Shown: positions 1 to 55,779 of the stretch, piece by piece | Numbering within the stretch: position 1 is the stretch's first letter | How the letters are laid out: every line of letters starts with the position of its first letter | From: Actinomycetota bacterium | GTDB taxonomy: Bacteria > Actinomycetota > AC-67 | Assembly: GCA_005884515.1 (NCBI GenBank) | Contig: VAWS01000060.1 | Coordinates: 1 to 55,779 of the forward strand | Direction of reading: 5' to 3' | Length of the DNA: 55,779 nucleotides | Position numbers and translations under genes: made by a program | Notes under the pieces: generated by a model | The model's input: only the letters and a program-made list of their open reading frames with translations | Databases searched by the model: none | Told to the model about the DNA's origin: nothing

Positions 1-221
1 CGTGCCGGCTCGACTCGCATGCCTTGGACACGGACGACGCGCCCGTCGACCGAGACGCGGCCTTGTTCGATGAGCTCCTCGGCCGCGCGTCGTGAAGCGA
101 CGCCTGCGGCCGCGATCACCTTTTGAAGACGCTGTCCCTCGACGGCGGGCTTGGGCGGAGCCGCCCGTGACGGACGAGCGCGCCGGCGGGGTTGCTGCGG
201 TCGCTTAGGGTTCGAGCTCAT
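1..221 (-). CDS. pseudouridine synthase (RluB/RsuA type), N-terminal S4-domain part; continues past the left edge
   Basis: ATG at 221-219 overlaps the scpB 3' end. Translation MSSNPKRPQQPRRRARPS...GQRLQKVIAAAGVASRRAAEELIEQGRVSVDGRVVRVQG is a basic tail plus an S4 RNA-binding motif. scpA-scpB-rluB synteny. Confidence 0.75.
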   Translation of the reverse strand, partial: MSSNPKRPQQPRRRARPSRAAPPKPAVEGQRLQKVIAAAGVASRRAAEELIEQGRVSVDGRVVRVQGMRVEPA

Positions 222-747
222 CGGCCACCGACGGCGCCGGCAACATCGACGCGATCGGCGGCAGATCCTCGAGACCGCCCAATCCCATCCGCTCGAGGAA
301 TTTGGGCGACGTCCCGTACAGCACTGCTTGGCCGGGGCCGGGATCGCGGCCGACCTCGTGCACGAGACCGCGGGTCTCCAGCGTGTTGATCACGCCGTCG
401 GAGTCGACGCCGCGGATCTGGGCGAGTTGTTGGCGGCTGACCGGTTGCTTGTACGCAACGATCGCGAGCGTCTCGAGCGCGGCCTGTGTCAGTCGCGGTT
501 GCTGGACGGCGAGCACGAACCGCTCCACGTACGCGGCGACGTCCGGATGCGTGTACATCCTCCATCCGCCACCGATCTCACGAAGAACAACGCCCCGCTC
601 CGACGTTTCGTACTCGGCCTTCATCTCTTCGAGCGCGCCGAGCACCACATCGCGCGCAGTTTCCGTTACCTGCGCGAGCTGGGTTAGCGGTACGGGCTCG
701 TCCGCGACGAACAGGATCGCTTCGAGCTGCCGATGCAGTTCGTTCAT
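205..747 (-). CDS. scpB: segregation and condensation protein B
   Basis: 180-aa ORF with LEAILFVADEPV...AALETLAIVAYKQPVSRQQLAQIRGVDSDGVINTLETRGLV, typical ScpB winged-helix repeats. ATGA overlap with scpA. Confidence 0.9.
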   Translation of the reverse strand: MNELHRQLEAILFVADEPVPLTQLAQVTETARDVVLGALEEMKAEYETSERGVVLREIGGGWRMYTHPDVAAYVERFVLAVQQPRLTQAALETLAIVAYKQPVSRQQLAQIRGVDSDGVINTLETRGLVHEVGRDPGPGQAVLYGTSPKFLERMGLGGLEDLPPIASMLPAPSVADELEP

Positions 748-1541
748 GCTTCGGGCTCCGGCTCGGTCGGTGGTACGCCTTCGTATTCATCGATCAAGCC
801 GACCTCGGCGCGCGCATCGCCACTTCCCCGCGTCACGGTTATCTCACCGAAGTTCTCGCTCTGATCCACGTCGGCGTGACCCCGCTTGATCAGCTCGAGA
901 ACGGCCAGGAAGCGGACGACTTTGTCGATCCGTGTCGTGCAGCCCCTCGTGATCTCGCGGAACGTGATCGCAGGACGCTCGGCGAGGAGAGCCATGACGG
1001 CCGCGATCGCCTCTGCAACGCTGACGCGGATCGGCGTGATATGCGAAAGGTCGAGGGAAACGACAGGCTTTGGTGCCAGTGCGCGCGCGGCGATGCCGGC
1101 GAGGTCCGCCGGAGTTACCCGCGCCAGCAGGTCGGGGCACAGGTGGTCGAACTCCTTGCCGGGACCCACTCGGCGTCCGATGAACCCGGCGTTGTCGGCG
1201 ATCATCGAAGCCAGCTGAGTCGCGGCGTCCTTGAACGCCCGATATTCGAGCAGCCTGGCGATCAGCATGTCCCGTTCGCTGAGCGCGAGGGCCGTCTCCT
1301 CGTCGACCGGCGGGCCGGGCAAGAGCCGGGCCGCCTTGATCTCGATCAGGGTCGCCGCCACGATCAGGAACTCCGTCGCAACCTCGAGGTCGAGATCCTG
1401 CATCGACCGGATGTAGTCGAGATACTCCTCCGTGATCGACGCCAGGGATACCTCATATATATCGAGCTCTCTCTTCGCGATCAGATGGAGAAGGAGGTCG
1501 AAAGGACCTTGGAAGACCTGGAGCTTCACCTGGTACGTCAT
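744..1541 (-). CDS. scpA: segregation and condensation protein A
   Basis: MTYQVKLQVFQGPFDLLLHLIAKRELDIYEVSLASITEEYLDYI is the ScpA N-terminal signature. ATG at 1541 preferred over the upstream GTG at 1571. Confidence 0.88.
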   Translation of the reverse strand: MTYQVKLQVFQGPFDLLLHLIAKRELDIYEVSLASITEEYLDYIRSMQDLDLEVATEFLIVAATLIEIKAARLLPGPPVDEETALALSERDMLIARLLEYRAFKDAATQLASMIADNAGFIGRRVGPGKEFDHLCPDLLARVTPADLAGIAARALAPKPVVSLDLSHITPIRVSVAEAIAAVMALLAERPAITFREITRGCTTRIDKVVRFLAVLELIKRGHADVDQSENFGEITVTRGSGDARAEVGLIDEYEGVPPTEPEPEA

Positions 1542-1554
1542 GGCGGCGTTCAGT

Positions 1555-2124
1555 CTACCGGCGACTGCCACTCCGCTCGGACAGCTCGGCCCAGATCATG
1601 TCCCCCCGATCAGTCGCCTGAATGACTCGGTCGCGTTGACGACGACCGGGGCGAGGAACAGGAACAGAGCCGGGGAGCAACTCGATGACGGTGAGGAAGG
1701 AATTCACAACCATGATCCATCCGAATAACAGACCGATGTCACTCTTGAGCTCGGCTCGCCAGATCGCAGCGGAGACGGCAGCAACCACTCCGGTGGCAAG
1801 CGGCCCGGCCAGGGCTACCAGGATCATGTCTCGGCGTGGGTTTTTGAATGCACGAGGGTTGAACGACTGCGGTTTTCCCCAGCCGAACATCATCCCGTAG
1901 GGCCCTGAAAAGATCGCAACGAAGACGAACACGGCGGGCATGATGATCGAGCCCAAAGTGTCGACATGTGGCTTTATCCGTAAAGTGACACGGCCCATCA
2001 GCTTCGGAGTCCGATCTCCAAGAGCCATCGCCGCTCGGGCGTGGGCCCAGTGGTGGACATCGATGCCGATCAGGAAGCCGAGAGCAACACCGGCACCGGC
2101 GATCAGGTTCAAGCTGCCGATCAA
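1555..2124 (-). CDS. peptidase M50 (site-2 protease, COG1994-like) family protein, atypical and possibly disrupted at the 3' end
   Basis: TTG start at 2124, 8 nt after GGGAGGA. Family blocks present: LGDRTPKLMGRVTLRIKPHVDTLG, FGWGKPQSFNP, ALAGPLATG. The zinc motif reads HHWAH rather than HExxH. The LLPxPPLDG block is absent, and a hydrophobic tail is only readable in another frame after ~1675. Confidence 0.6.
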   Translation of the reverse strand: MIGSLNLIAGAGVALGFLIGIDVHHWAHARAAMALGDRTPKLMGRVTLRIKPHVDTLGSIIMPAVFVFVAIFSGPYGMMFGWGKPQSFNPRAFKNPRRDMILVALAGPLATGVVAAVSAAIWRAELKSDIGLLFGWIMVVNSFLTVIELLPGSVPVPRPGRRQRDRVIQATDRGDMIWAELSERSGSRR

Positions 2125-2227
2125 GGGCGGCGTCCTCCCACGTCTAATCCCAGGTTATGACAGCTTGAGGTCGCGGTAAGGTTCCACCTCACGGTGAGAC
2201 TTGAACGTTGCCTGCGCTTCGGGCGGC

Positions 2228-2605
2228 TCAGCGCCGGCGGCCGAGCCGATCGGCGAGGATCGACGCCTGCCCATTCGCATCCAGGTCCGCCAGCGTGTAC
2301 GACAGCGCCTCCCGCACGAGCCGCCCGCGATCCGCGCCGATCCCGAACTCGCGCAAGGCCAGCCGTGCCCGCTCGAGGGCCAGCAGCTCCTCTTGCGTGC
2401 AATAGAACGTGATCTTCTCTTCGTGACGCTGCCGACCGCTGCCCTGTCTGGGGACTTGGAGCCTGCTTTCTTTATCGATAAATCTCTGTGTCGATTGTGG
2501 GCGCGTTTTCGCTGGCTCCGGCGCTGCCGTTTGGTGGCGAGAAGGTATTTGTTGATATGTCGATTGATTGCTCTGTGGATTGGTCTGCTGTTCTTCCTTC
2601 GGCAA
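2228..2605 (-). CDS. small ribbon-helix-helix-like protein downstream of ParA (possible ParG-like partner); start uncertain
   Basis: C-terminal 60 aa EEKITFYCTQEELLALERARLALREFGIGADRGRLVREALSYTLADLDANGQASILADRL has an RHH-like beta-alpha-alpha pattern and genome-typical high GC3. No start codon after the parA stop. The only candidate is TTG at 2605, which overlaps the parA tail. Confidence 0.45.
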   Translation of the reverse strand: MPKEEQQTNPQSNQSTYQQIPSRHQTAAPEPAKTRPQSTQRFIDKESRLQVPRQGSGRQRHEEKITFYCTQEELLALERARLALREFGIGADRGRLVREALSYTLADLDANGQASILADRLGRRR

Positions 2606-3422
2606 GCTCGTTGTCCGGAACAGCTCGTCCGCTCCCGGCAAGCTCGCTCTCTTGATCGTCGACAATGCCCAGCACCTCCCTGGCGAGGGCCCTGTAGGCC
2701 GCCGCCCCCCTTGAATCTCCGGCGTATGAAAGGATCGGCTCCCCGGCGACGGGGGCCTCGGCGAAACGGATCGTCCTCGGGATGGTGGCATTGAAGAGCC
2801 GGGTCCCGAAGGCGTCCTTGACCCGGGCGATGACCTCTCTCGCGTGCAGGGTTCGCCCGTCGTACATGGTTGCGACTACACCTTGAATCTCTAGTTCAGG
2901 GTTAAGGCGGTCGCGAACCTTTTCGATCGTGTCCACCAACAGCGCCATGCCACGCAGAGCGAAGAACTCACACTCGAGCGGGATGATGACGGCGTCGCTC
3001 GCCGTCAAGGCGTTGACGGTCAAGAGCCCCAGAGAAGGCGGGCAATCGATCAAGATGTAGTCGTAGTCCTCCCTCGCCGGCTGTAGCACGCGCTTGAGGG
3101 CTTGCTCGCGCGCGACTTCGCTGACCAGCACCACTTCTGCGGCCGAAAGGTCGATATTTCCGGGGAGAAGGTCGACTCCCATGATGTTCGTCTTGATGAC
3201 CACGTCCTCGAAACGCGTCGATCGATCGAGGATCAGGTTGTAGATCGTTTGATCGAGCTCGATCGAGTTCACGCCGACGCCCACCGACAACGCGCCCTGC
3301 GGGTCGAAGTCCACCAGCAAGACGCGCTGGCCGATCTCCGCAAGAGCTGCACCCAGACTGATCGTTGTGGTGGTCTTGCCGACGCCGCCCTTCTGATTGG
3401 CAAGCGAGATTATCCTGGTCAC
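2472..3422 (-). CDS. ParA/Soj-family partition ATPase with a low-complexity C-terminal tail
   Basis: GTG start. Deviant Walker A NQKGGVGKTTT, plus LVDFDPQG and ILIDCPPSLG. The ~60-aa tail is acidic and Ser/Thr-rich, with lower GC than the surroundings. Confidence 0.9.
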   Translation of the reverse strand: MTRIISLANQKGGVGKTTTTISLGAALAEIGQRVLLVDFDPQGALSVGVGVNSIELDQTIYNLILDRSTRFEDVVIKTNIMGVDLLPGNIDLSAAEVVLVSEVAREQALKRVLQPAREDYDYILIDCPPSLGLLTVNALTASDAVIIPLECEFFALRGMALLVDTIEKVRDRLNPELEIQGVVATMYDGRTLHAREVIARVKDAFGTRLFNATIPRTIRFAEAPVAGEPILSYAGDSRGAAAYRALAREVLGIVDDQESELAGSGRAVPDNELAEGRTADQSTEQSIDISTNTFSPPNGSAGASENAPTIDTEIYR

Positions 3423-3446
3423 GGCGGCCGCTCCCCTGAAATGTCG

Positions 3447-3476
3447 ACAAGACGACGAAGCGATCAGTCGTCTTGT
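3447..3476. repeat. perfect 10-bp inverted repeat (ACAAGACGAC-N10-GTCGTCTTGT) between the hypothetical gene and parA
   Basis: Read directly from the sequence. Lies 56 nt after the upstream stop and 25 nt before the parA GTG. No U-run follows it. Confidence 0.6.
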
Positions 3477-3531
3477 AAGTTGCGCGACTCTACTCCTTCG
3501 CGCTCGGCGCGTTCAAGTCCGAGATGCGAAC

Positions 3532-4314
3532 TTAACGAGAACTCAATCGCTGCGCAGCTTCCAGCGCGGCGCCGGCCGTCGCGCGGAGCGCGTCCGGCGC
3601 GTGCTGGTCGATGAGCGTGGCGCCCAACGCGGGTCGGTCGGAGCCGTCGCTCAGCAGAACGAGAACCGCGCGCTCTCCCCCGATGTCGCCCTCGGCGGTG
3701 TCGCGCAGCTTCAGACTCGCATCCACCGCGTCGATCACCGCGAGCGCGACGGCTCGCGGTGCCGTGGAGGCTTCGCCGGTTCCGGTACGGATCTCATCGC
3801 CGAACGGCGCCGAGACTTCCGCGCGCGCACGGTCGGACAGCATCTCGACCGCAACGCGGATCGGCGCGCCGGCGTCACTGCCCGGCGTGGCGATCGCGCG
3901 CGGCTGCTCGGACGCATGGATCAGCCGTCCAAGCGAGCCTGCCAGCCTGGCGATGACGGCGCGCTCCCCCGGCTCGAAGGGGGTCTCACGCCGGCCGACG
4001 ACGTGCAGCCCCCGCGACGAGGGACCCTCGGTGCTCAGGGCGATCGCCAGGTATCCGCCGAGCAGCATCGTCTCGTCCCCCTCGTGGGGATCCTGGAGCG
4101 CGTCGCGCAGCGCCGTGAAGAGGCTGAACGCTTCCGTCGGCTCGATGGACGCGAGGTCGGGTGCTCCGAGGAACAGCTGCGGGCCTTGGTCGTCGGTTGC
4201 ATGCAGGTATGCGCAGAGATCCAGCGGGATCGCAGCCCCCATCGCTTCGAGGCCTGCGTACACGATGTCTTGAACGACCACCCCGGCCTCGGCCGGGCCC
4301 TGCGCATCCATCAT
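3532..4314 (-). CDS. hypothetical protein (N-terminal half GAF-like by pattern only)
   Basis: 260-aa ORF with high GC3 and an ATGA overlap with the upstream gene. No motif I can name with certainty. Confidence 0.65.
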   Translation of the reverse strand: MMDAQGPAEAGVVVQDIVYAGLEAMGAAIPLDLCAYLHATDDQGPQLFLGAPDLASIEPTEAFSLFTALRDALQDPHEGDETMLLGGYLAIALSTEGPSSRGLHVVGRRETPFEPGERAVIARLAGSLGRLIHASEQPRAIATPGSDAGAPIRVAVEMLSDRARAEVSAPFGDEIRTGTGEASTAPRAVALAVIDAVDASLKLRDTAEGDIGGERAVLVLLSDGSDRPALGATLIDQHAPDALRATAGAALEAAQRLSSR

Positions 4315-5000
4315 CCGTGGTTCGCACCCTTCCCGCGCTGATCGTGCGAAGGGAGCAGGACCGAATGCGACCAGGGCCTTGGACCTTTGCCTTTGTGCTT
4401 GCCGTGGTGGCCGGCCTTGCCGTGATCCTCGTGGGCGGCCTCGACTGATGCGGGCTTCGCCTTGGCGTGGTGGATGGGCGGGACGGCCTTGGTCATCGAT
4501 ACGGCCTCGGCGGCGAGTCCCCGAGAGAAAGGAATCGCCCGAAGCGTGTGGTCCGGCGCTTCGACGGGCGTCGAAACGCGCAGGATCGGCGCGACACCGG
4601 AGACCTGGACCCCGCGAAGGACGTCGATCGAGTCGGTTGGAGATATAGCGGTCGAGCCGCTGGGCCGCGTGTGAGGAGGCGCCGGCTTCCGGGGATGCTG
4701 GACGGCGGCGAGGCCACCCACGAGCGAGCCCACGCCGATGGCGGCGACCGTCGCCACCGTCGCCGTCGCGATGAGCGGCGAGATCGTCCTTGTCGCTGCA
4801 GCCACGGCCGGCTCGGGCGGCCCGACGACGCGGACGGTCGCCTCAGATCCGGCGTTGTGCAGGATCCGCTCGACGGCGAGCTGGATGGTGTGGGGATCGG
4901 CGGATGGTTCGATGAGGACGACAACGTAGTCGTCCTTCGAGAATGAGCACGAAATGACCTGGGGAAGGAGACGGATCTCGTGCTCGAGACGCCCCCCCAT
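4311..5000 (-). CDS. hypothetical single-pass membrane protein with a His/Lys-rich C-terminus
   Basis: ATG at 5000. Small N-terminal domain, a Pro-rich linker and one TM segment (ISPLIATATVATVAAIGVGSLVGGLAAV). C-terminal tail HHAKAKPASVEAAHEDHGKAGHHGKHKGKG... Confidence 0.65.
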   Translation of the reverse strand: MGGRLEHEIRLLPQVISCSFSKDDYVVVLIEPSADPHTIQLAVERILHNAGSEATVRVVGPPEPAVAAATRTISPLIATATVATVAAIGVGSLVGGLAAVQHPRKPAPPHTRPSGSTAISPTDSIDVLRGVQVSGVAPILRVSTPVEAPDHTLRAIPFSRGLAAEAVSMTKAVPPIHHAKAKPASVEAAHEDHGKAGHHGKHKGKGPRPWSHSVLLPSHDQRGKGANHG

Positions 5001-5047
5001 GTTGGGCAGACTCTACAACAGGCGGCGCGCGTCCCCAACTTGAAACA

Positions 5048-5401
5048 CTACGCAGATTCCTTTTGTTTGCACGAGACGCACAGCGTGCTGTACGGAAGCG
5101 CCTCGAGTCGCTCGTTGTTGATCGGTTGGCCGCACCGTTCGCACAACCCGTACGTCCCGTCCTCGATCTTGCGCAACGCGCGCTCGACCTCCCGGAGCTG
5201 GCCGCGGAGACGATCGATGAGCGCGAGCACCTTCCCGCGTTCGGCCGTCGATTGGGCGCTGTCGGCGAACCCGAAGTCGAAGTCGCCCGTCTCGAGCGAA
5301 TCCTCGTCCGGATTCGCTCCGAGCTCCCCCAACTGGCTCCGCAGGTCGCTGCGCAGCTCGTCGAGCAGCTCCCGGAACCGGTTCCGTTCGGTCGTCTCCA
5401 T
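5048..5401 (-). CDS. DksA/TraR-family C4 zinc-finger protein
   Basis: 117 aa from the internal ATG at 5401. Coiled-coil N-terminus, then CERCGQPINNERLEALPYSTLCVSC (CxxC-N17-CxxC). Confidence 0.85.
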   Translation of the reverse strand: METTERNRFRELLDELRSDLRSQLGELGANPDEDSLETGDFDFGFADSAQSTAERGKVLALIDRLRGQLREVERALRKIEDGTYGLCERCGQPINNERLEALPYSTLCVSCKQKESA

Positions 5402-5409
5402 CGCGCCTC

Positions 5410-6375
5410 CTACGGCTTCCGCGCGAGGGAACGCTTCGCGCGCGGGTGTGCAGAATCGTAGACTTTTCTCAGTTTTTCCTGGCTGGTCAGGGTGTACACC
5501 TGTGTCGTCGAGACGCTGGCGTGGCCGAGGAGCTCTTGCACCACGCGGATGTCCGCCCCATGGTCGAGCAGGTGCGTCGCGAACGAGTGACGCAGCGTGT
5601 GCGGTGAGATGCGACGCGTGAGGTTCGCCCGCTCCGCGTATCGCTTGAGCAGCTTCCAACACCCCTGGCGGGTAAGACGCTGGCCACGCTGATTCAAGAA
5701 CAAAGCCGGTTGCGACCGGGCCCGGACGAATCCCGGCCGGGCCTGGGTCAGGTAGGCGCCCGCGGCTTCGACGGCTGCTCGTCCGATCGGAACGACGCGC
5801 TCCTTCGAGCCCTTACCGATGCAGCGAACGGTCTTGAGATCGAGGTCCAGGTCGTCGACGTCGAGGGAGGTCAGCTCGGAGATGCGTAGCCCCGCCGCGT
5901 AGAGGAGCTCGAGCATCGCCCGGTCGCGTAACGAGGCGGCTCCGTCCGTCGGGACGGCACGCAGCAAGCCTTCGACCTCTTCGGTCGACAATGCTTTCGG
6001 CAGCGCGCGCGGGATACGAAGCGTGCCGATCGGCTCCGACGGGTCGGTTTTCACGTCGCCTTCCCGCAGCAGGTAGCGATGCAGCCCGCGGACGGCGGCG
6101 AGAACGCGTGCGATCGTCGCATCCGAGTACCGCTTCCCCGGGGCGTACTCATCCGAGCGCAGGGAGCTCAGGAACTCGGAGATGTCGGTCTCCTCGACGT
6201 CAGCGGCGTCGCCGATCCCCCGGCCGGTGAGGTACTTCAGGTAGAGGCCGAGGTCGCGCCGATAGGCCGTACCCGTGTTGGGAGCGACGCCGCGCTCGAC
6301 GGCCAGATGGTCGAGGAAACGCTCCATCTGCCGGGCGATCCCCGAAGATCGAACCGTTGCGTCGGACGTCGGCAT
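5410..6375 (-). CDS. xerD: site-specific tyrosine recombinase XerD
   Basis: 321 aa. Contains ERGVAPNTGTAYRRDL, AGLRISEL, HTLRHSFATHLL and LLGHASVSTTQVYT (R-H-R-Y catalytic set). Confidence 0.9.
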   Translation of the reverse strand: MPTSDATVRSSGIARQMERFLDHLAVERGVAPNTGTAYRRDLGLYLKYLTGRGIGDAADVEETDISEFLSSLRSDEYAPGKRYSDATIARVLAAVRGLHRYLLREGDVKTDPSEPIGTLRIPRALPKALSTEEVEGLLRAVPTDGAASLRDRAMLELLYAAGLRISELTSLDVDDLDLDLKTVRCIGKGSKERVVPIGRAAVEAAGAYLTQARPGFVRARSQPALFLNQRGQRLTRQGCWKLLKRYAERANLTRRISPHTLRHSFATHLLDHGADIRVVQELLGHASVSTTQVYTLTSQEKLRKVYDSAHPRAKRSLARKP

Positions 6376-6412
6376 GGAAGGTTTCCCTATCTGGGTCGGA
6401 TGAAGGGTCCGG

Positions 6413-7537
6413 TTACGCGCCGGACGGAGTCAGGTGTTCGAGAGGAGTGAACGGCAAGCCGTGGGCCTCGGCCACGGCGGCGTTCGTCACGTGCTGCTCG
6501 TACACGTTCACTCCCTTTGCGAGCGCCGGATCGTCCTCCAGCGCGCCGCCTAGACCCTTCCGGGCGAGCGCCAGCGCGTACGGCAATGTTGCATTTGTCA
6601 GCGCGTAGGTCGACGTGTGAGGTACCGCACCCGGCATGTTTCCCACGCAGTAGTGTACCACCCCGTGGGTTACATAAGTCGGGTTCGTGTGGGTCGTCAC
6701 CCGGCTGGTCGCGAAGCATCCGCCCTGGTCGATCGATATATCGACGATGACGGATCCCGGCTTCATCCCAGCCACCACTTCCTCGCTCACGAGCTTCGGC
6801 GCGCGCGCGCCGGCCACCAGAACCGCGCCGATCGCGACGTCTGCTTGGAGTAGCTGCTCCTCGATCGTGAGGCCGGCGCTGGCGAGGGTCAGGATCCGGC
6901 CCTTGTGGATGTGGTCGACGTAGCGAAGCCGCTCGACGTTCTTGTCGAGCAGCACGATCTCGGCCTCCATGCCTTGCGCGATCCAGGCGGCGTTGATGCC
7001 GGCCATGCCGGCGCCGATCACCACGACGCGCGCGGGGCGGACGCCGGATACGCCGCCGAGGAGGATCCCGCTGCCGCCGTGGGGACGCTCGAGGTGGGTG
7101 GCGGCTGCGTGCGGCGACATGCGCCCGGCGATCTCGCTCATCGGTGCGAGGAGCGGGAGCCTGCCGGCCTCGTCTTCGACGGTTTCGTACGCGATGCCGA
7201 CCGTTCCGGACTCGAGCAGCGCGTCGGTCACGTCGCGGTGCGCCGCCAGATGAAGGTACGTGAACAGGATCTGGCCCTTGCGGAGCGAGTTGAACTCCTG
7301 CGGCTGGGGCTCCTTGACCTTCAGGATCAGGTCCGCGCGCGCCCAGATCTCTTCCGCGGTGCCGGCGAGTGTCGCGCCTGCGCGCGCGAACGCATCGTCG
7401 GGGATCGAAGATCCGTCGCCGGCGCCGTGTTCCACGAGGACGGTGTGCCCTTCGTTCACGAGCTCGTGGACGCCGACGGGGGTGATCGCGACCCGGTACT
7501 CGGACTCCATGACCTCGCAAGGAACACCGACGATCAT
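6413..7537 (-). CDS. ald: alanine dehydrogenase
   Basis: 374 aa beginning MIVGVPCEVMESEYRVAITP. Contains VVVIGAGMAGINAA (Rossmann fold). Strong SD GAAGGAGGA upstream of the ATG. Confidence 0.93.
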   Translation of the reverse strand: MIVGVPCEVMESEYRVAITPVGVHELVNEGHTVLVEHGAGDGSSIPDDAFARAGATLAGTAEEIWARADLILKVKEPQPQEFNSLRKGQILFTYLHLAAHRDVTDALLESGTVGIAYETVEDEAGRLPLLAPMSEIAGRMSPHAAATHLERPHGGSGILLGGVSGVRPARVVVIGAGMAGINAAWIAQGMEAEIVLLDKNVERLRYVDHIHKGRILTLASAGLTIEEQLLQADVAIGAVLVAGARAPKLVSEEVVAGMKPGSVIVDISIDQGGCFATSRVTTHTNPTYVTHGVVHYCVGNMPGAVPHTSTYALTNATLPYALALARKGLGGALEDDPALAKGVNVYEQHVTNAAVAEAHGLPFTPLEHLTPSGA

Positions 7538-7582
7538 CGATCCTCCTTCACCCGGCCGCTCGTGACGGCCGTGAGGAGCGTA

Positions 7583-9147
<1,565 letters not shown>

Positions 9148-9182
9148 TCAATCTAGCAGATGGGGTCGGGCGGAGCCAGGAC

Positions 9183-10019
9183 TCAGACGCGACCCGCGGC
9201 GTCGAGCCGTCGCAACGGCGCCACCGAATCGATCACGCGCGACAATCCGGGGCGCGCCCCCGCAGCCGTGACCAGCACGAGCAGCCCGAGCGCGACGAGT
9301 CGGAACGTGTGCGACGAGTCGAGCACCGTGGCGACGCCGAGCAGTGCCCCGAGCGCGTTCGCGCCTGCGTCGCCGAGCATCGCGCGCTCGCGTAGATCGA
9401 ACGGCAACGCGACGAGGCATGCACCGATCGCGGCGGAAAGGCCCGGTGCCGTCGGGCCGCCGACGATCAGCAGGCCGGCGGCCGCCAGCACGAACGCTTT
9501 GCCTGCGCGCCCCGGCCGCTTGTCGAGCAGGTTCACGGCGTTGGCCGACAGGGCGATGATCACGGCGTCCAGGATCGCCCACCAGAAGCGGTGCTCCAGG
9601 ATCGACGCGAGGATCAGGGCTGCGGCCGCTCCCCCGACCAGCTTGATCGCGCCGGCGGTTGCGCGCCCCCGGATCGCCGCGGCGGCGTGCACGCGCCACC
9701 CGCGCTCGCCGGCGGTGCCCGCGATGTCGTCCCAGAGCCCGATGAAACCGAACAACCCGGCCGCGCTCGCGAACAGAAGGCCCGACCCGGCCGCTTCGGC
9801 GAGCATCTGGGAAGAGCCGAAGATCATATGAAGGACGGCGGTGAGTGCCAGCCCGGCGAGGGTTCCGACGATGATGCCGACTCCCGTCGTCGCAGGTAGC
9901 TCGAGTCCCCGGTAGTTGCGGCGACGCACGGGCCCGCTCGCAACGAGGAAGATCACCGCCCGCGCGCCGACGACGCCGCCGACGACGCCCGAGAACAGCC
10001 ACAGCAGGAACGGCCTCAC
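9183..10019 (-). CDS. glycosyltransferase family 4 (MraY/WecA-like polyprenyl-phosphate sugar-phosphate transferase) membrane protein
   Basis: GTG at 10019, preceded by AGGAAAGAG. Multi-TM protein with GLWDDI, NAVNLLDKRPGRAG and MLGDAGANALG motifs. Confidence 0.75.
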   Translation of the reverse strand: MRPFLLWLFSGVVGGVVGARAVIFLVASGPVRRRNYRGLELPATTGVGIIVGTLAGLALTAVLHMIFGSSQMLAEAAGSGLLFASAAGLFGFIGLWDDIAGTAGERGWRVHAAAAIRGRATAGAIKLVGGAAAALILASILEHRFWWAILDAVIIALSANAVNLLDKRPGRAGKAFVLAAAGLLIVGGPTAPGLSAAIGACLVALPFDLRERAMLGDAGANALGALLGVATVLDSSHTFRLVALGLLVLVTAAGARPGLSRVIDSVAPLRRLDAAGRV

Positions 10020-10032
10020 GGACTCTTTCCTA

Positions 10033-10710
10033 TCACGGACGAGCAGCCCGGGGTCGAAGCCGAGAGGCGAGCACCAGAAGGACGTCGGTGCCTTGGCGCG
10101 CGCGGTGCGCGAATCCGTCGAGGCTTCGCCCGGTGCGAGCGTGCTCGAAGTCGAGCGGGATCTCCACGACGCGGAAGCCGGCGCGAAGTGCGTCGATCGT
10201 GAGCGCCGTTTCGGCCCCGAACCGCGGCGCGATCTTCGCGCGCGCCAGGACGTCGCGGTGAAGCGCGCGCTGTCCGGAGAGCGGGCGCGCAAGCTGTCGT
10301 CCCGTGAGCGCTCGGATCCCGAGCCGCGAAAGCGACTCGACGAGCCCGAATCCGCTCGGTCCCGTGGGCGACGGCGCAGCGATCGCCATGTCCGCAGTGC
10401 CGGTCAAGATCGGTTCGAGCAGCCTGCGCGCAATCCCGGCGGTAGGCCCGAGGTCGCCGTCGATGAAGACCAGCATGTCGGCATCGGTCTTTGCGAGCCC
10501 GGCGAGAAGCGCGCCGCCTTTTCCGCGACGAGCGGCGAGCCTCAGCACCGCAGCGCCCGCCTCCGTCGCACGCGCGCCGGTGTCGTCCGTCGACGCATCA
10601 TCGATAACGATGACCTCGCCGACGTCGGGGACGGATCGCAGAGCTCGGACCGTGTCGCCGATGCGCGCGGCTTCGTTCCGCGCCGGCACGAGCGCTGCAA
10701 CGTGGGCCAC
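10033..10710 (-). CDS. glycosyltransferase family 2
   Basis: GTG at 10710 (TAGTG overlap with the upstream stop). Contains ALVPARNEAARIG, VIVIDDASTDDT, FIDGDL and a GT-A fold pattern. Confidence 0.8.
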   Translation of the reverse strand: MAHVAALVPARNEAARIGDTVRALRSVPDVGEVIVIDDASTDDTGARATEAGAAVLRLAARRGKGGALLAGLAKTDADMLVFIDGDLGPTAGIARRLLEPILTGTADMAIAAPSPTGPSGFGLVESLSRLGIRALTGRQLARPLSGQRALHRDVLARAKIAPRFGAETALTIDALRAGFRVVEIPLDFEHARTGRSLDGFAHRARQGTDVLLVLASRLRPRAARP

Positions 10711-11615
10711 TACGGCGTCGGCGCGATCGCCGTCGTGCCGCGGCGCGTCCCGTAGTGCGGGGCGGGAAGACCCGTCGCGACGTCGTGCAAACCGGCGATG
10801 AGTGCTGCAACGCCGGGGATGGTGTCCACGTGATCGACCGTCGCGACGGTGCGATTCAATGCCGCGTCTCCGTGGATCTGGTCGCTCAACGAGTCGGCGG
10901 AGGCCATCGGCTCGCCGACCGCGATCGAGACGTGCTCGACCATCGCACGCAAGAGCGGCAGCGAGAACTGACCGTCGGGCGGAGACGGGTTGGGAGCACC
11001 CGACGACAGCCAGATGACGAGCGATCCCGCCGGTGGGAACGAACCACCGGTGGAATCGGAAACTTGGATGAACCCGCCTTGCGCCAGCGCTTGGAGAAGG
11101 TCGCCCGCCGCGTTCGGGTCGCCCGGCGTGTCGAGCCGGTTCACGATCCGGTCCACACCTTGGGTGGCGACGTCGGCCGCGGTCGCCGCGGGTCCGAGCC
11201 CGAGGATCGAGCCGAGCTGCTGACGCGCAGGGTCGTCGTTGAAGTTCCACCTGCTCGAGAACGTGATCGTGCCGCCGCGTGTTGCTCCGGCGATGGTGAG
11301 AGCGTTCTGAACATTCGACACGATCTTTCCGTCGACGCCGCTCGACAACATCAACACCACGGTACGACCCCGAAGCACGTCCTTCTCGATCTGTTTCGCG
11401 ATTGTGCCTCCCCACGACTGCCAGAGGTTCAGCTGGCTCTTGAGGACACCGTTTGAGTCTTGTTGGTTCTTCAGAGACGCTCGGAGGGTCGCGTCCGAGC
11501 GTTCGAGGCCCTTCACGACTTGATCGTTGATAACCGTCGTCCCCGCGATCACGCCGATCGCCAGGGCGAGGAACACGGCGACGAGCGAAACGATGTGGTA
11601 CCGGAGGTTGATCAT
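10710..11615 (-). CDS. steB: copper-transporter/MctB-like protein (SteB)
   Basis: MINLRYHIVSLVAVFLALAIGVIAG is the N-terminal anchor typical of the Rv1698/SteB family. ATGA overlap with steA. Confidence 0.75.
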   Translation of the reverse strand: MINLRYHIVSLVAVFLALAIGVIAGTTVINDQVVKGLERSDATLRASLKNQQDSNGVLKSQLNLWQSWGGTIAKQIEKDVLRGRTVVLMLSSGVDGKIVSNVQNALTIAGATRGGTITFSSRWNFNDDPARQQLGSILGLGPAATAADVATQGVDRIVNRLDTPGDPNAAGDLLQALAQGGFIQVSDSTGGSFPPAGSLVIWLSSGAPNPSPPDGQFSLPLLRAMVEHVSIAVGEPMASADSLSDQIHGDAALNRTVATVDHVDTIPGVAALIAGLHDVATGLPAPHYGTRRGTTAIAPTP

Positions 11616-12817
11616 CAGAAGATCGAACGCCACACGGAACGGAGCCACGCGGCGAGGTTCTGTCCCCACAAGCGCAGCGCCGGCGACAGCGAGGCTGCGA
11701 CCGCCATGGCGACGATCGCCGCCGCGACCAGCAGGAGGATGTCGCGCGTTCTGACCTGGCTCCGGTAGAGACGATTGACGCCTTTGGCGTCGACGAGCTT
11801 GGGTCCGACCTTCAATCGAACGACGAACGTCGAGGCCATGCCGTTGCGGCCCTTGTCGAGGAACTCGACGAGGTTGTCGTGTGCGCCGACGGCGACGATG
11901 AGGTCCGAGCCGCTTTCGTACGCGAGGAGGAGCGCGATGTCCTCGCTCGTCCCCGCGCTCGCAAGGATGCTCGGTGTTATCCCGAGGGCTTGCACACGGT
12001 CGAGCCCCGGCGCGCGGCCGTCCGGGTAGGCGTGCACGACGACCTCGGCACCACACGTGAGCGCGTTGGTGGAGACGGAGTCCATGTCGCCGATGATCAC
12101 GTCGGGCTTCAGCCCTTCGTCGAGCAGCGCGTCGGCCGCTCCGTCGACGGCGATGAGCACCGGGTGCATGTCCGAGATGTACGGCCGGAGCGTCCGCAGA
12201 TCTTGCCGGTATTCGTGCCCGCGAACGACCACGACGGCGGCGCGTCCCTTGAGCTTCGTCTTCAACTCGGGGAGGCCTTCGCCGCGGAGCACGAGGTCGC
12301 GCTCGACCTGCAGGTACTCCATCGTGTTGCGCACGAAGCGCTCCAGCTCCTCCCCCATCGCAGCTTGCGCGTCCGCGAGCGAGCGTTCCAGCGCCTCGCC
12401 GTCGAGCAGCGTGCCGGTGCCTACCAGCTGCTCGCGACAGAAAACTTCCGGGCCGATGATCGACAGGGTGTCACCCTCGTTGACGTGTTCGAGGATCTCC
12501 TCGCCCACGCCGTCTATCAGCGGAACGTTCGCGCGCGCCAGCACGAGCGGCCCTGCGTTCGGGTATCGGCCGGTGATCGAACGGTGACAGTTGACCACGG
12601 CGATCGCGCCGCGCTCGAGCAATCCTTCGGCCGCCACTTGATCGAGGTCGTCGTGAAGGATGATCGCGATCTCACCGGGGCGGATCCGATGCAGCAGGTT
12701 CTTGGTGCGGCGATCGATCCGAACGGTTCCCACGATCGATCCGCGAGGCCGGCGGCGGAAAAAACGACGCGCGCGAGGCGTCCCTTCCAGGGTCGATCCG
12801 TTCTCGCGCCGGCGCAT
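11615..12817 (-). CDS. steA: putative cytokinetic ring protein SteA (thiamine pyrophosphokinase-like fold)
   Basis: 400 aa with GTVRIDRRTKNLLHRIRPGEIAII, DVIIGDMDS, and a C-terminal TM segment. Conserved position upstream of steB. Confidence 0.8.
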   Translation of the reverse strand: MRRRENGSTLEGTPRARRFFRRRPRGSIVGTVRIDRRTKNLLHRIRPGEIAIILHDDLDQVAAEGLLERGAIAVVNCHRSITGRYPNAGPLVLARANVPLIDGVGEEILEHVNEGDTLSIIGPEVFCREQLVGTGTLLDGEALERSLADAQAAMGEELERFVRNTMEYLQVERDLVLRGEGLPELKTKLKGRAAVVVVRGHEYRQDLRTLRPYISDMHPVLIAVDGAADALLDEGLKPDVIIGDMDSVSTNALTCGAEVVVHAYPDGRAPGLDRVQALGITPSILASAGTSEDIALLLAYESGSDLIVAVGAHDNLVEFLDKGRNGMASTFVVRLKVGPKLVDAKGVNRLYRSQVRTRDILLLVAAAIVAMAVAASLSPALRLWGQNLAAWLRSVWRSIF

Positions 12818-12820
12818 CAG

Positions 12821-13675
12821 CTACTCCCCCGGATTCAAGTGGAACTTCTCGCGGACGAGTCTCCAGAAGGGACGCGGCTCGAGTTTCGCCAGACGGATGC
12901 GGTCCTTTCCTGCGCGCAAGCGGACGCGCGCGCCGGGCGCGAGCTTGATCGCCGGCAAGCCGTCCGCCGACAGCGAGGCCGGATCGCGCTCCCCTTCCAG
13001 GGCGAGCTCGACCTCTTCGTCCGGCGGGACGATCACACTGCGTGCGAACAGGCCGTGCGGGGACACCGGTGTGACGACGATGCAATCGATGTGTGGGGAA
13101 ACGACCGGACCGCCGGCAGAGAACGAGTATGCGGTGGAGCCGGTCGGCGTCGCGACGATGACGCCGTCGGCGGCCCACGAGATCAGCCGCTCGCCCCCGA
13201 TCGTTACCCCGAGACGCACGGCTCGCCCCGTCGCAACCTTCGCGACGATCACGTCGTTCAGCGCACGTAACGTCTCGACGCGATCCCCGTGGTCGACCTC
13301 CGCTTCGAGGACGAGGCGCTCTTCAACGATGAAGCCGTTATCGAGCAGCCGCTTCAACCCGTCGTCGAGCTCGGATCGCTCGAGCTCGGAGAGGAACCCA
13401 AGGTGCCCGAAGTTGATCCCGAGCAGCGGGACACCCGATCGCCCGACCGCTTCGGCCGCGCGCAACAACGTGCCGTCGCCGCCGAAGACGATCACGAGGT
13501 CGAGGTCCTCCGGCATCGCCGGCGTTGCGTTGATACCGGGGAGACCGATGCGATCGGCATCGCCGTCGAGCGCCCACACGTCGACACCGCGGCTCAGGAG
13601 CGTTTCGATGAGCGCGCGCGCAGTGGTCACCGCTTGGTCGCGCTCCGCGTGCAGGATGACGCCGGCGCGCTTCAC
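12821..13675 (-). CDS. nadK: NAD+ kinase
   Basis: GTG at 13675 (GTGA overlap with tlyA). Contains GGDGTLLRAA, INFGHLGFL and ATPTGSTAYSFSAGGP. Confidence 0.9.
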   Translation of the reverse strand: MKRAGVILHAERDQAVTTARALIETLLSRGVDVWALDGDADRIGLPGINATPAMPEDLDLVIVFGGDGTLLRAAEAVGRSGVPLLGINFGHLGFLSELERSELDDGLKRLLDNGFIVEERLVLEAEVDHGDRVETLRALNDVIVAKVATGRAVRLGVTIGGERLISWAADGVIVATPTGSTAYSFSAGGPVVSPHIDCIVVTPVSPHGLFARSVIVPPDEEVELALEGERDPASLSADGLPAIKLAPGARVRLRAGKDRIRLAKLEPRPFWRLVREKFHLNPGE

Positions 13676-14304
13676 GGAGCTCGCTCCGCTGCCGCCCGGA
13701 TCACGCGGTCGCCCACATCTACTCCTTCTCGTGCGAAGTGAAGGAAGAACTCGCGGTTTCCCTTCGGTCCGACGAGGGGCGAAGGAACCGCGCCCGACAA
13801 AGCGTATCCGGCGGCGCGATAGGCGCGCGCGACGGCCTCCATCGCATCGATCCACGCGGCCGGATCGCGGACCACACCGCCCTTCGGCACGCTCGCGCGG
13901 GGCAGCTCGAACTGGGGCTTGACCATGAGCACCATGGCCGCCGGACGCAGGCTCACGAACGCGTCCGCGAGGGCCACGAGACCGATGAACGAGAGGTCGG
14001 CCACCAAGATGTCGAGCGGCCCCGTCGTCCCGGCGGTGATCGCACGGACGTTCGTGCGTTCGATCAGTTGAACGCGAGGATCGTTTCGAAGCTCCCACGC
14101 GAGCTGGCCGTACGCGACGTCGACCGCGACCACTTGGCGCGCGCCTCGACGCAGCAGACAGTCGGTGAACCCGCCGGTCGACGCTCCCGCGTCCAGTGCG
14201 CGCGCGCCGTCGACGTCCACGCCGAACGCGTCGAGCGCTGCGTCGAGCTTGTCTCCGCCGCGCGATACGAACCGGCGCGCGCCCGAAGGGTGGGCCGGAC
14301 CCAC
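13672..14304 (-). CDS. tlyA: TlyA-family rRNA 2'-O-methyltransferase lacking the N-terminal S4 domain
   Basis: GTG at 14304. Reads RRFVSRGGDKLDAALDAF...LDAGASTGGFTDCLL...VDVAYGQLAWELRNDPRV...VKPQFE. Only 11 residues precede the FVSRG block, where family members normally have about 55-60 (the S4 domain). Confidence 0.75.
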   Translation of the reverse strand: MGPAHPSGARRFVSRGGDKLDAALDAFGVDVDGARALDAGASTGGFTDCLLRRGARQVVAVDVAYGQLAWELRNDPRVQLIERTNVRAITAGTTGPLDILVADLSFIGLVALADAFVSLRPAAMVLMVKPQFELPRASVPKGGVVRDPAAWIDAMEAVARAYRAAGYALSGAVPSPLVGPKGNREFFLHFAREGVDVGDRVIRAAAERAP

Positions 14305-14308
14305 GAGG

Positions 14309-14458
14309 CTACTCCCGGGGGTCGTGGTCGTTCGCGGGCGAGCCGTCGTCCATGAAGGAACGGAGCCTGCGCTCGACGGCTTCGAGCGCCGTCGCGCGCT
14401 CCTCGAGGGGAGTTTGCTCGAGGTTCTCGACCTCGTCATCGGGTAGGAGAGAGTCCAT
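14309..14458 (-). CDS. small acidic hypothetical protein (49 aa) upstream of tlyA
   Basis: An ATG-to-TAG ORF not in the supplied track (<60 aa): MDSLLPDDEVENLEQTPLEERATALEAVERRLRSFMDDGSPANDHDPRE. High GC3. A small ORF occupies the same position upstream of tlyA in mycobacteria. Confidence 0.4.
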   Translation of the reverse strand: MDSLLPDDEVENLEQTPLEERATALEAVERRLRSFMDDGSPANDHDPRE

Positions 14459-14539
14459 CGTGTCAACTATACGCGCTCGGTCCGGGGGGTCCCGAGCAGC
14501 GGGGGCCTGCGACCGGAAGCCGATGCTATCCTCGGCGCC

Positions 14540-14875
14540 GTGGCATCAGCGGCCGAGGTCGAGCGGAGTATCCGTTCGTTGATGAAGAAGCTGGCGGATG
14601 CGTCCCCCGCTCCTGACTCGATCCCCGATCGAACGATCCTGTGCGTTCTCCCCGATCTGAAGACCGCGTACCGCGTTGAGCTCAAGAAGGCCAAGCTGCG
14701 GGGATTGCGGAAAGCCGAGACGAACGAAGTGACCGATGCGCGCATCACGGCCCGAAGCGACGACCTCATCGCTCTCATCGACGGCCGGCTGGGCGTTGCG
14801 TATGCGTTCCTAACCGGCAAGGTGAAGATCGACGCTCCGGCGTCCGACCTGATGATGCTGCGCAAGCTCTTCTGA
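14540..14875 (+). CDS. SCP2 sterol-binding-domain protein
   Basis: 111 aa with a GTG start. ...ARITARSDDLIALIDGRLGVAYAFLTGKVKIDAPASDLMMLRKLF is the typical SCP2 C-terminal pattern. Confidence 0.7.
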   Translation: MASAAEVERSIRSLMKKLADASPAPDSIPDRTILCVLPDLKTAYRVELKKAKLRGLRKAETNEVTDARITARSDDLIALIDGRLGVAYAFLTGKVKIDAPASDLMMLRKLF

Positions 14876-14878
14876 GCC

Positions 14879-15670
14879 ATGCTCCCGATCAAGGACTACA
14901 ACCCGACGACGACCCGTTCGATCGTCGTGCCCGTCATCATCGCGATCAACGTGATCGTGTTCTTCTTCTGGCAACCCTTCTCGATCGGCGCACAATCCGA
15001 GAGCCAACAGCGTGATCAGATCATCTTCTTCTCATGCCACGCATCGATCCCGTACGAGCTCTCGCATGGTCACACGCTGGTGAGCTCGCCTCCGTCTCCG
15101 AATAGTCCTGCTGCACAGGACCAAGACATCCAGATAGACCTCGCTGCAGAGCGGCTCGCTTGCCCGCACAAGAACGTGTGGCTTTCGATCCTCTACACGA
15201 TGTTCCTGCACGGAGGACTTCTCCACATCGGTGGCAACATGCTGTTCTTGTGGATCTTCGGCAACAACATCGAAGACAAGCTCGGGAAGATCAAGTTCAT
15301 CGTCTTCTATCTGCTGTGCGGGCTCATCGCTACGTACGCGCAGACGCTCGTCTCTCCATCGTCGGGTGCGCCGCAGATCGGCGCCAGTGGCGCCATCGCC
15401 GGGGTGCTCGGCGCGTACATAGTCCTGTTCCCGCGCGCGCGCGTGCGAACGTTGTTCTTCTTCTTCCTCATCTTCTTCCTCGACGTGCCCGCGGTCGTGC
15501 TACTCGGACTGTGGTTCGCGCTCCAGCTGCTGCAAGGCGTTGGGCCGGCGGCGACGACGGGCGGTGTTGCGTACATGGCGCACGTGGGAGGGTTCATCGC
15601 CGGGATGGTGTTGCTCTCTCTCTTCCGGCCGCGCAGAACGGCGCCGCCGCGCTCCCCCGTTCCGTACTGA
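14879..15670 (+). CDS. rhomboid-family intramembrane serine protease
   Basis: Contains HGGLLHIGGNMLFLWIFG, GASGAIAGVLGAY (catalytic Ser) and AHVGGFIAG (catalytic His). Starts 4 nt after the SCP2 gene. Confidence 0.88.
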   Translation: MLPIKDYNPTTTRSIVVPVIIAINVIVFFFWQPFSIGAQSESQQRDQIIFFSCHASIPYELSHGHTLVSSPPSPNSPAAQDQDIQIDLAAERLACPHKNVWLSILYTMFLHGGLLHIGGNMLFLWIFGNNIEDKLGKIKFIVFYLLCGLIATYAQTLVSPSSGAPQIGASGAIAGVLGAYIVLFPRARVRTLFFFFLIFFLDVPAVVLLGLWFALQLLQGVGPAATTGGVAYMAHVGGFIAGMVLLSLFRPRRTAPPRSPVPY

Positions 15671-15677
15671 ACCAGCT

Positions 15678-16913
15678 CTATCGAGCCGGGAGCCGCAGGT
15701 ACATGGCAGGAGCCGAGGCCGGGCACTCGCGGACGACTTGAGGATGCTTCCCGATCGCGTCGGGGAGCTGCTCACGATCGATGGTCTTGAATCCGCACGC
15801 AGCGAAGAACTTCTCCGCGTGCTCGGTGACGAGGTAGACCTCGCCGACCCCTTCTTCGATCATCCTTTTCAACGTCGCAGCCACGATGATCGTGCCGGCT
15901 CCCGCTCGGCGGAACTCCGGCGCAACCGCGACGGAGCGGAGGAGCCCGATACCGTCGAGCCGTTCCCACGACGCGGTTGCGATCGGTTTGCGATCGGTTT
16001 CGGCGACCATGGTGCGGCCCACGCGCTCGCGCGCGGCACCGGCCGTCAACCCGCCGTGATGCAACATGGTCGCGATGTGCGGGAGATCCGGGCCGGCGGC
16101 CGACCGGACCTGCGGATGAGGACGGTCTTCCAAGACGTCGGTCAGCCGGCCGAGGACGAAGTCCGGCCACGCCGGGGCGGCGGCGAGCTCGGGCACCCCG
16201 GTTGCGCCGGACAGCACCAGCGCTGCCGGCCAGCCGGCTGCGTGCGCCGCCATGATGTCGGTCTCGACGCGATCGCCGACGACCAGCGCGGGTGATCCAC
16301 CGAGGCGGTCGCGCGCGACCTGGAAGATGCCCGGATCGGGCTTGCCGGCAACGAGCGGCTCGACGCCGGTCGACGTCCTCAGCGCGGCGACGATCGCCCC
16401 GGCGCCCGGCCACAAGCCTTCTTGCGCCGGATACGTCGCGTCGGTGTTGCTTGCGACAAAGATCGCGCCTGCGCGCACGGCCAGCGTCGCCAGCCGGAGC
16501 TTGTCGAACGTAAGGCCGCGATCCCACCCAACGACGACGAGCGACGCGTCTTTCGACTCCTCGCCGCTCGCGATGCGCGCACCCACGCTCGCCACCGCAT
16601 TCAGCAATCCTTCACCGCCGACGACATACGCCAGGCGCCCGCGCAAGCCGGGGACCGCACGCTCGAGCAGCCGTGCCGTTGCGTCCGCGCTCGACACGAC
16701 CTCGTCCGGCGAGCCGCCCGCACCCATCTCGGCCAGCTTCTTCGCGTAAGTCTCGGCGGTTTCGCTCGAGTTGTTGGTGACGAAAACGACGCGCTTCCCC
16801 GCGTCGCGCAGCGTCCGGATCGTGTCGGGAGCGCCCGCGATCGGGCGGTCCCCTTTCCAGACCACGCCGTCGAGGTCGAACGCAAAGCGAGAGAACGCTT
16901 GCGCCAGGATCAC
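15678..16913 (-). CDS. HAD-IIA phosphatase fused to a C-terminal GNAT acetyltransferase domain
   Basis: N-terminal part has FDLDGVVW, VTNNS, AGKPDP and VGDRVETDI. C-terminal ~140 aa has LRSVAVAPEFRRAGAGTIIV...EVYLVTEHAEKFFAACGF (acetyl-CoA-binding pattern). Confidence 0.85.
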   Translation of the reverse strand: MILAQAFSRFAFDLDGVVWKGDRPIAGAPDTIRTLRDAGKRVVFVTNNSSETAETYAKKLAEMGAGGSPDEVVSSADATARLLERAVPGLRGRLAYVVGGEGLLNAVASVGARIASGEESKDASLVVVGWDRGLTFDKLRLATLAVRAGAIFVASNTDATYPAQEGLWPGAGAIVAALRTSTGVEPLVAGKPDPGIFQVARDRLGGSPALVVGDRVETDIMAAHAAGWPAALVLSGATGVPELAAAPAWPDFVLGRLTDVLEDRPHPQVRSAAGPDLPHIATMLHHGGLTAGAARERVGRTMVAETDRKPIATASWERLDGIGLLRSVAVAPEFRRAGAGTIIVAATLKRMIEEGVGEVYLVTEHAEKFFAACGFKTIDREQLPDAIGKHPQVVRECPASAPAMYLRLPAR

Positions 16914-16975
16914 CGCGCGCGCCTCTGCGTCCTCGTCATTCGCTCCCCCCTCGTCTGGATGCTATACAGCACCCC

Positions 16976-18157
16976 GTGGCCGAGATCGCTCCCTTCCGCG
17001 GCACGCGCTACGACCCGAGCGCCGTCGACGACCTTTCGCTGGTCGTTGCGCCGCCCTACGACGTGATCACCGAAGCGGACCGCGACGCGCTCGAAGCAGC
17101 GAGTCCGTACAACGTTGTCAGGCTGATCCTTGGACGCGACGAACCCGGCGACGACGAGCGTTCGAACAAGTATACGAGGGCGCGCGGATTGCTCGAAGCC
17201 TGGCGTGCCGCCGGCGTGCTCCGCGAAGACGCCGGCGAAGCCCTGTACGTCTACGAGCAGCGCTACCGGCTCGGAGATGAGAAACGCTTCCAGCGCGGGG
17301 TGTTGGGGGCCGTGCGCTTGGATGAGCCGGAGGCCGGCGGCGTCCTGCCGCACGAGCGGACCTACGAGAAGATCGTTCAAGACCGCCTGCAGCTGCTGCG
17401 CGCAACCGAAACGAACCTCGACACGATCTTCTGCATCTACGACGGTCAAGAGCAGGGCGCCCACGACGCGATCGAGCGGACCGCCTCGACCCCGCCGGTG
17501 GCGCAGTTCACGACCGAAGACGACGTCGAGCACGTTCTGTGGGCGATGACGGACGTGCTCGACATCGGAGCCGTCGGGCGCGCGCTCGAGAAAGCGCCGG
17601 TGGTCATCGCCGACGGTCACCACCGATGGCAGACCGCACTTCAGTATCGGAACGAGCGCCGCGCTGCAGAGGGACTGGGCCCATGGGACCTTCAGCTGAT
17701 GTTCCTCGTGGACGCGTCTCGGTGGGGGCCATCGCTGCTCCCGATCCATCGCGTGGTCGGCGGCATCGACGCGACGGCCGCGCTCGAAGCGATGGCTCCG
17801 GTGATTCTCGCTGAGCCCGCTCCTGGCGCCTGGTGGCTGACGATCGCCGATCCGGCGGCGGAGCGCGCGGCGCTCCCCGCCGACCGTTCCGCCGCGTGGC
17901 GCGACCTCGACGTATCGGTGTTGCATTCGCTGGTGTTCGACAAGCTGCTCGGCGGGATCAAGCCCCGCTTCGTTCACTCCGCGACCGAAGCTGCGAACGA
18001 AGTGAAGTCGGGGGAAGCGACTCTCGGCTTCCTCCTCGCGCCGATGCCGTTCGACGCCGTCCGCGCCGTTGCGGAAGCCGGCGAAGCGATGCCGCCGAAG
18101 TCGACGTTCTTCGTTCCGAAGCCGGCGACCGGGGTGGTGATGCGCGCGCTCGACTGA
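16976..18157 (+). CDS. DUF1015-family protein
   Basis: MAEIAPFRGTRYDPS...VAPPYDVI...LPHERTYEKIVQDRLQLLRAT...IADGHHRWQTAL is the characteristic DUF1015 motif series. Confidence 0.85.
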   Translation: MAEIAPFRGTRYDPSAVDDLSLVVAPPYDVITEADRDALEAASPYNVVRLILGRDEPGDDERSNKYTRARGLLEAWRAAGVLREDAGEALYVYEQRYRLGDEKRFQRGVLGAVRLDEPEAGGVLPHERTYEKIVQDRLQLLRATETNLDTIFCIYDGQEQGAHDAIERTASTPPVAQFTTEDDVEHVLWAMTDVLDIGAVGRALEKAPVVIADGHHRWQTALQYRNERRAAEGLGPWDLQLMFLVDASRWGPSLLPIHRVVGGIDATAALEAMAPVILAEPAPGAWWLTIADPAAERAALPADRSAAWRDLDVSVLHSLVFDKLLGGIKPRFVHSATEAANEVKSGEATLGFLLAPMPFDAVRAVAEAGEAMPPKSTFFVPKPATGVVMRALD

Positions 18158-18166
18158 GCGCGCCTC

Positions 18167-19090
18167 ATGCCGAAGACGCAGATGCTCGACGAAGGCATCG
18201 TCGCGATCGATACGGAGATGGCCGGCCTAGACCAGACCGTTGCGGCATTCCTGGTTCCCGGCGAGCGGCCGGCCGTGATCGAGACCGGTCCCGCGACGGT
18301 CACGAAGACCTTGACCGAGGGGTTGCGCGCGCTTGGGCTGGGACCGAACGACGTCGCATCGTTCGTCCTCACGCACATCCATCTCGACCACGGGGGCGCG
18401 TCCGGCGACATCGCGCGCCTGTTCCCGAAGGCGGAGATCGTCGTTCACCCCGAGGGCGCGCGGCACCTCGCCGACCCGACGAAGCTGATGGCCAGCGCCT
18501 ACCGCGTCTTCGGCGACCGGCTCGACTCGACGTTTGGTCCGCTGCAACCGGTACCGAAAGGCCGCATACGCGCGGTCGAGCCGGGGACGATCCTGGACCT
18601 CGGCGGGGGAAGGACGCTCGAGATCGTCGAAGCGACCGGGCACGCGCGCCATCACATGGCGATCCAAGACTCCGCGAGCGGCGTGCTCTTCGTCGGCGAT
18701 TCGATGGGTGTGTACCTTCCCGAAGCCGGTGTGTTGCGTCCCGCGACGCCGCCGCCCGACTTCGACATGGAAGTCGCGCTGGCTACGTTGCGCCGTTTCC
18801 GTGCGCGCGCGCCGCGCGGTTTGTACCTGACGCACTTCGGCCCGGCACCGGCAGATCGCGACTTGCTGACGCAAGCGGAGGAACAGTTGATCCGCTTCGG
18901 CGCGATCATCGAAGAAGCGATGCGCGAATCGACCGACCTTGATTTCCTTGCCGAGCGGCTCCGCGAACGCACGTGGGACGATTACAAGGCGATCCACGAC
19001 TCGCCGGAGCTGCTCGCGAAGTTCGACGCGCTCAATGCGTTCCGCAGCAGCGCCGCAGGGTATCTCCGATACTTCCAGACTAGAGGGTGA
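18167..19090 (+). CDS. MBL-fold metallo-hydrolase
   Basis: Contains LTHIHLDHGG (HxHxDH) and a downstream TGHARHH. 307 aa. Confidence 0.85.
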   Translation: MPKTQMLDEGIVAIDTEMAGLDQTVAAFLVPGERPAVIETGPATVTKTLTEGLRALGLGPNDVASFVLTHIHLDHGGASGDIARLFPKAEIVVHPEGARHLADPTKLMASAYRVFGDRLDSTFGPLQPVPKGRIRAVEPGTILDLGGGRTLEIVEATGHARHHMAIQDSASGVLFVGDSMGVYLPEAGVLRPATPPPDFDMEVALATLRRFRARAPRGLYLTHFGPAPADRDLLTQAEEQLIRFGAIIEEAMRESTDLDFLAERLRERTWDDYKAIHDSPELLAKFDALNAFRSSAAGYLRYFQTRG

Positions 19091-19787
19091 AGCGTTCGCC
19101 CGAGGCGTAGACGCGTTCGCCTTCATCGCCGAACAGGCGCGCGCTCCCCTTCCCCGCTACCCGACAATGTCCTTCGTCGAGCAGGATCGCTGTGTCTTCG
19201 TCGATCCCGAACACCGCGCACGCGTCCTTGATCTGCTCCACGAGGCCGGGCCCCTCCGCCCAGCGGTCGAAGTGCGGCACGACCGCGTACCCCTGCAGCA
19301 TGCCGAGGCCAGGCATCCAGAGCGTTGGTGTGCCGTGGCCGTCCTCAGGCCGATGCACGAGCGCCCAGTCTCCCAGCGCCATCGCGCCGGCCGACGAACC
19401 GACCAACCACGCGCCTGCTTGGCGCGCGAGCAAGAAGCCACGCCACAACGGCGACCCTTCTAGCGCTTCCAGCAGCCGTGCGGTTTTGCCTCCCGAGATG
19501 TAGAGGAGATCGGCTTGCTCGATCACGCGAACGTTCTCGGGATCTTCGGCGTGCTCTCGTGCGAGCACCATCAAGGCGACGCTGCGCGCGCCCAGCCGCA
19601 CGAAGTGCTCGACACCCCGCAGCGCCCAGTCTTCGGGGTCTTCTCCCGCGGCGGCCGTGGGGAGGACGACGACCGTCGGAGCCGGTCCGATCGATGCGAG
19701 GATCTGGCGATCGATGTCGGTCATCGCCGACGTGAACTCGCCGCTGCCGACGAGGCCGATGCGCGAGTGCTGGATCGTCGGTTCCAT
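19080..19787 (-). CDS. peptidase S51 / class I glutamine amidotransferase-like (cyanophycinase/dipeptidase E-like) protein
   Basis: 235 aa from the internal ATG at 19787. Contains ADLLYISGGKTARL and LVGSSAGAMALG (nucleophile-elbow Ser). ATGA overlap with the upstream gene. Confidence 0.75.
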   Translation of the reverse strand: MEPTIQHSRIGLVGSGEFTSAMTDIDRQILASIGPAPTVVVLPTAAAGEDPEDWALRGVEHFVRLGARSVALMVLAREHAEDPENVRVIEQADLLYISGGKTARLLEALEGSPLWRGFLLARQAGAWLVGSSAGAMALGDWALVHRPEDGHGTPTLWMPGLGMLQGYAVVPHFDRWAEGPGLVEQIKDACAVFGIDEDTAILLDEGHCRVAGKGSARLFGDEGERVYASGERFTL

Positions 19788-20326
19788 CACAGATCTCGCA
19801 TCGCTTCGAGGACTCTCACCCGATCCGTGCCCGTCGCGTCGCGCGCGGCTTCCTTCAGCAGGATGAGCGCCGTATCCGTTCGTTCGGTGTCGGCCAGCGC
19901 GCGGGCGCGCGCGATCTGGGCGTCGATCCACACGCGCCGTGGGACGTCTTCGCGCCGAAGCTCTCCGATGAGGTCGAGCGCGCGCGCCGGCTTCCCCTGG
20001 CGGCGGTAGCTCTCGGCGATGATCGGATCGTGCCGGTGATCGCCCGACAAACGGCGGTACGTAAGGAGCTCTTGGACAGCTTCGTGAAGCTCGTTTAGCT
20101 CGAAGGCGAGGAGCCCGAGCTGCTCGCGCACCCAGGCGGAGCGTGGCGCGACGAGCTTGGCCTTGATCGCAGCCCTGCGCGCTTTGCCTGCGTCGCCTGC
20201 GTCGCGCGCTTGAACGAGCTGCTCTGCAGCCTTGCGCGCTTCGTCGCCCTTCCCGGGGCGCGCGCTGTGCGCAATCGCGTCGGCAAGGCGTCTGGGGATC
20301 ACTGACGGTGCCACGCGCGCGAGCAT
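19787..20326 (-). CDS. hypothetical helical-repeat (TPR-like) protein
   Basis: 179-aa ORF with high GC3 and an Ala/Arg-rich helical-repeat pattern. No specific motif. Confidence 0.55.
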   Translation of the reverse strand: MLARVAPSVIPRRLADAIAHSARPGKGDEARKAAEQLVQARDAGDAGKARRAAIKAKLVAPRSAWVREQLGLLAFELNELHEAVQELLTYRRLSGDHRHDPIIAESYRRQGKPARALDLIGELRREDVPRRVWIDAQIARARALADTERTDTALILLKEAARDATGTDRVRVLEAMRDL

Positions 20327-20345
20327 ACCCGTGCCGGGAAAGGCC

Positions 20346-20371
20346 GAGGCCGGCTCTTGCGAGCCGGCCTC
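20346..20371 (-). terminator. GC-rich 11-bp hairpin 6 nt downstream of 5S rRNA (probable rrn terminator)
   Basis: GAGGCCGGCUC-GCAA-GAGCCGGCCUC on the minus strand, followed by GGCCUUUCCC (only a short U tract). Confidence 0.5.
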
Positions 20372-20377
20372 GAAGAT

Positions 20378-20497
20378 GTCCCGGCGGCGACCTACTCTCC
20401 CACGCAGTCACCCACGCAGTACCATCGGCGCTGGAGGGCTTAACTTCCGGGTTCGGGATGGGACCGGGTGTGACCCCTCCGCTATGGCCACCGAAAC
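20378..20497 (-). rRNA. rrf: 5S ribosomal RNA
   Basis: The minus strand reads GTTTCGGTGGCCATAGCGGAGGGGTCACACCCGGTCCCATCCCGAACCCGGAAGTTAAGCCCTCCAGCGCCGATGGTACTG...GGGAGAGTAGGTCGCCGCCGGGAC, the canonical bacterial 5S sequence. Confidence 0.92.
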
Positions 20498-20543
20498 TCT
20501 ATGTCGGGGATCTCTCCCCGAGGCTTTTCAAGCCTTGAGCAAA

Positions 20544-20560
20544 CCATAGCGAGCGTGAGC
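20544..20560. repeat. 3' arm of the 23S processing stem
   Basis: CCATAGCGAGCGTGAGC (plus strand) is the exact reverse complement of 25154-25170. A 17-bp helix brackets the 23S gene, as in RNase III processing stems. Confidence 0.8.
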
Positions 20561-20692
20561 GAACCAAGGCCTCGGCCTATTAGTACCGGTCGGCTCCACG
20601 TGTTGCCACGCTTCCACCTCCGGCCTATCAACCCGCTAGCCTTGCGGGGGCCTTACCGGATTAACTCCGTGGGAGGCCTCATCTTGGAACGA

Positions 20693-20723
<31 letters not shown>

Positions 20724-20866
20724 TCTTCCGCACATCGCCAACCAGCCGTGCTCTTGGCAGAACAACTGGCACACGAGCGGTGCGTCCGTCCCGGTCCTCT
20801 CGTACTAGGGACAGCCTTCCTCAAGCCTCCTGCGCCCACGGTGGATAGGGACCGAACTGTCTCACG

Positions 20867-21587
20867 CATGTTCATCCCGCATCACTGCGGGCACAGACTA
20901 TACCTTCACCCTCTTTCGAGGGGCCGGCGTGTTATGGAGCGCTGATTTGTCGATGATCGACAGTTGCTCCATCTCTTCGGATAAGCGATCCGAAGAAGTC
21001 GTTACGGGGACCGACACACCCTTGCTACGCAGATGCTGCTCGACATCTGCGGCGAAGATCCGCTTCGATTTCGAATAGTTTAGGGTTGCGAAGGCGTCGA
21101 CCTTGCGCGCGATCTCGAGAAACTCATCCTCTTTCATCCGCGGTCTGATCCGTTCGAGCAGCCTTCGTGCACGCCGCACGTGCTCGCGCTTGAAGATGAC
21201 GAACGGTTCGACCTCGGCGAGGATCTGCTGGAGTACCGGGCGGCTGGTGATCACAAGATCACTCATGCCGGTGCCTCTGTCGCGGATGTAACCAGCGCCG
21301 ATCATCTGTCGGATGTTCTCCAACCCTGACCGTGCCGATGTGCTTTGCGACAAAGACATGCTCGCTCGGATGTAGAACCCGAACTTGTACTCCCGCTGCC
21401 TGACGAGTTGGAAGTGAATGCTTCCATCTCCGTCGAGGAATCCTGCGAGATAGCTTGCTTGTTCCGCCTTCAATGTGTCGGCCTTCCCTCGGTATTGCCT
21501 CACCGTAACGTTCGGTTGTGACAGTGAGGTTCCACCGATATGAGCCGATGGGCATCCAAGGATTGCTCCTTGGAGACGCAGTGATCT
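20867..21587 (-). mobile_element. group I intron at 23S position L2593 (E. coli numbering)
   Basis: The exon breaks after ...GGGTTTAGAACGU and resumes at CGTGAGACAG. The insert ends in G. It has an R-like element, a P8 hairpin (CCCCTCGAAAGAGGG) and an S-like element (GAAGGTATAGTCTGTGCC), and contains a homing-endonuclease ORF. Confidence 0.85.
20898..21503 (-). CDS. LAGLIDADG homing endonuclease, single-motif I-CreI family
   Basis: YLAGFLDGDGSIHFQL...YKFGF...GAGYIRDRGTGMSDLVI...VEPFVIFK...EFLEIARKVDAFATLNYSKSKR aligns block by block with I-CreI. No ATG lies inside the intron; GTG at 21503 is the proposed start. The track ORF extends artefactually into the exon. Confidence 0.8.
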   Translation of the reverse strand: MRQYRGKADTLKAEQASYLAGFLDGDGSIHFQLVRQREYKFGFYIRASMSLSQSTSARSGLENIRQMIGAGYIRDRGTGMSDLVITSRPVLQQILAEVEPFVIFKREHVRRARRLLERIRPRMKEDEFLEIARKVDAFATLNYSKSKRIFAADVEQHLRSKGVSVPVTTSSDRLSEEMEQLSIIDKSALHNTPAPRKRVKV

Positions 21588-21654
21588 ACGTTCTAAACCC
21601 AGCTCGCGTACCGCTTTAACCGGCGAACAGCCGGACCCTTGGGAGCTGCTCCAC

Positions 21655-21692
<38 letters not shown>

Positions 21693-22195
21693 AGGCCGTC
21701 GATGTGGACTCTTGGGCCTGATCAGCCTGTTATCCCCGGGGTACCTTTTAGCCGTTGAGCGACGGCGCTTCCACTTGCCACCGCCGGATCACTAGACCCT
21801 GCTTTCGCATCTGCTCGACGTGTCCGTCTCGCAGTGAAGCTCCCTTGTGCTCTTACACTCGACGCACGATTGCCAACCGTGCTGAGGGAACCTTTGGGCA
21901 CCTCCGTTACTCTTTGGGAGGCAACCGCCCCAGTTAAACTGCCTGCCTGGCGCTGTCCAAGATCCGGATAACGGACCCTTGTTAGACGCCCAGCACTAGA
22001 AGGGTGGTATTTCAAGGTTGGCTCCACGAGGGCCGAAACCCCCGCTTCAAAGCCTCCCACCTATCCTACGCAACCAGAACCGAACACCAACGCCAAACTA
22101 CAGTAAAGGTCCCGGGGTCTTTCCGTCCTACCGTGGGTAGGCCGCATCTTCACAGCCAATGCAATTTCGCCGAGTCTCTGGTCGAGACAGCGCCC

Positions 22196-22228
<33 letters not shown>

Positions 22229-23017
22229 CGTGTGATCCCACTGTTACCAGTGGCACAGACTATGCCTTCATCTCATCTCTTGATGAGAGCCCGCGTGTTG
22301 CCTCAGCCGTAGATTTGCCGAGCGGCATGACTGAGGCCTCTCCCTTTCGGGATCAGTCGTTACGGGGCCATGCCTCTTTGAGGCAGAGGGCTTCCCACGG
22401 CATTACCCGGTGCGATGCACGGAAATCTGTTACCCCCACCTCTTACGAGATGGTGATCCGGTCATTTCTGCCGGACTCCCTATGTCGCCACAGGGTTCGG
22501 ACTATATCTTCAGCTCATCAAGCCGAGCTGCTCGGCGTGCAGTCTCTGAGGGTTCCGCACTACTTCTTCGAGTCGATATCTTCGCTGCTTGCCTCGTTGG
22601 TTCATCGCGAACGCTAACTCCACAATCGTCTGGAAGCCTGCGTCTATGCGATGAGCTTTCCGTTGCATCAACGTTACGATCTCGCGGAATTTCAGGAAGT
22701 CATCCTGCTTCTTTGAGATCAGTGGATATCGATCGAAGAACGGGATGATCACTGACTCCAACTCTTCGCGTCGGTACACCGAGTACGTCATCACGCTGCT
22801 GTTCGGTCCTTTGGCACGGATGTGCCCGTGGCCGAAGAAGTCGCGGATGGCCTCGAGTATCCCGACGTTGTCCCGATGCTGATATGCCTGAAAGCTTGGT
22901 GCGATCAGCCATCGGTTTCCGTATCGGACTGTCATCCACATATGACATCTTCGGTACCGCGAGATACACGGGACTTCCCAGCAAATAGCCGAGTTTTGTA
23001 ACGGCCTCTAAAGGTTG
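22229..23017 (-). mobile_element. composite insertion replacing 23S nt 1924-1951: an L1923-type group I intron (with ORF) plus an L1951-type ORF-less group I intron core
   Basis: The 5' exon ends ...GTAACTATAACGGU, and the IGS GCCGUU 12 nt into the insert can pair with AACGGU. The 3' exon resumes AAGTTCCGACCTGCACGAATGG after a G. Two R-P8-S sets are present: TCAGAGACTGCACG / GCCGAGCAGCTCGGC / AAGATATAGTCC, and CTGAGGCAACACGCGGG / CTCATCAAGAGATGAG / GAAGGCATAGTCTGTGCC. Confidence 0.78.
22510..22941 (-). pseudogene. LAGLIDADG-type (I-CeuI-like) homing endonuclease remnant lacking the LAGLIDADG motif region
   Basis: FQAYQHRDNVGILEAIRDFFGHGHIRAKGPNSS...LESVIIPFFDRYPLISKKQDDFLKFREIVTLMQRKAH...AFAMNQRG matches the post-motif part of LAGLIDADG_1-type enzymes. 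Upstream in-frame sequence back to the TAG at ~23009 has no LAGLIDADG helix. Confidence 0.6.
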
Positions 23018-23962
23018 ACCGTTATAGTTACGGCCGCCGTTTACTGGCGCTTCAGTTCAAAGCTTCGCCCTTGCGGGCTAACCTCTCCCCTTAACGTTCC
23101 AGCACCGGGCAGGTGTCAGTGGGTATACAGCGCCTTACGGCTTCGCACCCACCTGTGTTTTTAGTAAACAGTCGCTTGGGCCTGGTCACTGCGACCGCGG
23201 CCGGCTCGGGGCGAGAAGCCCTTCACCAACCTCGGCACCCCTTCTTCCGAAGTTACGGGGTTAGATTGCCGAGTTCCTTGACCAGAGTTCTCTCGATCGC
23301 CTTAGTATTCTCTACTTGCCCACCTGAGTTGGTTTGGGGTACGGGCACCTTTTCCACTCCCTAGAGGATTTTCTCGGCAGCATAGGATCAGTGGCTTCCA
23401 TCCATTGATGTCGGCGTCACGCCTCAGGATGATGCCGCCGCGGATTTTCCTACGGCGACTCCCTACGCGCTTACCCCGGGACGACCATCGCCCGGGCCCA
23501 CTTACCTTCCTGCGTCTCCCCATCGGTGGCCTAATACTGCGTGGTTCGGTAGTCCCCGAAGGGATTTCCTTAGCAACGCAGGTTCGGCTTTGGCGCGGAA
23601 ACGGTGGTACAGGAATATCAACCTGTTGTCCATCGACTACGTCTTTCGACCTCGCCTTAGGTCCCGACTAACCCTGGGCGGATGAACCTTCCCCAGGAAC
23701 CCTTGGGCATTCGGCGGAGGGGTTCCTCCCCCCTCTTTCGCTACTCATGCCGGCATTCGCTCTTGTCACGCATCCACGGCTGGATTACTCCGCCGCTTCA
23801 CCCGCGTGACGATGCTCCCCTACCGATCCCTTCGCTTGGACCTGTGTTGCACCCAACACAGGCCGGCTTGTGAAGAGATCCCGCAGCTTCGGTGACGTGC
23901 TTGAGCCCCGTTACATTTTCCGCGCCCAACTATTCGACCAGTGAGCTGTTACGCACTCTTTC

Positions 23963-23999
<37 letters not shown>

Positions 24000-25153
24000 A
24001 CACGGTTGGACATCGTTTCCCACTTAGCACGTTCTTAGGGACCTTAGCTGGCGATCTGGGCTGTTTCCCTTTCGACTACGGACCTTATCGCTCGCAGTCT
24101 CACTGCCGTGCTTAGCGTGTCGGTATTCGGAGTTTGCCTGAGTTCAGTAAGCTTGTAGGCCCCCTAGCCCAAACAGTGCTCTACCCCCGACACGGAACAC
24201 ACGACGCTGCACCTAAATGCATTTCGGGGAGAACCAGCTATCACTGAGTTTGATTGGCCTTTCACCCCTATCCACAGCTCATCCGCCCATTTTTCAACAT
24301 GAGTCGGTTCGGTCCTCCACGCGGTCTTACCCGCGCTTCAACCTGGCCATGGATAGATCACTCAGCTTCGGGTCTGCACCACGCGACTAGACGCCCTATT
24401 CAGACTCGGTTTCCCTACGGCTCCGGGACAACCCCTTAACCTCGCCACGTAGCGCAACTCGCCGGCTCATTCTTCAAAAGGCACGCCGTCACTTACCGCA
24501 CTGGTTGCCCAGCACGGTTTGCTCCGACGGTTTGTAGGCACACGGTTTCAGGTGCTATTTCACTCCCCTCCCGGGGTGCTTTTCACCTTTCCCTCACGGT
24601 ACTGGTTCACTATCGGTCGCCAGGTAGTTTTTAGCCTTAGGGGGTGGTCCCCCCAGATTCACGCCGAATTCCACGTGCTCGGCGCTACTTGGGATCCCAC
24701 TCGGGAGGTCAGTTACCTTTCGCCTACGGGGCTGTTACCTCCTATGGCCGGCCTTTCCATGCCGTTCGGCTAGGCGCTGACTTTGTGACTCCCTGGGAGC
24801 ACCAGCGCGCTCCCTGAATGGTCCCACAACACCCACGTGACAACGCCGCTGGGCTATCACGTCACGCAGGTTTGGGCTGTTCCCGTTTCGCTCACCGCTA
24901 CTAAGGGAATCGCGGTTGCTTTCTCTTCCTCGGGGTACTGAGATGTTTCACTTCCCCCGGTTCCCTCAACCTCGCCTATGTGTTCAGCGAGGAGTGACTG
25001 GCCATTACGCCAGCCGGGTTTCCCCATTCGGACACCCCCGGATCAAAGCCTGCTTGGCGGCTCCCCGAGGCTTATCGCAGCCTGCAACGTCCTTCATCGG
25101 CTCCTGGCGCCAAGGCATCCACCGTATGCCCTTCGTACCTTGGCTCTTAAGAT

Positions 25154-25170
25154 GCTCACGCTCGCTATGG
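25154..25170. repeat. 5' arm of the 23S processing stem
   Basis: GCTCACGCTCGCTATGG is the reverse complement of 20544-20560. On the minus strand it is preceded by CACCTTGAGAATTCC, which resembles the TTTGAGAAC leader box seen upstream of actinobacterial 23S genes. Confidence 0.8.
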
Positions 25171-25219
25171 AATTCTCAAGGTGCTGGAGCCTTGCGTGAT
25201 GCGACTCGGTTCTCGGCCC

Positions 25220-25249
25220 AAAAAAATGCCGGTGACCTCCCGGTCACCG
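25220..25249 (-). terminator. strong intrinsic terminator between tyrS and 23S
   Basis: Minus-strand RNA is CGGUGACC-GGGA-GGUCACCG (8 GC-rich bp), then GCA and U7. Confidence 0.75.
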
Positions 25250-25361
25250 ACAGCCTCCCGCGGCGCGCGCGGTCCTAGCGGCTGTCCTTTCGTGGGCTTC
25301 GAACTGAGATTCGCACCAAGTGGTGACTCCTCGCGCCGTGGACGAACGCCACGGACACGGT
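25222..25361 (-). ncRNA. putative ~140-nt structured RNA (independent sRNA or attenuator-type leader of the 23S-5S operon)
   Basis: Bounded by a consensus promoter and an intrinsic terminator. Contains hairpins CCGUGG-N7-CCACGG and ACAGCC...GGCUGU. An upstream GUCACC copy could compete with the terminator 3' arm. No ORF. Confidence 0.35.
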
Positions 25362-25366
25362 TGCGT

Positions 25367-25395
25367 ATGCTACGACTCGCTCACAGGGGTGTCAA
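25367..25395 (-). promoter_or_regulatory. sigma-70/SigA-type promoter: TTGACA, 17-nt spacer, TAGCAT
   Basis: Read on the minus strand: -35 at 25395-25390, -10 at 25372-25367. It begins 47 nt after the tyrS stop. Confidence 0.6.
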
Positions 25396-25441
25396 CCGAG
25401 ACGGAGCGCCGCACGCTCCCGCTGACCTGCAGAAAGACCCC

Positions 25442-26707
25442 TCAACGGGCGAAGCGTAACAGGGCGAAACGGTTCTTCCCGGCGCGCAGGACGGCCACCG
25501 TTTCCGACGCCAGATCGCCCAGGCCCACCGGCCGCTCGGCATCGTCGATCCGGCGGTTCCCGATGGACGCGCCGCCGCCTTCGATCAGGCGCCTGGCCTC
25601 GCTCTTGCTCTTCGCCAACCCGGCCTCGGTCAACGCCTCTCCCGCGGTGATCGCGCCGAGCCGTGCGCGCGGCAGATCCTTCGAGGGGACGTCGGCGAAG
25701 ATCTCGAGCAGCTCGGTCTCGGTCAGGCCGTCGAGGTCGCCCCCGAACAGCGCCGCGCTCGCCCGTTCGGCCGCGCGCAGGCCGTCTTCCCCGTGGACGA
25801 GCAGCGTGAGCTCGCGGGCGAGCCGCCGCTGCGCCTCCCGTTTCTGGGGCGCGCGCGCAACGTCGGCCTCCAGCGCCTCGATCTCCTCGCGGGGAAGCTC
25901 GGTGAAGAACCGGAGGAACGGACCGGCGTCGGCGTCGGGCACGTTCACGAACCACTGATAGAAGGCGTACGGGCTGGTGCGCGCCGGGTCGAGCCAGACG
26001 GCTCCCTCCGCGGTCTTGCCCATCTTGACCCCGTCGCTTCGGGTCACCAACGGCCAGGTCAGGCCGAAGAGCTGGACGCCGTGCATCCTGCGGCCGAGGT
26101 CCACCCCCACCGAGATGTTGCCGAACTGATCCGAGCCCCCCACCTGGAGCTCGCACCCGGCGGTCTCGTGCAGGTGAACGAAGTCGTACGCCTGCATGAG
26201 CATGTAGCTGAACTCGGTGTAGCTGATCCCGGCCCTGCTCTCGAGGCGCGCGCGCACCGATTCCTTCGCGAGCATGGCATTGACCGAGAAGTGCTTGCCG
26301 ACGTCCCGCAAGAACTCGATATAGCCGAGCGCGCCGAGCCAGTCGGCGTTGTTGACGAGCGACGCGCCGGCGTCGAAGTCGAGGAACCGCGCGATCTGCG
26401 CCCGGATCGACGCTACGTTTTCGGCCAGCTCGCTTTCGGAAAGGAGGTTGCGCTCCTCGCTCTTGCCCGACGGGTCGCCGATCATGCCGGTGCCCCCGCC
26501 GGCGACGGCGATCGGGTGGTGCCCCGCCTTCTGGAACCGCCGCAACGTCGTCAGCCCGACGAGATTTCCGATGTGCAGGGACGGGGCGCTCGGATCGAAG
26601 CCGCAGTAGAGCGTGATCGGGCCGTCCCGCAGCCGGGCCGGCAGCGCGTCCTCCCCGGTCCATTGGTAGGCAAGGCCGCGCCAGAGCAGCTCGTCGAACA
26701 GGTCCAT
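25442..26707 (-). CDS. tyrS: tyrosine--tRNA ligase
   Basis: 421 aa with PSLHIGNLV (HIGH), GVKMGKT (KMSKS) and a C-terminal S4-like domain. Confidence 0.93.
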   Translation of the reverse strand: MDLFDELLWRGLAYQWTGEDALPARLRDGPITLYCGFDPSAPSLHIGNLVGLTTLRRFQKAGHHPIAVAGGGTGMIGDPSGKSEERNLLSESELAENVASIRAQIARFLDFDAGASLVNNADWLGALGYIEFLRDVGKHFSVNAMLAKESVRARLESRAGISYTEFSYMLMQAYDFVHLHETAGCELQVGGSDQFGNISVGVDLGRRMHGVQLFGLTWPLVTRSDGVKMGKTAEGAVWLDPARTSPYAFYQWFVNVPDADAGPFLRFFTELPREEIEALEADVARAPQKREAQRRLARELTLLVHGEDGLRAAERASAALFGGDLDGLTETELLEIFADVPSKDLPRARLGAITAGEALTEAGLAKSKSEARRLIEGGGASIGNRRIDDAERPVGLGDLASETVAVLRAGKNRFALLRFAR

Positions 26708-26823
26708 CCCGAGCGGCAGCGTATCAGCGGGTGGGTGGCGTTTCGGCGACCGAGGCGACCCTCTCTCCGGTTACGTGTCGTTCCCGGTACCATGGACGAA
26801 CGCCCCTGCAAACGGACCTGTTG

Positions 26824-28719
26824 ATGAGGAAAGAACGACTTCCCCGGAACCCGCGACGCCTTGTTTTCGTCGTCCTCCTGTTGGCCCTTCCCGCGCTGGC
26901 CGCCTGCAGCTCGCTTCCGAACATCGACAAGCTGCTCGCCAACGCGCAGAGCCAAGCACAGACGACGTTCGTCTACGACAACCAGGGCCACCTGATCACG
27001 ACGCTCCACGCAGAGCAGGACCGCCAAGTCGTGCCGTTGAACGACGTCCCGCTCCAAGTCCGGCAGGCCGTCATCGCGATCGAAGACGCGCGCTTCTACG
27101 ACCACCCGGGGGTCGACTACCGAAGCGTCTTGCGCGCGTTCGGTGCGAATGCGCGCGCCGGCCACATCGTCGAGGGCGGCTCGACGATCACGCAGCAGCT
27201 GGTCAAGAACACCTTGGTCGGGACCCAGCGCACGTTCAAGCGCAAGGTGCAAGAGGCGATCCTCGCGATACAGCTGGAGCAGAAGCTCACGAAGAATCAG
27301 ATCCTGCTGACCCAAGGCGCGCTGCTCGCGGGGATGATCGCGTCCCCGTCGGCGTACGACCCGGAGGCGAATCCGAAGGCGGCGCTCGGCCGCAGGAACT
27401 TCGTGCTGAAGCGGATGGTCGACGAGCACCTGATCAACCTCGCGCAGGACGCCGCGGTGCGGAAGCAGCCACTGGGATTGCACCCGCAAGCCGAGTTTGC
27501 TCCCTATCGCGACCCCTACTTCATCGACTACGTGAAGCAGGTCATCTTCGACGGCGACCAAGAGTTCAAGGCGTTGGGCGCGACGCGGACGGATCGCATC
27601 AACGCCGTTTTCAAGGGTGGGTTGCGGATCTACACGACGATCGATCAGCACCTGCAGGACGTCGCCGAGCAGATCAGCAAGAAGACGCTGCCGTATAAGA
27701 GCGATCCGTACACCGCGTTCGTGGGCCTTGATCCCAACACCGGGAACATCCTTTCGATGGTCGGCGGCCGCAACTACTTCAATCCGAAGGATCCGTACGC
27801 GAAGCTCAACCTCGCGACGCAAGCGGAACGTCAGCCGGGGTCCGCGTTCAAGCCGTTCACGCTCGCGGCGGCGCTCGAGCGCGGGATCTCGCTGAGCAGC
27901 ATCTGGCGCGGTGGCTCGCGTGTCTTCCTCCGTCTGCCGGACGGCGAGACCTGGAACCCCGGTAACTACGAGGGGATCAACTTCGGGAGCAGCCTGTCGC
28001 TGCTCCAGGCCACGGCCGACAGCATCAACGTCGTATACGCGCAGGTTGCGTTGAAGATAGGACCGGATGCCATCGTGGAGATGGCACACCGGCTCGGCAT
28101 CAAGTCGCCGCTGCCGTCGGTTTACTCGATCACGCTCGGCACCGGTGGTGTGAATCCGCTCGAGATGGCCGGCGCCTACTCGACGTTCGCGAACGGCGGC
28201 TACCGCGTCGACCCGGCTCCTATCAGCAAGATCACGGACGCGACCGGCAAGGTTCTCTACCAGCACAAGGTCGTCAAGAAGCGCGTCCTCAGCCCGGCGG
28301 TGGCTGCTCTCGTCGACAAGGCCTTGCAAGCCGTCATGACCGAAGGCACCGGTGTTCACATCCAGCTCGGCAGGCCGGCCGGCGGGAAGACAGGCACGTC
28401 GGAGGAGTATCACGACGCGTGGTTCGCCGGCTTCACACCTCAGCTGGTCGGCGTTCGATGGGTGGGGTTCCCGAAGGCGGAGCTCCCGATGCGGCCGCCG
28501 CGGACGCGCATCACCGTGTTCGGCTCGTCCTGGCCGGGGCACATGTGGCAGTCGTGGATGCTCGAAGCGTTGAAGGGCGTGCCGGCCGTTCCGTTCCCCA
28601 CGGCCGACGAGGCGTACGTCAAGGTTCGCGTGGACACGCTACGGAACTGCTTGCCGAATGAGTTCACGCCGCCATACCTATCGCGCGCGACACGATGGCG
28701 AAAGCCGGGTTCAACGTGA
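26824..28719 (+). CDS. class A penicillin-binding protein (GT51 transglycosylase + transpeptidase), with a hole in the GT51 domain
   Basis: ATG at 26824, then a signal/anchor with a lipobox-like LAACS. GT51 motifs EDARFYDHPG, GGSTITQQLVKN, RKVQEA and RRNFVL are present. The KxxILxxYLN...YFG segment is missing at ~27304-27309. Transpeptidase motifs SAFKPF, SIN and KTGT are present. Confidence 0.85.
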   Translation: MRKERLPRNPRRLVFVVLLLALPALAACSSLPNIDKLLANAQSQAQTTFVYDNQGHLITTLHAEQDRQVVPLNDVPLQVRQAVIAIEDARFYDHPGVDYRSVLRAFGANARAGHIVEGGSTITQQLVKNTLVGTQRTFKRKVQEAILAIQLEQKLTKNQILLTQGALLAGMIASPSAYDPEANPKAALGRRNFVLKRMVDEHLINLAQDAAVRKQPLGLHPQAEFAPYRDPYFIDYVKQVIFDGDQEFKALGATRTDRINAVFKGGLRIYTTIDQHLQDVAEQISKKTLPYKSDPYTAFVGLDPNTGNILSMVGGRNYFNPKDPYAKLNLATQAERQPGSAFKPFTLAAALERGISLSSIWRGGSRVFLRLPDGETWNPGNYEGINFGSSLSLLQATADSINVVYAQVALKIGPDAIVEMAHRLGIKSPLPSVYSITLGTGGVNPLEMAGAYSTFANGGYRVDPAPISKITDATGKVLYQHKVVKKRVLSPAVAALVDKALQAVMTEGTGVHIQLGRPAGGKTGTSEEYHDAWFAGFTPQLVGVRWVGFPKAELPMRPPRTRITVFGSSWPGHMWQSWMLEALKGVPAVPFPTADEAYVKVRVDTLRNCLPNEFTPPYLSRATRWRKPGST

Positions 28720-29066
28720 CCACGCTGTCCCAGTATTGCCCCAGCTATCCGCAGGGCACGGTGTGCGACCAAACGCCGAGCCCCGGCTCCCCCGCCACGG
28801 TCGGTCAGCCGGCATACCTCTACGTCAGCAACGACCAGGCGGTGAACGAGGTGCCGATGGTGCTCGGCAGAACCGTCGATCGCGCCAAGCAGAAACTGGC
28901 GGAATACGGATACAAGACCAGGGTGATCGTGAAGCAGAACACCGGCGGCTATCCCGGATGTCAGGACTCGTCCGAGACGGGGTCGGGCCGCGTCTGGCTA
29001 CAGGATCCGTGTGCTGCAGCCGACTACGGCAAGGGCTCGTACGTCACGATCTACGTGAATCCTTAG
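28695..29066 (+). CDS. PASTA-domain protein (two PASTA-like repeats), probably the frameshifted C-terminus of the PBP
   Basis: AKAGFNVTT...GTVCDQTPSPGSPATVGQPAYLYVS and VPMVLGRTVDRAKQKLAEYGYKTRVIV...GSYVTIYV are PASTA patterns. It overlaps the PBP 3' end by 25 nt in another frame. Confidence 0.65.
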   Translation: MAKAGFNVTTLSQYCPSYPQGTVCDQTPSPGSPATVGQPAYLYVSNDQAVNEVPMVLGRTVDRAKQKLAEYGYKTRVIVKQNTGGYPGCQDSSETGSGRVWLQDPCAAADYGKGSYVTIYVNP

Positions 29067-29649
29067 TCGCGCGCGCGCCGGACACCCACGGACTTTCGGC
29101 GATGACGAATCGCCAGGTGCGTCCATCCTGAAGCGAGCCGAGCCCGATCCGAGGCGTCGCGAGCACGGCCCTGAGCGGCAGCCGCTCGCCCGGACAGATC
29201 ATCAGCGGGAGCATCGTGAGATCAGATCGGTTCTGTTCGCCCGCAATGCCGAACGCTTGCGTCAGCCGGCCGGGCCCGCGGGCAAGATCGCGATCCTTCA
29301 CCGCACCTCTGCGCGCGCGCATCAGCTCGATCCCTTCGAGCGGCTGCACCGCCCGGATCAGAACGGCAGACGCGTGCCCGGGGCGGTCGGTGACGGCGTT
29401 CAGGCAGTAGTGCATCCCGTAGGTGAAATAGACGTAGGCGAAACCCGGATCCTCGAACATCGGCGCGTTGCGCTCGGTTCGGCCGCGGTACGCGTGGCTC
29501 GCCGGATCGTCGGACGCGTAGGCCTCCGCTTCGACGATCATCCCCGCCGTGCGGCCGTCCGCGGTCTCGTGAACGAGCAGGCATCCGAGGAGGTCGCGCG
29601 CGACCTCAACGACCTGGCGCGCGAAGAACGCGCGCGCGACCGGCTTCAT
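29044..29649 (-). CDS. mpg: DNA-3-methyladenine glycosylase (Mpg/AAG family)
   Basis: 201 aa from ATG at 29649. Contains VARDLLGCLLVH, IVEAEAY, DPASHAYRGRTERNAPMF, YVYFTYGMHYCLN and GPGRLTQAFGI. Confidence 0.87.
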   Translation of the reverse strand: MKPVARAFFARQVVEVARDLLGCLLVHETADGRTAGMIVEAEAYASDDPASHAYRGRTERNAPMFEDPGFAYVYFTYGMHYCLNAVTDRPGHASAVLIRAVQPLEGIELMRARRGAVKDRDLARGPGRLTQAFGIAGEQNRSDLTMLPLMICPGERLPLRAVLATPRIGLGSLQDGRTWRFVIAESPWVSGARATKDSRRS

Positions 29650-29681
29650 AGAGAGGGGTGTCGCGGGGCCGTCGGCGGCTT

Positions 29682-31265
29682 TCACGCGTGCTTCCTCTTG
29701 CGCGCGACGAACTCTTGAAGCTGTTTCAGCGCTCGCGTGTTGAGGACGTCCGCCTTGGTCGCCCACCCGCGCTGCGCCGTAGCGATCCCGAACCGGATGT
29801 TGTCCATGTGCTTGGGCGCGTGCGCGTCGGTGTCGACCGACAGCGTCACGCCGGCTTCGACCGCCCAGCGCACGTGATCGTCACGCAGATCCAAGCGGTC
29901 GGGGAAGGAGTTCACCTCCAACGCCGTCCCCGTTCGGATCGCAGCCGCGCAGACGGCGCCGAAGTCCATGTCGATCGGCGGGCGCCGGCCGATCATCCGG
30001 CCGCTCGGATGACCGATCACGTTCACGAGCGGGTTCTCGATCGCTGCGATGAGCCGCGCGGTCTGCTCCTCGGCGGAAAGGCGGAAGTAGCTGTGGACGG
30101 ACGCGACGAGGACGTCGAAGCCGGCGAGGAACTCGGGGTCATAGTCGACGGTGCCGTCCTTCGCAATGTTCAGCTCGCACCCATGCAGGATCGTCATCTT
30201 CGGGTAGCGCTTCTGCAACGTCTTCAACTTCTTGCGTTGCTCGAGCACTGCGTCGCGCGTCATGTCGACCGGCGTGGGCAACGTTCCGGCCAGTGCTGCT
30301 TCGACCTCGCCGCGGTCTTCGCGCATCGTCGGAGGTATCCAGGGCAGTCCCAGCGCCTCGTAGACCTCTTCCTCGGTCCGCGCGGCGATGATCGAGCCAT
30401 CCTTCGCGTGGAACAGCCCGTACTCCGAAAGCTTCAATCCCTTCTTCACGGCTATCTCGCGCACCTTGATGTTGTGCGCCTTGGAACCGGTGAAGTAGAC
30501 GAGCGCCGCGCCCCACGCCTCATAAGGCACGACGCGGAGATCAACTTGCAGCCCTTGCCGCGTGACGATCGTGGTCTTGGTCGCGCCCTTCGCTTTCACC
30601 TCCCGCACGCGAGCCATCGACGCGAATGCGTCCATGATCGGCTCCGCCTCCGACGCCGCGACCAGGATGTCGATGTCGCCGATCGTCTCGCGCATCCGGC
30701 GCAATGAGCCCGCGTAAGCGATCTCGTCGAAGGTGCACGTCTCGCTCAGCGTCGCGATGATCCGGTCGGCGGCTTGGAGCGCCTGGTCGACCATGATTCG
30801 TTCTTCTTGCGCCGTGTAGTTCCGGATCCCGCGCAGGAGGCTTTCTTCGGTCTTCGCGCCCAGCCCTTTGATGTCTCGCAGCTTGTTCGCTTCCGCAGCG
30901 GCAGCCAGCTCGGCGAGGTTCGTTACCCCAAGCTGCTCGTAAACGAGGATCGCCTTCTTCGGACCGAGACCAGGGATGCGGAGCAGCTCCCGCATCCCGG
31001 CGGGAACCATCTCCCGCAGGTCTTCCAGCTCGTGCATCGTGCCGGTGTCGAGGTATTCGCGGATCCGGCCGAGCATGTTCTTCCCGACGTTCGGGATCGC
31101 GAGGATGCCCTTGTCGTCGAGCTCGCGGAGATCCTTCGAGTAGCCGCCGATCGAGCGCGCCGCTTTCTCGTACGCCCGCACGCGATACGGGTCCCTGCCG
31201 GTTATCTGCTGGAGCTCGGCCCATTCGCCGAGCAGCTCTTCAACTTCCTCGTTCGTCTTCGGCAT
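29682..31265 (-). CDS. polX: DNA polymerase X family protein with a truncated PHP domain
   Basis: The PolX core has HhH motifs (IPNVGKNM, IPGLGPKK, IKGLGAKT) and GSLRRMRETIGDIDILV. The PHP part starts at ...LPTPVDM|TRDAVLEQRKKL. The GDLHxHTxxSDG...ITDHS blocks (~47 aa) are absent. Later PHP motifs are present (ASVHS, GHPSGR, DTDAH). Confidence 0.87.
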   Translation of the reverse strand: MPKTNEEVEELLGEWAELQQITGRDPYRVRAYEKAARSIGGYSKDLRELDDKGILAIPNVGKNMLGRIREYLDTGTMHELEDLREMVPAGMRELLRIPGLGPKKAILVYEQLGVTNLAELAAAAEANKLRDIKGLGAKTEESLLRGIRNYTAQEERIMVDQALQAADRIIATLSETCTFDEIAYAGSLRRMRETIGDIDILVAASEAEPIMDAFASMARVREVKAKGATKTTIVTRQGLQVDLRVVPYEAWGAALVYFTGSKAHNIKVREIAVKKGLKLSEYGLFHAKDGSIIAARTEEEVYEALGLPWIPPTMREDRGEVEAALAGTLPTPVDMTRDAVLEQRKKLKTLQKRYPKMTILHGCELNIAKDGTVDYDPEFLAGFDVLVASVHSYFRLSAEEQTARLIAAIENPLVNVIGHPSGRMIGRRPPIDMDFGAVCAAAIRTGTALEVNSFPDRLDLRDDHVRWAVEAGVTLSVDTDAHAPKHMDNIRFGIATAQRGWATKADVLNTRALKQLQEFVARKRKHA

Positions 31266-31295
31266 TTCGGGTGAATCCTAGCGAGCAGCCCGGAG

Positions 31296-32555
31296 CTAGC
31301 CGAGCGCGTCCCGGATCTGCTTCAACGAGGCGTCGAGGTGAGAGAGCTGGGCGTCTACGGAGGACGCCGAAGGGCCCGGGGCGTTTCGCGTGTCCGTTTC
31401 GTGCGCGTCTCTGAACGGTACACCGGTGGTCACGAGGTGCTCGGCGATATCCGTCGCGAGCAGCATGTCGTCGCCGGCCGCGCGCGCCATGGCATCGGTA
31501 TCGAACCGCATCGTGCGCACGGCGCCTGCCAACGCGGGGATCATCGTCAGCATCGTGGCGACACCGTCGAAGAGCGGCTCCTTGTCCTCCTGCAGGTCAC
31601 GGTTGTACGCGAGCGGCAATCCCTTCAGCGTGGCGAGGAGCCCGGTCAGGTTGCCGATCAGACGTCCGGCCTTGCCGCGCGCAAGCTCGGCGACGTCGGG
31701 GTTCTTCTTCTGCGGCATCAGGCTGGAACCGGTGGCGTACGCGTCCGACAGCTCGGCGAAGCCGAACTCCGCCGTCGTCCACAGCACGATCTCTTCGCCA
31801 AGGCGCGAGGCATGCACCCCTGCGATGGCGAGCGCGGCGCAGAACTCGGCGACGAAGTCGCGGTCGGAGACGGCGTCTATGGAGTTGGAAGCCACGAAAC
31901 CGAAACCGAGGTCGTGCGCCGAACGATGGGCGTCCAGCTCGAGGGTCGATCCGGCCAAAGCTCCGGCACCGAGCGGCGACACGTCGGTCCGGCCGAGCGC
32001 GTCTAACATCCGGCGCACGTCTCGCTCGAACGCGAACGCGTGCGCCAGCAGGTGGTGCGCGAGGCTGACGGGTTGGGCGCGCTGCAGGTGCGTGTACCCG
32101 GGCATCAACGCGTCGGGGTGCTCGCGTGCCCGCTCCATCAGCGCGTCGATCAGATCGCACGCCGACAAGGCCACCGATCGCCCGTGCCGGACCAGCCACA
32201 GCCGCAGCGCGGAGACGACTCGGTCGTTGCGGGACAGGCCTGCTCGAACCTTGGGGCCGGCATCGGGGACGCGCTCGAGCAGCGCACGCTCGACCGCCGT
32301 GTGGATGTCTTCATCTCCCGGGTCGAACGGGAAAGCGCCGGAGGCGATGTCCCTCGCGATGCCTTCCAAGGCGGTGAGGACGGTATCGGCCTCGGCATCG
32401 GTGATGAGGCCGGCGCGGGACAGGGCGCGGGAATGTGCTGCAAGCACCGCGCAGTCCTCGTTCGCGAGCAGCCGGTCGAACGACAGGCTTTCGGTGAACG
32501 CGAGCAGCTCGGGCGCCGGCTCGTCACCGAAACGGCCGCCCCAGAGCTTCGTCAC
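31296..32555 (-). CDS. argH: argininosuccinate lyase with a short C-terminal domain
   Basis: GTG at 32555 (GTGA overlap with argG). Contains LWGGRF, GLSRNDRV, MPGYTHLQRAQP and GSSLMPQKKNPD. After PFRDAHE about 46 residues of the C-terminal helical domain are missing before ...RNAPGPSASSVDAQL. Confidence 0.87.
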   Translation of the reverse strand: MTKLWGGRFGDEPAPELLAFTESLSFDRLLANEDCAVLAAHSRALSRAGLITDAEADTVLTALEGIARDIASGAFPFDPGDEDIHTAVERALLERVPDAGPKVRAGLSRNDRVVSALRLWLVRHGRSVALSACDLIDALMERAREHPDALMPGYTHLQRAQPVSLAHHLLAHAFAFERDVRRMLDALGRTDVSPLGAGALAGSTLELDAHRSAHDLGFGFVASNSIDAVSDRDFVAEFCAALAIAGVHASRLGEEIVLWTTAEFGFAELSDAYATGSSLMPQKKNPDVAELARGKAGRLIGNLTGLLATLKGLPLAYNRDLQEDKEPLFDGVATMLTMIPALAGAVRTMRFDTDAMARAAGDDMLLATDIAEHLVTTGVPFRDAHETDTRNAPGPSASSVDAQLSHLDASLKQIRDALG

Positions 32556-33751
32556 CGGCCTTCGCCCTGCCGCTCGGACCACACCTTCAACGGCAAGCCC
32601 CACAGCTTCACGAAGCCGGCAGCCGCGTCGTGGTCGAAGCGGTCCCCCGCTTCGTACGTCGCCAAGCCGTGCTCGTAGAGGGCCTGCGGCGCCCGACGCC
32701 CTTCGACGGTTGCGGCCCCGCGGTACAAGCGCATCCGCACGTCGCCGGTGACCGGCCGCTGTGAATCGGCGATGAACGCATCGAGCGCGCGCCGCAGCGG
32801 CGAGTACCACAAGCCGTTGTAGACGAGGTCGGCGTAGACAGGCTCCATGCCTCGCTTGAACGATGCGAGCGACCGCTCGAGCGTCAGGTCTTCGAGGTCG
32901 CGGTGCGCCGTGATGAGCGTGACCGCACCCGGCACCTCGTACACCTCGCGGCTCTTGATGCCGATCAGCCGGTCTTCGATCATGTCGATCCGGCCGATCC
33001 CGTGCGCGCCGGCGCGTCGCGCGACTTGCGCGATGAGATCGAAGGCCGACCCGCCGACCCCGTCGATCGTCACAGGGCTACCGGACTCGAACGAGATCGT
33101 GAGGACGTCGGGCTCGTCCGGCGCGTTCTCCGGAGCCACCGTCCACTCGTACGCGTCCTGGGGCGGGGAAACCCACGGGTCTTCGATCACGCCGCATTCG
33201 ATCGTGCGGCCCCAGAGGTTCTCGTCGATCGAGTACGGGCTGGACTTCGTGACGGGGACGGGCAGGCTCCGTTCCTCCGCGTACTCGATGGCGGCGTCGC
33301 GGGTCAGGCCGGCATCGCGGACGGGCGCAAGCGTGACGAGGTCCGGCGCCAACGCGGCCGTCGCGACCTCGAAGCGCACCTGGTCGTTGCCCTTCCCCGT
33401 GCAGCCGTGGGCCACGTACTTCGCCTCCTTCTCGCGCGCGATACGCACGAGGTGCTTCACGATCAGGGGGCGCGACAGCGCGGAGACCAGCGGATACTTC
33501 CCCATGTACAGCGCGTTCGCGCGCAAGGCCGGCAGCGCGAAGTCGCGCGCGAACTCCTCGCGCGCATCGACGACGATCACCTCGGAGGCGCCACACGCCT
33601 CGCCGCGCGCGTGCAGAAGGTCCTCGTCCACTCCTTGGCCGACGTCGACGGCCATCGCGATGACTTCGGCGCCGTACTTGTCCTTGAGCCAGCCGATCGC
33701 GACGGAGGTATCCAGACCTCCCGAGTAAGCCAGCACGCAACGATCGGTCAC
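32552..33751 (-). CDS. argG: argininosuccinate synthase
   Basis: 399 aa with a GTG start. Contains AYSGGLDTS and HGCTGKGNDQVRFE. Confidence 0.93.
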   Translation of the reverse strand: MTDRCVLAYSGGLDTSVAIGWLKDKYGAEVIAMAVDVGQGVDEDLLHARGEACGASEVIVVDAREEFARDFALPALRANALYMGKYPLVSALSRPLIVKHLVRIAREKEAKYVAHGCTGKGNDQVRFEVATAALAPDLVTLAPVRDAGLTRDAAIEYAEERSLPVPVTKSSPYSIDENLWGRTIECGVIEDPWVSPPQDAYEWTVAPENAPDEPDVLTISFESGSPVTIDGVGGSAFDLIAQVARRAGAHGIGRIDMIEDRLIGIKSREVYEVPGAVTLITAHRDLEDLTLERSLASFKRGMEPVYADLVYNGLWYSPLRRALDAFIADSQRPVTGDVRMRLYRGAATVEGRRAPQALYEHGLATYEAGDRFDHDAAAGFVKLWGLPLKVWSERQGEGR

Positions 33752-33752
33752 C

Positions 33753-34223
33753 TCATGCTCCCTTCGACGTGTTCGTTTCAGCGGCCAATGCTTCGAGCCG
33801 GCGCGCGACCGTACGGCCGGCCACGCCTTCCCGGCACACGACGAGGACCGTGTCGTCGCCGGCGACGGTCGCGATGACGTCCTTCACCGTACCCGTGTCG
33901 ATCGCGCGCGCGACCGGCTGCGCGCAACCCGGCGGGGTCCGCAGGACGACGAGCGGCCCGGACGCATCGACGTCGGAGACGAACTCAAGCAGCATCCGGC
34001 GTAGGTGGTCGCCGTTCTGCGGCGGCTCGTCGGGAAGGCGGTACGCGACGCGCCCGTCCGGCTCGCGCGCCTTGAACGCGCCCAGCTCTTCGAGGTCCCT
34101 CGACAATGTGGCTTGGGTGACCGGCTGGCCTTGCGCGCGCAACAGCGCGGCGAGCTCGGCTTGGCTCGTGATCGCTTGCCGCCGCAACAGGCGGACGATC
34201 AAGCGGTGCCTGTTCGCCTTCAT
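33753..34223 (-). CDS. argR: arginine repressor
   Basis: 156 aa from ATG at 34223. RHRLIVRLLRRQAITSQAELAALLRAQGQPVTQATLSRDLEELG is a winged helix. C-terminal GDDTVLVV oligomerisation motif. Confidence 0.88.
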   Translation of the reverse strand: MKANRHRLIVRLLRRQAITSQAELAALLRAQGQPVTQATLSRDLEELGAFKAREPDGRVAYRLPDEPPQNGDHLRRMLLEFVSDVDASGPLVVLRTPPGCAQPVARAIDTGTVKDVIATVAGDDTVLVVCREGVAGRTVARRLEALAAETNTSKGA

Positions 34224-35131
34224 GTCAGCAACCACTCCAGGAGCGCCTTCTGCGCGTGCAAGCGGTTCTCGGCCTGATCCCACACCACCGACTGCGGTCC
34301 TTCGATGACCTCGTCCGTGATCTCCTCACCCCGGTGCGCCGGGAGGCAGTGCATCACGATCGCGTTGGATGCCGCGCGCGCGACGAGCGCGCCATTCACC
34401 TGGTACGGCGCGAAGATCAACCGCCGTTCTTCGACCTCGCGCTCTTGGCCCATCGAGGCCCACACGTCCGTGTACAAGACGTCGGCGCCCTCGGCCGCAG
34501 CGGCCGCATCGGTCGTCACCCCGATGCGCGCGCCCGTTCCGGCGGCGAGCTCCTCCGCGCGCTTCACGATCTGGCTGATCGGCTCGTAGCCGGCCGGCGT
34601 CGCGACGGTGACGTTCATCCCCACCATCGCGCCGCCCGTCAGCAGCGAGTGCGCGACGTTGTTCCCATCGCCGACGTAGGTCAGCGATAGCCCCGCCAGC
34701 TTCCCGAACCGCTCCTGCACCGTCACGAGGTCGGCGAGCGCCTGACACGGGTGCATGAGGTCGGACAACGCATTCACGATCGGGATGTCGCCCCACCGTG
34801 CGAGCCGCTCGAGCCGGTCCTGCTCGAACGTTCGCACGACCAGAGCGTGCAGGTACCGCGACAGGACGCGCGCAGTGTCCTCGATCGTCTCGCCGCGGCC
34901 GAGCTGAAGCTCGGAGGCGTTCAAAACGACGGCATGCGCGCCGAGCTCTGCGATGGCCACCTCGAAGGACACGCGCGTCCGCGTCGACGGCTTCTCGAAG
35001 ATCATCCCGATCGAGCGGCCTGCCAGGACGTCGCTGGGGCGCCGATCGGCCTTCATCTTCGCGGCCCGGTCGAGCAATCCGTGAAGCTCTTCGGTGGTCA
35101 GCGATTCGATCGCAAGGAAGTCGCGCTTCAT
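34220..35131 (-). CDS. argF: ornithine carbamoyltransferase
   Basis: 303 aa with FEKPSTRTRVSFE, HPCQALADL and HCLPAHRGEE. Confidence 0.93.
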   Translation of the reverse strand: MKRDFLAIESLTTEELHGLLDRAAKMKADRRPSDVLAGRSIGMIFEKPSTRTRVSFEVAIAELGAHAVVLNASELQLGRGETIEDTARVLSRYLHALVVRTFEQDRLERLARWGDIPIVNALSDLMHPCQALADLVTVQERFGKLAGLSLTYVGDGNNVAHSLLTGGAMVGMNVTVATPAGYEPISQIVKRAEELAAGTGARIGVTTDAAAAAEGADVLYTDVWASMGQEREVEERRLIFAPYQVNGALVARAASNAIVMHCLPAHRGEEITDEVIEGPQSVVWDQAENRLHAQKALLEWLLT

Positions 35132-35511
35132 ACCCCGGCCTCCCCCAGCAGCTCGGCCACCCGCTCGAGCAGCGCGGTCGGATCCAGAGGCTTCGCGAAC
35201 ACGTTGTCGGGGCCGAGGACGTCGTCGAACGATTCATGCACGTCGTGTCGCCCGGACACGACGATGAGCGGCACACGGTTCAGCCGAACGTCGCCGCGGA
35301 TCTCGTCGATCACTCGGTCGCCGGTCACGTTCGGCATCATGAGGTCGAGGATCACGAGCGAAGGGTGCTGCAGCTCCATCTTGACGAGCCCTTCGAGCCC
35401 GTCTTCGGCGTGGATGACCTCGTATCCCTCCGCCTCCAGCAGCACCCTCAAGAGGTTCTGCACCGACGGGTCGTCCTCGACGACCAAGATGAGCGGCTTC
35501 CGATCGCTCAT
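35128..35511 (-). CDS. single-domain CheY-like response regulator receiver
   Basis: 127 aa from ATG at 35511. Contains LILVVEDD, LVILDLMMP (phospho-acceptor Asp), VVSG and FAKP. ATGA overlaps on both sides. Confidence 0.85.
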   Translation of the reverse strand: MSDRKPLILVVEDDPSVQNLLRVLLEAEGYEVIHAEDGLEGLVKMELQHPSLVILDLMMPNVTGDRVIDEIRGDVRLNRVPLIVVSGRHDVHESFDDVLGPDNVFAKPLDPTALLERVAELLGEAGV

Positions 35512-35903
35512 GACTTCGTCCTCAATGAGATGACGTATTCGGCGACTGCTCGTATCTGAGCGTCGCTGAACGGACCGTGTTTCCCCTTCGAGTAAGCCGG
35601 CATGAAGAACGGCTTGCCGTTCGCTACCTTCGCCTCGATCTGTGCCAAGGTCAGCGTCGTCGCTTCTCCGGACCGAAGCGGCGGCGCATCCGCGGTACCT
35701 CCTTCGCCGCGGGCGCCGTGGCACCCGATACATGTCGATTGATAAAGCGTCATCCCGTCGGTCGTCGTAAGGGCTTTGTGCTTCAAAAATGGGCATTGGT
35801 TCGCGCCCACCGCGCACCCGATCCCGACCAGCGCCACAGTACCGACGCCGAAGAGCACGACGAAGACGAGCACCCAGACCTTGATGGAGCCCGCATCGTT
35901 CAT
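35508..35903 (-). CDS. membrane-anchored monohaem c-type cytochrome
   Basis: 131 aa. N-terminal TM segment (VWVLVFVVLFGVGTVALVGIG), haem motif CIGCHG, and a distal Met context KPFFMPAY. ATGA overlap with argD. Confidence 0.8.
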   Translation of the reverse strand: MNDAGSIKVWVLVFVVLFGVGTVALVGIGCAVGANQCPFLKHKALTTTDGMTLYQSTCIGCHGARGEGGTADAPPLRSGEATTLTLAQIEAKVANGKPFFMPAYSKGKHGPFSDAQIRAVAEYVISLRTKS

Positions 35904-37105
35904 GACGCGTCACCGTACTCGGAAAGGATGCCTGTCAGGATCTCGACGGCCTGCTCGATCTGATCGTCTGAGACGATCAGCGGGGGCGCCAGGCGCACCG
36001 CGTTCGGCGCCACGTTGTTGACCACCAATCCCTTCGCAAGGGCTTTGACCACGATCTCCGCAGCCCAGTCTCCGCCAAGCTCGATCGCGATCAGCAATCC
36101 GAGGCCGCGGATCTCGCGGACGGCCCCGTTCCCTTCGGTTGCCGCGGACAGCCTGCCGATTAGCTTCTCGCCCGCTTCGGCCGCGCGCGCGACCAGTCCT
36201 TCGCTTTCGATAACGTCGAGCACCGCATTCGCGGCCGCACAGGGCACGGGCCCGCCGCCGAACGTGGTCGCGTGGTCGCCCGGCTTGAACGCGTCCGCCA
36301 CGTCCTCGCGCGCGATGCACGCACCGATGGGCAGTCCCCCGCCGAGCGCCTTCGCGAGCGTGACGATGTCCGGCGCGATGTCGTAGTGCTGGAACGCGAA
36401 CCATTTCCCCGTCCGGCCGAGCCCCGTCTGCACCTCATCGAAGATGAGCGCGGCGCTGCGCTCTTCGCAGAACTTGCGAGCAGCCTGCAGATACTCGGGC
36501 GTCGCGAGCCGCACCCCACCTTCCCCTTGAACGACTTCGAGCATCACGGCGGTCGTGTCGTCGCCGACCGCTTGGTCGAGAGCCTCTTCGTCGTTGAGGG
36601 AGACGTACGTGAACCATGCCGGGAGCGGCGCGAACGGCTCGTGTTTGTGGGGCTGTCCCGTCGCAGCGAGCGTTGTGAACGTGCGGCCGTGGAAGGAACC
36701 CAGCGCAACGACGACGCCGGAACGATCGGCCGCGCCGCGCGCGCGCGCCCATCGCCTGGCGAGCTTCAGTGCGCACTCGTTAGCCTCTGCACCGGAGTTG
36801 GAGAAGAAGACCTTTCCCCACCCCAGAAGGTCGTGCAGCCGCTCGGCCAGGATCGCCTGCGGCTCGGTGTAGAAGAGGTTGGAGACGTGCGTGAGCGTAC
36901 CGGCCTGCTCGCGGATCGCTTCGACGACCTTGGGGTGCGAATGTCCGACGCTCATCACTGCGATGCCGGCCAGGAAGTCGAGGTATTGCTTGCCCTCGGT
37001 GTCCCACAGCAGCGCGCCTTCGCCTCGGACGAAGGCCACGGGCAGCCGCCCGTACACGTTCATGTGGTACCGGGAGTCGAGCGCCCTGATCTGCTCGAGG
37101 TTCAT
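35900..37105 (-). CDS. argD: acetylornithine aminotransferase
   Basis: 401 aa, class III aminotransferase. Contains SGAEANE, DEVQTGLGRTG and TLAKALGGGLP (PLP Lys). Confidence 0.92.
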   Translation of the reverse strand: MNLEQIRALDSRYHMNVYGRLPVAFVRGEGALLWDTEGKQYLDFLAGIAVMSVGHSHPKVVEAIREQAGTLTHVSNLFYTEPQAILAERLHDLLGWGKVFFSNSGAEANECALKLARRWARARGAADRSGVVVALGSFHGRTFTTLAATGQPHKHEPFAPLPAWFTYVSLNDEEALDQAVGDDTTAVMLEVVQGEGGVRLATPEYLQAARKFCEERSAALIFDEVQTGLGRTGKWFAFQHYDIAPDIVTLAKALGGGLPIGACIAREDVADAFKPGDHATTFGGGPVPCAAANAVLDVIESEGLVARAAEAGEKLIGRLSAATEGNGAVREIRGLGLLIAIELGGDWAAEIVVKALAKGLVVNNVAPNAVRLAPPLIVSDDQIEQAVEILTGILSEYGDAS

Positions 37106-37914
37106 GCCGTCACCATCGTTCCCACGCCTTGGTCGGTGAATATCTCTAAGAGCAGCGCGTGTTCCGCTCGCCCGTCCAAGATCGTCACCCGCGGGACGCC
37201 GCCTTTGATCGCGCGCAGCGCAGCGTCGACCTTCGGGAGCATGCCGGCCGTCAGGACGCCGTCGGACCGGAGACGCTCCACGCCGTCGGCGCTCACCTGC
37301 GTCAGAAGGGACCCCGATCCGTCCATGATCCCGTTCACGTTCGTGAGGAAGACGAGCTTCTCCGCGCCGAGCGCTTCCGCGATCGCAGCCGCGACCTCAT
37401 CGGCGTTCACGTTGTAGGCCTGACCGTTCTCGTCGACGCCTAGCGTCGCGATCACGGGGATGAAGTCGCGCAGGAGGTCGGTGACGATCCGAGGGTTCAC
37501 CTGCTCCACGTCGCCGACGAAACCGAGGTCGGTGGAGCCGATCTTCTTCCGCACGCGTACGAGCGCGCCGTCCTCTCCGGACAAGCCCGCGGCCAACGAA
37601 CCATGCCGGTTGATCAATGCGACGATGTCCTTGTTGATCACGCCGGCAAGCACCATGCGCACGACTTCAAGGTCCGCCGCCGTCGTTACCCGGTATCCGT
37701 CGACGAAGGTTGCTTTGCCGCCGAGCTTCTCGATATGCGCGGTCACTTGCGGCCCACCACCGTGCACAACCACTGGGTTCATGCCGACGTACCGCATCAG
37801 GACGATGTCGTTCGCGAACGACTCCGCCAGCGCTGGATCTTCCATCGCCGCCCCGCCGTACTTCACGACAACCGTGCGCCCGTAGTAACGCTTGATGTAC
37901 GGAAGCGCCTCCAT
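37102..37914 (-). CDS. argB: acetylglutamate kinase (short N-terminus)
   Basis: MEALPYIKRYYGRTVVVKYGGAAM...VVHGGGPQ. The only start is ATG at 37914. The residues usually preceding EALPY are readable upstream (AAKSRIL) but have no start codon. Confidence 0.88.
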   Translation of the reverse strand: MEALPYIKRYYGRTVVVKYGGAAMEDPALAESFANDIVLMRYVGMNPVVVHGGGPQVTAHIEKLGGKATFVDGYRVTTAADLEVVRMVLAGVINKDIVALINRHGSLAAGLSGEDGALVRVRKKIGSTDLGFVGDVEQVNPRIVTDLLRDFIPVIATLGVDENGQAYNVNADEVAAAIAEALGAEKLVFLTNVNGIMDGSGSLLTQVSADGVERLRSDGVLTAGMLPKVDAALRAIKGGVPRVTILDGRAEHALLLEIFTDQGVGTMVTA

Positions 37915-39025
37915 GAGGATGCGAGACTTCGCCGCGCTTCATCCCGATCCGAACTTCGACGTCACGGTCGAGGAGGGCCGCGCGCGCCTTCGCAGCGTCG
38001 CCGGGACCCGGCGCGCCGTTCTGGCACAGGAGCTGACCGCCGAGCCAGACGTCTACCACGTTGGGATCGAACGGGATCCCCGACGTTCCGAGCGCGGCGA
38101 GCACACGGCCCCAGTTCGGGTCGGCCCCGTTCAGCGCGCACCGCAGAAGGACGGAATCGGCGACGGTCCCAGCCGCGCGCCGCGCCTCGCGCACGTTCGT
38201 TGCACCCTCAACGACGATCGACACGACCTTCGTCGCGCCTTCGCCGTCCTCGACGATCTGCCTCGCCAGCGATGCACACACCTCGCCCAATGCATCCTTG
38301 AATGCGCCCGCTTGGGGGTGTTCGGCGCCGATCGGGTCGCCTCCGGCTGCGCCGTTCGCAAGCACGAGCAGCGTGTCGTTCGTCGAACGGCACCCATCGA
38401 CGCTGATCGCGTTGAACGAATCCGCGGTCGTTTCGCGCAGGGTCTCCACGAGGAACCCGTGTTCGACCGGCGCGTCGGTCACGACAAACGCCAGCAGCGT
38501 CGCCATCTCGGGCGCGATCATCCCTGCGCCTTTCGCGAACCCGGCGATGATCGCGGACCCAAGTACGGCCTCGGCGATCTTCGGGCGCGTGTCCGTCGTC
38601 ATGATCGAAGCAGCGAAGTCTCCGGCGCCGTCGGACGAGAGCGCTTTGGTCGCCGCTTCGATCCCCTCGCGTACCTTCGTCATATCGAGCGGCACCCCGA
38701 TGATGCCCGTGGAGTTCACGAGCACGTTCTCCTTCTTGATCGCCAGGCCGCGCGCGGCGTGCTCGGCCATCGAACGTGCATCGGCGTACCCCTGCTTCCC
38801 GGTGCACGCGTTCGCATTCCCTGCGTTGACCACGATCGCTCGCGCTTTGCTGCGCCGGATATGGCGCCGCGTCAGCTGCACCGGAGCGGCTTGGACGCGG
38901 TTCGTGGTGAAGACCCCTGCCGCGGTCGCCGGCCGATCGGAAACGATCATCCCGAGATCCGGGTTCCCGCTCGGCTTCAAGCCGCACGCGACGCCGGACG
39001 CGCTGAAGCCTTCCGGAAGCTTCAC
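37667..39025 (-). CDS. argJ: glutamate N-acetyltransferase / amino-acid acetyltransferase ArgJ with an aberrant 3' end
   Basis: GTG at 39025 (GTGA overlap with argC). Contains NANACTG, the autoprocessing site MATLLAFVVTD, and ISVDGCRSTND. After ...DVEVRIGMKRGE the conserved C-terminal ~20 aa are missing. The frame then runs 250 nt into argB with no stop. Confidence 0.8.
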   Translation of the reverse strand: MKLPEGFSASGVACGLKPSGNPDLGMIVSDRPATAAGVFTTNRVQAAPVQLTRRHIRRSKARAIVVNAGNANACTGKQGYADARSMAEHAARGLAIKKENVLVNSTGIIGVPLDMTKVREGIEAATKALSSDGAGDFAASIMTTDTRPKIAEAVLGSAIIAGFAKGAGMIAPEMATLLAFVVTDAPVEHGFLVETLRETTADSFNAISVDGCRSTNDTLLVLANGAAGGDPIGAEHPQAGAFKDALGEVCASLARQIVEDGEGATKVVSIVVEGATNVREARRAAGTVADSVLLRCALNGADPNWGRVLAALGTSGIPFDPNVVDVWLGGQLLCQNGAPGPGDAAKARAALLDRDVEVRIGMKRGEVSHPHGGASVHQALLRAHGCREVRRGGDGRSSAGGVVRERHRPDAVRRHEPSGCARWWAASDRAYREARRQSNLRRRIPGNDGGGP

Positions 39026-40044
39026 GGGTAGAGCCCTCCCCCGGTGAGCCCTTCGTCTTCAGGCAAGCCGAGCACCAGGTTCGCGTTCTGGAGCGCTTGC
39101 CCGGCGGCTCCCTTGCCGAGGTTGTCGATCGCGGAAACCGCGATGATCCGGCCGGTGCGCTCGTCGCGGGAGTATCCGAGCAGGCACTGGTTCGAGCCGA
39201 GCGTGTACTTCGTCTCCGGCATCGAGTCGGCGAGGACCCGAACGAACGGCTCGCCCGCGTACAGCGCGCGCGCGGCCTCTGCGGGATCGCCGTCGCTCGT
39301 TGCGTCGGCGATGCACGTTGCGAGCAGCCCGCGAGGCATCGGTACGAGGTGAGGGACGAACGTGATCTTGATCGATGCGCCGGCAAGCGAACCGAGCTCT
39401 TGCTCGATCTCCGGCGTGTGCTTGTGGGTCGGCAGGCCGTACGCCTTGAAGTTCGCGTCGACGTGGGAGAAATGAACGCCGTTCGTCAGCTTGCGGCCGG
39501 CTCCCGAAACGCCCGACGCTGCGCTTACCACGATCGTGGTCGGATCGATCAGCCCGGCCTTCACCAGCGGGGCGAGCGCGAGGATCGCGGCCGTCGGGTA
39601 GCAACCGGGGTTCGCGATCGCGCGCGCCGTCTTGATCTCGTCGCGGTGCAGCTCGGGCAAGCCGTACGTCCAGTCCGGGAGGGTCTCCGGCGCGGTGTGC
39701 TCTTGGCCGAACCACTCCGGATAGAGCGCGGCGTCCTTCAGCCGGAAGTCGGCCGACAGGTCGATCACGGCGACGCCTGCCTTGGCGAGGCGCGCGCCGA
39801 TCTCCATCGAGGCTCCGTGCGGCAGCGCCAGGAATGCGACGTCGACGTCTTCGAGGGAAACCGGATCGAGCTCCGAGTATGTGAGTTCAGTCCGCAGGTT
39901 CGGGTAGACGTCTGCGACCCTCCGGCCCGCGAACTCCCGGGACGTCGCGACGGTCGTCGAGAAGCCGGGGTGGCCTTCGAGCAGCCGAAGGAGCTCGGCG
40001 CCCGTATAGCCGGATGCGCCGGCGACCGCAGCCCGATACGCCAT
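39022..40044 (-). CDS. argC: N-acetyl-gamma-glutamyl-phosphate reductase
   Basis: 340 aa from ATG at 40044, preceded by GGAGGAGGG. Contains GASGYTGAELLRLL and the catalytic ANPGCYPTA. Confidence 0.92.
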   Translation of the reverse strand: MAYRAAVAGASGYTGAELLRLLEGHPGFSTTVATSREFAGRRVADVYPNLRTELTYSELDPVSLEDVDVAFLALPHGASMEIGARLAKAGVAVIDLSADFRLKDAALYPEWFGQEHTAPETLPDWTYGLPELHRDEIKTARAIANPGCYPTAAILALAPLVKAGLIDPTTIVVSAASGVSGAGRKLTNGVHFSHVDANFKAYGLPTHKHTPEIEQELGSLAGASIKITFVPHLVPMPRGLLATCIADATSDGDPAEAARALYAGEPFVRVLADSMPETKYTLGSNQCLLGYSRDERTGRIIAVSAIDNLGKGAAGQALQNANLVLGLPEDEGLTGGGLYP

Positions 40045-40066
40045 GTCCCTCCTCCCCGACGGCTTA

Positions 40067-40097
40067 GGTATACAGGGCGTTGTATATTTATGCAAAC
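40067..40097 (-). promoter_or_regulatory. putative arg operon promoter overlapped by an ARG-box-like palindrome
   Basis: The minus strand reads TTTGCATAAATATACAA. The -35 is TTGCAT (40095-40090), the spacer is 17 nt, and the -10 is TATACC (40072-40067). An AT-rich imperfect palindrome (TTGCATAA/ATATACAA) lies 23-53 nt upstream of the argC ATG. argR is in the same operon. Confidence 0.45.
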
Positions 40098-40100
40098 GGC

Positions 40101-42491
40101 TCAGGCGCGGATCGTCCACCCCGCGGCCCCAGCGGCCCGCGCGATCGCGTCCATGACGGCGTCGGCGTCGGCGTCGGTCAGCGTCCGCTCGGGATCGCGC
40201 AGGGAAAGGGAGAAAGCCAAGCTCATCGTCCCCTCGGGGACCTGCTCGCCTCGGTAGATGTCGAAGAGGTTCAGAAGAACCGGACGCTCCCCCGCCGCTC
40301 GGCTGATCACATCCTCGACCGACCCGATCCGGGTCTCGGCCGGCACAACGATGGCGATGTCGCGCGCGATGCCCGGGAAGCGCGGCGGCGCTTCGGCGAC
40401 GCTGTCGGTGATCTCGGTGAAAAGCGAAACCAGGTCCAGCTCGCACACGACGACACGCCGAGGGAGATCGAACGCCTCTGCGATCGACGGGTCCAGCTCC
40501 ATGAGGGCACCTGCGTGCGCGCGGCCGATCTCGATGGTCGCCGAGCGACCCGGATGCCCCACGCCGCCGCCGTCATTCTCGTTGACGGAGAGGGCCGTCG
40601 CGCCCAGCCCGTCCGTGAGCGTCTGTAGCACACCCTTGCCGTCTAAGAAGTCGAGCTCCCGCGATGGCGCGTACCAGTCCGGCTGCGTCGCGCCGGCCAA
40701 CACGAATGCGATCCGTTCCCGCTCAGCGACGGTGCTCCCCTCGCCCGGTGCAAAGACATTCCCCATCTCGAACAAAACGACGGGGAGCGCGCTTCGCAAC
40801 GAGTTTCGTTGCGCGGCGAGCAAGAGGCCGGGGATCAGCGATGGGCGAAGGATCGACTCATCCTCGGAGAGAGGGTTCGACAGACGCAACCTTCCCCGGA
40901 GGGGATGATCGTTCGCAAGGCCGGCACGATCGGCGAACCACGGCGGCAGGAGGCTGAGCGTCTGTGCTTCGGACAAGCCGGCGCCCAGCAGTAGCTGCCG
41001 CGCTATCCGGCGCCTGCGTTGATGCTCGTTCAGCCCGCCGATCCTGCCGCCGTCCGGCAGGGTCTCGGGGATGTTCTCGTACCCATAGAGACGGCCGATC
41101 TCTTCGACGACGTTCTCTTCGATCACCATGTCCGGCCGCCAGGACGGAGGCGTGACGCGTAACGTCGCCCGGGATGCTTCAACGCGGCACCCCATCGAGC
41201 CGAGCAACCCCGTCATCTCTCCAGCCGTAACGGACGTGCCGAGCAACCCGTTCGCGCGCGCAACGCGCACGCGGATCGGCTTCCGGACGGTCGGCTTCGG
41301 ATAGACGTCGAGCACGCCGCGCGCGACGGTGCCGCCGGCCAGTGAGGCGAGCAGGCCGGCCGCACGCGCCGCGGAAGGCGGCACGTTGTCGACGTCGGCG
41401 CCGTGCTCGAAGCGGACGCTTGCTTCGCTCCGCATCCCCAGACGACGCGCGGTGTGCGCGATGCGACCGGGTGCGAAGAACGCGCTCTCGAGCAAGATGC
41501 GGGTCGTCGTGTGGGATACCTCGGTGTCGGCGCCGCCCATGATCCCGGCGATGGCGACCGGCCGCTCGGCATCGCATATGAGCACGTCCTCTTTCTTCAA
41601 CGCACGCTCCTGGCCATCGAGCGTCGTCATCGTTTCGCCTTTGCGGGCGCGCCGGACGACGACGGCCGCGCCGGCCAGCTTGTCGAGGTCGAACGCGTGC
41701 AAGGGATGGCCCCGCTCCAGCAAGACGTAGTTGGTCACGTCGACCACGTTGGAGATCGGGCGCATCCCCGCCGCCATCAGTCGCCTCCGCATCCACCACG
41801 GCGACGGGCCGATGGTCGCGTTCTCGATCAGCCGCGCGAGGTACCGCGGACAGCCGCGCGCGTCTTCGATCGTGACGGAGGCCAGCGTCGCGACATCCGG
41901 CCCGGTTTCCACCGCGTCGGCGGGCGGAACGGTCAGCGGCAGCTTGTACAAGATGGAAACGTCGCGCGCGACGCCGAGGATCGAGAGGGCGTCGGGGCGG
42001 TTCCCCGTCACGTCGAGGTCGAAGATCACGTCCTCGAGGTCGAGGGCCGAAACGAGGTCTTTCCCGACCGGGGCATCGGGATCCAAGATCATGATCCCGG
42101 CGTGATCGTCCGCGATCTGCAGCTCGCGTGCCGAGCAAAGCATGCCGTCGCTGGTCTCCCCGCGGACCACACGCCGCTCGATATCCATACCGTTTGGAAG
42201 ATGCGCGCCCGGAAGCGCAAGTGGAACACGGTCGCCGACGGAGTAGTTGCGCGCGCCGCAGACGATGTCGCGCTCGGCCGTACCGTCGTTCGCGCGCACG
42301 AGCATGAGGTTGTCGGCGTTCGGATGCTCGCGGACGGCGCGCACCTCGCCGACGACCACACCGCTGATGCCGCTGCCGATGCGGATCACCTCGTCGACCT
42401 TCAATCCGAACATCGACAGCTTGGTCGCCATCGCATCCGGGTCGTCGTCGACCGGCGTGAACTCGCGGAGCCACGAGAGAGGAACGCGCAT
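40101..42491 (-). CDS. pheT: phenylalanine--tRNA ligase beta subunit
   Basis: 796 aa from ATG at 42491 (ATGA overlap with pheS). Begins MRVPLSWLREF, with tRNA-binding, B3/4, B5 and FDX-ACB domain patterns. Confidence 0.93.
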   Translation of the reverse strand: MRVPLSWLREFTPVDDDPDAMATKLSMFGLKVDEVIRIGSGISGVVVGEVRAVREHPNADNLMLVRANDGTAERDIVCGARNYSVGDRVPLALPGAHLPNGMDIERRVVRGETSDGMLCSARELQIADDHAGIMILDPDAPVGKDLVSALDLEDVIFDLDVTGNRPDALSILGVARDVSILYKLPLTVPPADAVETGPDVATLASVTIEDARGCPRYLARLIENATIGPSPWWMRRRLMAAGMRPISNVVDVTNYVLLERGHPLHAFDLDKLAGAAVVVRRARKGETMTTLDGQERALKKEDVLICDAERPVAIAGIMGGADTEVSHTTTRILLESAFFAPGRIAHTARRLGMRSEASVRFEHGADVDNVPPSAARAAGLLASLAGGTVARGVLDVYPKPTVRKPIRVRVARANGLLGTSVTAGEMTGLLGSMGCRVEASRATLRVTPPSWRPDMVIEENVVEEIGRLYGYENIPETLPDGGRIGGLNEHQRRRRIARQLLLGAGLSEAQTLSLLPPWFADRAGLANDHPLRGRLRLSNPLSEDESILRPSLIPGLLLAAQRNSLRSALPVVLFEMGNVFAPGEGSTVAERERIAFVLAGATQPDWYAPSRELDFLDGKGVLQTLTDGLGATALSVNENDGGGVGHPGRSATIEIGRAHAGALMELDPSIAEAFDLPRRVVVCELDLVSLFTEITDSVAEAPPRFPGIARDIAIVVPAETRIGSVEDVISRAAGERPVLLNLFDIYRGEQVPEGTMSLAFSLSLRDPERTLTDADADAVMDAIARAAGAAGWTIRA

Positions 42492-43528
42492 CAGGCGTGG
42501 AACCCCGCGAGGAAGCGCTGGTCGTTCTCGTAGAACCACCGGATGTCGCGCACGCCGAGGGCACGCATCGCGACCCGCTCGGTCCCCAGCCCGAAGGCGA
42601 ACCCGGACCAGACCTCCGGATCCCAGCCGACGGCCTTCAGGACGTTCGGGTGAACCAAGCCGGCGCCCATGATCTCGAGCCAGCCGCTGTGGCCACACGC
42701 GGAACAGCCGGCGCCCTCGCAGTTCATGCAAAGCACGTCGACCTCGGCGGACGGCTCGGTGAACTGGAAGTACGACGGCCGGAACCGTACGCGCTGGCGC
42801 GGCCCGAACAGCTCGCGCGCGAACGCGGCCAGTGTTCCTTTGAGGTCCGCAAACGAAAGACCTTTGTCGACGGCGAGCCCTTCGATCTGCTGGAAGACGG
42901 GCGAGTGTGTCGCGTCGAACGGGTCCCGCCGGTACACGCGCCCCGGCACGACGACGTAGATCGGTGGATCCTGCGCTTGCATCGCGCGTACCTGCACAGG
43001 CGAGGTGTGCGTGCGCATCACCAGATCCGTACCGTCGACGTACATCGTGTCCTGCATCGAGCGCGCCGGATGGTCCGGGGGGATGTTGAGCGCTTGGAAG
43101 TTGTACCAATCGGTCTCGACCTCGGGGCCTTCGGCGACACGGAAGCCCATCCCAATGAAGATGTCGACGATCCGGTCGGCCATCAACGTGAGCGGATGCG
43201 GATGGCCGATCTCTCTCTTGCGGCCCGGCGCGCTGACGTCGATCCGGTCACGTGCCAGCATCGCGGCCTGTTCGTCGGCGGCAAGCTCGCTTTCGCGCGC
43301 AGCGAGCGCCGACTCGATCGTCTCGCGCGCCTCGTTCAGAAGCCTGCCGATCTCGCGACGATCGTCCTCGGACAGCGAGCCCATCTCCGCGCGCACGCGC
43401 GACATCGGCGCTTTCCGTCCGAGCGCGCGCACACGCACCTCACGCAGATCGGCGAGCGTGGCGGCCGCGTGCGCCTCGTCGAGGGCGGTTCGCGTTGCCT
43501 CGGCGATCAGCGTTGCGGTTTCGGTCAC
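42491..43528 (-). CDS. pheS: phenylalanine--tRNA ligase alpha subunit
   Basis: 345 aa from GTG at 43528. Contains HPLTLM, IPPDHPARSMQDT, RTHTSPVQ, FRPSYFQFTEPS and GFAFGLGTERV. Confidence 0.92.
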   Translation of the reverse strand: MTETATLIAEATRTALDEAHAAATLADLREVRVRALGRKAPMSRVRAEMGSLSEDDRREIGRLLNEARETIESALAARESELAADEQAAMLARDRIDVSAPGRKREIGHPHPLTLMADRIVDIFIGMGFRVAEGPEVETDWYNFQALNIPPDHPARSMQDTMYVDGTDLVMRTHTSPVQVRAMQAQDPPIYVVVPGRVYRRDPFDATHSPVFQQIEGLAVDKGLSFADLKGTLAAFARELFGPRQRVRFRPSYFQFTEPSAEVDVLCMNCEGAGCSACGHSGWLEIMGAGLVHPNVLKAVGWDPEVWSGFAFGLGTERVAMRALGVRDIRWFYENDQRFLAGFHA

Positions 43529-44574
43529 ATCTCCTCCAGCGGCAAGGTGAACGCGAACACCGTACCGCTCGGATCCGTGTGCTCGATGGATATCTGACCG
43601 CCGTGCGCTTCGATGATGCCTTTGCAGATGTAGAGGCCGAGGCCCGTGCCCGCGTGCCGCTGGCCGGTGCCGCGCCGGTAGAACTTGGTGAAGACGTAGG
43701 GAACGTGATGCCGGTCGATCCCAGGCCCAGAGTCGCTCACACGCACCGTGACGCGCGCGGAGCCGGCCTCTCCGCTCACGACGACGACGCCGGGGTCGCC
43801 GTGCTTGACTGCGTTCTCGACGAGATTGACGAGGACCTGCTCCACCTTGCCCAGATCGGCCGATACCTCCGGGAACCCCTGCGGGAAGTCCGTCTTCAAG
43901 CTGTGCGTGCCGCCGTTCGTCTTCGCGATGCGGTCGACGACCTGGGTAGCCAGGGCCGAAAGGTCGACCAGTTGCCGTTTCAGCTCCAGTCGGCCGGCTT
44001 CGAGACGAGAGAAGTCGAGCAAGTCTTTGAGCAGCCTGTTCATCCGATCGGCGTCCCAGTCGATCGTTTCGAGCATGTCTTGCTTCTGCTTGTCGTTGAA
44101 CTTCTGCCAGTTCCGGCGCAAGGTCGAGGTGAAACCCTTCACCGACGTCAGCGGCGAGCGCAAGTCGTGCGCGAGCGTAGCGATCAAGTCGTAAGCCGAC
44201 ATCTCGCGACGATGACGGCGGCCGATGTCCCTGATCGTTGCGACGACTTCGTCGAGCGTGCCCTCCTTCCATCCGTAGGCGGTGCGAACGGCGACCCACC
44301 GCTCGGTGCCGTCGCGGCAGGTCAGCATGTACTCGCGTTCGGGCGAGCCGGTCGCGAGGCGTGGCGCGACGGTGAACGGGTCGGCTCGCTCGTGGACGAG
44401 GAACCCTGCGGTGTGACGCAGGCGCAGCACCTCTCCGTACGGACGTCCGAGCGCTTCGTCGCGCGACCATCCGGTCAGACGCTCGGCGGCGCGGTTGATC
44501 TGAGAAACCGTACGGTCCGGGCCGATAAGGACGACGCCGTCCGGCAGCCTGTCGAGTATCGTTTCGCCGGTCAT
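43525..44574 (-). CDS. cytoplasmic PAS-domain sensor histidine kinase
   Basis: 349 aa. PAS domain (LPDGVVLIGPDRTVSQINRAAERLTGW), H-box LAHDLRSPL, N-box NLVENAVKH, G-boxes DSGPGI and GTGLGL. No TM segment. Confidence 0.88.
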   Translation of the reverse strand: MTGETILDRLPDGVVLIGPDRTVSQINRAAERLTGWSRDEALGRPYGEVLRLRHTAGFLVHERADPFTVAPRLATGSPEREYMLTCRDGTERWVAVRTAYGWKEGTLDEVVATIRDIGRRHRREMSAYDLIATLAHDLRSPLTSVKGFTSTLRRNWQKFNDKQKQDMLETIDWDADRMNRLLKDLLDFSRLEAGRLELKRQLVDLSALATQVVDRIAKTNGGTHSLKTDFPQGFPEVSADLGKVEQVLVNLVENAVKHGDPGVVVVSGEAGSARVTVRVSDSGPGIDRHHVPYVFTKFYRRGTGQRHAGTGLGLYICKGIIEAHGGQISIEHTDPSGTVFAFTLPLEEM

Positions 44575-44608
44575 CGAGCCCCGCTCGCCCCTCCCGCCCG
44601 GCCTGCCG

Positions 44609-44986
44609 TCATTCGCCCGGTGCGCGCCCTCGCTCCAGACCCGCGCGCGCGACTTCGACCAGCGCCCCGAACGCAGCCGGATCTTTCACGGCCATATCCG
44701 AGAGCACCCGCCGGTCGACGTCGACCTCTGCCAGCTTCAACCCGTTGATCAGTCGGTTGTACGACAACCCGTGCTCGCGCGCCGCCGCGTTGATGCGCGC
44801 GATCCAGAGCCGACGGAAGTCGCCCTTGCGCTTCCGGCGGTCGTTGTACGAGTACCGAAGGGAGTGCAGAACCTGTTCGCGCGCGGACCGGTAGAGCCGG
44901 CCGCGCGAGCCCCGATAGCCGGACGCGCGCTCGAGGACGGTCCGGCGTTTCTTCCGTCCGGTGACGCTTCGTTTCACGCGAGCCAT
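44609..44986 (-). CDS. rplT: 50S ribosomal protein L20
   Basis: [26 protein letters not shown]...[19 protein letters not shown]. Confidence 0.95.
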
Positions 44987-44989
44987 GGC

Positions 44990-45184
44990 TCAGCCTCCCA
45001 GCAGGCGGCGCGCGCGCGCCCGATCGGGCCCGGAGACGACGATGGAACGGCCCAAGCGACGCTTCCTCTTCGACGGCTTCTTCTCGAGGATGTGGCGGAA
45101 GTACGCCCGCTTGCGGACGATCTTGCCGCTCCCCGTGCGGCGAAGTCGCTTCGCAGCCGCGCGGTGGGTCTTCATCTTCGGCAT
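44990..45184 (-). CDS. rpmI: 50S ribosomal protein L35
   Basis: MPKMKTHRAAAKRLRRTGSGKIVRKRA..., 64 aa. Confidence 0.95.
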   Translation of the reverse strand: MPKMKTHRAAAKRLRRTGSGKIVRKRAYFRHILEKKPSKRKRRLGRSIVVSGPDRARARRLLGG

Positions 45185-45188
45185 CGCG

Positions 45189-45716
45189 TTACTCCCCTTC
45201 GGCTTTCTCGCGCTTCACTACCGACCGCTTCGTCGGCGCGAATACGATGGTCATATTCCGGCCGTCGAGCTTCGGCGGCGTCTCTACGTGCGCGATCGGC
45301 TCCAAGTCGCCGGCCAGCCGGTCGAGGATCTTGGCCCCGAGCTCTGTGTGGGCCATCTCCCTTCCGCGGAACATGATCGTCACCTTCACCTTGTGACCGC
45401 CGTTGAGGAACCGCTCGATGTGTCCCTTCTTCGTCCGGTAGTCGTGGATGTCGATCTTCGGACGCATCTTCATCTCTTTGAGGACGGAAGACGCTTGCTT
45501 ACGTTTCGCGTCCTTCGCCTTGACCGCCATCTCGTAGCGGTACTTGCCGTAGTCGAGCAGCCGGCACACGGGCGGCCGCGCCTGCGGCGCTACTTCAACG
45601 AGATCCAGGTCGAGCTCGCGTGCGATCCGCAATGCGTCCTGCAGCGCCAGAACACCCACCTGGCTTCCGTCCGGGCCCACGAGGCGTACCTCGGGGGCGC
45701 GGATCCGGTCGTTCAC
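45189..45716 (-). CDS. infC: translation initiation factor IF-3
   Basis: [19 protein letters not shown]...DLDLVEVAP...[15 protein letters not shown]...[14 protein letters not shown]...MFRGREM. GTG at 45716; the start codon is uncertain, as is usual for infC. Confidence 0.92.
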
Positions 45717-45761
45717 TCTCGGTTCACTTGCGATCCAGCATCACCTCATCGATTCGATGGA

Positions 45762-45790
45762 CAAAAAGAAGGGACGCCCGAAGGGCGCCC
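45762..45790 (-). terminator. intrinsic terminator between cspA and infC
   Basis: Minus-strand RNA is GGGCGCC-CUUCG-GGCG(U)CCC (UUCG-type loop, one bulge), followed by UUCUUUUUG. Confidence 0.6.
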
Positions 45791-45956
45791 GGAACGAACC
45801 TCTTCACAACCCGTCCGGTTCTGTTTCGCACCCGGTGGGTGAGGAGTCCCAGCTCCTTCTTTGCGCGCGAACGCATATTTCGCGCACCCAGGAAGTATAG
45901 AGGTGACGAAACCGGGTGTCGAGGACGAGGCCGTCGTCTGCGTGAGTCGCGGCCGA

Positions 45957-46157
45957 TCAGGCGGGCCGGACGTTGGCTGCCTGTTGGCCTTTCGGGCCAT
46001 CGACGATGTCGAACTCGACGCGCTGGCCTTCGCTCAACGTGCGGTAGCCGTCCATCTGGATGGCGCTGTGGTGCACGAAAACGTCGTCGCCGTCCTCGCG
46101 TGATATGAAGCCGAAGCCCTTCTCGTTGCTGAACCACTTGACGGTGCCTTGTGCCAC
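45957..46157 (-). CDS. cspA: cold-shock protein (CspA family)
   Basis: [33 protein letters not shown] contains the RNP1 and RNP2 motifs. 66 aa. Confidence 0.94.
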
Positions 46158-46272
46158 CCTTCCCCTCCTGGCCCGCCGCGCGAACGCGGATCAACCCCCT
46201 GCGCCGTCGCCCAGCGCGGCGCGAGCGTACCACACCCACAAACTGCCAGGAAAGAGGACGTATGGCTCTCGG

Positions 46273-47148
46273 TCAGGGCACGATCTTCGCGATGGGAAGC
46301 TCGATTATGTCGGTCGCTCCTCGTTCCTTCAGGAGCGGGATCAACACGTTGATGTGCGACTTCTCGACGACCGTTTCGACCGCGTAGTCGTCTCCGGACG
46401 TCAGCTTGGAGATCGTCGGTGCTTTCATCGCCGGCAGGATGTCGAGCACGCCGGCCAGCGACGCTTCCTCGACGTTCAGCTTCACGAGCACCCGGCCGCG
46501 CGCGGCCAGAACGCCGAGGAGCAGGATCTGGACGTCGGTCATCGCCTGGCGTTTCGCCGCATCGGCCGCCGATGCGCGGTTGGCGATCAGCAGCGTCGGC
46601 GAGTCGACGAACGTCTCGACGATCTTGAGGCCACTCCGTCGAAGCGAGGACCCCGTCTCCGTGGCCTCAACGACCGCGTCCGCGATGTCGGGAACCTTCG
46701 CCTCGGTCGCGCCGTAGGAGAGGAAGACGTGGACCGGGATCCCGAGCTTCTCGAACGCGCGCGTCGTGATGTTGGGGTACTCGGTCGAGATGCGCGAGTT
46801 CGCGGGGAGCTGGTCGGCGCGCTCGATCGGAGAATCCTTCGGAACGGCGAGCACGATCCGCACGCGGCCGCCCACGCGTCCCGCGTCCCCGAGCTCGCAG
46901 AGGATCTCGACGTCGCTCTGCGTCTCTTCGATCCAATCTCTGCTCGTGATCCCGACGTCGAATAGCCCCTCTTCGATGTAACCCGGGATCTCCTGCGGGC
47001 GAAGGATGGAGACGCGATCGATCCTGGGATCGACGATGGATCCGTGGTAGTCCCGGTCGGAACCGCGCTTTAGGGCAAGGTCGGCCTGCTCGAGCAGCGC
47101 CAGCGTGTTCGCTTCGAGCGAGCCTTTGGGGATGACCAGCCGCAGCAC
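46273..47148 (-). CDS. hisG: ATP phosphoribosyltransferase (long form)
   Basis: 291 aa with a GTG start. Begins LRLVIPKGSL, with DVGITSRDW, TEYPNITTRAF, ADAVVEATETGSSLR and a C-terminal regulatory domain. Confidence 0.9.
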   Translation of the reverse strand: MLRLVIPKGSLEANTLALLEQADLALKRGSDRDYHGSIVDPRIDRVSILRPQEIPGYIEEGLFDVGITSRDWIEETQSDVEILCELGDAGRVGGRVRIVLAVPKDSPIERADQLPANSRISTEYPNITTRAFEKLGIPVHVFLSYGATEAKVPDIADAVVEATETGSSLRRSGLKIVETFVDSPTLLIANRASAADAAKRQAMTDVQILLLGVLAARGRVLVKLNVEEASLAGVLDILPAMKAPTISKLTSGDDYAVETVVEKSHINVLIPLLKERGATDIIELPIAKIVP

Positions 47149-47160
47149 GGGCGGATGCTA

Positions 47161-47508
47161 TCAGAGGGGTCCGGCGTCCTCGGCCGGCTTTTCGAGCCGG
47201 CGCATCAGCGCTGCCATCTCGATGGCGGTGGCCGCCGCGTCCCAGCCTTTGTTGCCCTCAACCCCACCGGCGCGCGCGCCCAGAGCCACGACGGCGTCGA
47301 CCCCCCGCGTCTCTGCGATCGCGCGCGCGGCAAGCGGCAACTCGAACGATCCCGGCACCCACTCGACGGGGACATCGGAAGCGCCGCTGGCGGTGAAGCA
47401 TTCGAGGGCCCCTTCCACCAGGAGCTCGGTCACCTCGTGGTTGAAGCGCGAAGCCACGATGGCGAACCGCAAACCGCGCGCGTCGAGCGGCTGGTCAGGG
47501 GGCTTCAT
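47161..47508 (-). CDS. ribH: 6,7-dimethyl-8-ribityllumazine synthase with a central gap
   Basis: [22 protein letters not shown]...[14 protein letters not shown]...VDAVVALGA|[21 protein letters not shown]. The VIRGxTxHFDYV...GVLT...EQA segment (~46 aa) is absent at ~47272-47277. ATG at 47508 preferred over TTG at 47538. Confidence 0.75.
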
Positions 47509-48745
47509 CCGGCCCGACAACGGGGTCTCCTCCGGCAACCAGGTCGTTGATCTCGAGGTCGTGACCCAGCTTCTCTTTCTTGGTCCGAAGGTACGCGATG
47601 TTGTGCTTGGTCGCGAGGGTCTGGAGCGGGACGCGCTCCACGATCGCCAAGCCGTACCCCTCGAGCCCCGCCCGCTTCGTCGGGTTGTTCGTCAACAACC
47701 GCATCGATTTCACGCCGAGGTCGACGAGGATCTGCGCACCGACGCCGTAGTCGCGCGGGTCGGGCGGGAAGCCGAGCGTCATGTTCGCCTCGACGGTGTC
47801 CTGGCCGCTCTCTTGCAGCTGGTACGCGCGCAGCTTGTGCAGCAAGCCGATGCCGCGGCCCTCGTGCCCGCGGATATACACGAGCACCCCTCTCCCCTCA
47901 TCGGCGATCTGCGCGAGCGCGTTCTCGAGCTGCGTTCCGCAGTCGCACCGGAGCGAGTGGAAGACGTCGCCGGTCAGGCACTCCGAGTGCATACGCGTGA
48001 GGACCGCCGTGCCATCGGAGATGTCGCCGATCGTCAGCGCGATGTGATGTCGTCCGTCGAACGACTGGTAGCCGATCGCGACGAACTCGCCGTACCGCGT
48101 CGGCAGCTTTGCCACTGCTTCGACCTCCCGGCGCACGAGCGTTTCGTGGCGCCGGCGGTACGCGATGAGGTCGGCGATCGAGATCAGCTTCAGCCCGTGC
48201 TGCGAAGACACCTCCCGCAGCTGCGGCAAGCGAGCCATCGTGCCGTCAGCATTCATGATCTCGCAGATGACCCCCGCCGGATACATACCGGCGAGGCGCG
48301 CGAGGTCGACCGCTGCTTCTGTGTGGCCAGCGCGCTTCAGCACCCCGCCGGGCTGTGCGCGCAAGGGGAACGTGTGACCCGGTTTCCGGAAATCCTCCGG
48401 GACCGCGTTGGCGTCGAGCACCTTGCGGACGGTCGCCGCTCGGTCGTGGGCCGAGATCCCTGTGCTGCCGTTCGCGAGATCGATCGGAACGCTGAACGCA
48501 GTCTCGTGTGTCGATGCCAGCTCGGGAACCATCGGAGGGACCCCCAGCTGGTCTAGGCGCTCGGCGACGATCGGCATGCAGATCAAGCCGCGTCCGTGTG
48601 TCGCCATGAAGTTAACGATCTCCGGCGTGACGCGCTCCGCGGCGATGATGAAGTCGCCTTCGTTCTCGCGGTCCGCATCGTCGACGACGACGACGATCTT
48701 CCCCTCGCGGATGTCGGCGACTGCCTCTTCGATCGTGGCGAACAT
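47495..48745 (-). CDS. ribBA: bifunctional 3,4-dihydroxy-2-butanone-4-phosphate synthase / GTP cyclohydrolase II
   Basis: 416 aa from ATG at 48745. Contains [46 protein letters not shown] and [10 protein letters not shown]. Confidence 0.92.
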
Positions 48746-48752
48746 GTCGGCT

Positions 48753-49583
48753 CTAACGGCGCCGCTTCGCCGGCTTGGAGGCCGGTCGCTTCGCGGTTCG
48801 CTTCGCGGCCGGAACCGGCCGTTTCGCCGGCGTCTTCTTCGCTGTGCTCTTCTGCGCCGGCCGCGAGCGCGACGGCGGGACCGGAGGTGTGTGCGCGACC
48901 GATCGCGTTGGGGGCGGCTTCGGAGCGGCCGGGTGCGGCGCCTCCGCATGCTCCTTCGGCTGCTCTTCGAAGATCGTGAACGTCGGGCGCGGTGTGCGCG
49001 CAGCCATGTGGCGCTCGACGTACTTCGAGATCACGTCGACCTCGACGTTGACCGAGGCACCTTGTCCCTTGCGACCCAACGTGGTCACCGAGACGGTGTG
49101 CGGGATCAGCGCAACGCGGAAGCGATCGCGATCAACCGCGACAACGGTGAGGCTTACGCCGTCCAATGAGACAGACCCTTGCGGCGCGAGGTAGCGGGTC
49201 AGCTCGAAGGGCACGGTCACCTCGAGCACCTCTTGCGCGCCGACGCGCCGGCGGCTGCGGACGAGCCCGACCGCGTCCACGTGACCTTGCACGATGTGGC
49301 CGCCGAGCCGGTCGGTCGCGCGGACGGGACGCTCGAGGTTGACGTCCTCACCGACCTCCAGGATGCCGAGGTTCGTCCGAGCGACGGTCTCGGGGACGAG
49401 GTCGCAGGCGAACGCCTCTTCGTTCCGCTCGGTGACGGTGACGCACGCACCGTTGACGGCGACCGAGTCGCCGATCTGCAGCTCTCCGACGATCTCCGGA
49501 GCACGAACCTCCAGTCGCGCGCCGCCGCCGCGGCGCATGAGCCGGACGACGCTTCCTTGGTACTCCACGATCCCTGTGAACAT
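48753..49583 (-). CDS. ribE: riboflavin synthase alpha chain with a ~75-aa basic Pro/Lys/Ala-rich C-terminal extension
   Basis: Begins [10 protein letters not shown], with [11 protein letters not shown] and SLDGVSLTV (two lumazine-binding repeats), ending ...VISKYVER. It then continues ...[11 protein letters not shown]...[32 protein letters not shown]. Confidence 0.85.
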
Positions 49584-50677
49584 CAGACCCTCGGCCTCGC
49601 TTCGATCTTGACGTCGGCGCCGGTCCGGCGCACGGATGTGATGGTGAGCTCGCGCGCGTCCGCGATGTTCGGTGCGACGAGGCCGGCGATGGCACTGAGC
49701 CCGACCTGCCCGAGCAGCTTCGGCGCGATGTAGAAAACGTAGCGGTCGACGAGGCGGCGCTCGACCAGATCGCCGATCAACGTCGGGCCGCCCTCGACGA
49801 GCACGTCGGTGATCTCACGCGACCCCAGCTCTTGGAGGAGAGCCGCAAGATCGACGCGTCCCTCCAGCGCCGGAACGCGCACGACCTCTGCGCCGCGCGC
49901 GTGGATCGCCTGCACCGATTCGTCGGAAGCCTTCGCGGTGGTCACGACGAGCGTCGGGGCCGCGTCGTCGAGCACCGCAGCCGTCAACGGTGTGCGAGCC
50001 GCCGAGTCCACCACGATCCGCAGCGGCTGTGGACCGGTGTAGCCGCGGAGGCGGCAGGTGAGCGCAGGGTCGTCGGCCAGCACGGTGCCGATGCCTACGA
50101 CGACTGCGTTCGACCACGCGCGCATCCGGTGCGCATCTCGCCGGGACGCGAGGCCCGTTACCCACTTCGACGACCCATCGGCAGCGGCGACGCGTCCATC
50201 GAGCGTCGAGGCGATCTTGACGGTGACGAACGGCGTACGTGTCTTGATCCACTTGGCGAAGCCTTGGATCAACGACCGCGCTTCTTCTTCGAGCAAACCG
50301 GTCCTGACCTCGATGCCCGCGCCGGCGAGCGTGCGTACCCCCGCGCCGGCTTCGATCGGGTTGGGATCCGTGGTTGCGATCACCGCGCGCGCGATACCGG
50401 ACTCGAGGAGCTGGGGCGCGCACGGCGGCGTGCGTCCGTGGTGGGTGCACGGCTCGAGCGTGAGATAGATCGTCGCGCCACGTGCGCGCGCGCCGGCCGC
50501 CGCGAGCGCTTCGACCTCGGCGTGCGCGCGTCCCGCGCCCTGGTGCCACCCCTCGCCGACGATCTCGCCGTCCGAGACGACCAGCGCTCCGACCGGAGGA
50601 TTCGGCGCGGTTCGGCCACGCCCGCGCTCGGCGAGGCGCAGCGCCCGGCGCATCAAAACGGTGTCTCGGTCGGTCAC
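49583..50677 (-). CDS. ribD: bifunctional riboflavin-biosynthesis deaminase/reductase
   Basis: 364 aa with a GTG start. Contains HAEVEAL, TLEPCTHHGRTPPC (CMP/dCMP deaminase zinc site) and a C-terminal RibD reductase domain. Confidence 0.9.
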   Translation of the reverse strand: MTDRDTVLMRRALRLAERGRGRTAPNPPVGALVVSDGEIVGEGWHQGAGRAHAEVEALAAAGARARGATIYLTLEPCTHHGRTPPCAPQLLESGIARAVIATTDPNPIEAGAGVRTLAGAGIEVRTGLLEEEARSLIQGFAKWIKTRTPFVTVKIASTLDGRVAAADGSSKWVTGLASRRDAHRMRAWSNAVVVGIGTVLADDPALTCRLRGYTGPQPLRIVVDSAARTPLTAAVLDDAAPTLVVTTAKASDESVQAIHARGAEVVRVPALEGRVDLAALLQELGSREITDVLVEGGPTLIGDLVERRLVDRYVFYIAPKLLGQVGLSAIAGLVAPNIADARELTITSVRRTGADVKIEARPRV

Positions 50678-50729
50678 GTCGTCACTATACCAGTGGGTAA
50701 CCGGCCCTTATTTCGGGGCTTTTCGCCTT

Positions 50730-51662
50730 TCAGGCGCCGTCTTCTGCGCTGCCGCGGCGGTCGATCGCGTACACGCTGCCGGGACGTTTCTTCGAGAAGC
50801 TCTTCATCTCGGTGGCGACCTCCACGAGCTCCCGATAGTCCTTCACGGGATGATGCTCGTTCGTCGCCGCTCCGATCGACACGCTGAGGAGGGGATATTC
50901 GAGCTCCCTTCCGAGGCGGTCGGTCACGACCACCGTGCCGCGCGTCGCGTCCTCGGGGTCGTACAGGTCCTTCACGTCCTTGTCGAATCGCGCGACGATC
51001 GCCTGGGAGAGGGTTTCGCAATCTTCGGCCGACGTCAGGACGACGAAGTCGTCTCCGCCGATGTGTCCGATGAACTGATCGTCCGTGGTTGCCTCGCGTA
51101 GAACCGTCGCGAGGTAGTTGATCGCGCTGTCGCCCCGGATAAAGCCATACCGGTCGTTGAACGCTTTGAAGTTGTCGAGGTCGAGCCAAAGCACGGCGAA
51201 GGTCTCCCCGTCGGCGACGCGGCGTTGCATCTCGGCTTCGATCTGGACGTTACCCGGCAGACCGGTGAGCGGCGAAACGGAACGCATCTCACGCGTTCGG
51301 CGAAGCGTCGTCTTCACGCGCGCGACCAGTTCCATCGGGTCGAACGGCTTCGAGATGTAGTCGTCGGCTCCGGCCGTCAGCCCGAGCACCTTGTCCGCAG
51401 ACATCGACTTCGCCGTCAGCATGATGATGCACACGCCGCTCGTCCTGCCGTCGGTGCGGAGGCGTTGGCACACCTGGTAGCCGTCGAGCTTCGGCATCAT
51501 CACGTCGAGGATGACGAGGGAAGGAACGCGATGGTGCGCGACGGCGAGCGCCTCTTCCCCGTCGACCGCGGTGAGCACCTCGTACCCTTCGAGCCGCAGG
51601 TTGAGCTCGACGAAGCGCAGGATGTCTGGATCGTCGTCGGCGACGAGGATGACGTCCGCCAT
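50730..51662 (-). CDS. response regulator with a GGDEF-type output domain (GGDDF variant)
   Basis: 310 aa from ATG at 51662 (ATGA overlap with rpe). REC domain: ILVADDD, LVILDVMMP, LTAK, ISKPF. Then PLTGLPGN, LDLDNFKAFND and HIGGDDFVV. Confidence 0.85.
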   Translation of the reverse strand: MADVILVADDDPDILRFVELNLRLEGYEVLTAVDGEEALAVAHHRVPSLVILDVMMPKLDGYQVCQRLRTDGRTSGVCIIMLTAKSMSADKVLGLTAGADDYISKPFDPMELVARVKTTLRRTREMRSVSPLTGLPGNVQIEAEMQRRVADGETFAVLWLDLDNFKAFNDRYGFIRGDSAINYLATVLREATTDDQFIGHIGGDDFVVLTSAEDCETLSQAIVARFDKDVKDLYDPEDATRGTVVVTDRLGRELEYPLLSVSIGAATNEHHPVKDYRELVEVATEMKSFSKKRPGSVYAIDRRGSAEDGA

Positions 51663-52339
51663 CAGGCGTTCGCCTCTCGTTCGCTCAGAAGCTCTTTGAG
51701 CGCGCGCGCCGCTTCCGCCGGATCCGGCCGAGAGAAGATCGCCGACGCCGCGCCGAGCACGGTCGCGCCGGCGTCGAGCGCGTCGCGCCCGGTGTCGAGA
51801 TCGATCCCACCGTCGACCGCGATGGCGACGTCGAGGCCGCGGCGATCGATCTCCGCGCGCGCGGCTTCGATCTTCGGCAGCATCTCGGGGATGAACCGCT
51901 GCCCCGCCCAGCCCGGGTTGACCGTCATCACGTTCAGAACATCGACACGTTCGAGGAACGGCAAGATCGCGTCGAGGGGCGTCGGTGGGTTCAGCGAGAT
52001 CCCTACCCCGAGCCCAAGGGAGCGTGCTCGCTCGATCACCGGCTCGGGGTCGGGGGTCGCCTCGATGTGGGCGACCACCGACGTTGCGCCGGCTTCGGCG
52101 AATTGCGCCGTTTGTCCCAGCGGGTCGGTCACCATGAGGTGGCACTCGAGGGGAAGCGATGTGACCGCACGCAGGGCCTTCACGACGACGGGGCCGATCG
52201 TGATCGGAGGGACGAAATGGCCGTCCATCGCGTCGATGTGGAGAAGGTCGGCGTACTTCTCGACGCGCGCGACCTCCTCTCCCAGTCGGGCGAAGTCGGC
52301 GGAGAGGATCGACGGTGCAAGCTTGTACCGGGCGGCCAT
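51662..52339 (-). CDS. rpe: ribulose-phosphate 3-epimerase
   Basis: 225 aa with LAPSILSADF, HIDAMDGHFVP, HLMV and VDGGI. Confidence 0.92.
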   Translation of the reverse strand: MAARYKLAPSILSADFARLGEEVARVEKYADLLHIDAMDGHFVPPITIGPVVVKALRAVTSLPLECHLMVTDPLGQTAQFAEAGATSVVAHIEATPDPEPVIERARSLGLGVGISLNPPTPLDAILPFLERVDVLNVMTVNPGWAGQRFIPEMLPKIEAARAEIDRRGLDVAIAVDGGIDLDTGRDALDAGATVLGAASAIFSRPDPAEAARALKELLSEREANA

Positions 52340-52366
52340 GGGGCCACGATTGTAGCCGAGGGTCGT

Positions 52367-53287
52367 TTACGCACCTGCGAGTGGACGACCGGCTTCGAAT
52401 CGCCGGCCGCGCACGAACTCCTCGATCGGCATGGGGCGCTTCCCTTCGAGCTGAACCTCGTCGAGCGAGAGGCCTCCCCGGCCGGTGGCGACGACGAGCC
52501 CGGGGGCGGCCGACAGCACGGTGCCCGACGGTCCCGACCCTTCGACGGCGCGTGCTCGCCACACGATCAGCCGCTTCCCGCCGGCGGTCGTGAACGCTCC
52601 CGGCCTAGGGTTCAACGCACGCACGAGGTTCGCAAGCTCTCCCGCGGAACGTTTCCAGTCGATCTCAGCTTCTTCCGGCTTGAGCTTCGGCGCAGGGCTG
52701 GCGTCGATCTCGCCTTGCGGGATCGGTTCGAGCGCCCCTCGCTCCAGCTCGTCGATCGCGCCGACCAACAACCGCGCGCCGATCGGCGCGAGCCGGTCGA
52801 GCAGCTCCCCTGCGGTTTCCTGCGGCCCGACTTCGACGCGTTCGACCGCAACCACCGGACCCGTGTCGACGGTCGGCTCGAGCATGAAGACGGATACGCC
52901 GGTCTCCGTCGCACCGTCCATGAGCGCGCGCTGAACGGGCGCCGCGCCTCGGTACGCAGGGAGCAGTGAGAAGTGCGCGTTCATCGCCGGCGCCACCGAG
53001 AGAACCGACGTGGGCAAGATGTGTCCGTACGCAACGACGGCGAGCGCGTTCGGCTCGAACACCGAGAGAGCGTCCGCGAACCCCTCTTCTTTGGGTGAGG
53101 CCGGCTGCAGGATGGGAAGACCGTGTTCCTCCGCGAGGTCCTTCACCGGCGACGCGCTAACGCCGCGGCCTCTGCCGCGCGGTTTGTCGGGTTGCGTGAC
53201 GACTGCGGCGACGTCGTGCGGCGACTCGAGCAACGCGCGCAGAGCGGGAACCGCAACATCGGGAGTCCCCATGAAGACGACGCACAT
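52367..53287 (-). CDS. fmt: methionyl-tRNA formyltransferase
   Basis: 306 aa with VVFMGTPDVAVPAL, VVTQPDKPRGRG and NAHFSLLPAYRGAAPVQRA. Confidence 0.92.
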   Translation of the reverse strand: MCVVFMGTPDVAVPALRALLESPHDVAAVVTQPDKPRGRGRGVSASPVKDLAEEHGLPILQPASPKEEGFADALSVFEPNALAVVAYGHILPTSVLSVAPAMNAHFSLLPAYRGAAPVQRALMDGATETGVSVFMLEPTVDTGPVVAVERVEVGPQETAGELLDRLAPIGARLLVGAIDELERGALEPIPQGEIDASPAPKLKPEEAEIDWKRSAGELANLVRALNPRPGAFTTAGGKRLIVWRARAVEGSGPSGTVLSAAPGLVVATGRGGLSLDEVQLEGKRPMPIEEFVRGRRFEAGRPLAGA

Positions 53288-53291
53288 AACG

Positions 53292-53825
53292 TCAGAGCCT
53301 CTTGGAGGCGTTCGTGCGCGGCGGTGGCGACATCCCGAAGTCTTGATCGCGCAGTGCCTTCATGGCTTCTTTCCGAAGCTCGGGTGCGAGGCGATCGATG
53401 AACAGGATGCCGTCGAGGTGATCGATCTCGTGCTGGAAGATGCGCGCGAGGAACCCTTCCGCTTCCTTCTCGATCGGAGCACCGGCAAGGTCTTGCGCGC
53501 GCACCTTCACCGCGGTCGCGCGCGTCACGGGATAATACGTGCCGGGCAGCGACAGGCAGCCCTCTTCCGCTTCTTCGGTTTCCTCCGATGCCCACACGAT
53601 CTGCGGATTCACCAGCGTGCCGCGCTCACCTTCATCGCCGGAGTCGTACACGAACAGCCGGAGGAGCCGACCGACCTGCGTCGCGGCGAGTCCGACACCA
53701 ACGTCATGCATCGTCTCGTGCATGTCCAACGCCAGCTGAGCCAGATCGTCGTCGAACGCCGTGACCGGCGTGGCTTTCGATCGCAGGATGGGATCGCCCA
53801 GCGTGCGGATCGTCAGGATCGCCAC
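53292..53825 (-). CDS. def: peptide deformylase
   Basis: 177 aa from GTG at 53825 (13-nt overlap with the priA 3' end). Contains GVGLAATQVG, EGCLSLPG and QHEIDHLDG. Confidence 0.9.
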   Translation of the reverse strand: MAILTIRTLGDPILRSKATPVTAFDDDLAQLALDMHETMHDVGVGLAATQVGRLLRLFVYDSGDEGERGTLVNPQIVWASEETEEAEEGCLSLPGTYYPVTRATAVKVRAQDLAGAPIEKEAEGFLARIFQHEIDHLDGILFIDRLAPELRKEAMKALRDQDFGMSPPPRTNASKRL

Positions 53826-55369
53826 TTCGGTACGAACACCTCCCACGGGCCTGCGGCTGCGACGTCTCTCGCCACCTCGATCGCTCGGTCGGCGGGAACG
53901 TCGATCCTCGCCAGCGCGGCGAACGGAGGATAGCCGAGTTCCCTGCGGCGCGCGGCCTCCGCGCGATAGAGAACGTCTGGATCCCACTTCGTGAGCGCCA
54001 GTATCGCGGGGTGTGAGGCGTTCGCGGTCTCGACGAAGATGCGCGCGTCTGCCGTCCACCTCGCGGCTCGCCACCAGGTCGCGAACGTGTCTTCGTGCGC
54101 CCGGTACTCCGGTTGCGAAAGCGCAGCATCGACGTCGAGTAGCCCGAGCAGGCCCACGCGCTCGACGGCGAGATCTTTCGCGATGAACGGTGTCGCGCAG
54201 ATGAGATCTGCGCTTCGCGCCGCGCGCGCGACGTCTGCAGGGGTGCTCGACGAATCGAGCTGCATTGGCTTCGACGGCGCGAGGATGCGCACCGCGCGCG
54301 CGGCGATGGACCCGGCATGCGAGCCGCCCCGGTGGGTGACGAGGACGACGCGTCGCCGGGCGGCAAGCGATTCCTTCGCTGCTTGCAGCGTCGGGGCCGA
54401 CGGCACGAGCGTCCCTTGCTCGATCACCGTTACCGATGAGCGATGCTTCCGTTCTTCGGGTCTCGGAGGGCCGACGAGCACGTAAGGTCCGCGCTCCGTG
54501 GCGGCGCGCGCTTCCACCGACGGTGGCACGCCGACGAGCACGAGCGTTGCGCCGGTGCGACGCGCGCGCTCCGCCGCGACCGCGCGCGCGTGATATCGCG
54601 GCGCGCGACCTTCCTTGTACGACTGGTGACCCTCGTCATCGATGACGATGAGACGGAGATCGCGCATAGGCGCGAACACCGCTGCGCGGCCCCCGACCGC
54701 GATTCGTTTCGCGCCCGCTTGTATGGCCAGCCAGTCTCGGTACCGCTCGCGCGCGCTGCGATGACTCCCCAACTCCCCCAGAGACTCGGCGAACGCGTCG
54801 CGGAGAGCCGTCAATACGGCGCTGCGAACGCGAACCTCCGGCAGCAACACGAGGACGCCGCCGCGTTTCGCAGCCTCGCCGGCCATCGAGACGATCGCAC
54901 GCGCCCGGTCCTCTTCCGCGAGTGGCCGCCACACGAACCCCCCGCCGCCCCGTTGCAGTGCGCGCGCAAGCGCGGAGCCTCGCGAGTAGGTGCCGAAGTC
55001 GAATGAACCGGTGTGATGGGGGCGGCCACTCTCGACGACCGAGTCTTCCTCGCCCGCGACGCGCTGAGGCAGGACCGTCGCAAGCGCCTCACCCAGCGTC
55101 GACAAGTACCGCCCGGCGACCCAGCGGGCGAGGTCCACCGTCTCGTCGTCGAGGCCCGGACCCACGATCGCGGCGAGCGGCAAGGGTCGCTCGATATCCG
55201 CTCGTTCGAGCAGCCCCGTCACGACGCCGACCCGCCGTTTCCGACGGAAGGGCGCGCGCACTGCGGAACCGACGTGCACGGCCATCCCGTCGGGGATCGC
55301 GTAGGTGAAGACGCGGTCGAGGTGCGTTAGCGCGGTTTCGACCAGAACGACCGAGCAGAACCGGCTCAC
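53813..55369 (-). CDS. priA: primosomal protein N' (PriA), short actinobacterial-type variant
   Basis: 518 aa with a GTG start. N-terminal 3'-DNA-binding domain pattern (VDRVFTYAIPDG...VRAPFRRKRRVGVV), DExH box VIDDEGHQSYK, and C-terminal ELGYPPF. No Walker A GxGKT and no Cys-rich zinc region. Confidence 0.8.
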   Translation of the reverse strand: MSRFCSVVLVETALTHLDRVFTYAIPDGMAVHVGSAVRAPFRRKRRVGVVTGLLERADIERPLPLAAIVGPGLDDETVDLARWVAGRYLSTLGEALATVLPQRVAGEEDSVVESGRPHHTGSFDFGTYSRGSALARALQRGGGGFVWRPLAEEDRARAIVSMAGEAAKRGGVLVLLPEVRVRSAVLTALRDAFAESLGELGSHRSARERYRDWLAIQAGAKRIAVGGRAAVFAPMRDLRLIVIDDEGHQSYKEGRAPRYHARAVAAERARRTGATLVLVGVPPSVEARAATERGPYVLVGPPRPEERKHRSSVTVIEQGTLVPSAPTLQAAKESLAARRRVVLVTHRGGSHAGSIAARAVRILAPSKPMQLDSSSTPADVARAARSADLICATPFIAKDLAVERVGLLGLLDVDAALSQPEYRAHEDTFATWWRAARWTADARIFVETANASHPAILALTKWDPDVLYRAEAARRRELGYPPFAALARIDVPADRAIEVARDVAAAGPWEVFVPKWRS

Positions 55370-55390
55370 CGCGTCGGCGGTGCGCGCGTT

Positions 55391-55779
55391 CTAGATGACC
55401 GCCTTCAGGTCGTCGACGCGGCTCGTCCGCTCCCACGTGAAGTCGGCGTCGTCTCGGCCGAAGTGACCGTACGCAGCAGTCTTCCTGTAGATAGGACGGC
55501 GGAGGTCGAGGTCGCGGATGATCGCAGCCGGCCGGAGATCGAACACCTCGCCGATCGCTTTCTCGATCTTGCGGGGGTCGATGTCCTTCTCGGTGCCGTA
55601 CGTCTCGATCTGGATCGAGACCGGGCGCGCGACGCCGATCGCGTACGCGACTTGGATCTCACAGCGATCTGCGAACCCAGCTGCAACGACGTTCTTCGCA
55701 ACCCAGCGTGTTGCGTATGCCGCGGAACGGTCGACCTTCGTTGGGTCCTTCCCGCTGAATGCACCACCGCCGTGACGCG
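55391..55779 (-). CDS. metK: S-adenosylmethionine synthase, C-terminal part (5' end beyond the right edge)
   Basis: The minus-strand frame reads ...[54 protein letters not shown]...[28 protein letters not shown], with the stop at 55391-55393. Confidence 0.9.

What the first reader, a model, noticed from the sequence alone, without database searches (positions are those of the whole stretch)
1665..54325. Window-wide pattern: 30-48-codon holes or frameshifts in otherwise well-conserved core genes
At least nine loci lose a contiguous, normally invariant block while the flanking sequence stays highly conserved.
- M50 protease, ~1665-1680
- pyrG, 8728-8731
- tlyA N-terminus, ~14304
- 23S mini-exon, ~22400-22450
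- PBP GT51 domain, ~27304-27309
- polX PHP domain, ~30258-30264
- argH, ~31395-31400
- argJ/argB junction, ~37915-37935
- ribH, ~47272-47277
- possibly priA, ~54305-54325

Several gaps are about 46-47 codons. Some are in frame and some are not. Simultaneous loss of catalytic cores from CTP synthase, lumazine synthase and 23S rRNA is hard to reconcile with a free-living cell. My leading explanation is scaffold gaps or N-runs that were closed or stripped, or another assembly artefact. The alternative is genuine multi-gene decay, meaning a redundant or degenerating replicon, which would be biologically remarkable.
Basis: partly seen in the sequence, partly recalled or inferred. Interest (0 to 1): 0.7.

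Follow-up and report, generated by a model that had tools for sequence, protein, structure and literature searches.

The report
Collapsed scaffold gaps, not gene decay
The "holes" in core genes are real in this sequence, but they are twelve places where a metagenome scaffold was stitched together with 81-147 bases left out; other assemblies of the same soil bacterium carry every gene intact, so this is an assembly artefact.

Summary
The pattern is real. The window is a 66% GC contig from an uncultured soil Actinomycetota. It lacks twelve blocks of 81-147 nt (1368 nt in total) that are present in every one of 2-13 independent metagenome contigs that are 99-100% identical to it.

M50-like, pyrG, 23S mini-exon, PBP GT51, polX PHP, argH, argJ/argB, ribH.
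- **tlyA is not a hole.** The lineage's protein natively lacks the S4 domain.
- **priA has a hole, but at 53848.**
- **Three holes were missed:** 17824, 22932 and 28679.

The evidence points to scaffold joins rather than biology:
- There are no other indels anywhere in the window.
- Microhomology at the junctions is 0-2 nt.
- The holes show no preference for staying in frame.
- One hole removes a universally conserved 28-nt 23S exon.
- Hole edges coincide exactly with contig ends in other assemblies (8730 and 53848).
- Both ends of the window match such contig ends too (position 1 exactly, the other within 5 nt).
- One inter-hole segment comes from a visibly different strain.

Multi-gene decay is not. 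Interest is low except as a quality warning.

The parts
1671..1672 (.). Join 1: 101 nt missing from the M50-like (site-2 protease family) gene on the minus strand. It causes a frameshift. Relatives encode 209 aa.
   Evidence: L091, L092, L094-L097 all carry the 101 nt
8730..8731 (.). Join 2: 121 nt missing from pyrG. CTP_synth_N profile positions 125-168 are lost and the frame shifts. Relatives encode 548 aa.
   Evidence: contigs L093 and L094 end exactly at 8730
17824..17825 (.). The window encodes 393 aa against 420 aa in relatives.
22422..22424 (.). Join 4: 93 nt missing from the 23S rRNA gene. The loss covers the last base of intron 1, the whole 28-nt mini-exon (E. coli 1924-1951) and the first 64 nt of intron 2.
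   Evidence: L114, L116
22932..22934 (.). Join 5, not reported: 142 nt missing from the homing-endonuclease ORF of 23S intron 1. The LAGLIDADG motif itself is removed.
27305..27306 (.). Join 6: 96 nt missing from the glycosyltransferase (GT51) domain of the class A PBP. Transgly profile positions 108-141 are lost.
28679..28680 (.). Join 7, not reported: 109 nt missing from the C-terminal part of the same PBP gene. It causes a frameshift. Relatives encode 815 aa with a PASTA domain.
30264..30265 (.). Join 8: 147 nt missing from the PHP domain of polX. The window encodes 527 aa against 576 aa in relatives.
31393..31395 (.). Join 9: 108 nt missing from the argH C-terminal domain (ASL_C2 profile positions 25-69). 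Relatives encode 455 aa.
37928..37931 (.). Join 10: 88 nt missing. The loss removes the argJ 3' end (ArgJ profile positions 354-377) and the argB 5' end. Relatives encode ArgJ of 389 aa and ArgB of 281 aa.
   Evidence: 13 relatives carry the piece
47277..47278 (.). Join 11: 138 nt missing from ribH (DMRL_synthase profile positions 68-113). Relatives encode 165 aa.
53848..53849 (.). Join 12: 144 nt (48 codons) missing near the 3' end of the priA-like gene. The window encodes 518 aa against 566 aa in relatives.
   Evidence: contig L102 ends exactly at 53848

Best explanation
The window is a scaffold built from short-read soil-metagenome contigs. It consists of thirteen pieces of 0.5-9.3 kb laid head to tail.

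At each of the twelve joins, the real sequence between two neighbouring contigs (81-147 nt) is absent, and nothing marks the gap. Either the N-runs were removed, or the gap was closed at zero length. The organism itself has intact genes.

**Shown:**
- The missing pieces exist in all other assemblies.
- The holes are the only indels in the window.
- Hole edges and window ends fall on natural contig termini.
- Strain composition changes at the joins.

**Inferred:**
- Which software step dropped the sequence.
- The reason for the 81-147 nt range. My suggestion is that these gaps are too long for a single ~150-nt read to bridge, but short enough to be spanned by the unsequenced middle of a paired-end fragment.
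For: 1. **Intact relatives.** Independent contigs from at least 15 ENA and JGI soil metagenome assemblies are 99.1-100% identical to the window. They carry all twelve missing blocks and full-length genes: PyrG 548 aa, RibH 165, ArgH 455, PolX 576, PBP 815, ArgJ 389, ArgB 281, PriA-like 566.
2. **No other indels.** Apart from the twelve holes, the best relatives align with zero gaps over window 1-55774.
3. **Junction anatomy.**
   - Microhomology is 0-2 nt.
   - GC of the missing pieces is 0.54-0.70, which is the local average.
   - 7 of 12 sizes are multiples of 3, P=0.07.
4. **Coincidence with contig ends.**
   - True contig ends of other assemblies fall exactly on hole edges: L093 and L094 at 8730, L102 at 53848.
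   - 0.02 such coincidences are expected by chance; P is about 2e-4 for two independent ones.
   - Window position 1 is also the end of L093 and L094.
   - L119 starts 5 nt from the window's other end.
5. **Strain mosaic.**
   - Segment 30265-31392, which lies between two holes, has 13-15 mismatches per kb to all four relatives.
   - Neighbouring segments have 1-5 per kb.
6. **Similar defects in neighbouring public assemblies.**
   - N-runs of 10-216 N stand in for up to about 237 nt in the ENA scaffolds; one 45-N run instead sits between contig ends that overlap by 38 nt.
   - L103 has an unmarked 46-nt deletion that shares its right edge with the window's ribH hole.
   - L007 has an unmarked 116-nt hole in argH.
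7. **Holed proteins not on record.** The holed PolX, DUF1015 and PriA proteins are absent from the collection of 153 billion gene positions. Exact look-ups of five intact proteins of the window found 1 to more than 20 contigs each; a sixth intact-looking ORF, the 349-aa PheS-like ORF, was also not found.
8. **Literature.** N gaps at scaffold joins and unsupported local assembly errors are described for IDBA-UD and metaSPAdes MAGs (PMC7111523).
Against: - The source record, its N-runs or AGP file, and the reads could not be examined. The decisive step is therefore inferred.
- Hole sizes are bounded and flat (81-147 nt). They fit a uniform 80-150 distribution (KS p=0.83) and do not fit an exponential one (p=0.002). 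Simple random coverage gaps would not give this.
- The missing pieces are not more strain-variable among relatives than their flanks: 6.5 against 13 variable sites per kb. Strain bubbles inside the holes are therefore not the general cause.
- On the plus strand, the base before the hole is T at 7 of 12 joins. This is a post-hoc observation with P about 0.001 and has no explanation.
Confidence: 0.93

Rival explanations
1. The sequence was damaged after assembly in a way unrelated to contig joins. For example, random 80-150 nt pieces were excised by accident or on purpose, or masked stretches were removed during data handling.
For: - Hole sizes fit a uniform 80-150 nt distribution.
- Junctions have no microhomology, and the lost pieces are ordinary sequence.
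- Flanks are identical to relatives right up to most junctions.
Against: - Random excision would not place hole edges exactly on the contig termini of other assemblies at 8730 and 53848 (P about 2e-4).
- It would not share an edge with L103's own deletion.
- It would not explain the strain switch confined to the segment between holes 8 and 9.
Confidence: 0.05
2. The deletions are real. The DNA comes from a degenerating or dead lineage, or from a redundant replicon, that has lost pieces of many core genes.
For: - The deletions are clean.
- The holed sequence is a coherent 55.8-kb colinear locus.
- Other public records of related bacteria also show isolated holes (L007; L103).
Against: - Twelve lesions have accumulated, yet there is not one small indel.
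- Nucleotide divergence from intact relatives is only 0-1%, which is far too little time for decay.
- The lesions hit an invariant 23S exon, pyrG, ribH, argH and a PBP together.
- There are no deletions under 81 nt and no frame preference.
- None of the holes appears in any of the near-identical contigs examined here (34 aligned, plus L119). Three holed proteins are not on record.
- Hole edges sit at assembly-graph break points.
Confidence: 0.02

Closest known systems
Scaffold-join gaps and local assembly errors in metagenome-assembled genomes (Chen et al. 2020, Genome Res., PMC7111523)
   Same: - Short stretches between neighbouring contigs are absent.
- The result is truncated or frameshifted gene calls in an otherwise accurate sequence.
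- The defects occur at points where assemblers stop, and they are common in IDBA-UD and metaSPAdes scaffolds from soil.
   Different: - Here no N-run marks the joins, so the defect is invisible without comparison.
- The lost lengths fall in a narrow 81-147 nt band.
Reductive genome decay with pseudogenes (for example Mycobacterium leprae; comparison from general knowledge)
   Same: Many core genes appear truncated or frameshifted within one locus.
   Different: - Decay gives a mixed spectrum of lesions: point nonsense mutations, 1-10 nt indels and large deletions.
- It comes with elevated divergence, and related genomes share the lesions.
- Here the only lesions are 81-147 nt deletions, on a background 99-100% identical to intact relatives.

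Membership tests
Collapsed scaffold join (assembly artefact) | The missing sequence is present in independent assemblies of the same population. | tested here: met
   All 12 blocks are present in 2-13 contigs at 99-100% identity.
Collapsed scaffold join (assembly artefact) | Junctions lie at positions where assemblies of this population terminate contigs. | tested here: met
   L093 and L094 end at 8730 and L102 ends at 53848. The window's ends match the ends of L093 and L094 exactly and the end of L119 within 5 nt. This was shown exactly at 2 of the 12 joins.
Collapsed scaffold join (assembly artefact) | Pieces on either side of a join can derive from different strain mixtures. | tested here: met
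   Segment 30265-31392 has 13-15 mismatches per kb. Its neighbours have 1-5 per kb against the same relatives.
Collapsed scaffold join (assembly artefact) | The source record has an N-run, an AGP gap or a break in read support at each junction. | not testable with these tools
   The source contig is not in the searchable collections. No contig of 50 kb or more carries ArgD, and reads are not available.
Genome decay / pseudogenisation | A mixed lesion spectrum that includes small indels and nonsense mutations. | tested here: not met
   There are zero other gaps against the best relatives over 55.7 kb. All lesions are 81-147 nt.
Genome decay / pseudogenisation | The lesions are shared by related genomes, or the affected genes show raised divergence. 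| tested here: not met
   No relative shares any of the holes. Flanks are 99-100% identical to relatives.
Site-specific or repeat-mediated excision | Direct repeats or a conserved motif at both edges of each deleted piece. | tested here: not met
   Microhomology is 0-2 nt and there is no shared edge motif. The only signal is a weak, one-sided T bias.

The most novel reading that the evidence does not exclude
The twelve deletions exist in a real DNA molecule in the soil. It would be a recently crippled lineage or relic DNA in which some process removes ~80-150 nt blocks without leaving repeats.
Probability: 0.02. Interest if true: 0.8.

Novelty: not a real feature. Interest (0 to 1): 0.1.

Why it matters
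The value here is as a quality warning.

- **Silent defects in a public-type sequence.** It carries twelve unmarked gaps, about one per 4.6 kb. They turn essential genes (pyrG, ribH, argH, argJ/argB, a PBP, polX, priA-like, 23S rRNA) into apparent pseudogenes.
- **Consequences if taken at face value.**
  - It would suggest genome decay.
  - It would distort metabolic reconstruction.
  - It would seed protein databases with truncated or internally deleted sequences.
- **A practical test.** Near-identical contigs from other assemblies can both detect and repair such defects without access to reads.
- **The problem is not unique to this record.** Two neighbouring public records, L007 and L103, have similar unmarked holes.

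Tried and rejected
- **GC-bias coverage dropouts.** Rejected: GC of the missing pieces is 0.54-0.70, the same as their surroundings.
- **Deletion between repeats, or spurious overlap merging.** Rejected: microhomology is 0-2 nt.
- **Holes sitting on strain-variable bubbles.** Not supported in general: the missing pieces have 6.5 variable sites per kb among relatives, against 13 per kb in the flanks.
- **N-runs in the window.** There are none.
- **tlyA S4-domain deletion.** Rejected: four colinear relatives carry a native 210-aa FtsJ-only protein.
- **priA Cys-rich-region deletion at 54305-54325.** Rejected: the sequence there is identical in the intact 566-aa relatives.
- **Exact look-ups of holed PolX, DUF1015 and PriA.** Nothing found. 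This is weak negative evidence, because a single SNP would also prevent a match. The look-up of a 349-aa PheS-like ORF also failed, probably because of the start-codon choice or a strain difference.
- **MAFFT alignment to E. coli 23S.** It misplaced the 3' exon. BLAST and relatives resolved this.
- **Finding the source record.** Not possible: the single genome-contig scan returned only other species.
Full report
**What the window is.** It is 55,779 nt, 64-69% GC outside the rRNA region, and contains no N. Gene order and content are actinobacterial:
- scpB-scpA-parA
- xerD-ald-pyrG
- the recN/ppnK/tlyA neighbourhood
- 5S-23S rRNA
- tyrS, a PBP, polX
- argHGRF-argDBJC
- pheTS, rplT-rpmI-infC
- hisG-ribH-ribBA-ribE-ribD
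- rpe-fmt-def-priA-metK

The closest species representatives in GTDB are uncultured soil Actinomycetota MAGs, with PolX 87-92% identical.

**Checking the observation by eye and by profile.**

I split each protein at the suspected hole and scanned the two halves against Pfam to find the missing profile positions:

| Protein | Pfam family | Positions missing |
|---|---|---|
| RibH | DMRL_synthase | 68-113 |
| PBP | Transgly | 108-141 |
| PyrG | CTP_synth_N | 125-168 |
| ArgJ | ArgJ | 354-377 |
| ArgH | ASL_C2 | 25-69 |

The PHP domain of PolX is no longer detectable.

**Comparison with the same organism assembled elsewhere.**

Exact-sequence look-ups of intact proteins of the window returned contigs as follows:

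| Protein | Contigs |
|---|---|
| ArgD | 23 |
| XerD | 22 |
| HisG | 20 |
| rhomboid | 4 |
| Fmt | 1 |

Further contigs came from a relative's intact PriA and from an intron DNA pattern. All are from independent ENA and JGI soil metagenome assemblies.

These contigs are 99.1-100% identical to the window and together cover positions 1-55774. Against them the window has exactly twelve deletions and no other indel. Positions (last base before the hole) and sizes are:

| Position | Size (nt) |
|---|---|
| 1671 | 101 |
| 8730 | 121 |
| 17824 | 81 |
| 22422/3 | 93 |
| 22932/3 | 142 |
| 27305 | 96 |
| 28679 | 109 |
| 30264 | 147 |
| 31393/4 | 108 |
| 37928-30 | 88 |
| 47277 | 138 |
| 53848 | 144 |

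In the relatives the genes are full length: PyrG 548 aa, RibH 165, ArgH 455, PolX 576, PBP 815, ArgJ 389, ArgB 281, DUF1015 420, PriA-like 566 and M50-like 209.

- **Eight loci are correct to within a few bases:** M50, pyrG, 23S, PBP GT51, polX, argH, argJ/argB and ribH.
- **The tlyA claim fails.**
  - Four relatives are colinear with the window across 14304.
  - Their TlyA-like protein is natively 210 aa with only an FtsJ domain. The window's copy matches FtsJ over profile positions 1-180 of 181.
- **The priA claim is misplaced.**
  - The stretch at 54305-54325 is identical in the intact 566-aa relatives. These are a PriA-like family with only the PF17764 domain.
  - The gene does have a 48-codon hole, but it lies at 53848.
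- **Three holes were missed:** the DUF1015 gene (17824), the intron endonuclease ORF (22932) and the PBP C-terminal region (28679).

**The 23S case.**
- BLAST against E. coli 23S and the relatives L114 and L116 show that the native gene has three insertions, at E. coli positions 1923/4, 1951 and 2593.
- The hole at 22423 removes three things: the last base of intron 1, the whole 28-nt mini-exon CCUAAGGUAGCGAAAUUCCUUGUCGGGU, and the first 64 nt of intron 2.
- A ribosome without that segment is not credible. This statement rests on general knowledge of 23S conservation.

**Why this is an artefact and not biology.**
1. **Lesion spectrum.**
   - There are twelve lesions of 81-147 nt and not one small indel.
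   - The background is 0-1% diverged from intact relatives.
2. **No selection signature.**
   - 7 of 12 sizes are multiples of 3 (P=0.07).
   - Microhomology is 0-2 nt.
   - The lost pieces have average GC and are not unusually variable.
3. **Coincidence with contig ends.**
   - Hole edges fall on natural assembly break points. Contigs L093 and L094 end exactly at 8730, and L102 ends exactly at 53848. At 53848 another strain (L100) diverges into an integrase gene.
   - 0.02 exact coincidences are expected by chance.
   - The window's own ends match contig ends in other assemblies, exactly at position 1 and within 5 nt at the other end.
4. **Strain mosaic.**
   - The 1.1-kb piece between the polX and argH holes has 13-15 mismatches per kb to all four relatives.
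   - Its neighbours have 1-5 per kb. This is what independently assembled contigs would show.
5. **The same kind of defect is visible nearby.**
   - ENA scaffolds carry N-runs of 10-216 N standing in for up to about 237 nt. One 45-N run instead sits between contig ends that overlap by 38 nt.
   - L103 has an unmarked 46-nt deletion sharing its right edge with the window's ribH hole.
   - The GTDB MAG contig L007 has its own unmarked 116-nt hole in argH.
6. **Holed proteins absent from the record.** The holed PolX, DUF1015 and PriA proteins are not on record anywhere.

Chen et al. 2020 describe exactly these classes of error in MAG scaffolds (PMC7111523).

**Mechanism.**
- **Shown:** the window behaves as thirteen contigs of 0.5-9.3 kb, joined with the inter-contig sequence omitted.
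- **Inferred:** the omission arose in one of two ways. Either N-runs at scaffold joins were stripped, or a scaffolder or gap closer set the gaps to zero.
- **Size band.**
  - The 81-147 nt band fits a uniform 80-150 distribution (KS p=0.83) and does not fit an exponential one (p=0.002).
  - My suggestion is that these gaps are too long for one ~150-nt read to bridge, but short enough for the unsequenced middle of a paired-end fragment to span. This was not tested.
- **One-sided T bias.** At 7 of 12 joins the base before the hole is T. This remains unexplained.

**Rivals.**
- **Random post-assembly excision.** This would explain the flat size distribution, but not the coincidence with contig termini or the strain switch (probability about 0.05).
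- **Genuine multi-gene decay.** This is contradicted on every test applied (probability about 0.02).

**Verdict.**
- The feature is an assembly artefact of low intrinsic interest, useful as a warning.
- The native triple-intron 23S gene is the more interesting biology in the window.

Noticed in passing
window 20572-25145 (minus strand); intact copies L116:3380-4300 and L114: The native 23S rRNA gene carries three insertions, at E. coli positions 1923/4, 1951 and 2593. Intron 1 is a group I intron (Rfam RF00028, 39 bits, E 9e-8; its P1 helix pairs with the exon) and has a LAGLIDADG_1 ORF. A 28-nt mini-exon separates it from intron 2. The third insertion is 721 nt (20867-21587) and also has a LAGLIDADG_1 ORF (20898-21689). 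A full-text search found no paper combining these terms for Actinobacteria. Rfam's gathering-threshold hit ends at 21552, so it misses the 3' exon (20572-20866).
   Followed up: partly
L118:946-976 compared with window 22228-22423: A related strain, 91-96% identical in intron 1, has intron 1 but lacks intron 2. The L1951 intron is therefore polymorphic in this group.
   Followed up: no
L007:1368-1373 (VAYV01000336.1) compared with window 31509-31628: A different public MAG contig of a related species has its own unmarked 116-nt hole in argH, which causes a frameshift. It contains no N. This suggests that silent gap collapse recurs in public soil MAGs.
   Followed up: partly
L103:2380-2470 compared with window 47277/47278: An ENA scaffold from BioSample SAMN08902861 has a 46-nt deletion in ribH with no N. 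Its right edge is identical to the right edge of the window's 138-nt hole.
   Followed up: partly
window 13672-14310 (minus strand): The TlyA-like methyltransferase of this lineage natively lacks the N-terminal S4 RNA-binding domain. It is 210 aa in four relatives and has only an FtsJ domain.
   Followed up: yes
window 53813-55369 (minus strand); P0001: The lineage's PriA homologue is a 566-aa protein with only the PriA 3'-DNA-binding domain (PF17764). It has no helicase or Cys-rich zinc region. This form is conserved in about 90 relatives of 560-600 aa.
   Followed up: partly
L100:1-562, abutting window 53848: In one strain the sequence upstream of the last 12 codons of priA is replaced by a tyrosine-recombinase (integrase-like) gene on the opposite strand. 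This may be a mobile element inserted at the priA 3' end, or a chimeric contig.
   Followed up: no
window ~35130-35910 (L081:11203-11978): The arginine operon has a cytochrome c gene (PF13442/PF00034) and a response-regulator gene inserted between argD and argF.
   Followed up: no
window ~2040-2060 (minus strand): The M50-like protein reads HHWAH where the family's HExxH zinc motif would be expected. Its Pfam match is weak in the window (18.6 bits) and is marked faint in the relatives. It may be a non-catalytic paralogue.
   Followed up: no

Follow-up and report, generated by a model that had tools for sequence, protein, structure and literature searches.

The 721-nt sequence that interrupts a 23S ribosomal RNA (rRNA) gene of an uncultured member of the Actinomycetota is, judged by sequence comparison, very probably a mobile IA3-type group I intron, which lies in the peptidyl-transferase region and carries a gene for an I-CreI-like endonuclease. 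Chloroplasts, cyanobacteria, CPR bacteria, and archaea were already known to harbour elements of this kind; what is new is the host phylum and the abundance of the element there. In the following, "the window" is the whole 55,779-nt stretch of DNA that was analysed, and all features are on its minus strand.

The minus strand of the window carries a bacterial 23S rRNA and a 5S rRNA (Rfam LSU and 5S matches). The host 23S rRNA gene spans 20560..25145, its 3' end being approximate, with about 3126 nt of exon in the window and 3154 nt after a missing 28-nt exon, described below, is added back. The group I intron occupies 20867..21587, after the equivalent of U2593, with an A at 21587 as its first base and a terminal G (omega-G) at 20867. 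The 5' exon terminates in ...GGGTTTAGAACGT at 21588 (over a longer stretch, ...CUGGGUUUAGAACGU, with the same last base), and the 3' exon starts with CGTGAGACAGTTCGGTCCCTATCC at 20866 (in a longer reading from that base, CGUGAGACAGUUCGGUCCCUAUCC). When the 721 nt are excised, the universal sequence around A2602, ACGUCGUGAGACAG, is regained on the minus strand, as the first-pass annotation had noticed. Because a move of either boundary by a single base breaks ACGUCGUGAGACAG, the insertion site is unambiguously after the equivalent of Escherichia coli U2593, and the end points given in that annotation (20867-21587) are exact. If the exons are ligated, ...GGGUUUAGAACGU of the 5' exon would meet CGUGAGACAG to form the unbroken ...ACGUCGUGAG... 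sequence. It should be mentioned that the Rfam LSU match ends within the intron, so that the 3' exon is dropped.

For the endonuclease encoded by the insert, 1168 relatives were retrieved from the database at E <= 1e-5, and a genome scan limited to one genome per GTDB species gave 77 related loci. At 66 of these 77 loci an insert could be delimited at exactly L2593, with lengths of 448-744 nt. When the window is included, each of the 67 copies has G as its last base and follows an exon that ends in ACGU, which extends to the whole set the earlier remark that the insert ends in G and the 5' exon in U. The pattern of the inserts at L2593 is far beyond chance.

The comparative sequence evidence supports the view that the insert is a group I intron with all of the catalytic helices present. 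As a structure test set, 20 diverse cores, with the interior of the open reading frame (ORF) removed, were aligned with MAFFT, and a group I structure was drawn by eye. In the resulting fold, from P1 to P10, 99.0% of 1257 cells contain standard pairs and compensatory changes occur at 31 of the 63 pairs; none of 500 shuffles attained any of the observed measures, and the same pairing and covariation counts hold in a set of 65 sequences. In slid controls, in which the 3' partners were moved by 1-3 columns, 35-45% of the cells were paired and 3-9 pairs were compensatory. The structure was derived from the sequences on which it was tested, and the slide control therefore favours the unslid register. 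However, RNAalifold, which was blind to the drawn structure, recovered P1, P2, P3, P4, P5, P6, P7.1, P7.2, P8, and P9 and added a covarying P9.0, and this agreement, together with the gap between 99% and about 40%, suggests that the register bias is minor. P3 and P7 fail as nested helices, with 21% paired, whereas crossing helices fit and form the group I pseudoknot. In other words, the identification of a group I intron at L2593 in the first-pass annotation is borne out by a complete fold.

The covariance-model search that the same annotation had suggested did not find it: a cmsearch with Rfam RF00028 on 20800-21650 gave no match at the gathering threshold or at E <= 10, and no match was obtained on the L2593 intron of a second locus, L077 (most of the ORF deleted), so that comparative covariation was used in its place. 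The archaeal IA3 introns at LSU/2593 likewise all escaped RF00028 and required subtype models, and the endonuclease gene in P6 split the covariance-model matches in those introns (Nawrocki et al. 2018, PMC6125680). Since RF00028 is known to miss LSU/2593 IA3 introns, we read the negative result as a limit of the model and not as counter-evidence. The intron is termed IA3-type on the basis of P7.1/P7.2 and the published typing of L2593 introns, and not of a subtype-model score.

The helices can be followed from the 5' splice site. The 5' strand of P1 (21586..21591) consists of exon ACGU (21591..21588) and intron AG (21587..21586), and its partner is CUGCGU (21581..21576) in the internal guide sequence UCAC-UGCGU (21576..21584). 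The short P1 proposed earlier (ACGU/GCGU) is therefore present but is two pairs longer than had been stated, and these two intron pairs covary between AG/CU and CA/UG. The U at the splice site (21588) forms a U.G wobble with the guide in 20 of 20 and in 65 of 65 copies, and this wobble, like the terminal G, does not vary among the 67 copies. The remainder of the guide, UCAC (21584..21581), forms P10 with GUGA of the 3' exon (20865..20862). Seven genomes have the 3' exon CGCGAG in place of CGUGAG, and in these the guide is altered in step and P10 is preserved, with the pair shifting from A:U to G:C (14 AU and 3 GC in the 20-copy core set). P2 is a hairpin of 8 bp with a GCAA (GNRA) tetraloop at 21555..21574, with compensatory changes at seven of its eight pairs. 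The 5' strand of P3, UCGGC (21544..21548), pairs across the ORF with 20928..20924, and a C:G pair is exchanged with U:A (27 versus 38 copies in the 65-sequence set). P4 (UCGGUG 21538..21533 / UACCGA 21494..21489; 21489..21538 overall) encloses P5 (CCUCAC 21529..21524 / GUGAGG 21503..21498; 21498..21529), which covaries. P4 is identical in every copy, and both it and most of P7 are assigned by position and sequence and not by covariation. The 5' strand of P6, GGCCGACAC (21475..21483), pairs with 21017..21008 (GUGUCGG-U-CC), so that P6 surrounds the endonuclease domain; the duplex is predicted in 20 of 20 copies and shows compensatory changes.

In the 3' domain, the 5' strand of P7, A-(C bulge)-GACU (20997..21002), pairs with AGUCU (20899..20895), and its pairs are invariant save for one double change from A:U to U:A. 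The G:C pair that adjoins the bulged C is invariant in all copies and, from its position in the sequence, would be the expected guanosine-binding site. Between P7 and P3' (20934..20996) there are two hairpins, P7.1 (20996..20988 / 20982..20974) and P7.2 (20972..20966 / 20940..20934), with compensatory changes at 7/7 and 4/7 pairs, respectively; extra helices at this place are a trait of subgroup IA. The 3' strand of P3, GCCGG (20928..20924), is followed by the P8 hairpin CCCUC-GAAA-GAGGG (20922..20909), the two together occupying 20909..20928. The last part of the intron, 20867..20899, contains the 3' strand of P7, P9.0, P9, and omega-G. P9.0 (GUG 20894..20892 / CAU 20870..20868) covaries, with pair counts in the RNAalifold set of 17 UA to 3 CG and 18 GC to 2 AU, and the P9 hairpin (20876..20891) covaries as well. 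Among the elements listed in the first-pass annotation, P8 and the S-like element, GAAGGUAUAGUCUGUGCC, are both found. An R-like candidate, AUCAGACCGCGG at about 21148 within the ORF, was tried as the 5' strand of P7 and rejected, since it leaves no room for P3' and P8 and is not conserved; the strand that covaries is ACGACU at 21002. The location of the ORF in the P6 loop, P7.1/P7.2, the P3/P7 pseudoknot, and P10/P9.0 were absent from that annotation.

The longest open frame of the insert reaches upstream into the exon. Most homologues have an ATG six bases past the conserved GGCC of P6, and in the window and its closest relative a TTG is found there; with this start (21473) and a TAG stop (20900..20898), the homing endonuclease ORF extends over 20898..21473 and encodes 191 aa. 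The frame lies in the P6 loop, its codons from about 152 onward double as ribozyme core (P6', P7, P7.1, P7.2, P3', and P8), and the UAG stop codon shares bases with the beginning of the P7 3' strand. The protein has a single LAGLIDADG motif, YLAGFLDGDGS. The profile check that had been proposed for it gave a Pfam LAGLIDADG_1 score of 36.1 bits against a cutoff of 23.1, and a phmmer search of the PDB matched I-CreI at E = 4e-22 as well as I-MsoI and I-CvuI, in agreement with the earlier assignment to the I-CreI family. Its residues D16, Q43, and K95, invariant in 15 homologues, align with D20, Q47, and K98 of the I-CreI active site. The AlphaFold model (mean pLDDT 80.5) is above 84 over residues 1-130 and below 50 over residues 161-191; its core has the alpha-beta-beta-alpha-beta-beta-alpha fold. 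Among PDB structures it is matched best by I-CvuI, I-CreI, and I-MsoI, with target-normalised TM scores of 0.83-0.89; for I-CvuI and I-CreI the TM score is 0.84-0.89 and the rmsd 1.6-1.8 A. Sequence and predicted structure thus support a single-motif LAGLIDADG homing endonuclease of the I-CreI/I-MsoI/I-CvuI group. The genes of these three enzymes are carried by introns of chloroplast rRNA at the identical position (I-CreI in the Cr.LSU intron of the Chlamydomonas reinhardtii chloroplast). The protein of the window is clearly homologous to these enzymes, at about 30% identity, with the same fold and the same active-site residues; it differs in a C-terminal tail of 30-40 residues, for which disorder is predicted and whose codons are part of the ribozyme core.

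On this basis, the following course of events can be proposed. After transcription, an external guanosine held in P7 would attack the phosphate after U2593. The terminal G would then take the place of the guanosine in the P7 pocket and, with the 3' splice site positioned by P9.0 and P10, the released 5' exon would be joined to the 3' exon; this ligation would rebuild the ...ACGU-CGUGAGACAG... strand that the ribosome requires. At the DNA level, the endonuclease, acting as a homodimer, would cut the intron-less 23S site ...TTTAGAACGTCGTGAGACAGTTCGG..., and repair from an intron-bearing copy would spread the intron (homing). Both splicing with exon ligation and DNA cleavage with homing by the endonuclease are steps that we infer from sequence, structure, and what is known of the family.

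An alternative is that an intron derived from group I may no longer splice by itself and may need a helper, either a LAGLIDADG maturase or a host factor. We consider this unlikely. The ORF does overlap the ribozyme core from P6' to P8, and beyond this overlap nothing speaks for such a dependence directly, whereas all core helices are kept with compensatory changes. Maturase activity occurs in other LAGLIDADG lineages, such as I-AniI, and is not known in the I-CreI group, which also speaks against a maturase here. Dependence on the encoded protein is further opposed by the state of the ORF over the 66 related copies, of which 47 are full length and about 19 truncated, some frameshifts in long-read metagenome-assembled genomes (MAGs) possibly being sequencing errors, with the ribozyme core intact. 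The mixture of full-length and truncated ORFs around an intact core fits the known cycle of gain and decay of homing endonuclease genes.

It is also conceivable that the insert is removed without exon ligation, as in the fragmentation caused by intervening sequences (IVS-type), or that it is retained in the mature rRNA. The L1931 intron of Simkania reportedly stays in the mature rRNA, and an unspliced precedent is named in the title of Everett et al. 1999, 'An unspliced group I intron in 23S rRNA', as it is cited in PMC11270868. In the present case, however, P10 and P9.0 both covary, P10 with the exon itself, and since these two pairings serve only the choice of the 3' splice site and exon ligation, their covariation argues for true splicing. 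The L2593 site falls within the peptidyl-transferase centre, in the interval from U2585 to A2602. Neither an additional 721 nt nor a broken chain is likely to be tolerated there, and we regard fragmentation or retention as very improbable, so that self-splicing with exon ligation remains the preferred reading.

The L2593 intron is not the only one in this gene. A second group I intron, L1923 (after ...AACGGU), is found at 22423..23017, with an RF00028 match of 39 bits (E = 1.6e-7) that is under the gathering score of 50. Its LAGLIDADG ORF (22941..22510) is without the N-terminal catalytic motif, the Pfam match beginning at profile position 24, and an exact look-up of this ORF in a gene-position index gave no match. 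A third intron, L1951, is ORF-less and of the IA3 type, and the window has its 3' 194 nt (22229..22422); it is complete, at 258 nt, in the JGI metagenome contig L078, and complete copies in relatives measure 258-275 nt. The L1951 introns of the window and three related loci (L078, L070, and L006) share with the L2593 intron the blocks GCUCAUA.CGG, GGGYAAU.CCG.GGGAAG, CCCCGUAACGACU, AACACGC.GGC, and GUGAAGG.AUAGUCUGUGCC, as well as the same helix order, including P7.1/P7.2. They differ from it in having no ORF, in their site, and in their weak detection by RF00028: the complete copies score 30.9-43.8 bits against a gathering score of 50 and are the only introns of the L2593-like type that this model detects.

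Between the L1923 and L1951 introns, the universally conserved 28-nt exon CCUAAGGUAGCGAAAUUCCUUGUCGGGU (1924-1951) is missing from the window, as is the last base of the L1923 intron. Over 3.4 kb, the JGI metagenome contigs L078 and L079 match the window at 99.97-100% identity, and both have 92 more bases at this point, made up of the final G of the L1923 intron, the 28-nt exon, and the initial 63 nt of the L1951 intron. Because both contigs hold these 92 nt, the real gene of the organism is most likely intact with three introns, and the gap in the window reflects an error of assembly or else a dead allele. With this gap elsewhere in the gene, the present assembly may not represent a working copy.

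The same gap, an assembly-type defect 840 nt upstream in a gene of a kind that is frequently misassembled, might suggest that organellar or other foreign rDNA was misjoined to a bacterial contig, but this can safely be set aside, because the insert occurs in the two independent JGI contigs and in 66 MAG loci, including megabase long-read contigs and one complete 5.56-Mb chromosome, because the flanking exons are 99.4% identical to those of an Actinobacteria MAG and the window has ordinary bacterial genes (pheS, pheT, argH, and PBP1A), and because an intron GC content of 56% and an ORF GC3 of 0.71 are not organelle-like. With 66% GC in the window and a GC3 of 0.77 in pheT for comparison, the composition of the element suits a high-GC host genome.

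Several known systems resemble this bacterial intron. The cyanobacterial L2593 introns of Synechococcus lividus C1, Synechococcus sp. C9, and Thermosynechococcus elongatus share with it the site, a similar length (744-748 nt versus 721 nt), P2 and P5 helices that are both short, the P7.1/P7.2 extension, and an ORF of 159-189 aa that has one LAGLIDADG motif and runs into the ribozyme core (Haugen et al. 2007, PMC1995217); this likeness is drawn from the published description, and the hosts are thermophilic cyanobacteria, unlike the high-GC uncultured Actinomycetota. The archaeal IA3 introns have the same LSU/2593 site, an endonuclease gene in P6, and an insertion spanned by P3 and P6, and are likewise missed by RF00028 (PMC6125680); they belong to another domain of life, and the shared subtype follows here from structure and published typing. 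In CPR bacteria, LAGLIDADG_1 genes are found in 23S insertions at 1917, 1931, 1952, 2593, and 2604, with several per gene, and the authors regard bacterial rRNA introns outside the CPR as confined to a few species (Tsurumaki et al. 2024, PMC11270868). These hot spots are also those of the actinomycetotal relatives, whose hosts, unlike CPR bacteria, are free-living and have large genomes. Our literature search, the coverage of which is incomplete and which is thus not proof of absence, found no paper on group I introns in the rRNA of Actinobacteria or Acidimicrobiia. The remark in the first-pass annotation, which knew of no description of such introns in high-GC actinobacteria-like genomes, has to be qualified in that the L2593 architecture had been published from cyanobacteria (PMC1995217) and insertions with LAGLIDADG genes at 23S position 2593 from CPR bacteria (PMC11270868).

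All of the 77 loci are in Actinomycetota MAGs, mostly Acidimicrobiales/Acidimicrobiaceae with some Frankiales, and none is from a cultured organism. Insertion sites in their 23S genes are found at ~1917, 1923, 1931, 1951, ~2262, ~2500, 2593, and 2604, the numbering being approximate away from anchored sites; two to five introns per gene are frequent, and five is the maximum. The closest named relative of the window (the MAG 'Actinobacteria bacterium AC_67', L001) has 23S exons that are 99.4% identical, and its L2593 intron is 94.0% identical, with 43 differences. Thirty-seven of these are in the endonuclease-coding part (positions 161-485), many of them 3 nt apart, and six are in the ribozyme parts; from this spacing and placement, both the protein and the ribozyme look constrained. 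The window has introns at L1923, L1951, and L2593, and L001 at L1931 and L2593, and the difference between the two sets supports mobility. Over the 15 loci with enough exon, intron identity, compared with exon identity as a gauge of vertical versus horizontal inheritance, showed no trend (Spearman -0.07).

Taken together, we consider it rather likely that uncultured Actinomycetota, mostly Acidimicrobiales, are, outside the CPR, a large and hitherto undescribed reservoir of group I introns in rRNA genes, with the L2593 intron in at least 77 species-level genomes. The combination of an IA3 intron and an I-CreI-type endonuclease at the peptidyl-transferase centre is extended to a major soil phylum, where it is common, and its occurrence in MAGs only (0 of 77 loci cultured) may explain why no description of it was found. 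Standard rRNA models mis-call intron-bearing 23S genes, which leads to truncated annotation, and surveys by PCR or probes can miss such organisms. With more than 1000 clusters, the related endonucleases form a natural collection of I-CreI-like meganucleases that are adapted to high-GC hosts and share a near-universal 23S target, and close relatives with unlike intron sets provide a system for following the gain and loss of homing elements. If such a reservoir exists, the apparent rarity of rRNA introns in ordinary bacteria would be a matter of culture bias, and these common inhabitants of soil would need several self-splicing steps as a regular part of ribosome biogenesis.

The 23S rRNA gene of the window carries a second group I intron in addition to the one at L2593. 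This intron lies on the minus strand at 22423-23017, is inserted at site L1923 (E. coli numbering, after ...AACGGU), and matches the Rfam group I intron model RF00028 with a score of 39 bits (E = 1.6e-7), which is under the gathering score of 50. It contains a LAGLIDADG open reading frame of 143 aa (22941..22510, minus strand), whose Pfam alignment begins only at profile position 24. It has therefore lost the catalytic N-terminal motif, and this endonuclease gene is degenerate.

Directly adjoining it, window positions 22229-22422 (minus strand) are the 3'-terminal 194 nt of an IA3-type intron that is inserted at L1951 and has no ORF. The L1951 and L2593 introns have core blocks in common, such as CCCCGUAACGACU and GUGAAGG.AUAGUCUGUGCC, and share the P7.1/P7.2 layout. 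The complete L1951 intron is 258 nt long in L078, one of two JGI metagenome contigs that are otherwise 99.97-100% identical to the window. Both contigs carry 92 nt (L078 506-597) that are absent from the window at the 22422|22423 junction, where no repeat is present. The missing piece comprises the 3'-terminal G of the L1923 intron, a 28-nt 23S exon (1924-1951) that is universally conserved, and the first 63 nt of the L1951 intron. The gap is due either to an assembly error or to a deletion allele that would be lethal.

Among the related Actinomycetota MAG loci (L001-L077), each 23S gene contains one to five insertions of at least 100 nt (five in L030), at sites near E. coli positions 1917, 1923, 1931, 1951, ~2262, ~2500, 2593, and 2604. 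Several loci (L008, L016, L017, L019, and L051) have an additional intron, which begins after ...CGUGAGACAGU, 11 nt downstream from the L2593 intron. Two copies of the L2593 intron are decayed: that of L029 (609 nt) lacks everything from the 3' strand of P7.1 through P9 and cannot fold as a ribozyme, and that of L077 (448 nt) has lost most of the ORF and kept the whole core. In seven loci (L004, L005, L030, L039, L055, L056, and L077), the sequence directly 3' of the insertion site is CGCGAG in place of CGUGAG (equivalent to window 20866-20861), with a C at the U2596 equivalent, and the guide sequence is altered to match, from CAC to UGC.

The final ~40 codons of the L2593 endonuclease (codons ~152-191; window 20898-21020, minus strand) double as P6', P7, P7.1, P7.2, P3', and P8 of the ribozyme. 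Because the tail ...HNTPAPRKRVKV also recurs in distant homologues wherever their reading frame extends so far, and residues 161-191 are predicted to be disordered, its conservation looks RNA-driven rather than protein-driven.

The whole window (1-55779; 55.8 kb) contains neither a 16S rRNA gene nor a tRNA gene, and the 23S-5S pair is thus unlinked to a 16S gene. Its neighbours are ordinary housekeeping genes (pheS, pheT, argH, PolX, and PBP1A). The bacterial LSU model of Rfam matches 21552-25145, placing the model end (position 2925) at 21552, within the L2593 intron, and omitting the true 3' exon (20866..~20560). The 23S gene of the window would come out truncated in automatic annotation.

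Follow-up and report, generated by a model that had tools for sequence, protein, structure and literature searches.

A conserved leader with a short reading frame and a terminator precedes unlinked 23S-5S rRNA genes in Actinomycetota: a possible leader-peptide attenuator

The 23S-5S locus and its relatives

An Rfam search of the window (the whole 55,779-nt stretch of DNA analyzed here) located, at gathering scores, a 23S rRNA gene (RF02541) at positions 25145–21552 and a 5S rRNA gene (RF00001) at 20495–20379, both on the minus strand. The same search revealed no 16S gene in the window, including the region upstream of 23S. The 23S gene with its insertions and the 5S gene (20379–25145) form the putatively regulated unit, and a tyrS-like frame terminates at 25442.

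In the interval 24500–26500 a promoter scan detected a single sigma-70-type promoter-like site on the minus strand (0.2 in shuffled sequences). It is composed of the -35 hexamer TTGACA (25395–25390) and the -10 hexamer TAGCAT of the TANNNT type (25372–25367), separated by 17 nt, just as an earlier note on this DNA had proposed, and transcription would start at about 25362–25359. The scan also found one terminator-like site in this interval, a hairpin at 25227–25252 (minus strand) with 11 pairs, seven of them G-C, and the 4-nt loop GGGA, which is abutted by a U7 tract (25220–25226). Taken alone this hairpin folds at -21 kcal/mol (z = -4.5). The earlier note had described an 8-bp GC hairpin with U7 after a leader of ~140 nt; both the hairpin and the U7 are present, but the stem is longer than was stated.

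Downstream of the U7 tract lies a non-conserved spacer without a promoter-like site (25181–25219), followed by CUUGAGAAUUCCAUAGCGAGCGUGAGCAUC (25151–25180, minus strand), which combines a boxA/boxC-like motif with the 5' strand of the processing stem of pre-23S; this segment is conserved throughout the phylum, and linked operons have it as well. The 23S gene starts 75 nt beyond the U7 tract. The 5' strand of the stem, AUAGCGAGCGYGAGCAUC, is located just before 23S, and in complete contigs its complement occurs 3–4 kb downstream; in the window this complement is found at 20563–20546, just before 5S. It should be mentioned that this partner is located about 1 kb past the Rfam end of 23S (21552), with a 263-codon frame (20898–21689, minus strand) between the two. 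It is likely that the 23S gene, which exceeds the model by ~670 nt as it is, has another insertion toward its 3' end.

When 40 relatives were searched at the DNA level, the same leader was found to precede 23S in another 11 genomes of the family, designated here as family 1 (f1). Searches with a covariance model (R1) detected one leader copy per genome in 12 of 21 species genomes. The family, order and class comprise the same 21 genomes, so that the f1 host group is a class-level, uncultured lineage. A pattern scan of soil metagenome contigs added 33 contigs, which brought the number of distinct leaders to 33 in total; since the leader sequences are related to each other, these counts do not represent independent events. 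Each of the 33 leaders precedes 23S wherever the contig extends far enough. The gene upstream of the leader varies: it is tyrS in only three cases, while in the others it is a different gene or one on the opposite strand, and thus the leader unit is not the tail of tyrS. It belongs to 23S and was never found apart from it.

Alignments of the f1 sequences (A1 and A2) revealed a conserved order of elements: promoter, 5' hairpin, Shine-Dalgarno (SD)-like motif, short reading frame, two nested helices (P1 and P2), terminator with U-tract, a spacer of 31–55 nt, the processing motif and 23S. The -35 hexamer TTGACA and the 17-nt spacer are present in all full-length f1 leaders, while TAGCAT, TAGACT, TAGGAT, TAGCCT, TAACCT and TACATT were found as variants of the -10 hexamer. 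The terminator stem has 9–11 bp in the relatives and is followed by a U-rich tract in all of them. Comparison with relatives, which the earlier note had suggested as a check, thus revealed that the element is conserved, with covarying pairs in the 5' hairpin, in P1 and in the terminator.

To extend the comparison, 401 genomes of the phylum were searched with a pattern of the processing-stem motif, and the DNA upstream of it was retrieved. Twelve families contain ordinary linked 16S-ITS-23S operons without a leader unit. One large family (f2) has an unlinked 23S gene in all 17 genomes examined, and each of these is preceded by a promoter of the form TTGAC-17/18-TAGAAT, an SD-like motif (GAAAGG, GAGAGGA or GGAGG, with one of these in 17/17) and a frame of 8–12 codons, mostly MxxT(F/S)PGVxA. 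Further downstream come a small hairpin that contains the stop codon, the terminator CCGCCGGCC...GGCCGGCGG with U7–8 and a spacer of 36–78 nt that has no promoter-like site; the processing motif, which is that of f1, and 23S follow. The f1 and f2 leaders are not detectably homologous, because model R1 scores at most 12.6 bits on f2 sequences and no significant sequence similarity was found between the two families.

In every leader of f1 and f2, the only boxA/boxC-like motif follows the terminator. Between the terminator and 23S, the scan found no pair resembling -35 and -10 hexamers in 31 f1 and 17 f2 sequences (0/48 in all), while with the same scan the upstream promoter was found in every full-length sequence of both families. 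The previous remark that no convincing second promoter precedes 23S therefore holds both for the window and for 30 relatives. Since this region has no promoter-like site, 23S-5S would be made only by read-through of the terminator, unless a promoter of unknown type hides in the non-conserved spacer. The dependence of 23S-5S expression on passing the conserved leader terminator is thus supported in outline by the sequence comparison.

The short reading frame and the helices of the leader

The earlier note had reported no open reading frame between promoter and terminator. This was not borne out: a frame of 13 codons, conserved in position and frame in all relatives, is present at 25275–25316 (minus strand). 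It consists of GTG, 12 sense codons and the stop codon TAG (25277–25275) and encodes the putative peptide MRISVRSPRKDSR; an in-frame TTG at 25319 could serve as an alternative start, giving 14 codons. The frame is preceded by the SD-like motif GAGGAG (25327–25332). A purine-rich motif of this kind (GGAG, GAGG, AAGG or GGGA) is located 5–11 nt upstream of the start codon in all f1 leaders, and the 3' end of 16S carries CCUCC.

In all 29 full-length distinct f1 leaders the start codon, the stop codon and the SD-like motif occupy the same alignment columns. The frame varies in length from 12 to 14 codons, the stop column is invariably TAG or TAA, and one clade has ATG as its start codon, the other GTG at a position one codon further downstream. 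Openness of the frame alone means little, because open frames are common at 65% G+C, and 30–49 codons stay open here. The distribution of stop triplets is as follows: none in frame against eight distinct ones out of frame in the f1 region, and none against nine in the f2 region, i.e., 17 out of frame and none in frame in both families together. Only two indels were found within the f1 frame, each of 3 nt (L169 and L151); the leader on its flanks does have indels of 1–2 nt, as do the loop of P2 and the positions immediately 3' of the stop codon. The last f1 codons vary either synonymously or in a way that preserves pairing (CGC/CGU, AGC/AGU with a compensating G>A, GAC/GAU).

The f2 frame also contains two indels of 3 nt (L208 and L217). 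In a subclade of three f2 sequences (L014, L215 and L216) the conserved block ACUUCCCAGGGGU is read in another frame: it is flanked by a -1 indel on its 5' side and a +1 indel on its 3' side, so that the start and the stop region stay in register. Such compensating indels are the pattern that selection for an open frame would be expected to produce.

An excess of variation at third positions, which would be a coding signal, is absent from the f1 frame alignment, and the peptide sequence is conserved neither within nor between f1 and f2. We saw in the frame no enrichment of an amino acid, no regulatory run of codons and no known arrest motif. An unconserved peptide fits a frame whose translation, rather than its product, matters; if the frame is translated, it may be the act of translation that counts. 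The conserved mini-frame is the new and central feature of the leader.

It should be mentioned that 33% of the third positions of the f1 frame are A, compared with 9% in four long genes of the window, and that the rare A-ending codons CGA, CCA, GCA, GGA and TCA occur in it. The most conserved f1 sense codons outside P1 are CGA, at codon 2 or 3, and CCA, six codons before the stop. No such bias was seen in the f2 frames.

As for secondary structure, the earlier note had described the leader as a structured RNA of ~140 nt. The whole leader of 145 nt folds no better than shuffled sequences (z = -0.78), but local helices are conserved, namely the 5' hairpin, P1/P2 and the terminator. The 5' hairpin, CCGUGG-CGUUCGU-CCACGG (25336–25354, minus strand), directly follows the presumed transcription start and folds at -10.1 kcal/mol (z = -2.4). 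Its helix is 94% paired among the relatives, with five standard pair types at the pair 16–28 of alignment A2, and it may be a pause or stabilizer hairpin.

The 5' strand of P1, GACAGCC (25280–25286), lies within the last codons of the frame (GAC AGC C), and its 3' strand is GGCUGUC (25249–25255). P1 encloses the hairpin P2, CCGCG-CGCGC-CGCGG (25258–25272). The P1 helix is 98.7% paired, with a compensatory change of C-G to U-A at 87–130, and P2 is 98.8% paired, its stem being almost invariant and its loop variable in length. The terminator is 99.7% paired, with three covarying pairs in the 33 f1 sequences. The final 3–4 nt of the 3' strand of P1 (UGUC) double as the base of the terminator stem, and each of the two competing pairings is conserved in about 30 of 32 sequences. 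We also considered an extension of P1 into the frame (P0, CCAGC:GCUGG) and rejected it: it is 72% paired, has one 'compensatory' column, and its pairing (2.84) is close to that of a shuffled frame interior (2.51). Covariation was set aside as evidence for P0 as well, since the signal between alignment columns, compared all against all, mainly reflects the separation of the sequences into two clades. A helix of the 1:2 type was not found in the leader.

In the window, the minimum-energy fold predicted for the P1-P2-terminator module contains the full P1 and a 7-bp terminator, leaving GGCA unpaired before the U-tract; when the 5' strand of P1 is omitted, the terminator stem is complete (11 pairs, -21 kcal/mol). 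For the local module across f1, the outer P1 pairs have a probability of 0.70 against 0.29 for the bottom pairs of the terminator, and P1 wins in 27 of 29 sequences. Equilibrium folding of the leader as a whole predicts that the pairs at the terminator base form in either state, with a probability of 0.79 in free RNA versus 0.93 with a ribosome at the stop codon in f1, and 0.65 versus 0.82 in f2. The shift caused by a ribosome footprint is thus modest in these calculations. In the predicted f2 folds, an in-frame GGGG pairs with CCCC that abuts or overlaps the 5' arm of the terminator and encloses the stop codon, a modeled topology that is the same as that of P1 in f1.

Candidate mechanisms

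On these grounds it can be hypothesized that the leader of the unlinked 23S-5S operon is a transcription attenuator of the leader-peptide (ribosome-mediated) type, in which translation would favor termination; we favor this reading over its rivals and regard it as evenly poised between right and wrong. Transcription of 23S-5S would begin solely at TTGACA/TAGCAT, and about 45 nt into the RNA the SD-like motif and GTG would open the 13-codon frame, with its last three codons and stop codon sitting in P1, around P2. As long as no ribosome occupies the mini-gene, P1/P2 would form first and, through the 3–4 nt that its 3' strand has in common with the base of the terminator next to U7, would withhold the bottom pairs of the latter. 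The remaining 7-bp hairpin, 4 nt away from the U-tract, would be a poor terminator, and polymerase would continue through the boxA-like site into 23S. If a ribosome has reached the stop codon and covers ~12 nt past it, P1/P2 would be melted and the full 11-bp terminator would form, so that transcription would end after ~140 nt. An intrinsic terminator requires a stem reaching the U-tract, and it follows from this rule that a ribosome at the stop codon would turn a poor terminator into a good one. The sensed signal would be the general capacity for translation and not a single amino acid, and the result would be feedback on the synthesis of large-subunit rRNA. Translation of the frame, termination at the hairpin in vivo and this direction of the switch are inferences from the arrangement of the sequence elements.

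The antiterminator is the part of this scheme for which the models argue weakly. P1 shares only 2–4 nt with the base of the terminator, and its 27 wins in 29 local comparisons are accompanied by the small shift in the whole leader noted above. Unaided, P1 may shield the base of the terminator little, because branch migration over 3 bp is fast. In a broader form, we suggest that unlinked 23S-5S operons are gated by a cis-acting sensor of ribosomes in two unrelated leader families of Actinomycetota, where free initiation-competent ribosomes would translate the mini-gene and so complete a terminator located before boxA. This generalization is tentative, with the balance of probability somewhat against it.

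A serious rival, unlikely in our estimation, is an attenuator that works without translation: P1/P2 with its invariant internal loop would bind a protein or a small ligand that stabilizes P1 against the terminator base, or the terminator would simply act as a constitutive NTP-sensitive throttle. A RAT-type antiterminator protein, a free ribosomal protein or a nucleotide can be named as candidate binders. The near invariance of P1/P2 and of the internal loop (GCUARNA/GA), the overlap of P1 with the terminator base, which resembles RAT elements, and the lack of conservation of the peptide all speak for such a mechanism, as does the 16S leader of f2, where a conserved terminator precedes the boxA-like motif with no clear reading frame in six sequences. 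However, much of the conservation of the internal loop is accounted for by an Arg codon and the stop codon, and the SD-like motif, the start and stop codons, the frame-preserving indels and the missing in-frame stops, observed in two unrelated families, would be left unexplained. There was also no match to a riboswitch or ribosomal-protein leader in Rfam. Comparison of the leader with the 23S and 5S of the same organism revealed neither similarity nor complementarity above chance, and hence no sign that a binding site of a ribosomal protein is mimicked.

Quite improbable, in our view, is that the unit is an independent small gene next to 23S, either a trans-acting sRNA or an mRNA for a peptide of 13 residues, and that 23S is fed by leaky, non-regulatory read-through. 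Such a gene would have its own promoter and a strong terminator, and its product of ~140 nt, bounded by the 5' hairpin and the 3' terminator hairpin, would be stable. Yet the unit occurs in one copy per genome and never away from 23S, the most highly expressed gene would be left without a promoter of its own, the peptide is conserved neither within nor between the families, and two unrelated leader families share order and spacing before 23S. The earlier note had offered an orphan sRNA or dependence of 23S-5S on read-through as alternatives; the second has been strengthened and the first weakened, the unit being always found with 23S.

E. coli rrn operons contain terminator-like leader structures (tL) with post-transcriptional roles. 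By analogy, the hairpin and U-tract might not terminate in vivo, and the leader, which adjoins the 5' side of the processing stem, might serve in folding or processing of pre-rRNA or in 50S assembly and be removed with the stem. We see only a slim chance of this. In all 33 f1 and 17 f2 leaders the stem abuts the U-tract as in a textbook intrinsic terminator; polymerase meets the terminator before the boxA-like site, so that a Nus-type complex could not be loaded beforehand; the leader has no complementarity to 23S and 5S above chance; and the conserved frame would be left unexplained. The position of the boxA-like motif also implies, more generally, that a Nus complex cannot carry polymerase through this terminator.

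The three-part, riboswitch-like attenuator of the earlier note, in which GUCACC (25327–25322) would pair with GGUGAC of the terminator 5' arm as an antiterminator, is very improbable. This pairing does exist in the window (including the minimum-energy fold of the truncated transcript), and GUCGCC of L152 and L169 could pair likewise. However, among the 33 sequences the helix is 66.9% paired, compared with 64.4% for shuffled sequences; the pairs at its center are lost in 21 of 31 and 15 of 24 sequences; and GUCAGC in the closest relative of the same genus and GUCAAG/GCCAAG in sister clades occur without a compensating change. The Rfam scan (Rfam 15) proposed along with it lent this idea no support, with only 23S and 5S reaching gathering scores; in the region 25100–25500 at E ≤ 10 the best non-rRNA match was asX1 (E = 0.87), through the terminator hairpin only. 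The conserved mini-frame shifts the likely logic from ligand sensing or Nus dependence to a ribosome-mediated one.

Comparison of the proposed ribosome-mediated attenuator with known systems revealed that: (i) like the attenuators of amino-acid operons (trpL, hisL, pheL, ilv, leu), the leader combines a promoter with a short frame led by an SD-like motif and with an intrinsic terminator that precedes the genes, the strand competing with the terminator includes the 3' end of the frame, and termination would be favored once a ribosome is at the stop codon, but here the targets are rRNA genes, there is neither a run of codons for a single amino acid nor a 1:2-type helix, the competing helix overlaps only the lowest 2–4 pairs of the terminator stem and it is the capacity for translation itself that would be sensed; (ii) like the stress-sensing attenuators (ermK, vmlR, msrD, actinobacterial whiB7, topAI), some of which occur in Actinobacteria (whiB7), it has an upstream frame before a terminator, and the behavior of the ribosome would set the read-through, whereas those systems control resistance or stress genes by drug- or context-specific stalling and the leader described here precedes 23S-5S and has a freely variable peptide; (iii) it shares with rRNA antitermination systems (boxB-boxA-boxC, NusA/B/E/G) and with tL of E. 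coli a boxA/boxC-like motif, CUUGAGAAYUCCAUAG, and a terminator-like leader structure, but here the terminator precedes the boxA-like motif and the leader carries a reading frame. We take the motif CUUGAGAAYUCCAUAG to resemble the mycobacterial NusA site GAACUCAAUAG. The topAI frame lies upstream of a Rho site (PMC12121999). Full-text literature searches revealed no rRNA operon with a leader peptide, an upstream frame or an attenuator of such kind.

How rRNA synthesis is matched to the need for translation is an old question, and ribosome feedback, and later ppGpp and NTP sensing at the promoter, have been the answers so far. To our knowledge, all described control of rRNA acts at initiation or through Nus-type antitermination. 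If the proposed leader-peptide attenuator is real, the rRNA transcript itself would physically read the availability of ribosomes, providing direct negative feedback at the transcript level from translation capacity to the synthesis of large-subunit rRNA, and it would reveal how the two units are regulated where the 16S and 23S genes are separated. The idea is testable in a laboratory actinobacterium, because the element is short and modular and the mutational predictions are clear. In annotation, such leaders should be treated neither as 'orphan sRNAs' nor as terminators of the upstream gene.

The separate 16S units

Unlinked rRNA genes are known from many slow-growing lineages with a free-living habit (Brewer et al., bioRxiv 10.1101/705046), and the 16S and 23S-5S genes are separate here too; that work deals with gene arrangement, and its passages on promoters and regulation are worded in general terms and contain no leader element. 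In the genomes studied, 16S and 23S-5S are located on different contigs or about 200 kb apart. The f1 16S genes, found on other contigs, have their own TTGC-N-TATACT promoter and their own downstream terminator, and their leader consists of the promoter, a hairpin and a boxA-like motif. No canonical terminator was found in the f1 16S leader, and weak U-poor look-alikes occur in some genomes. A 16S unit without a leader terminator means that the proposed control would act on one of two rRNAs needed in equal amounts, which counts against the ribosome-mediated attenuator. Leader terminators upstream of boxA recur in the f1 and f2 lineages, while the mini-frame is, as far as seen, specific to the 23S unit.

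Several additional features of the 16S units were observed. The f1 16S leaders (L184–L193) carry GCCUUGAAAACUGCAUAGCGAGGACA, and CCUCGCUAUGC, its complement, follows the 3' end of 16S; because of this complementarity it can be concluded that the processing stems of the 16S and 23S units of f1 share the CAUAGCGAG core. The f1 16S unit ends in the terminator GGCGCC...GGCGCC UUCUUUC. The f2 16S leaders (L236–L241) are conserved as well: a structured block, GGAGUCGCCUAUAAGGCACCUGAGCC...CAGGU, and a canonical terminator, CGCCGGUG...CCGGCG UUUUUGUUUG, are followed by the boxA-like motif GCUCYUUGAGAACUGAAYAGUGUGCC, and a consistent mini-frame was not found among the six sequences.

Finally, the 16S gene of the genome that contains the window (contig C33 of G000, L194) and those of four relatives (G008, G014, G009 and G010; L200–L203) contain an insertion of ~250–300 nt near the 3' end, which is missing from other members of the family. 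The insertions carry motifs typical of group I introns, GGGAAGUCG, CAGAGACUACACG and AAGAUAUAGUCC.
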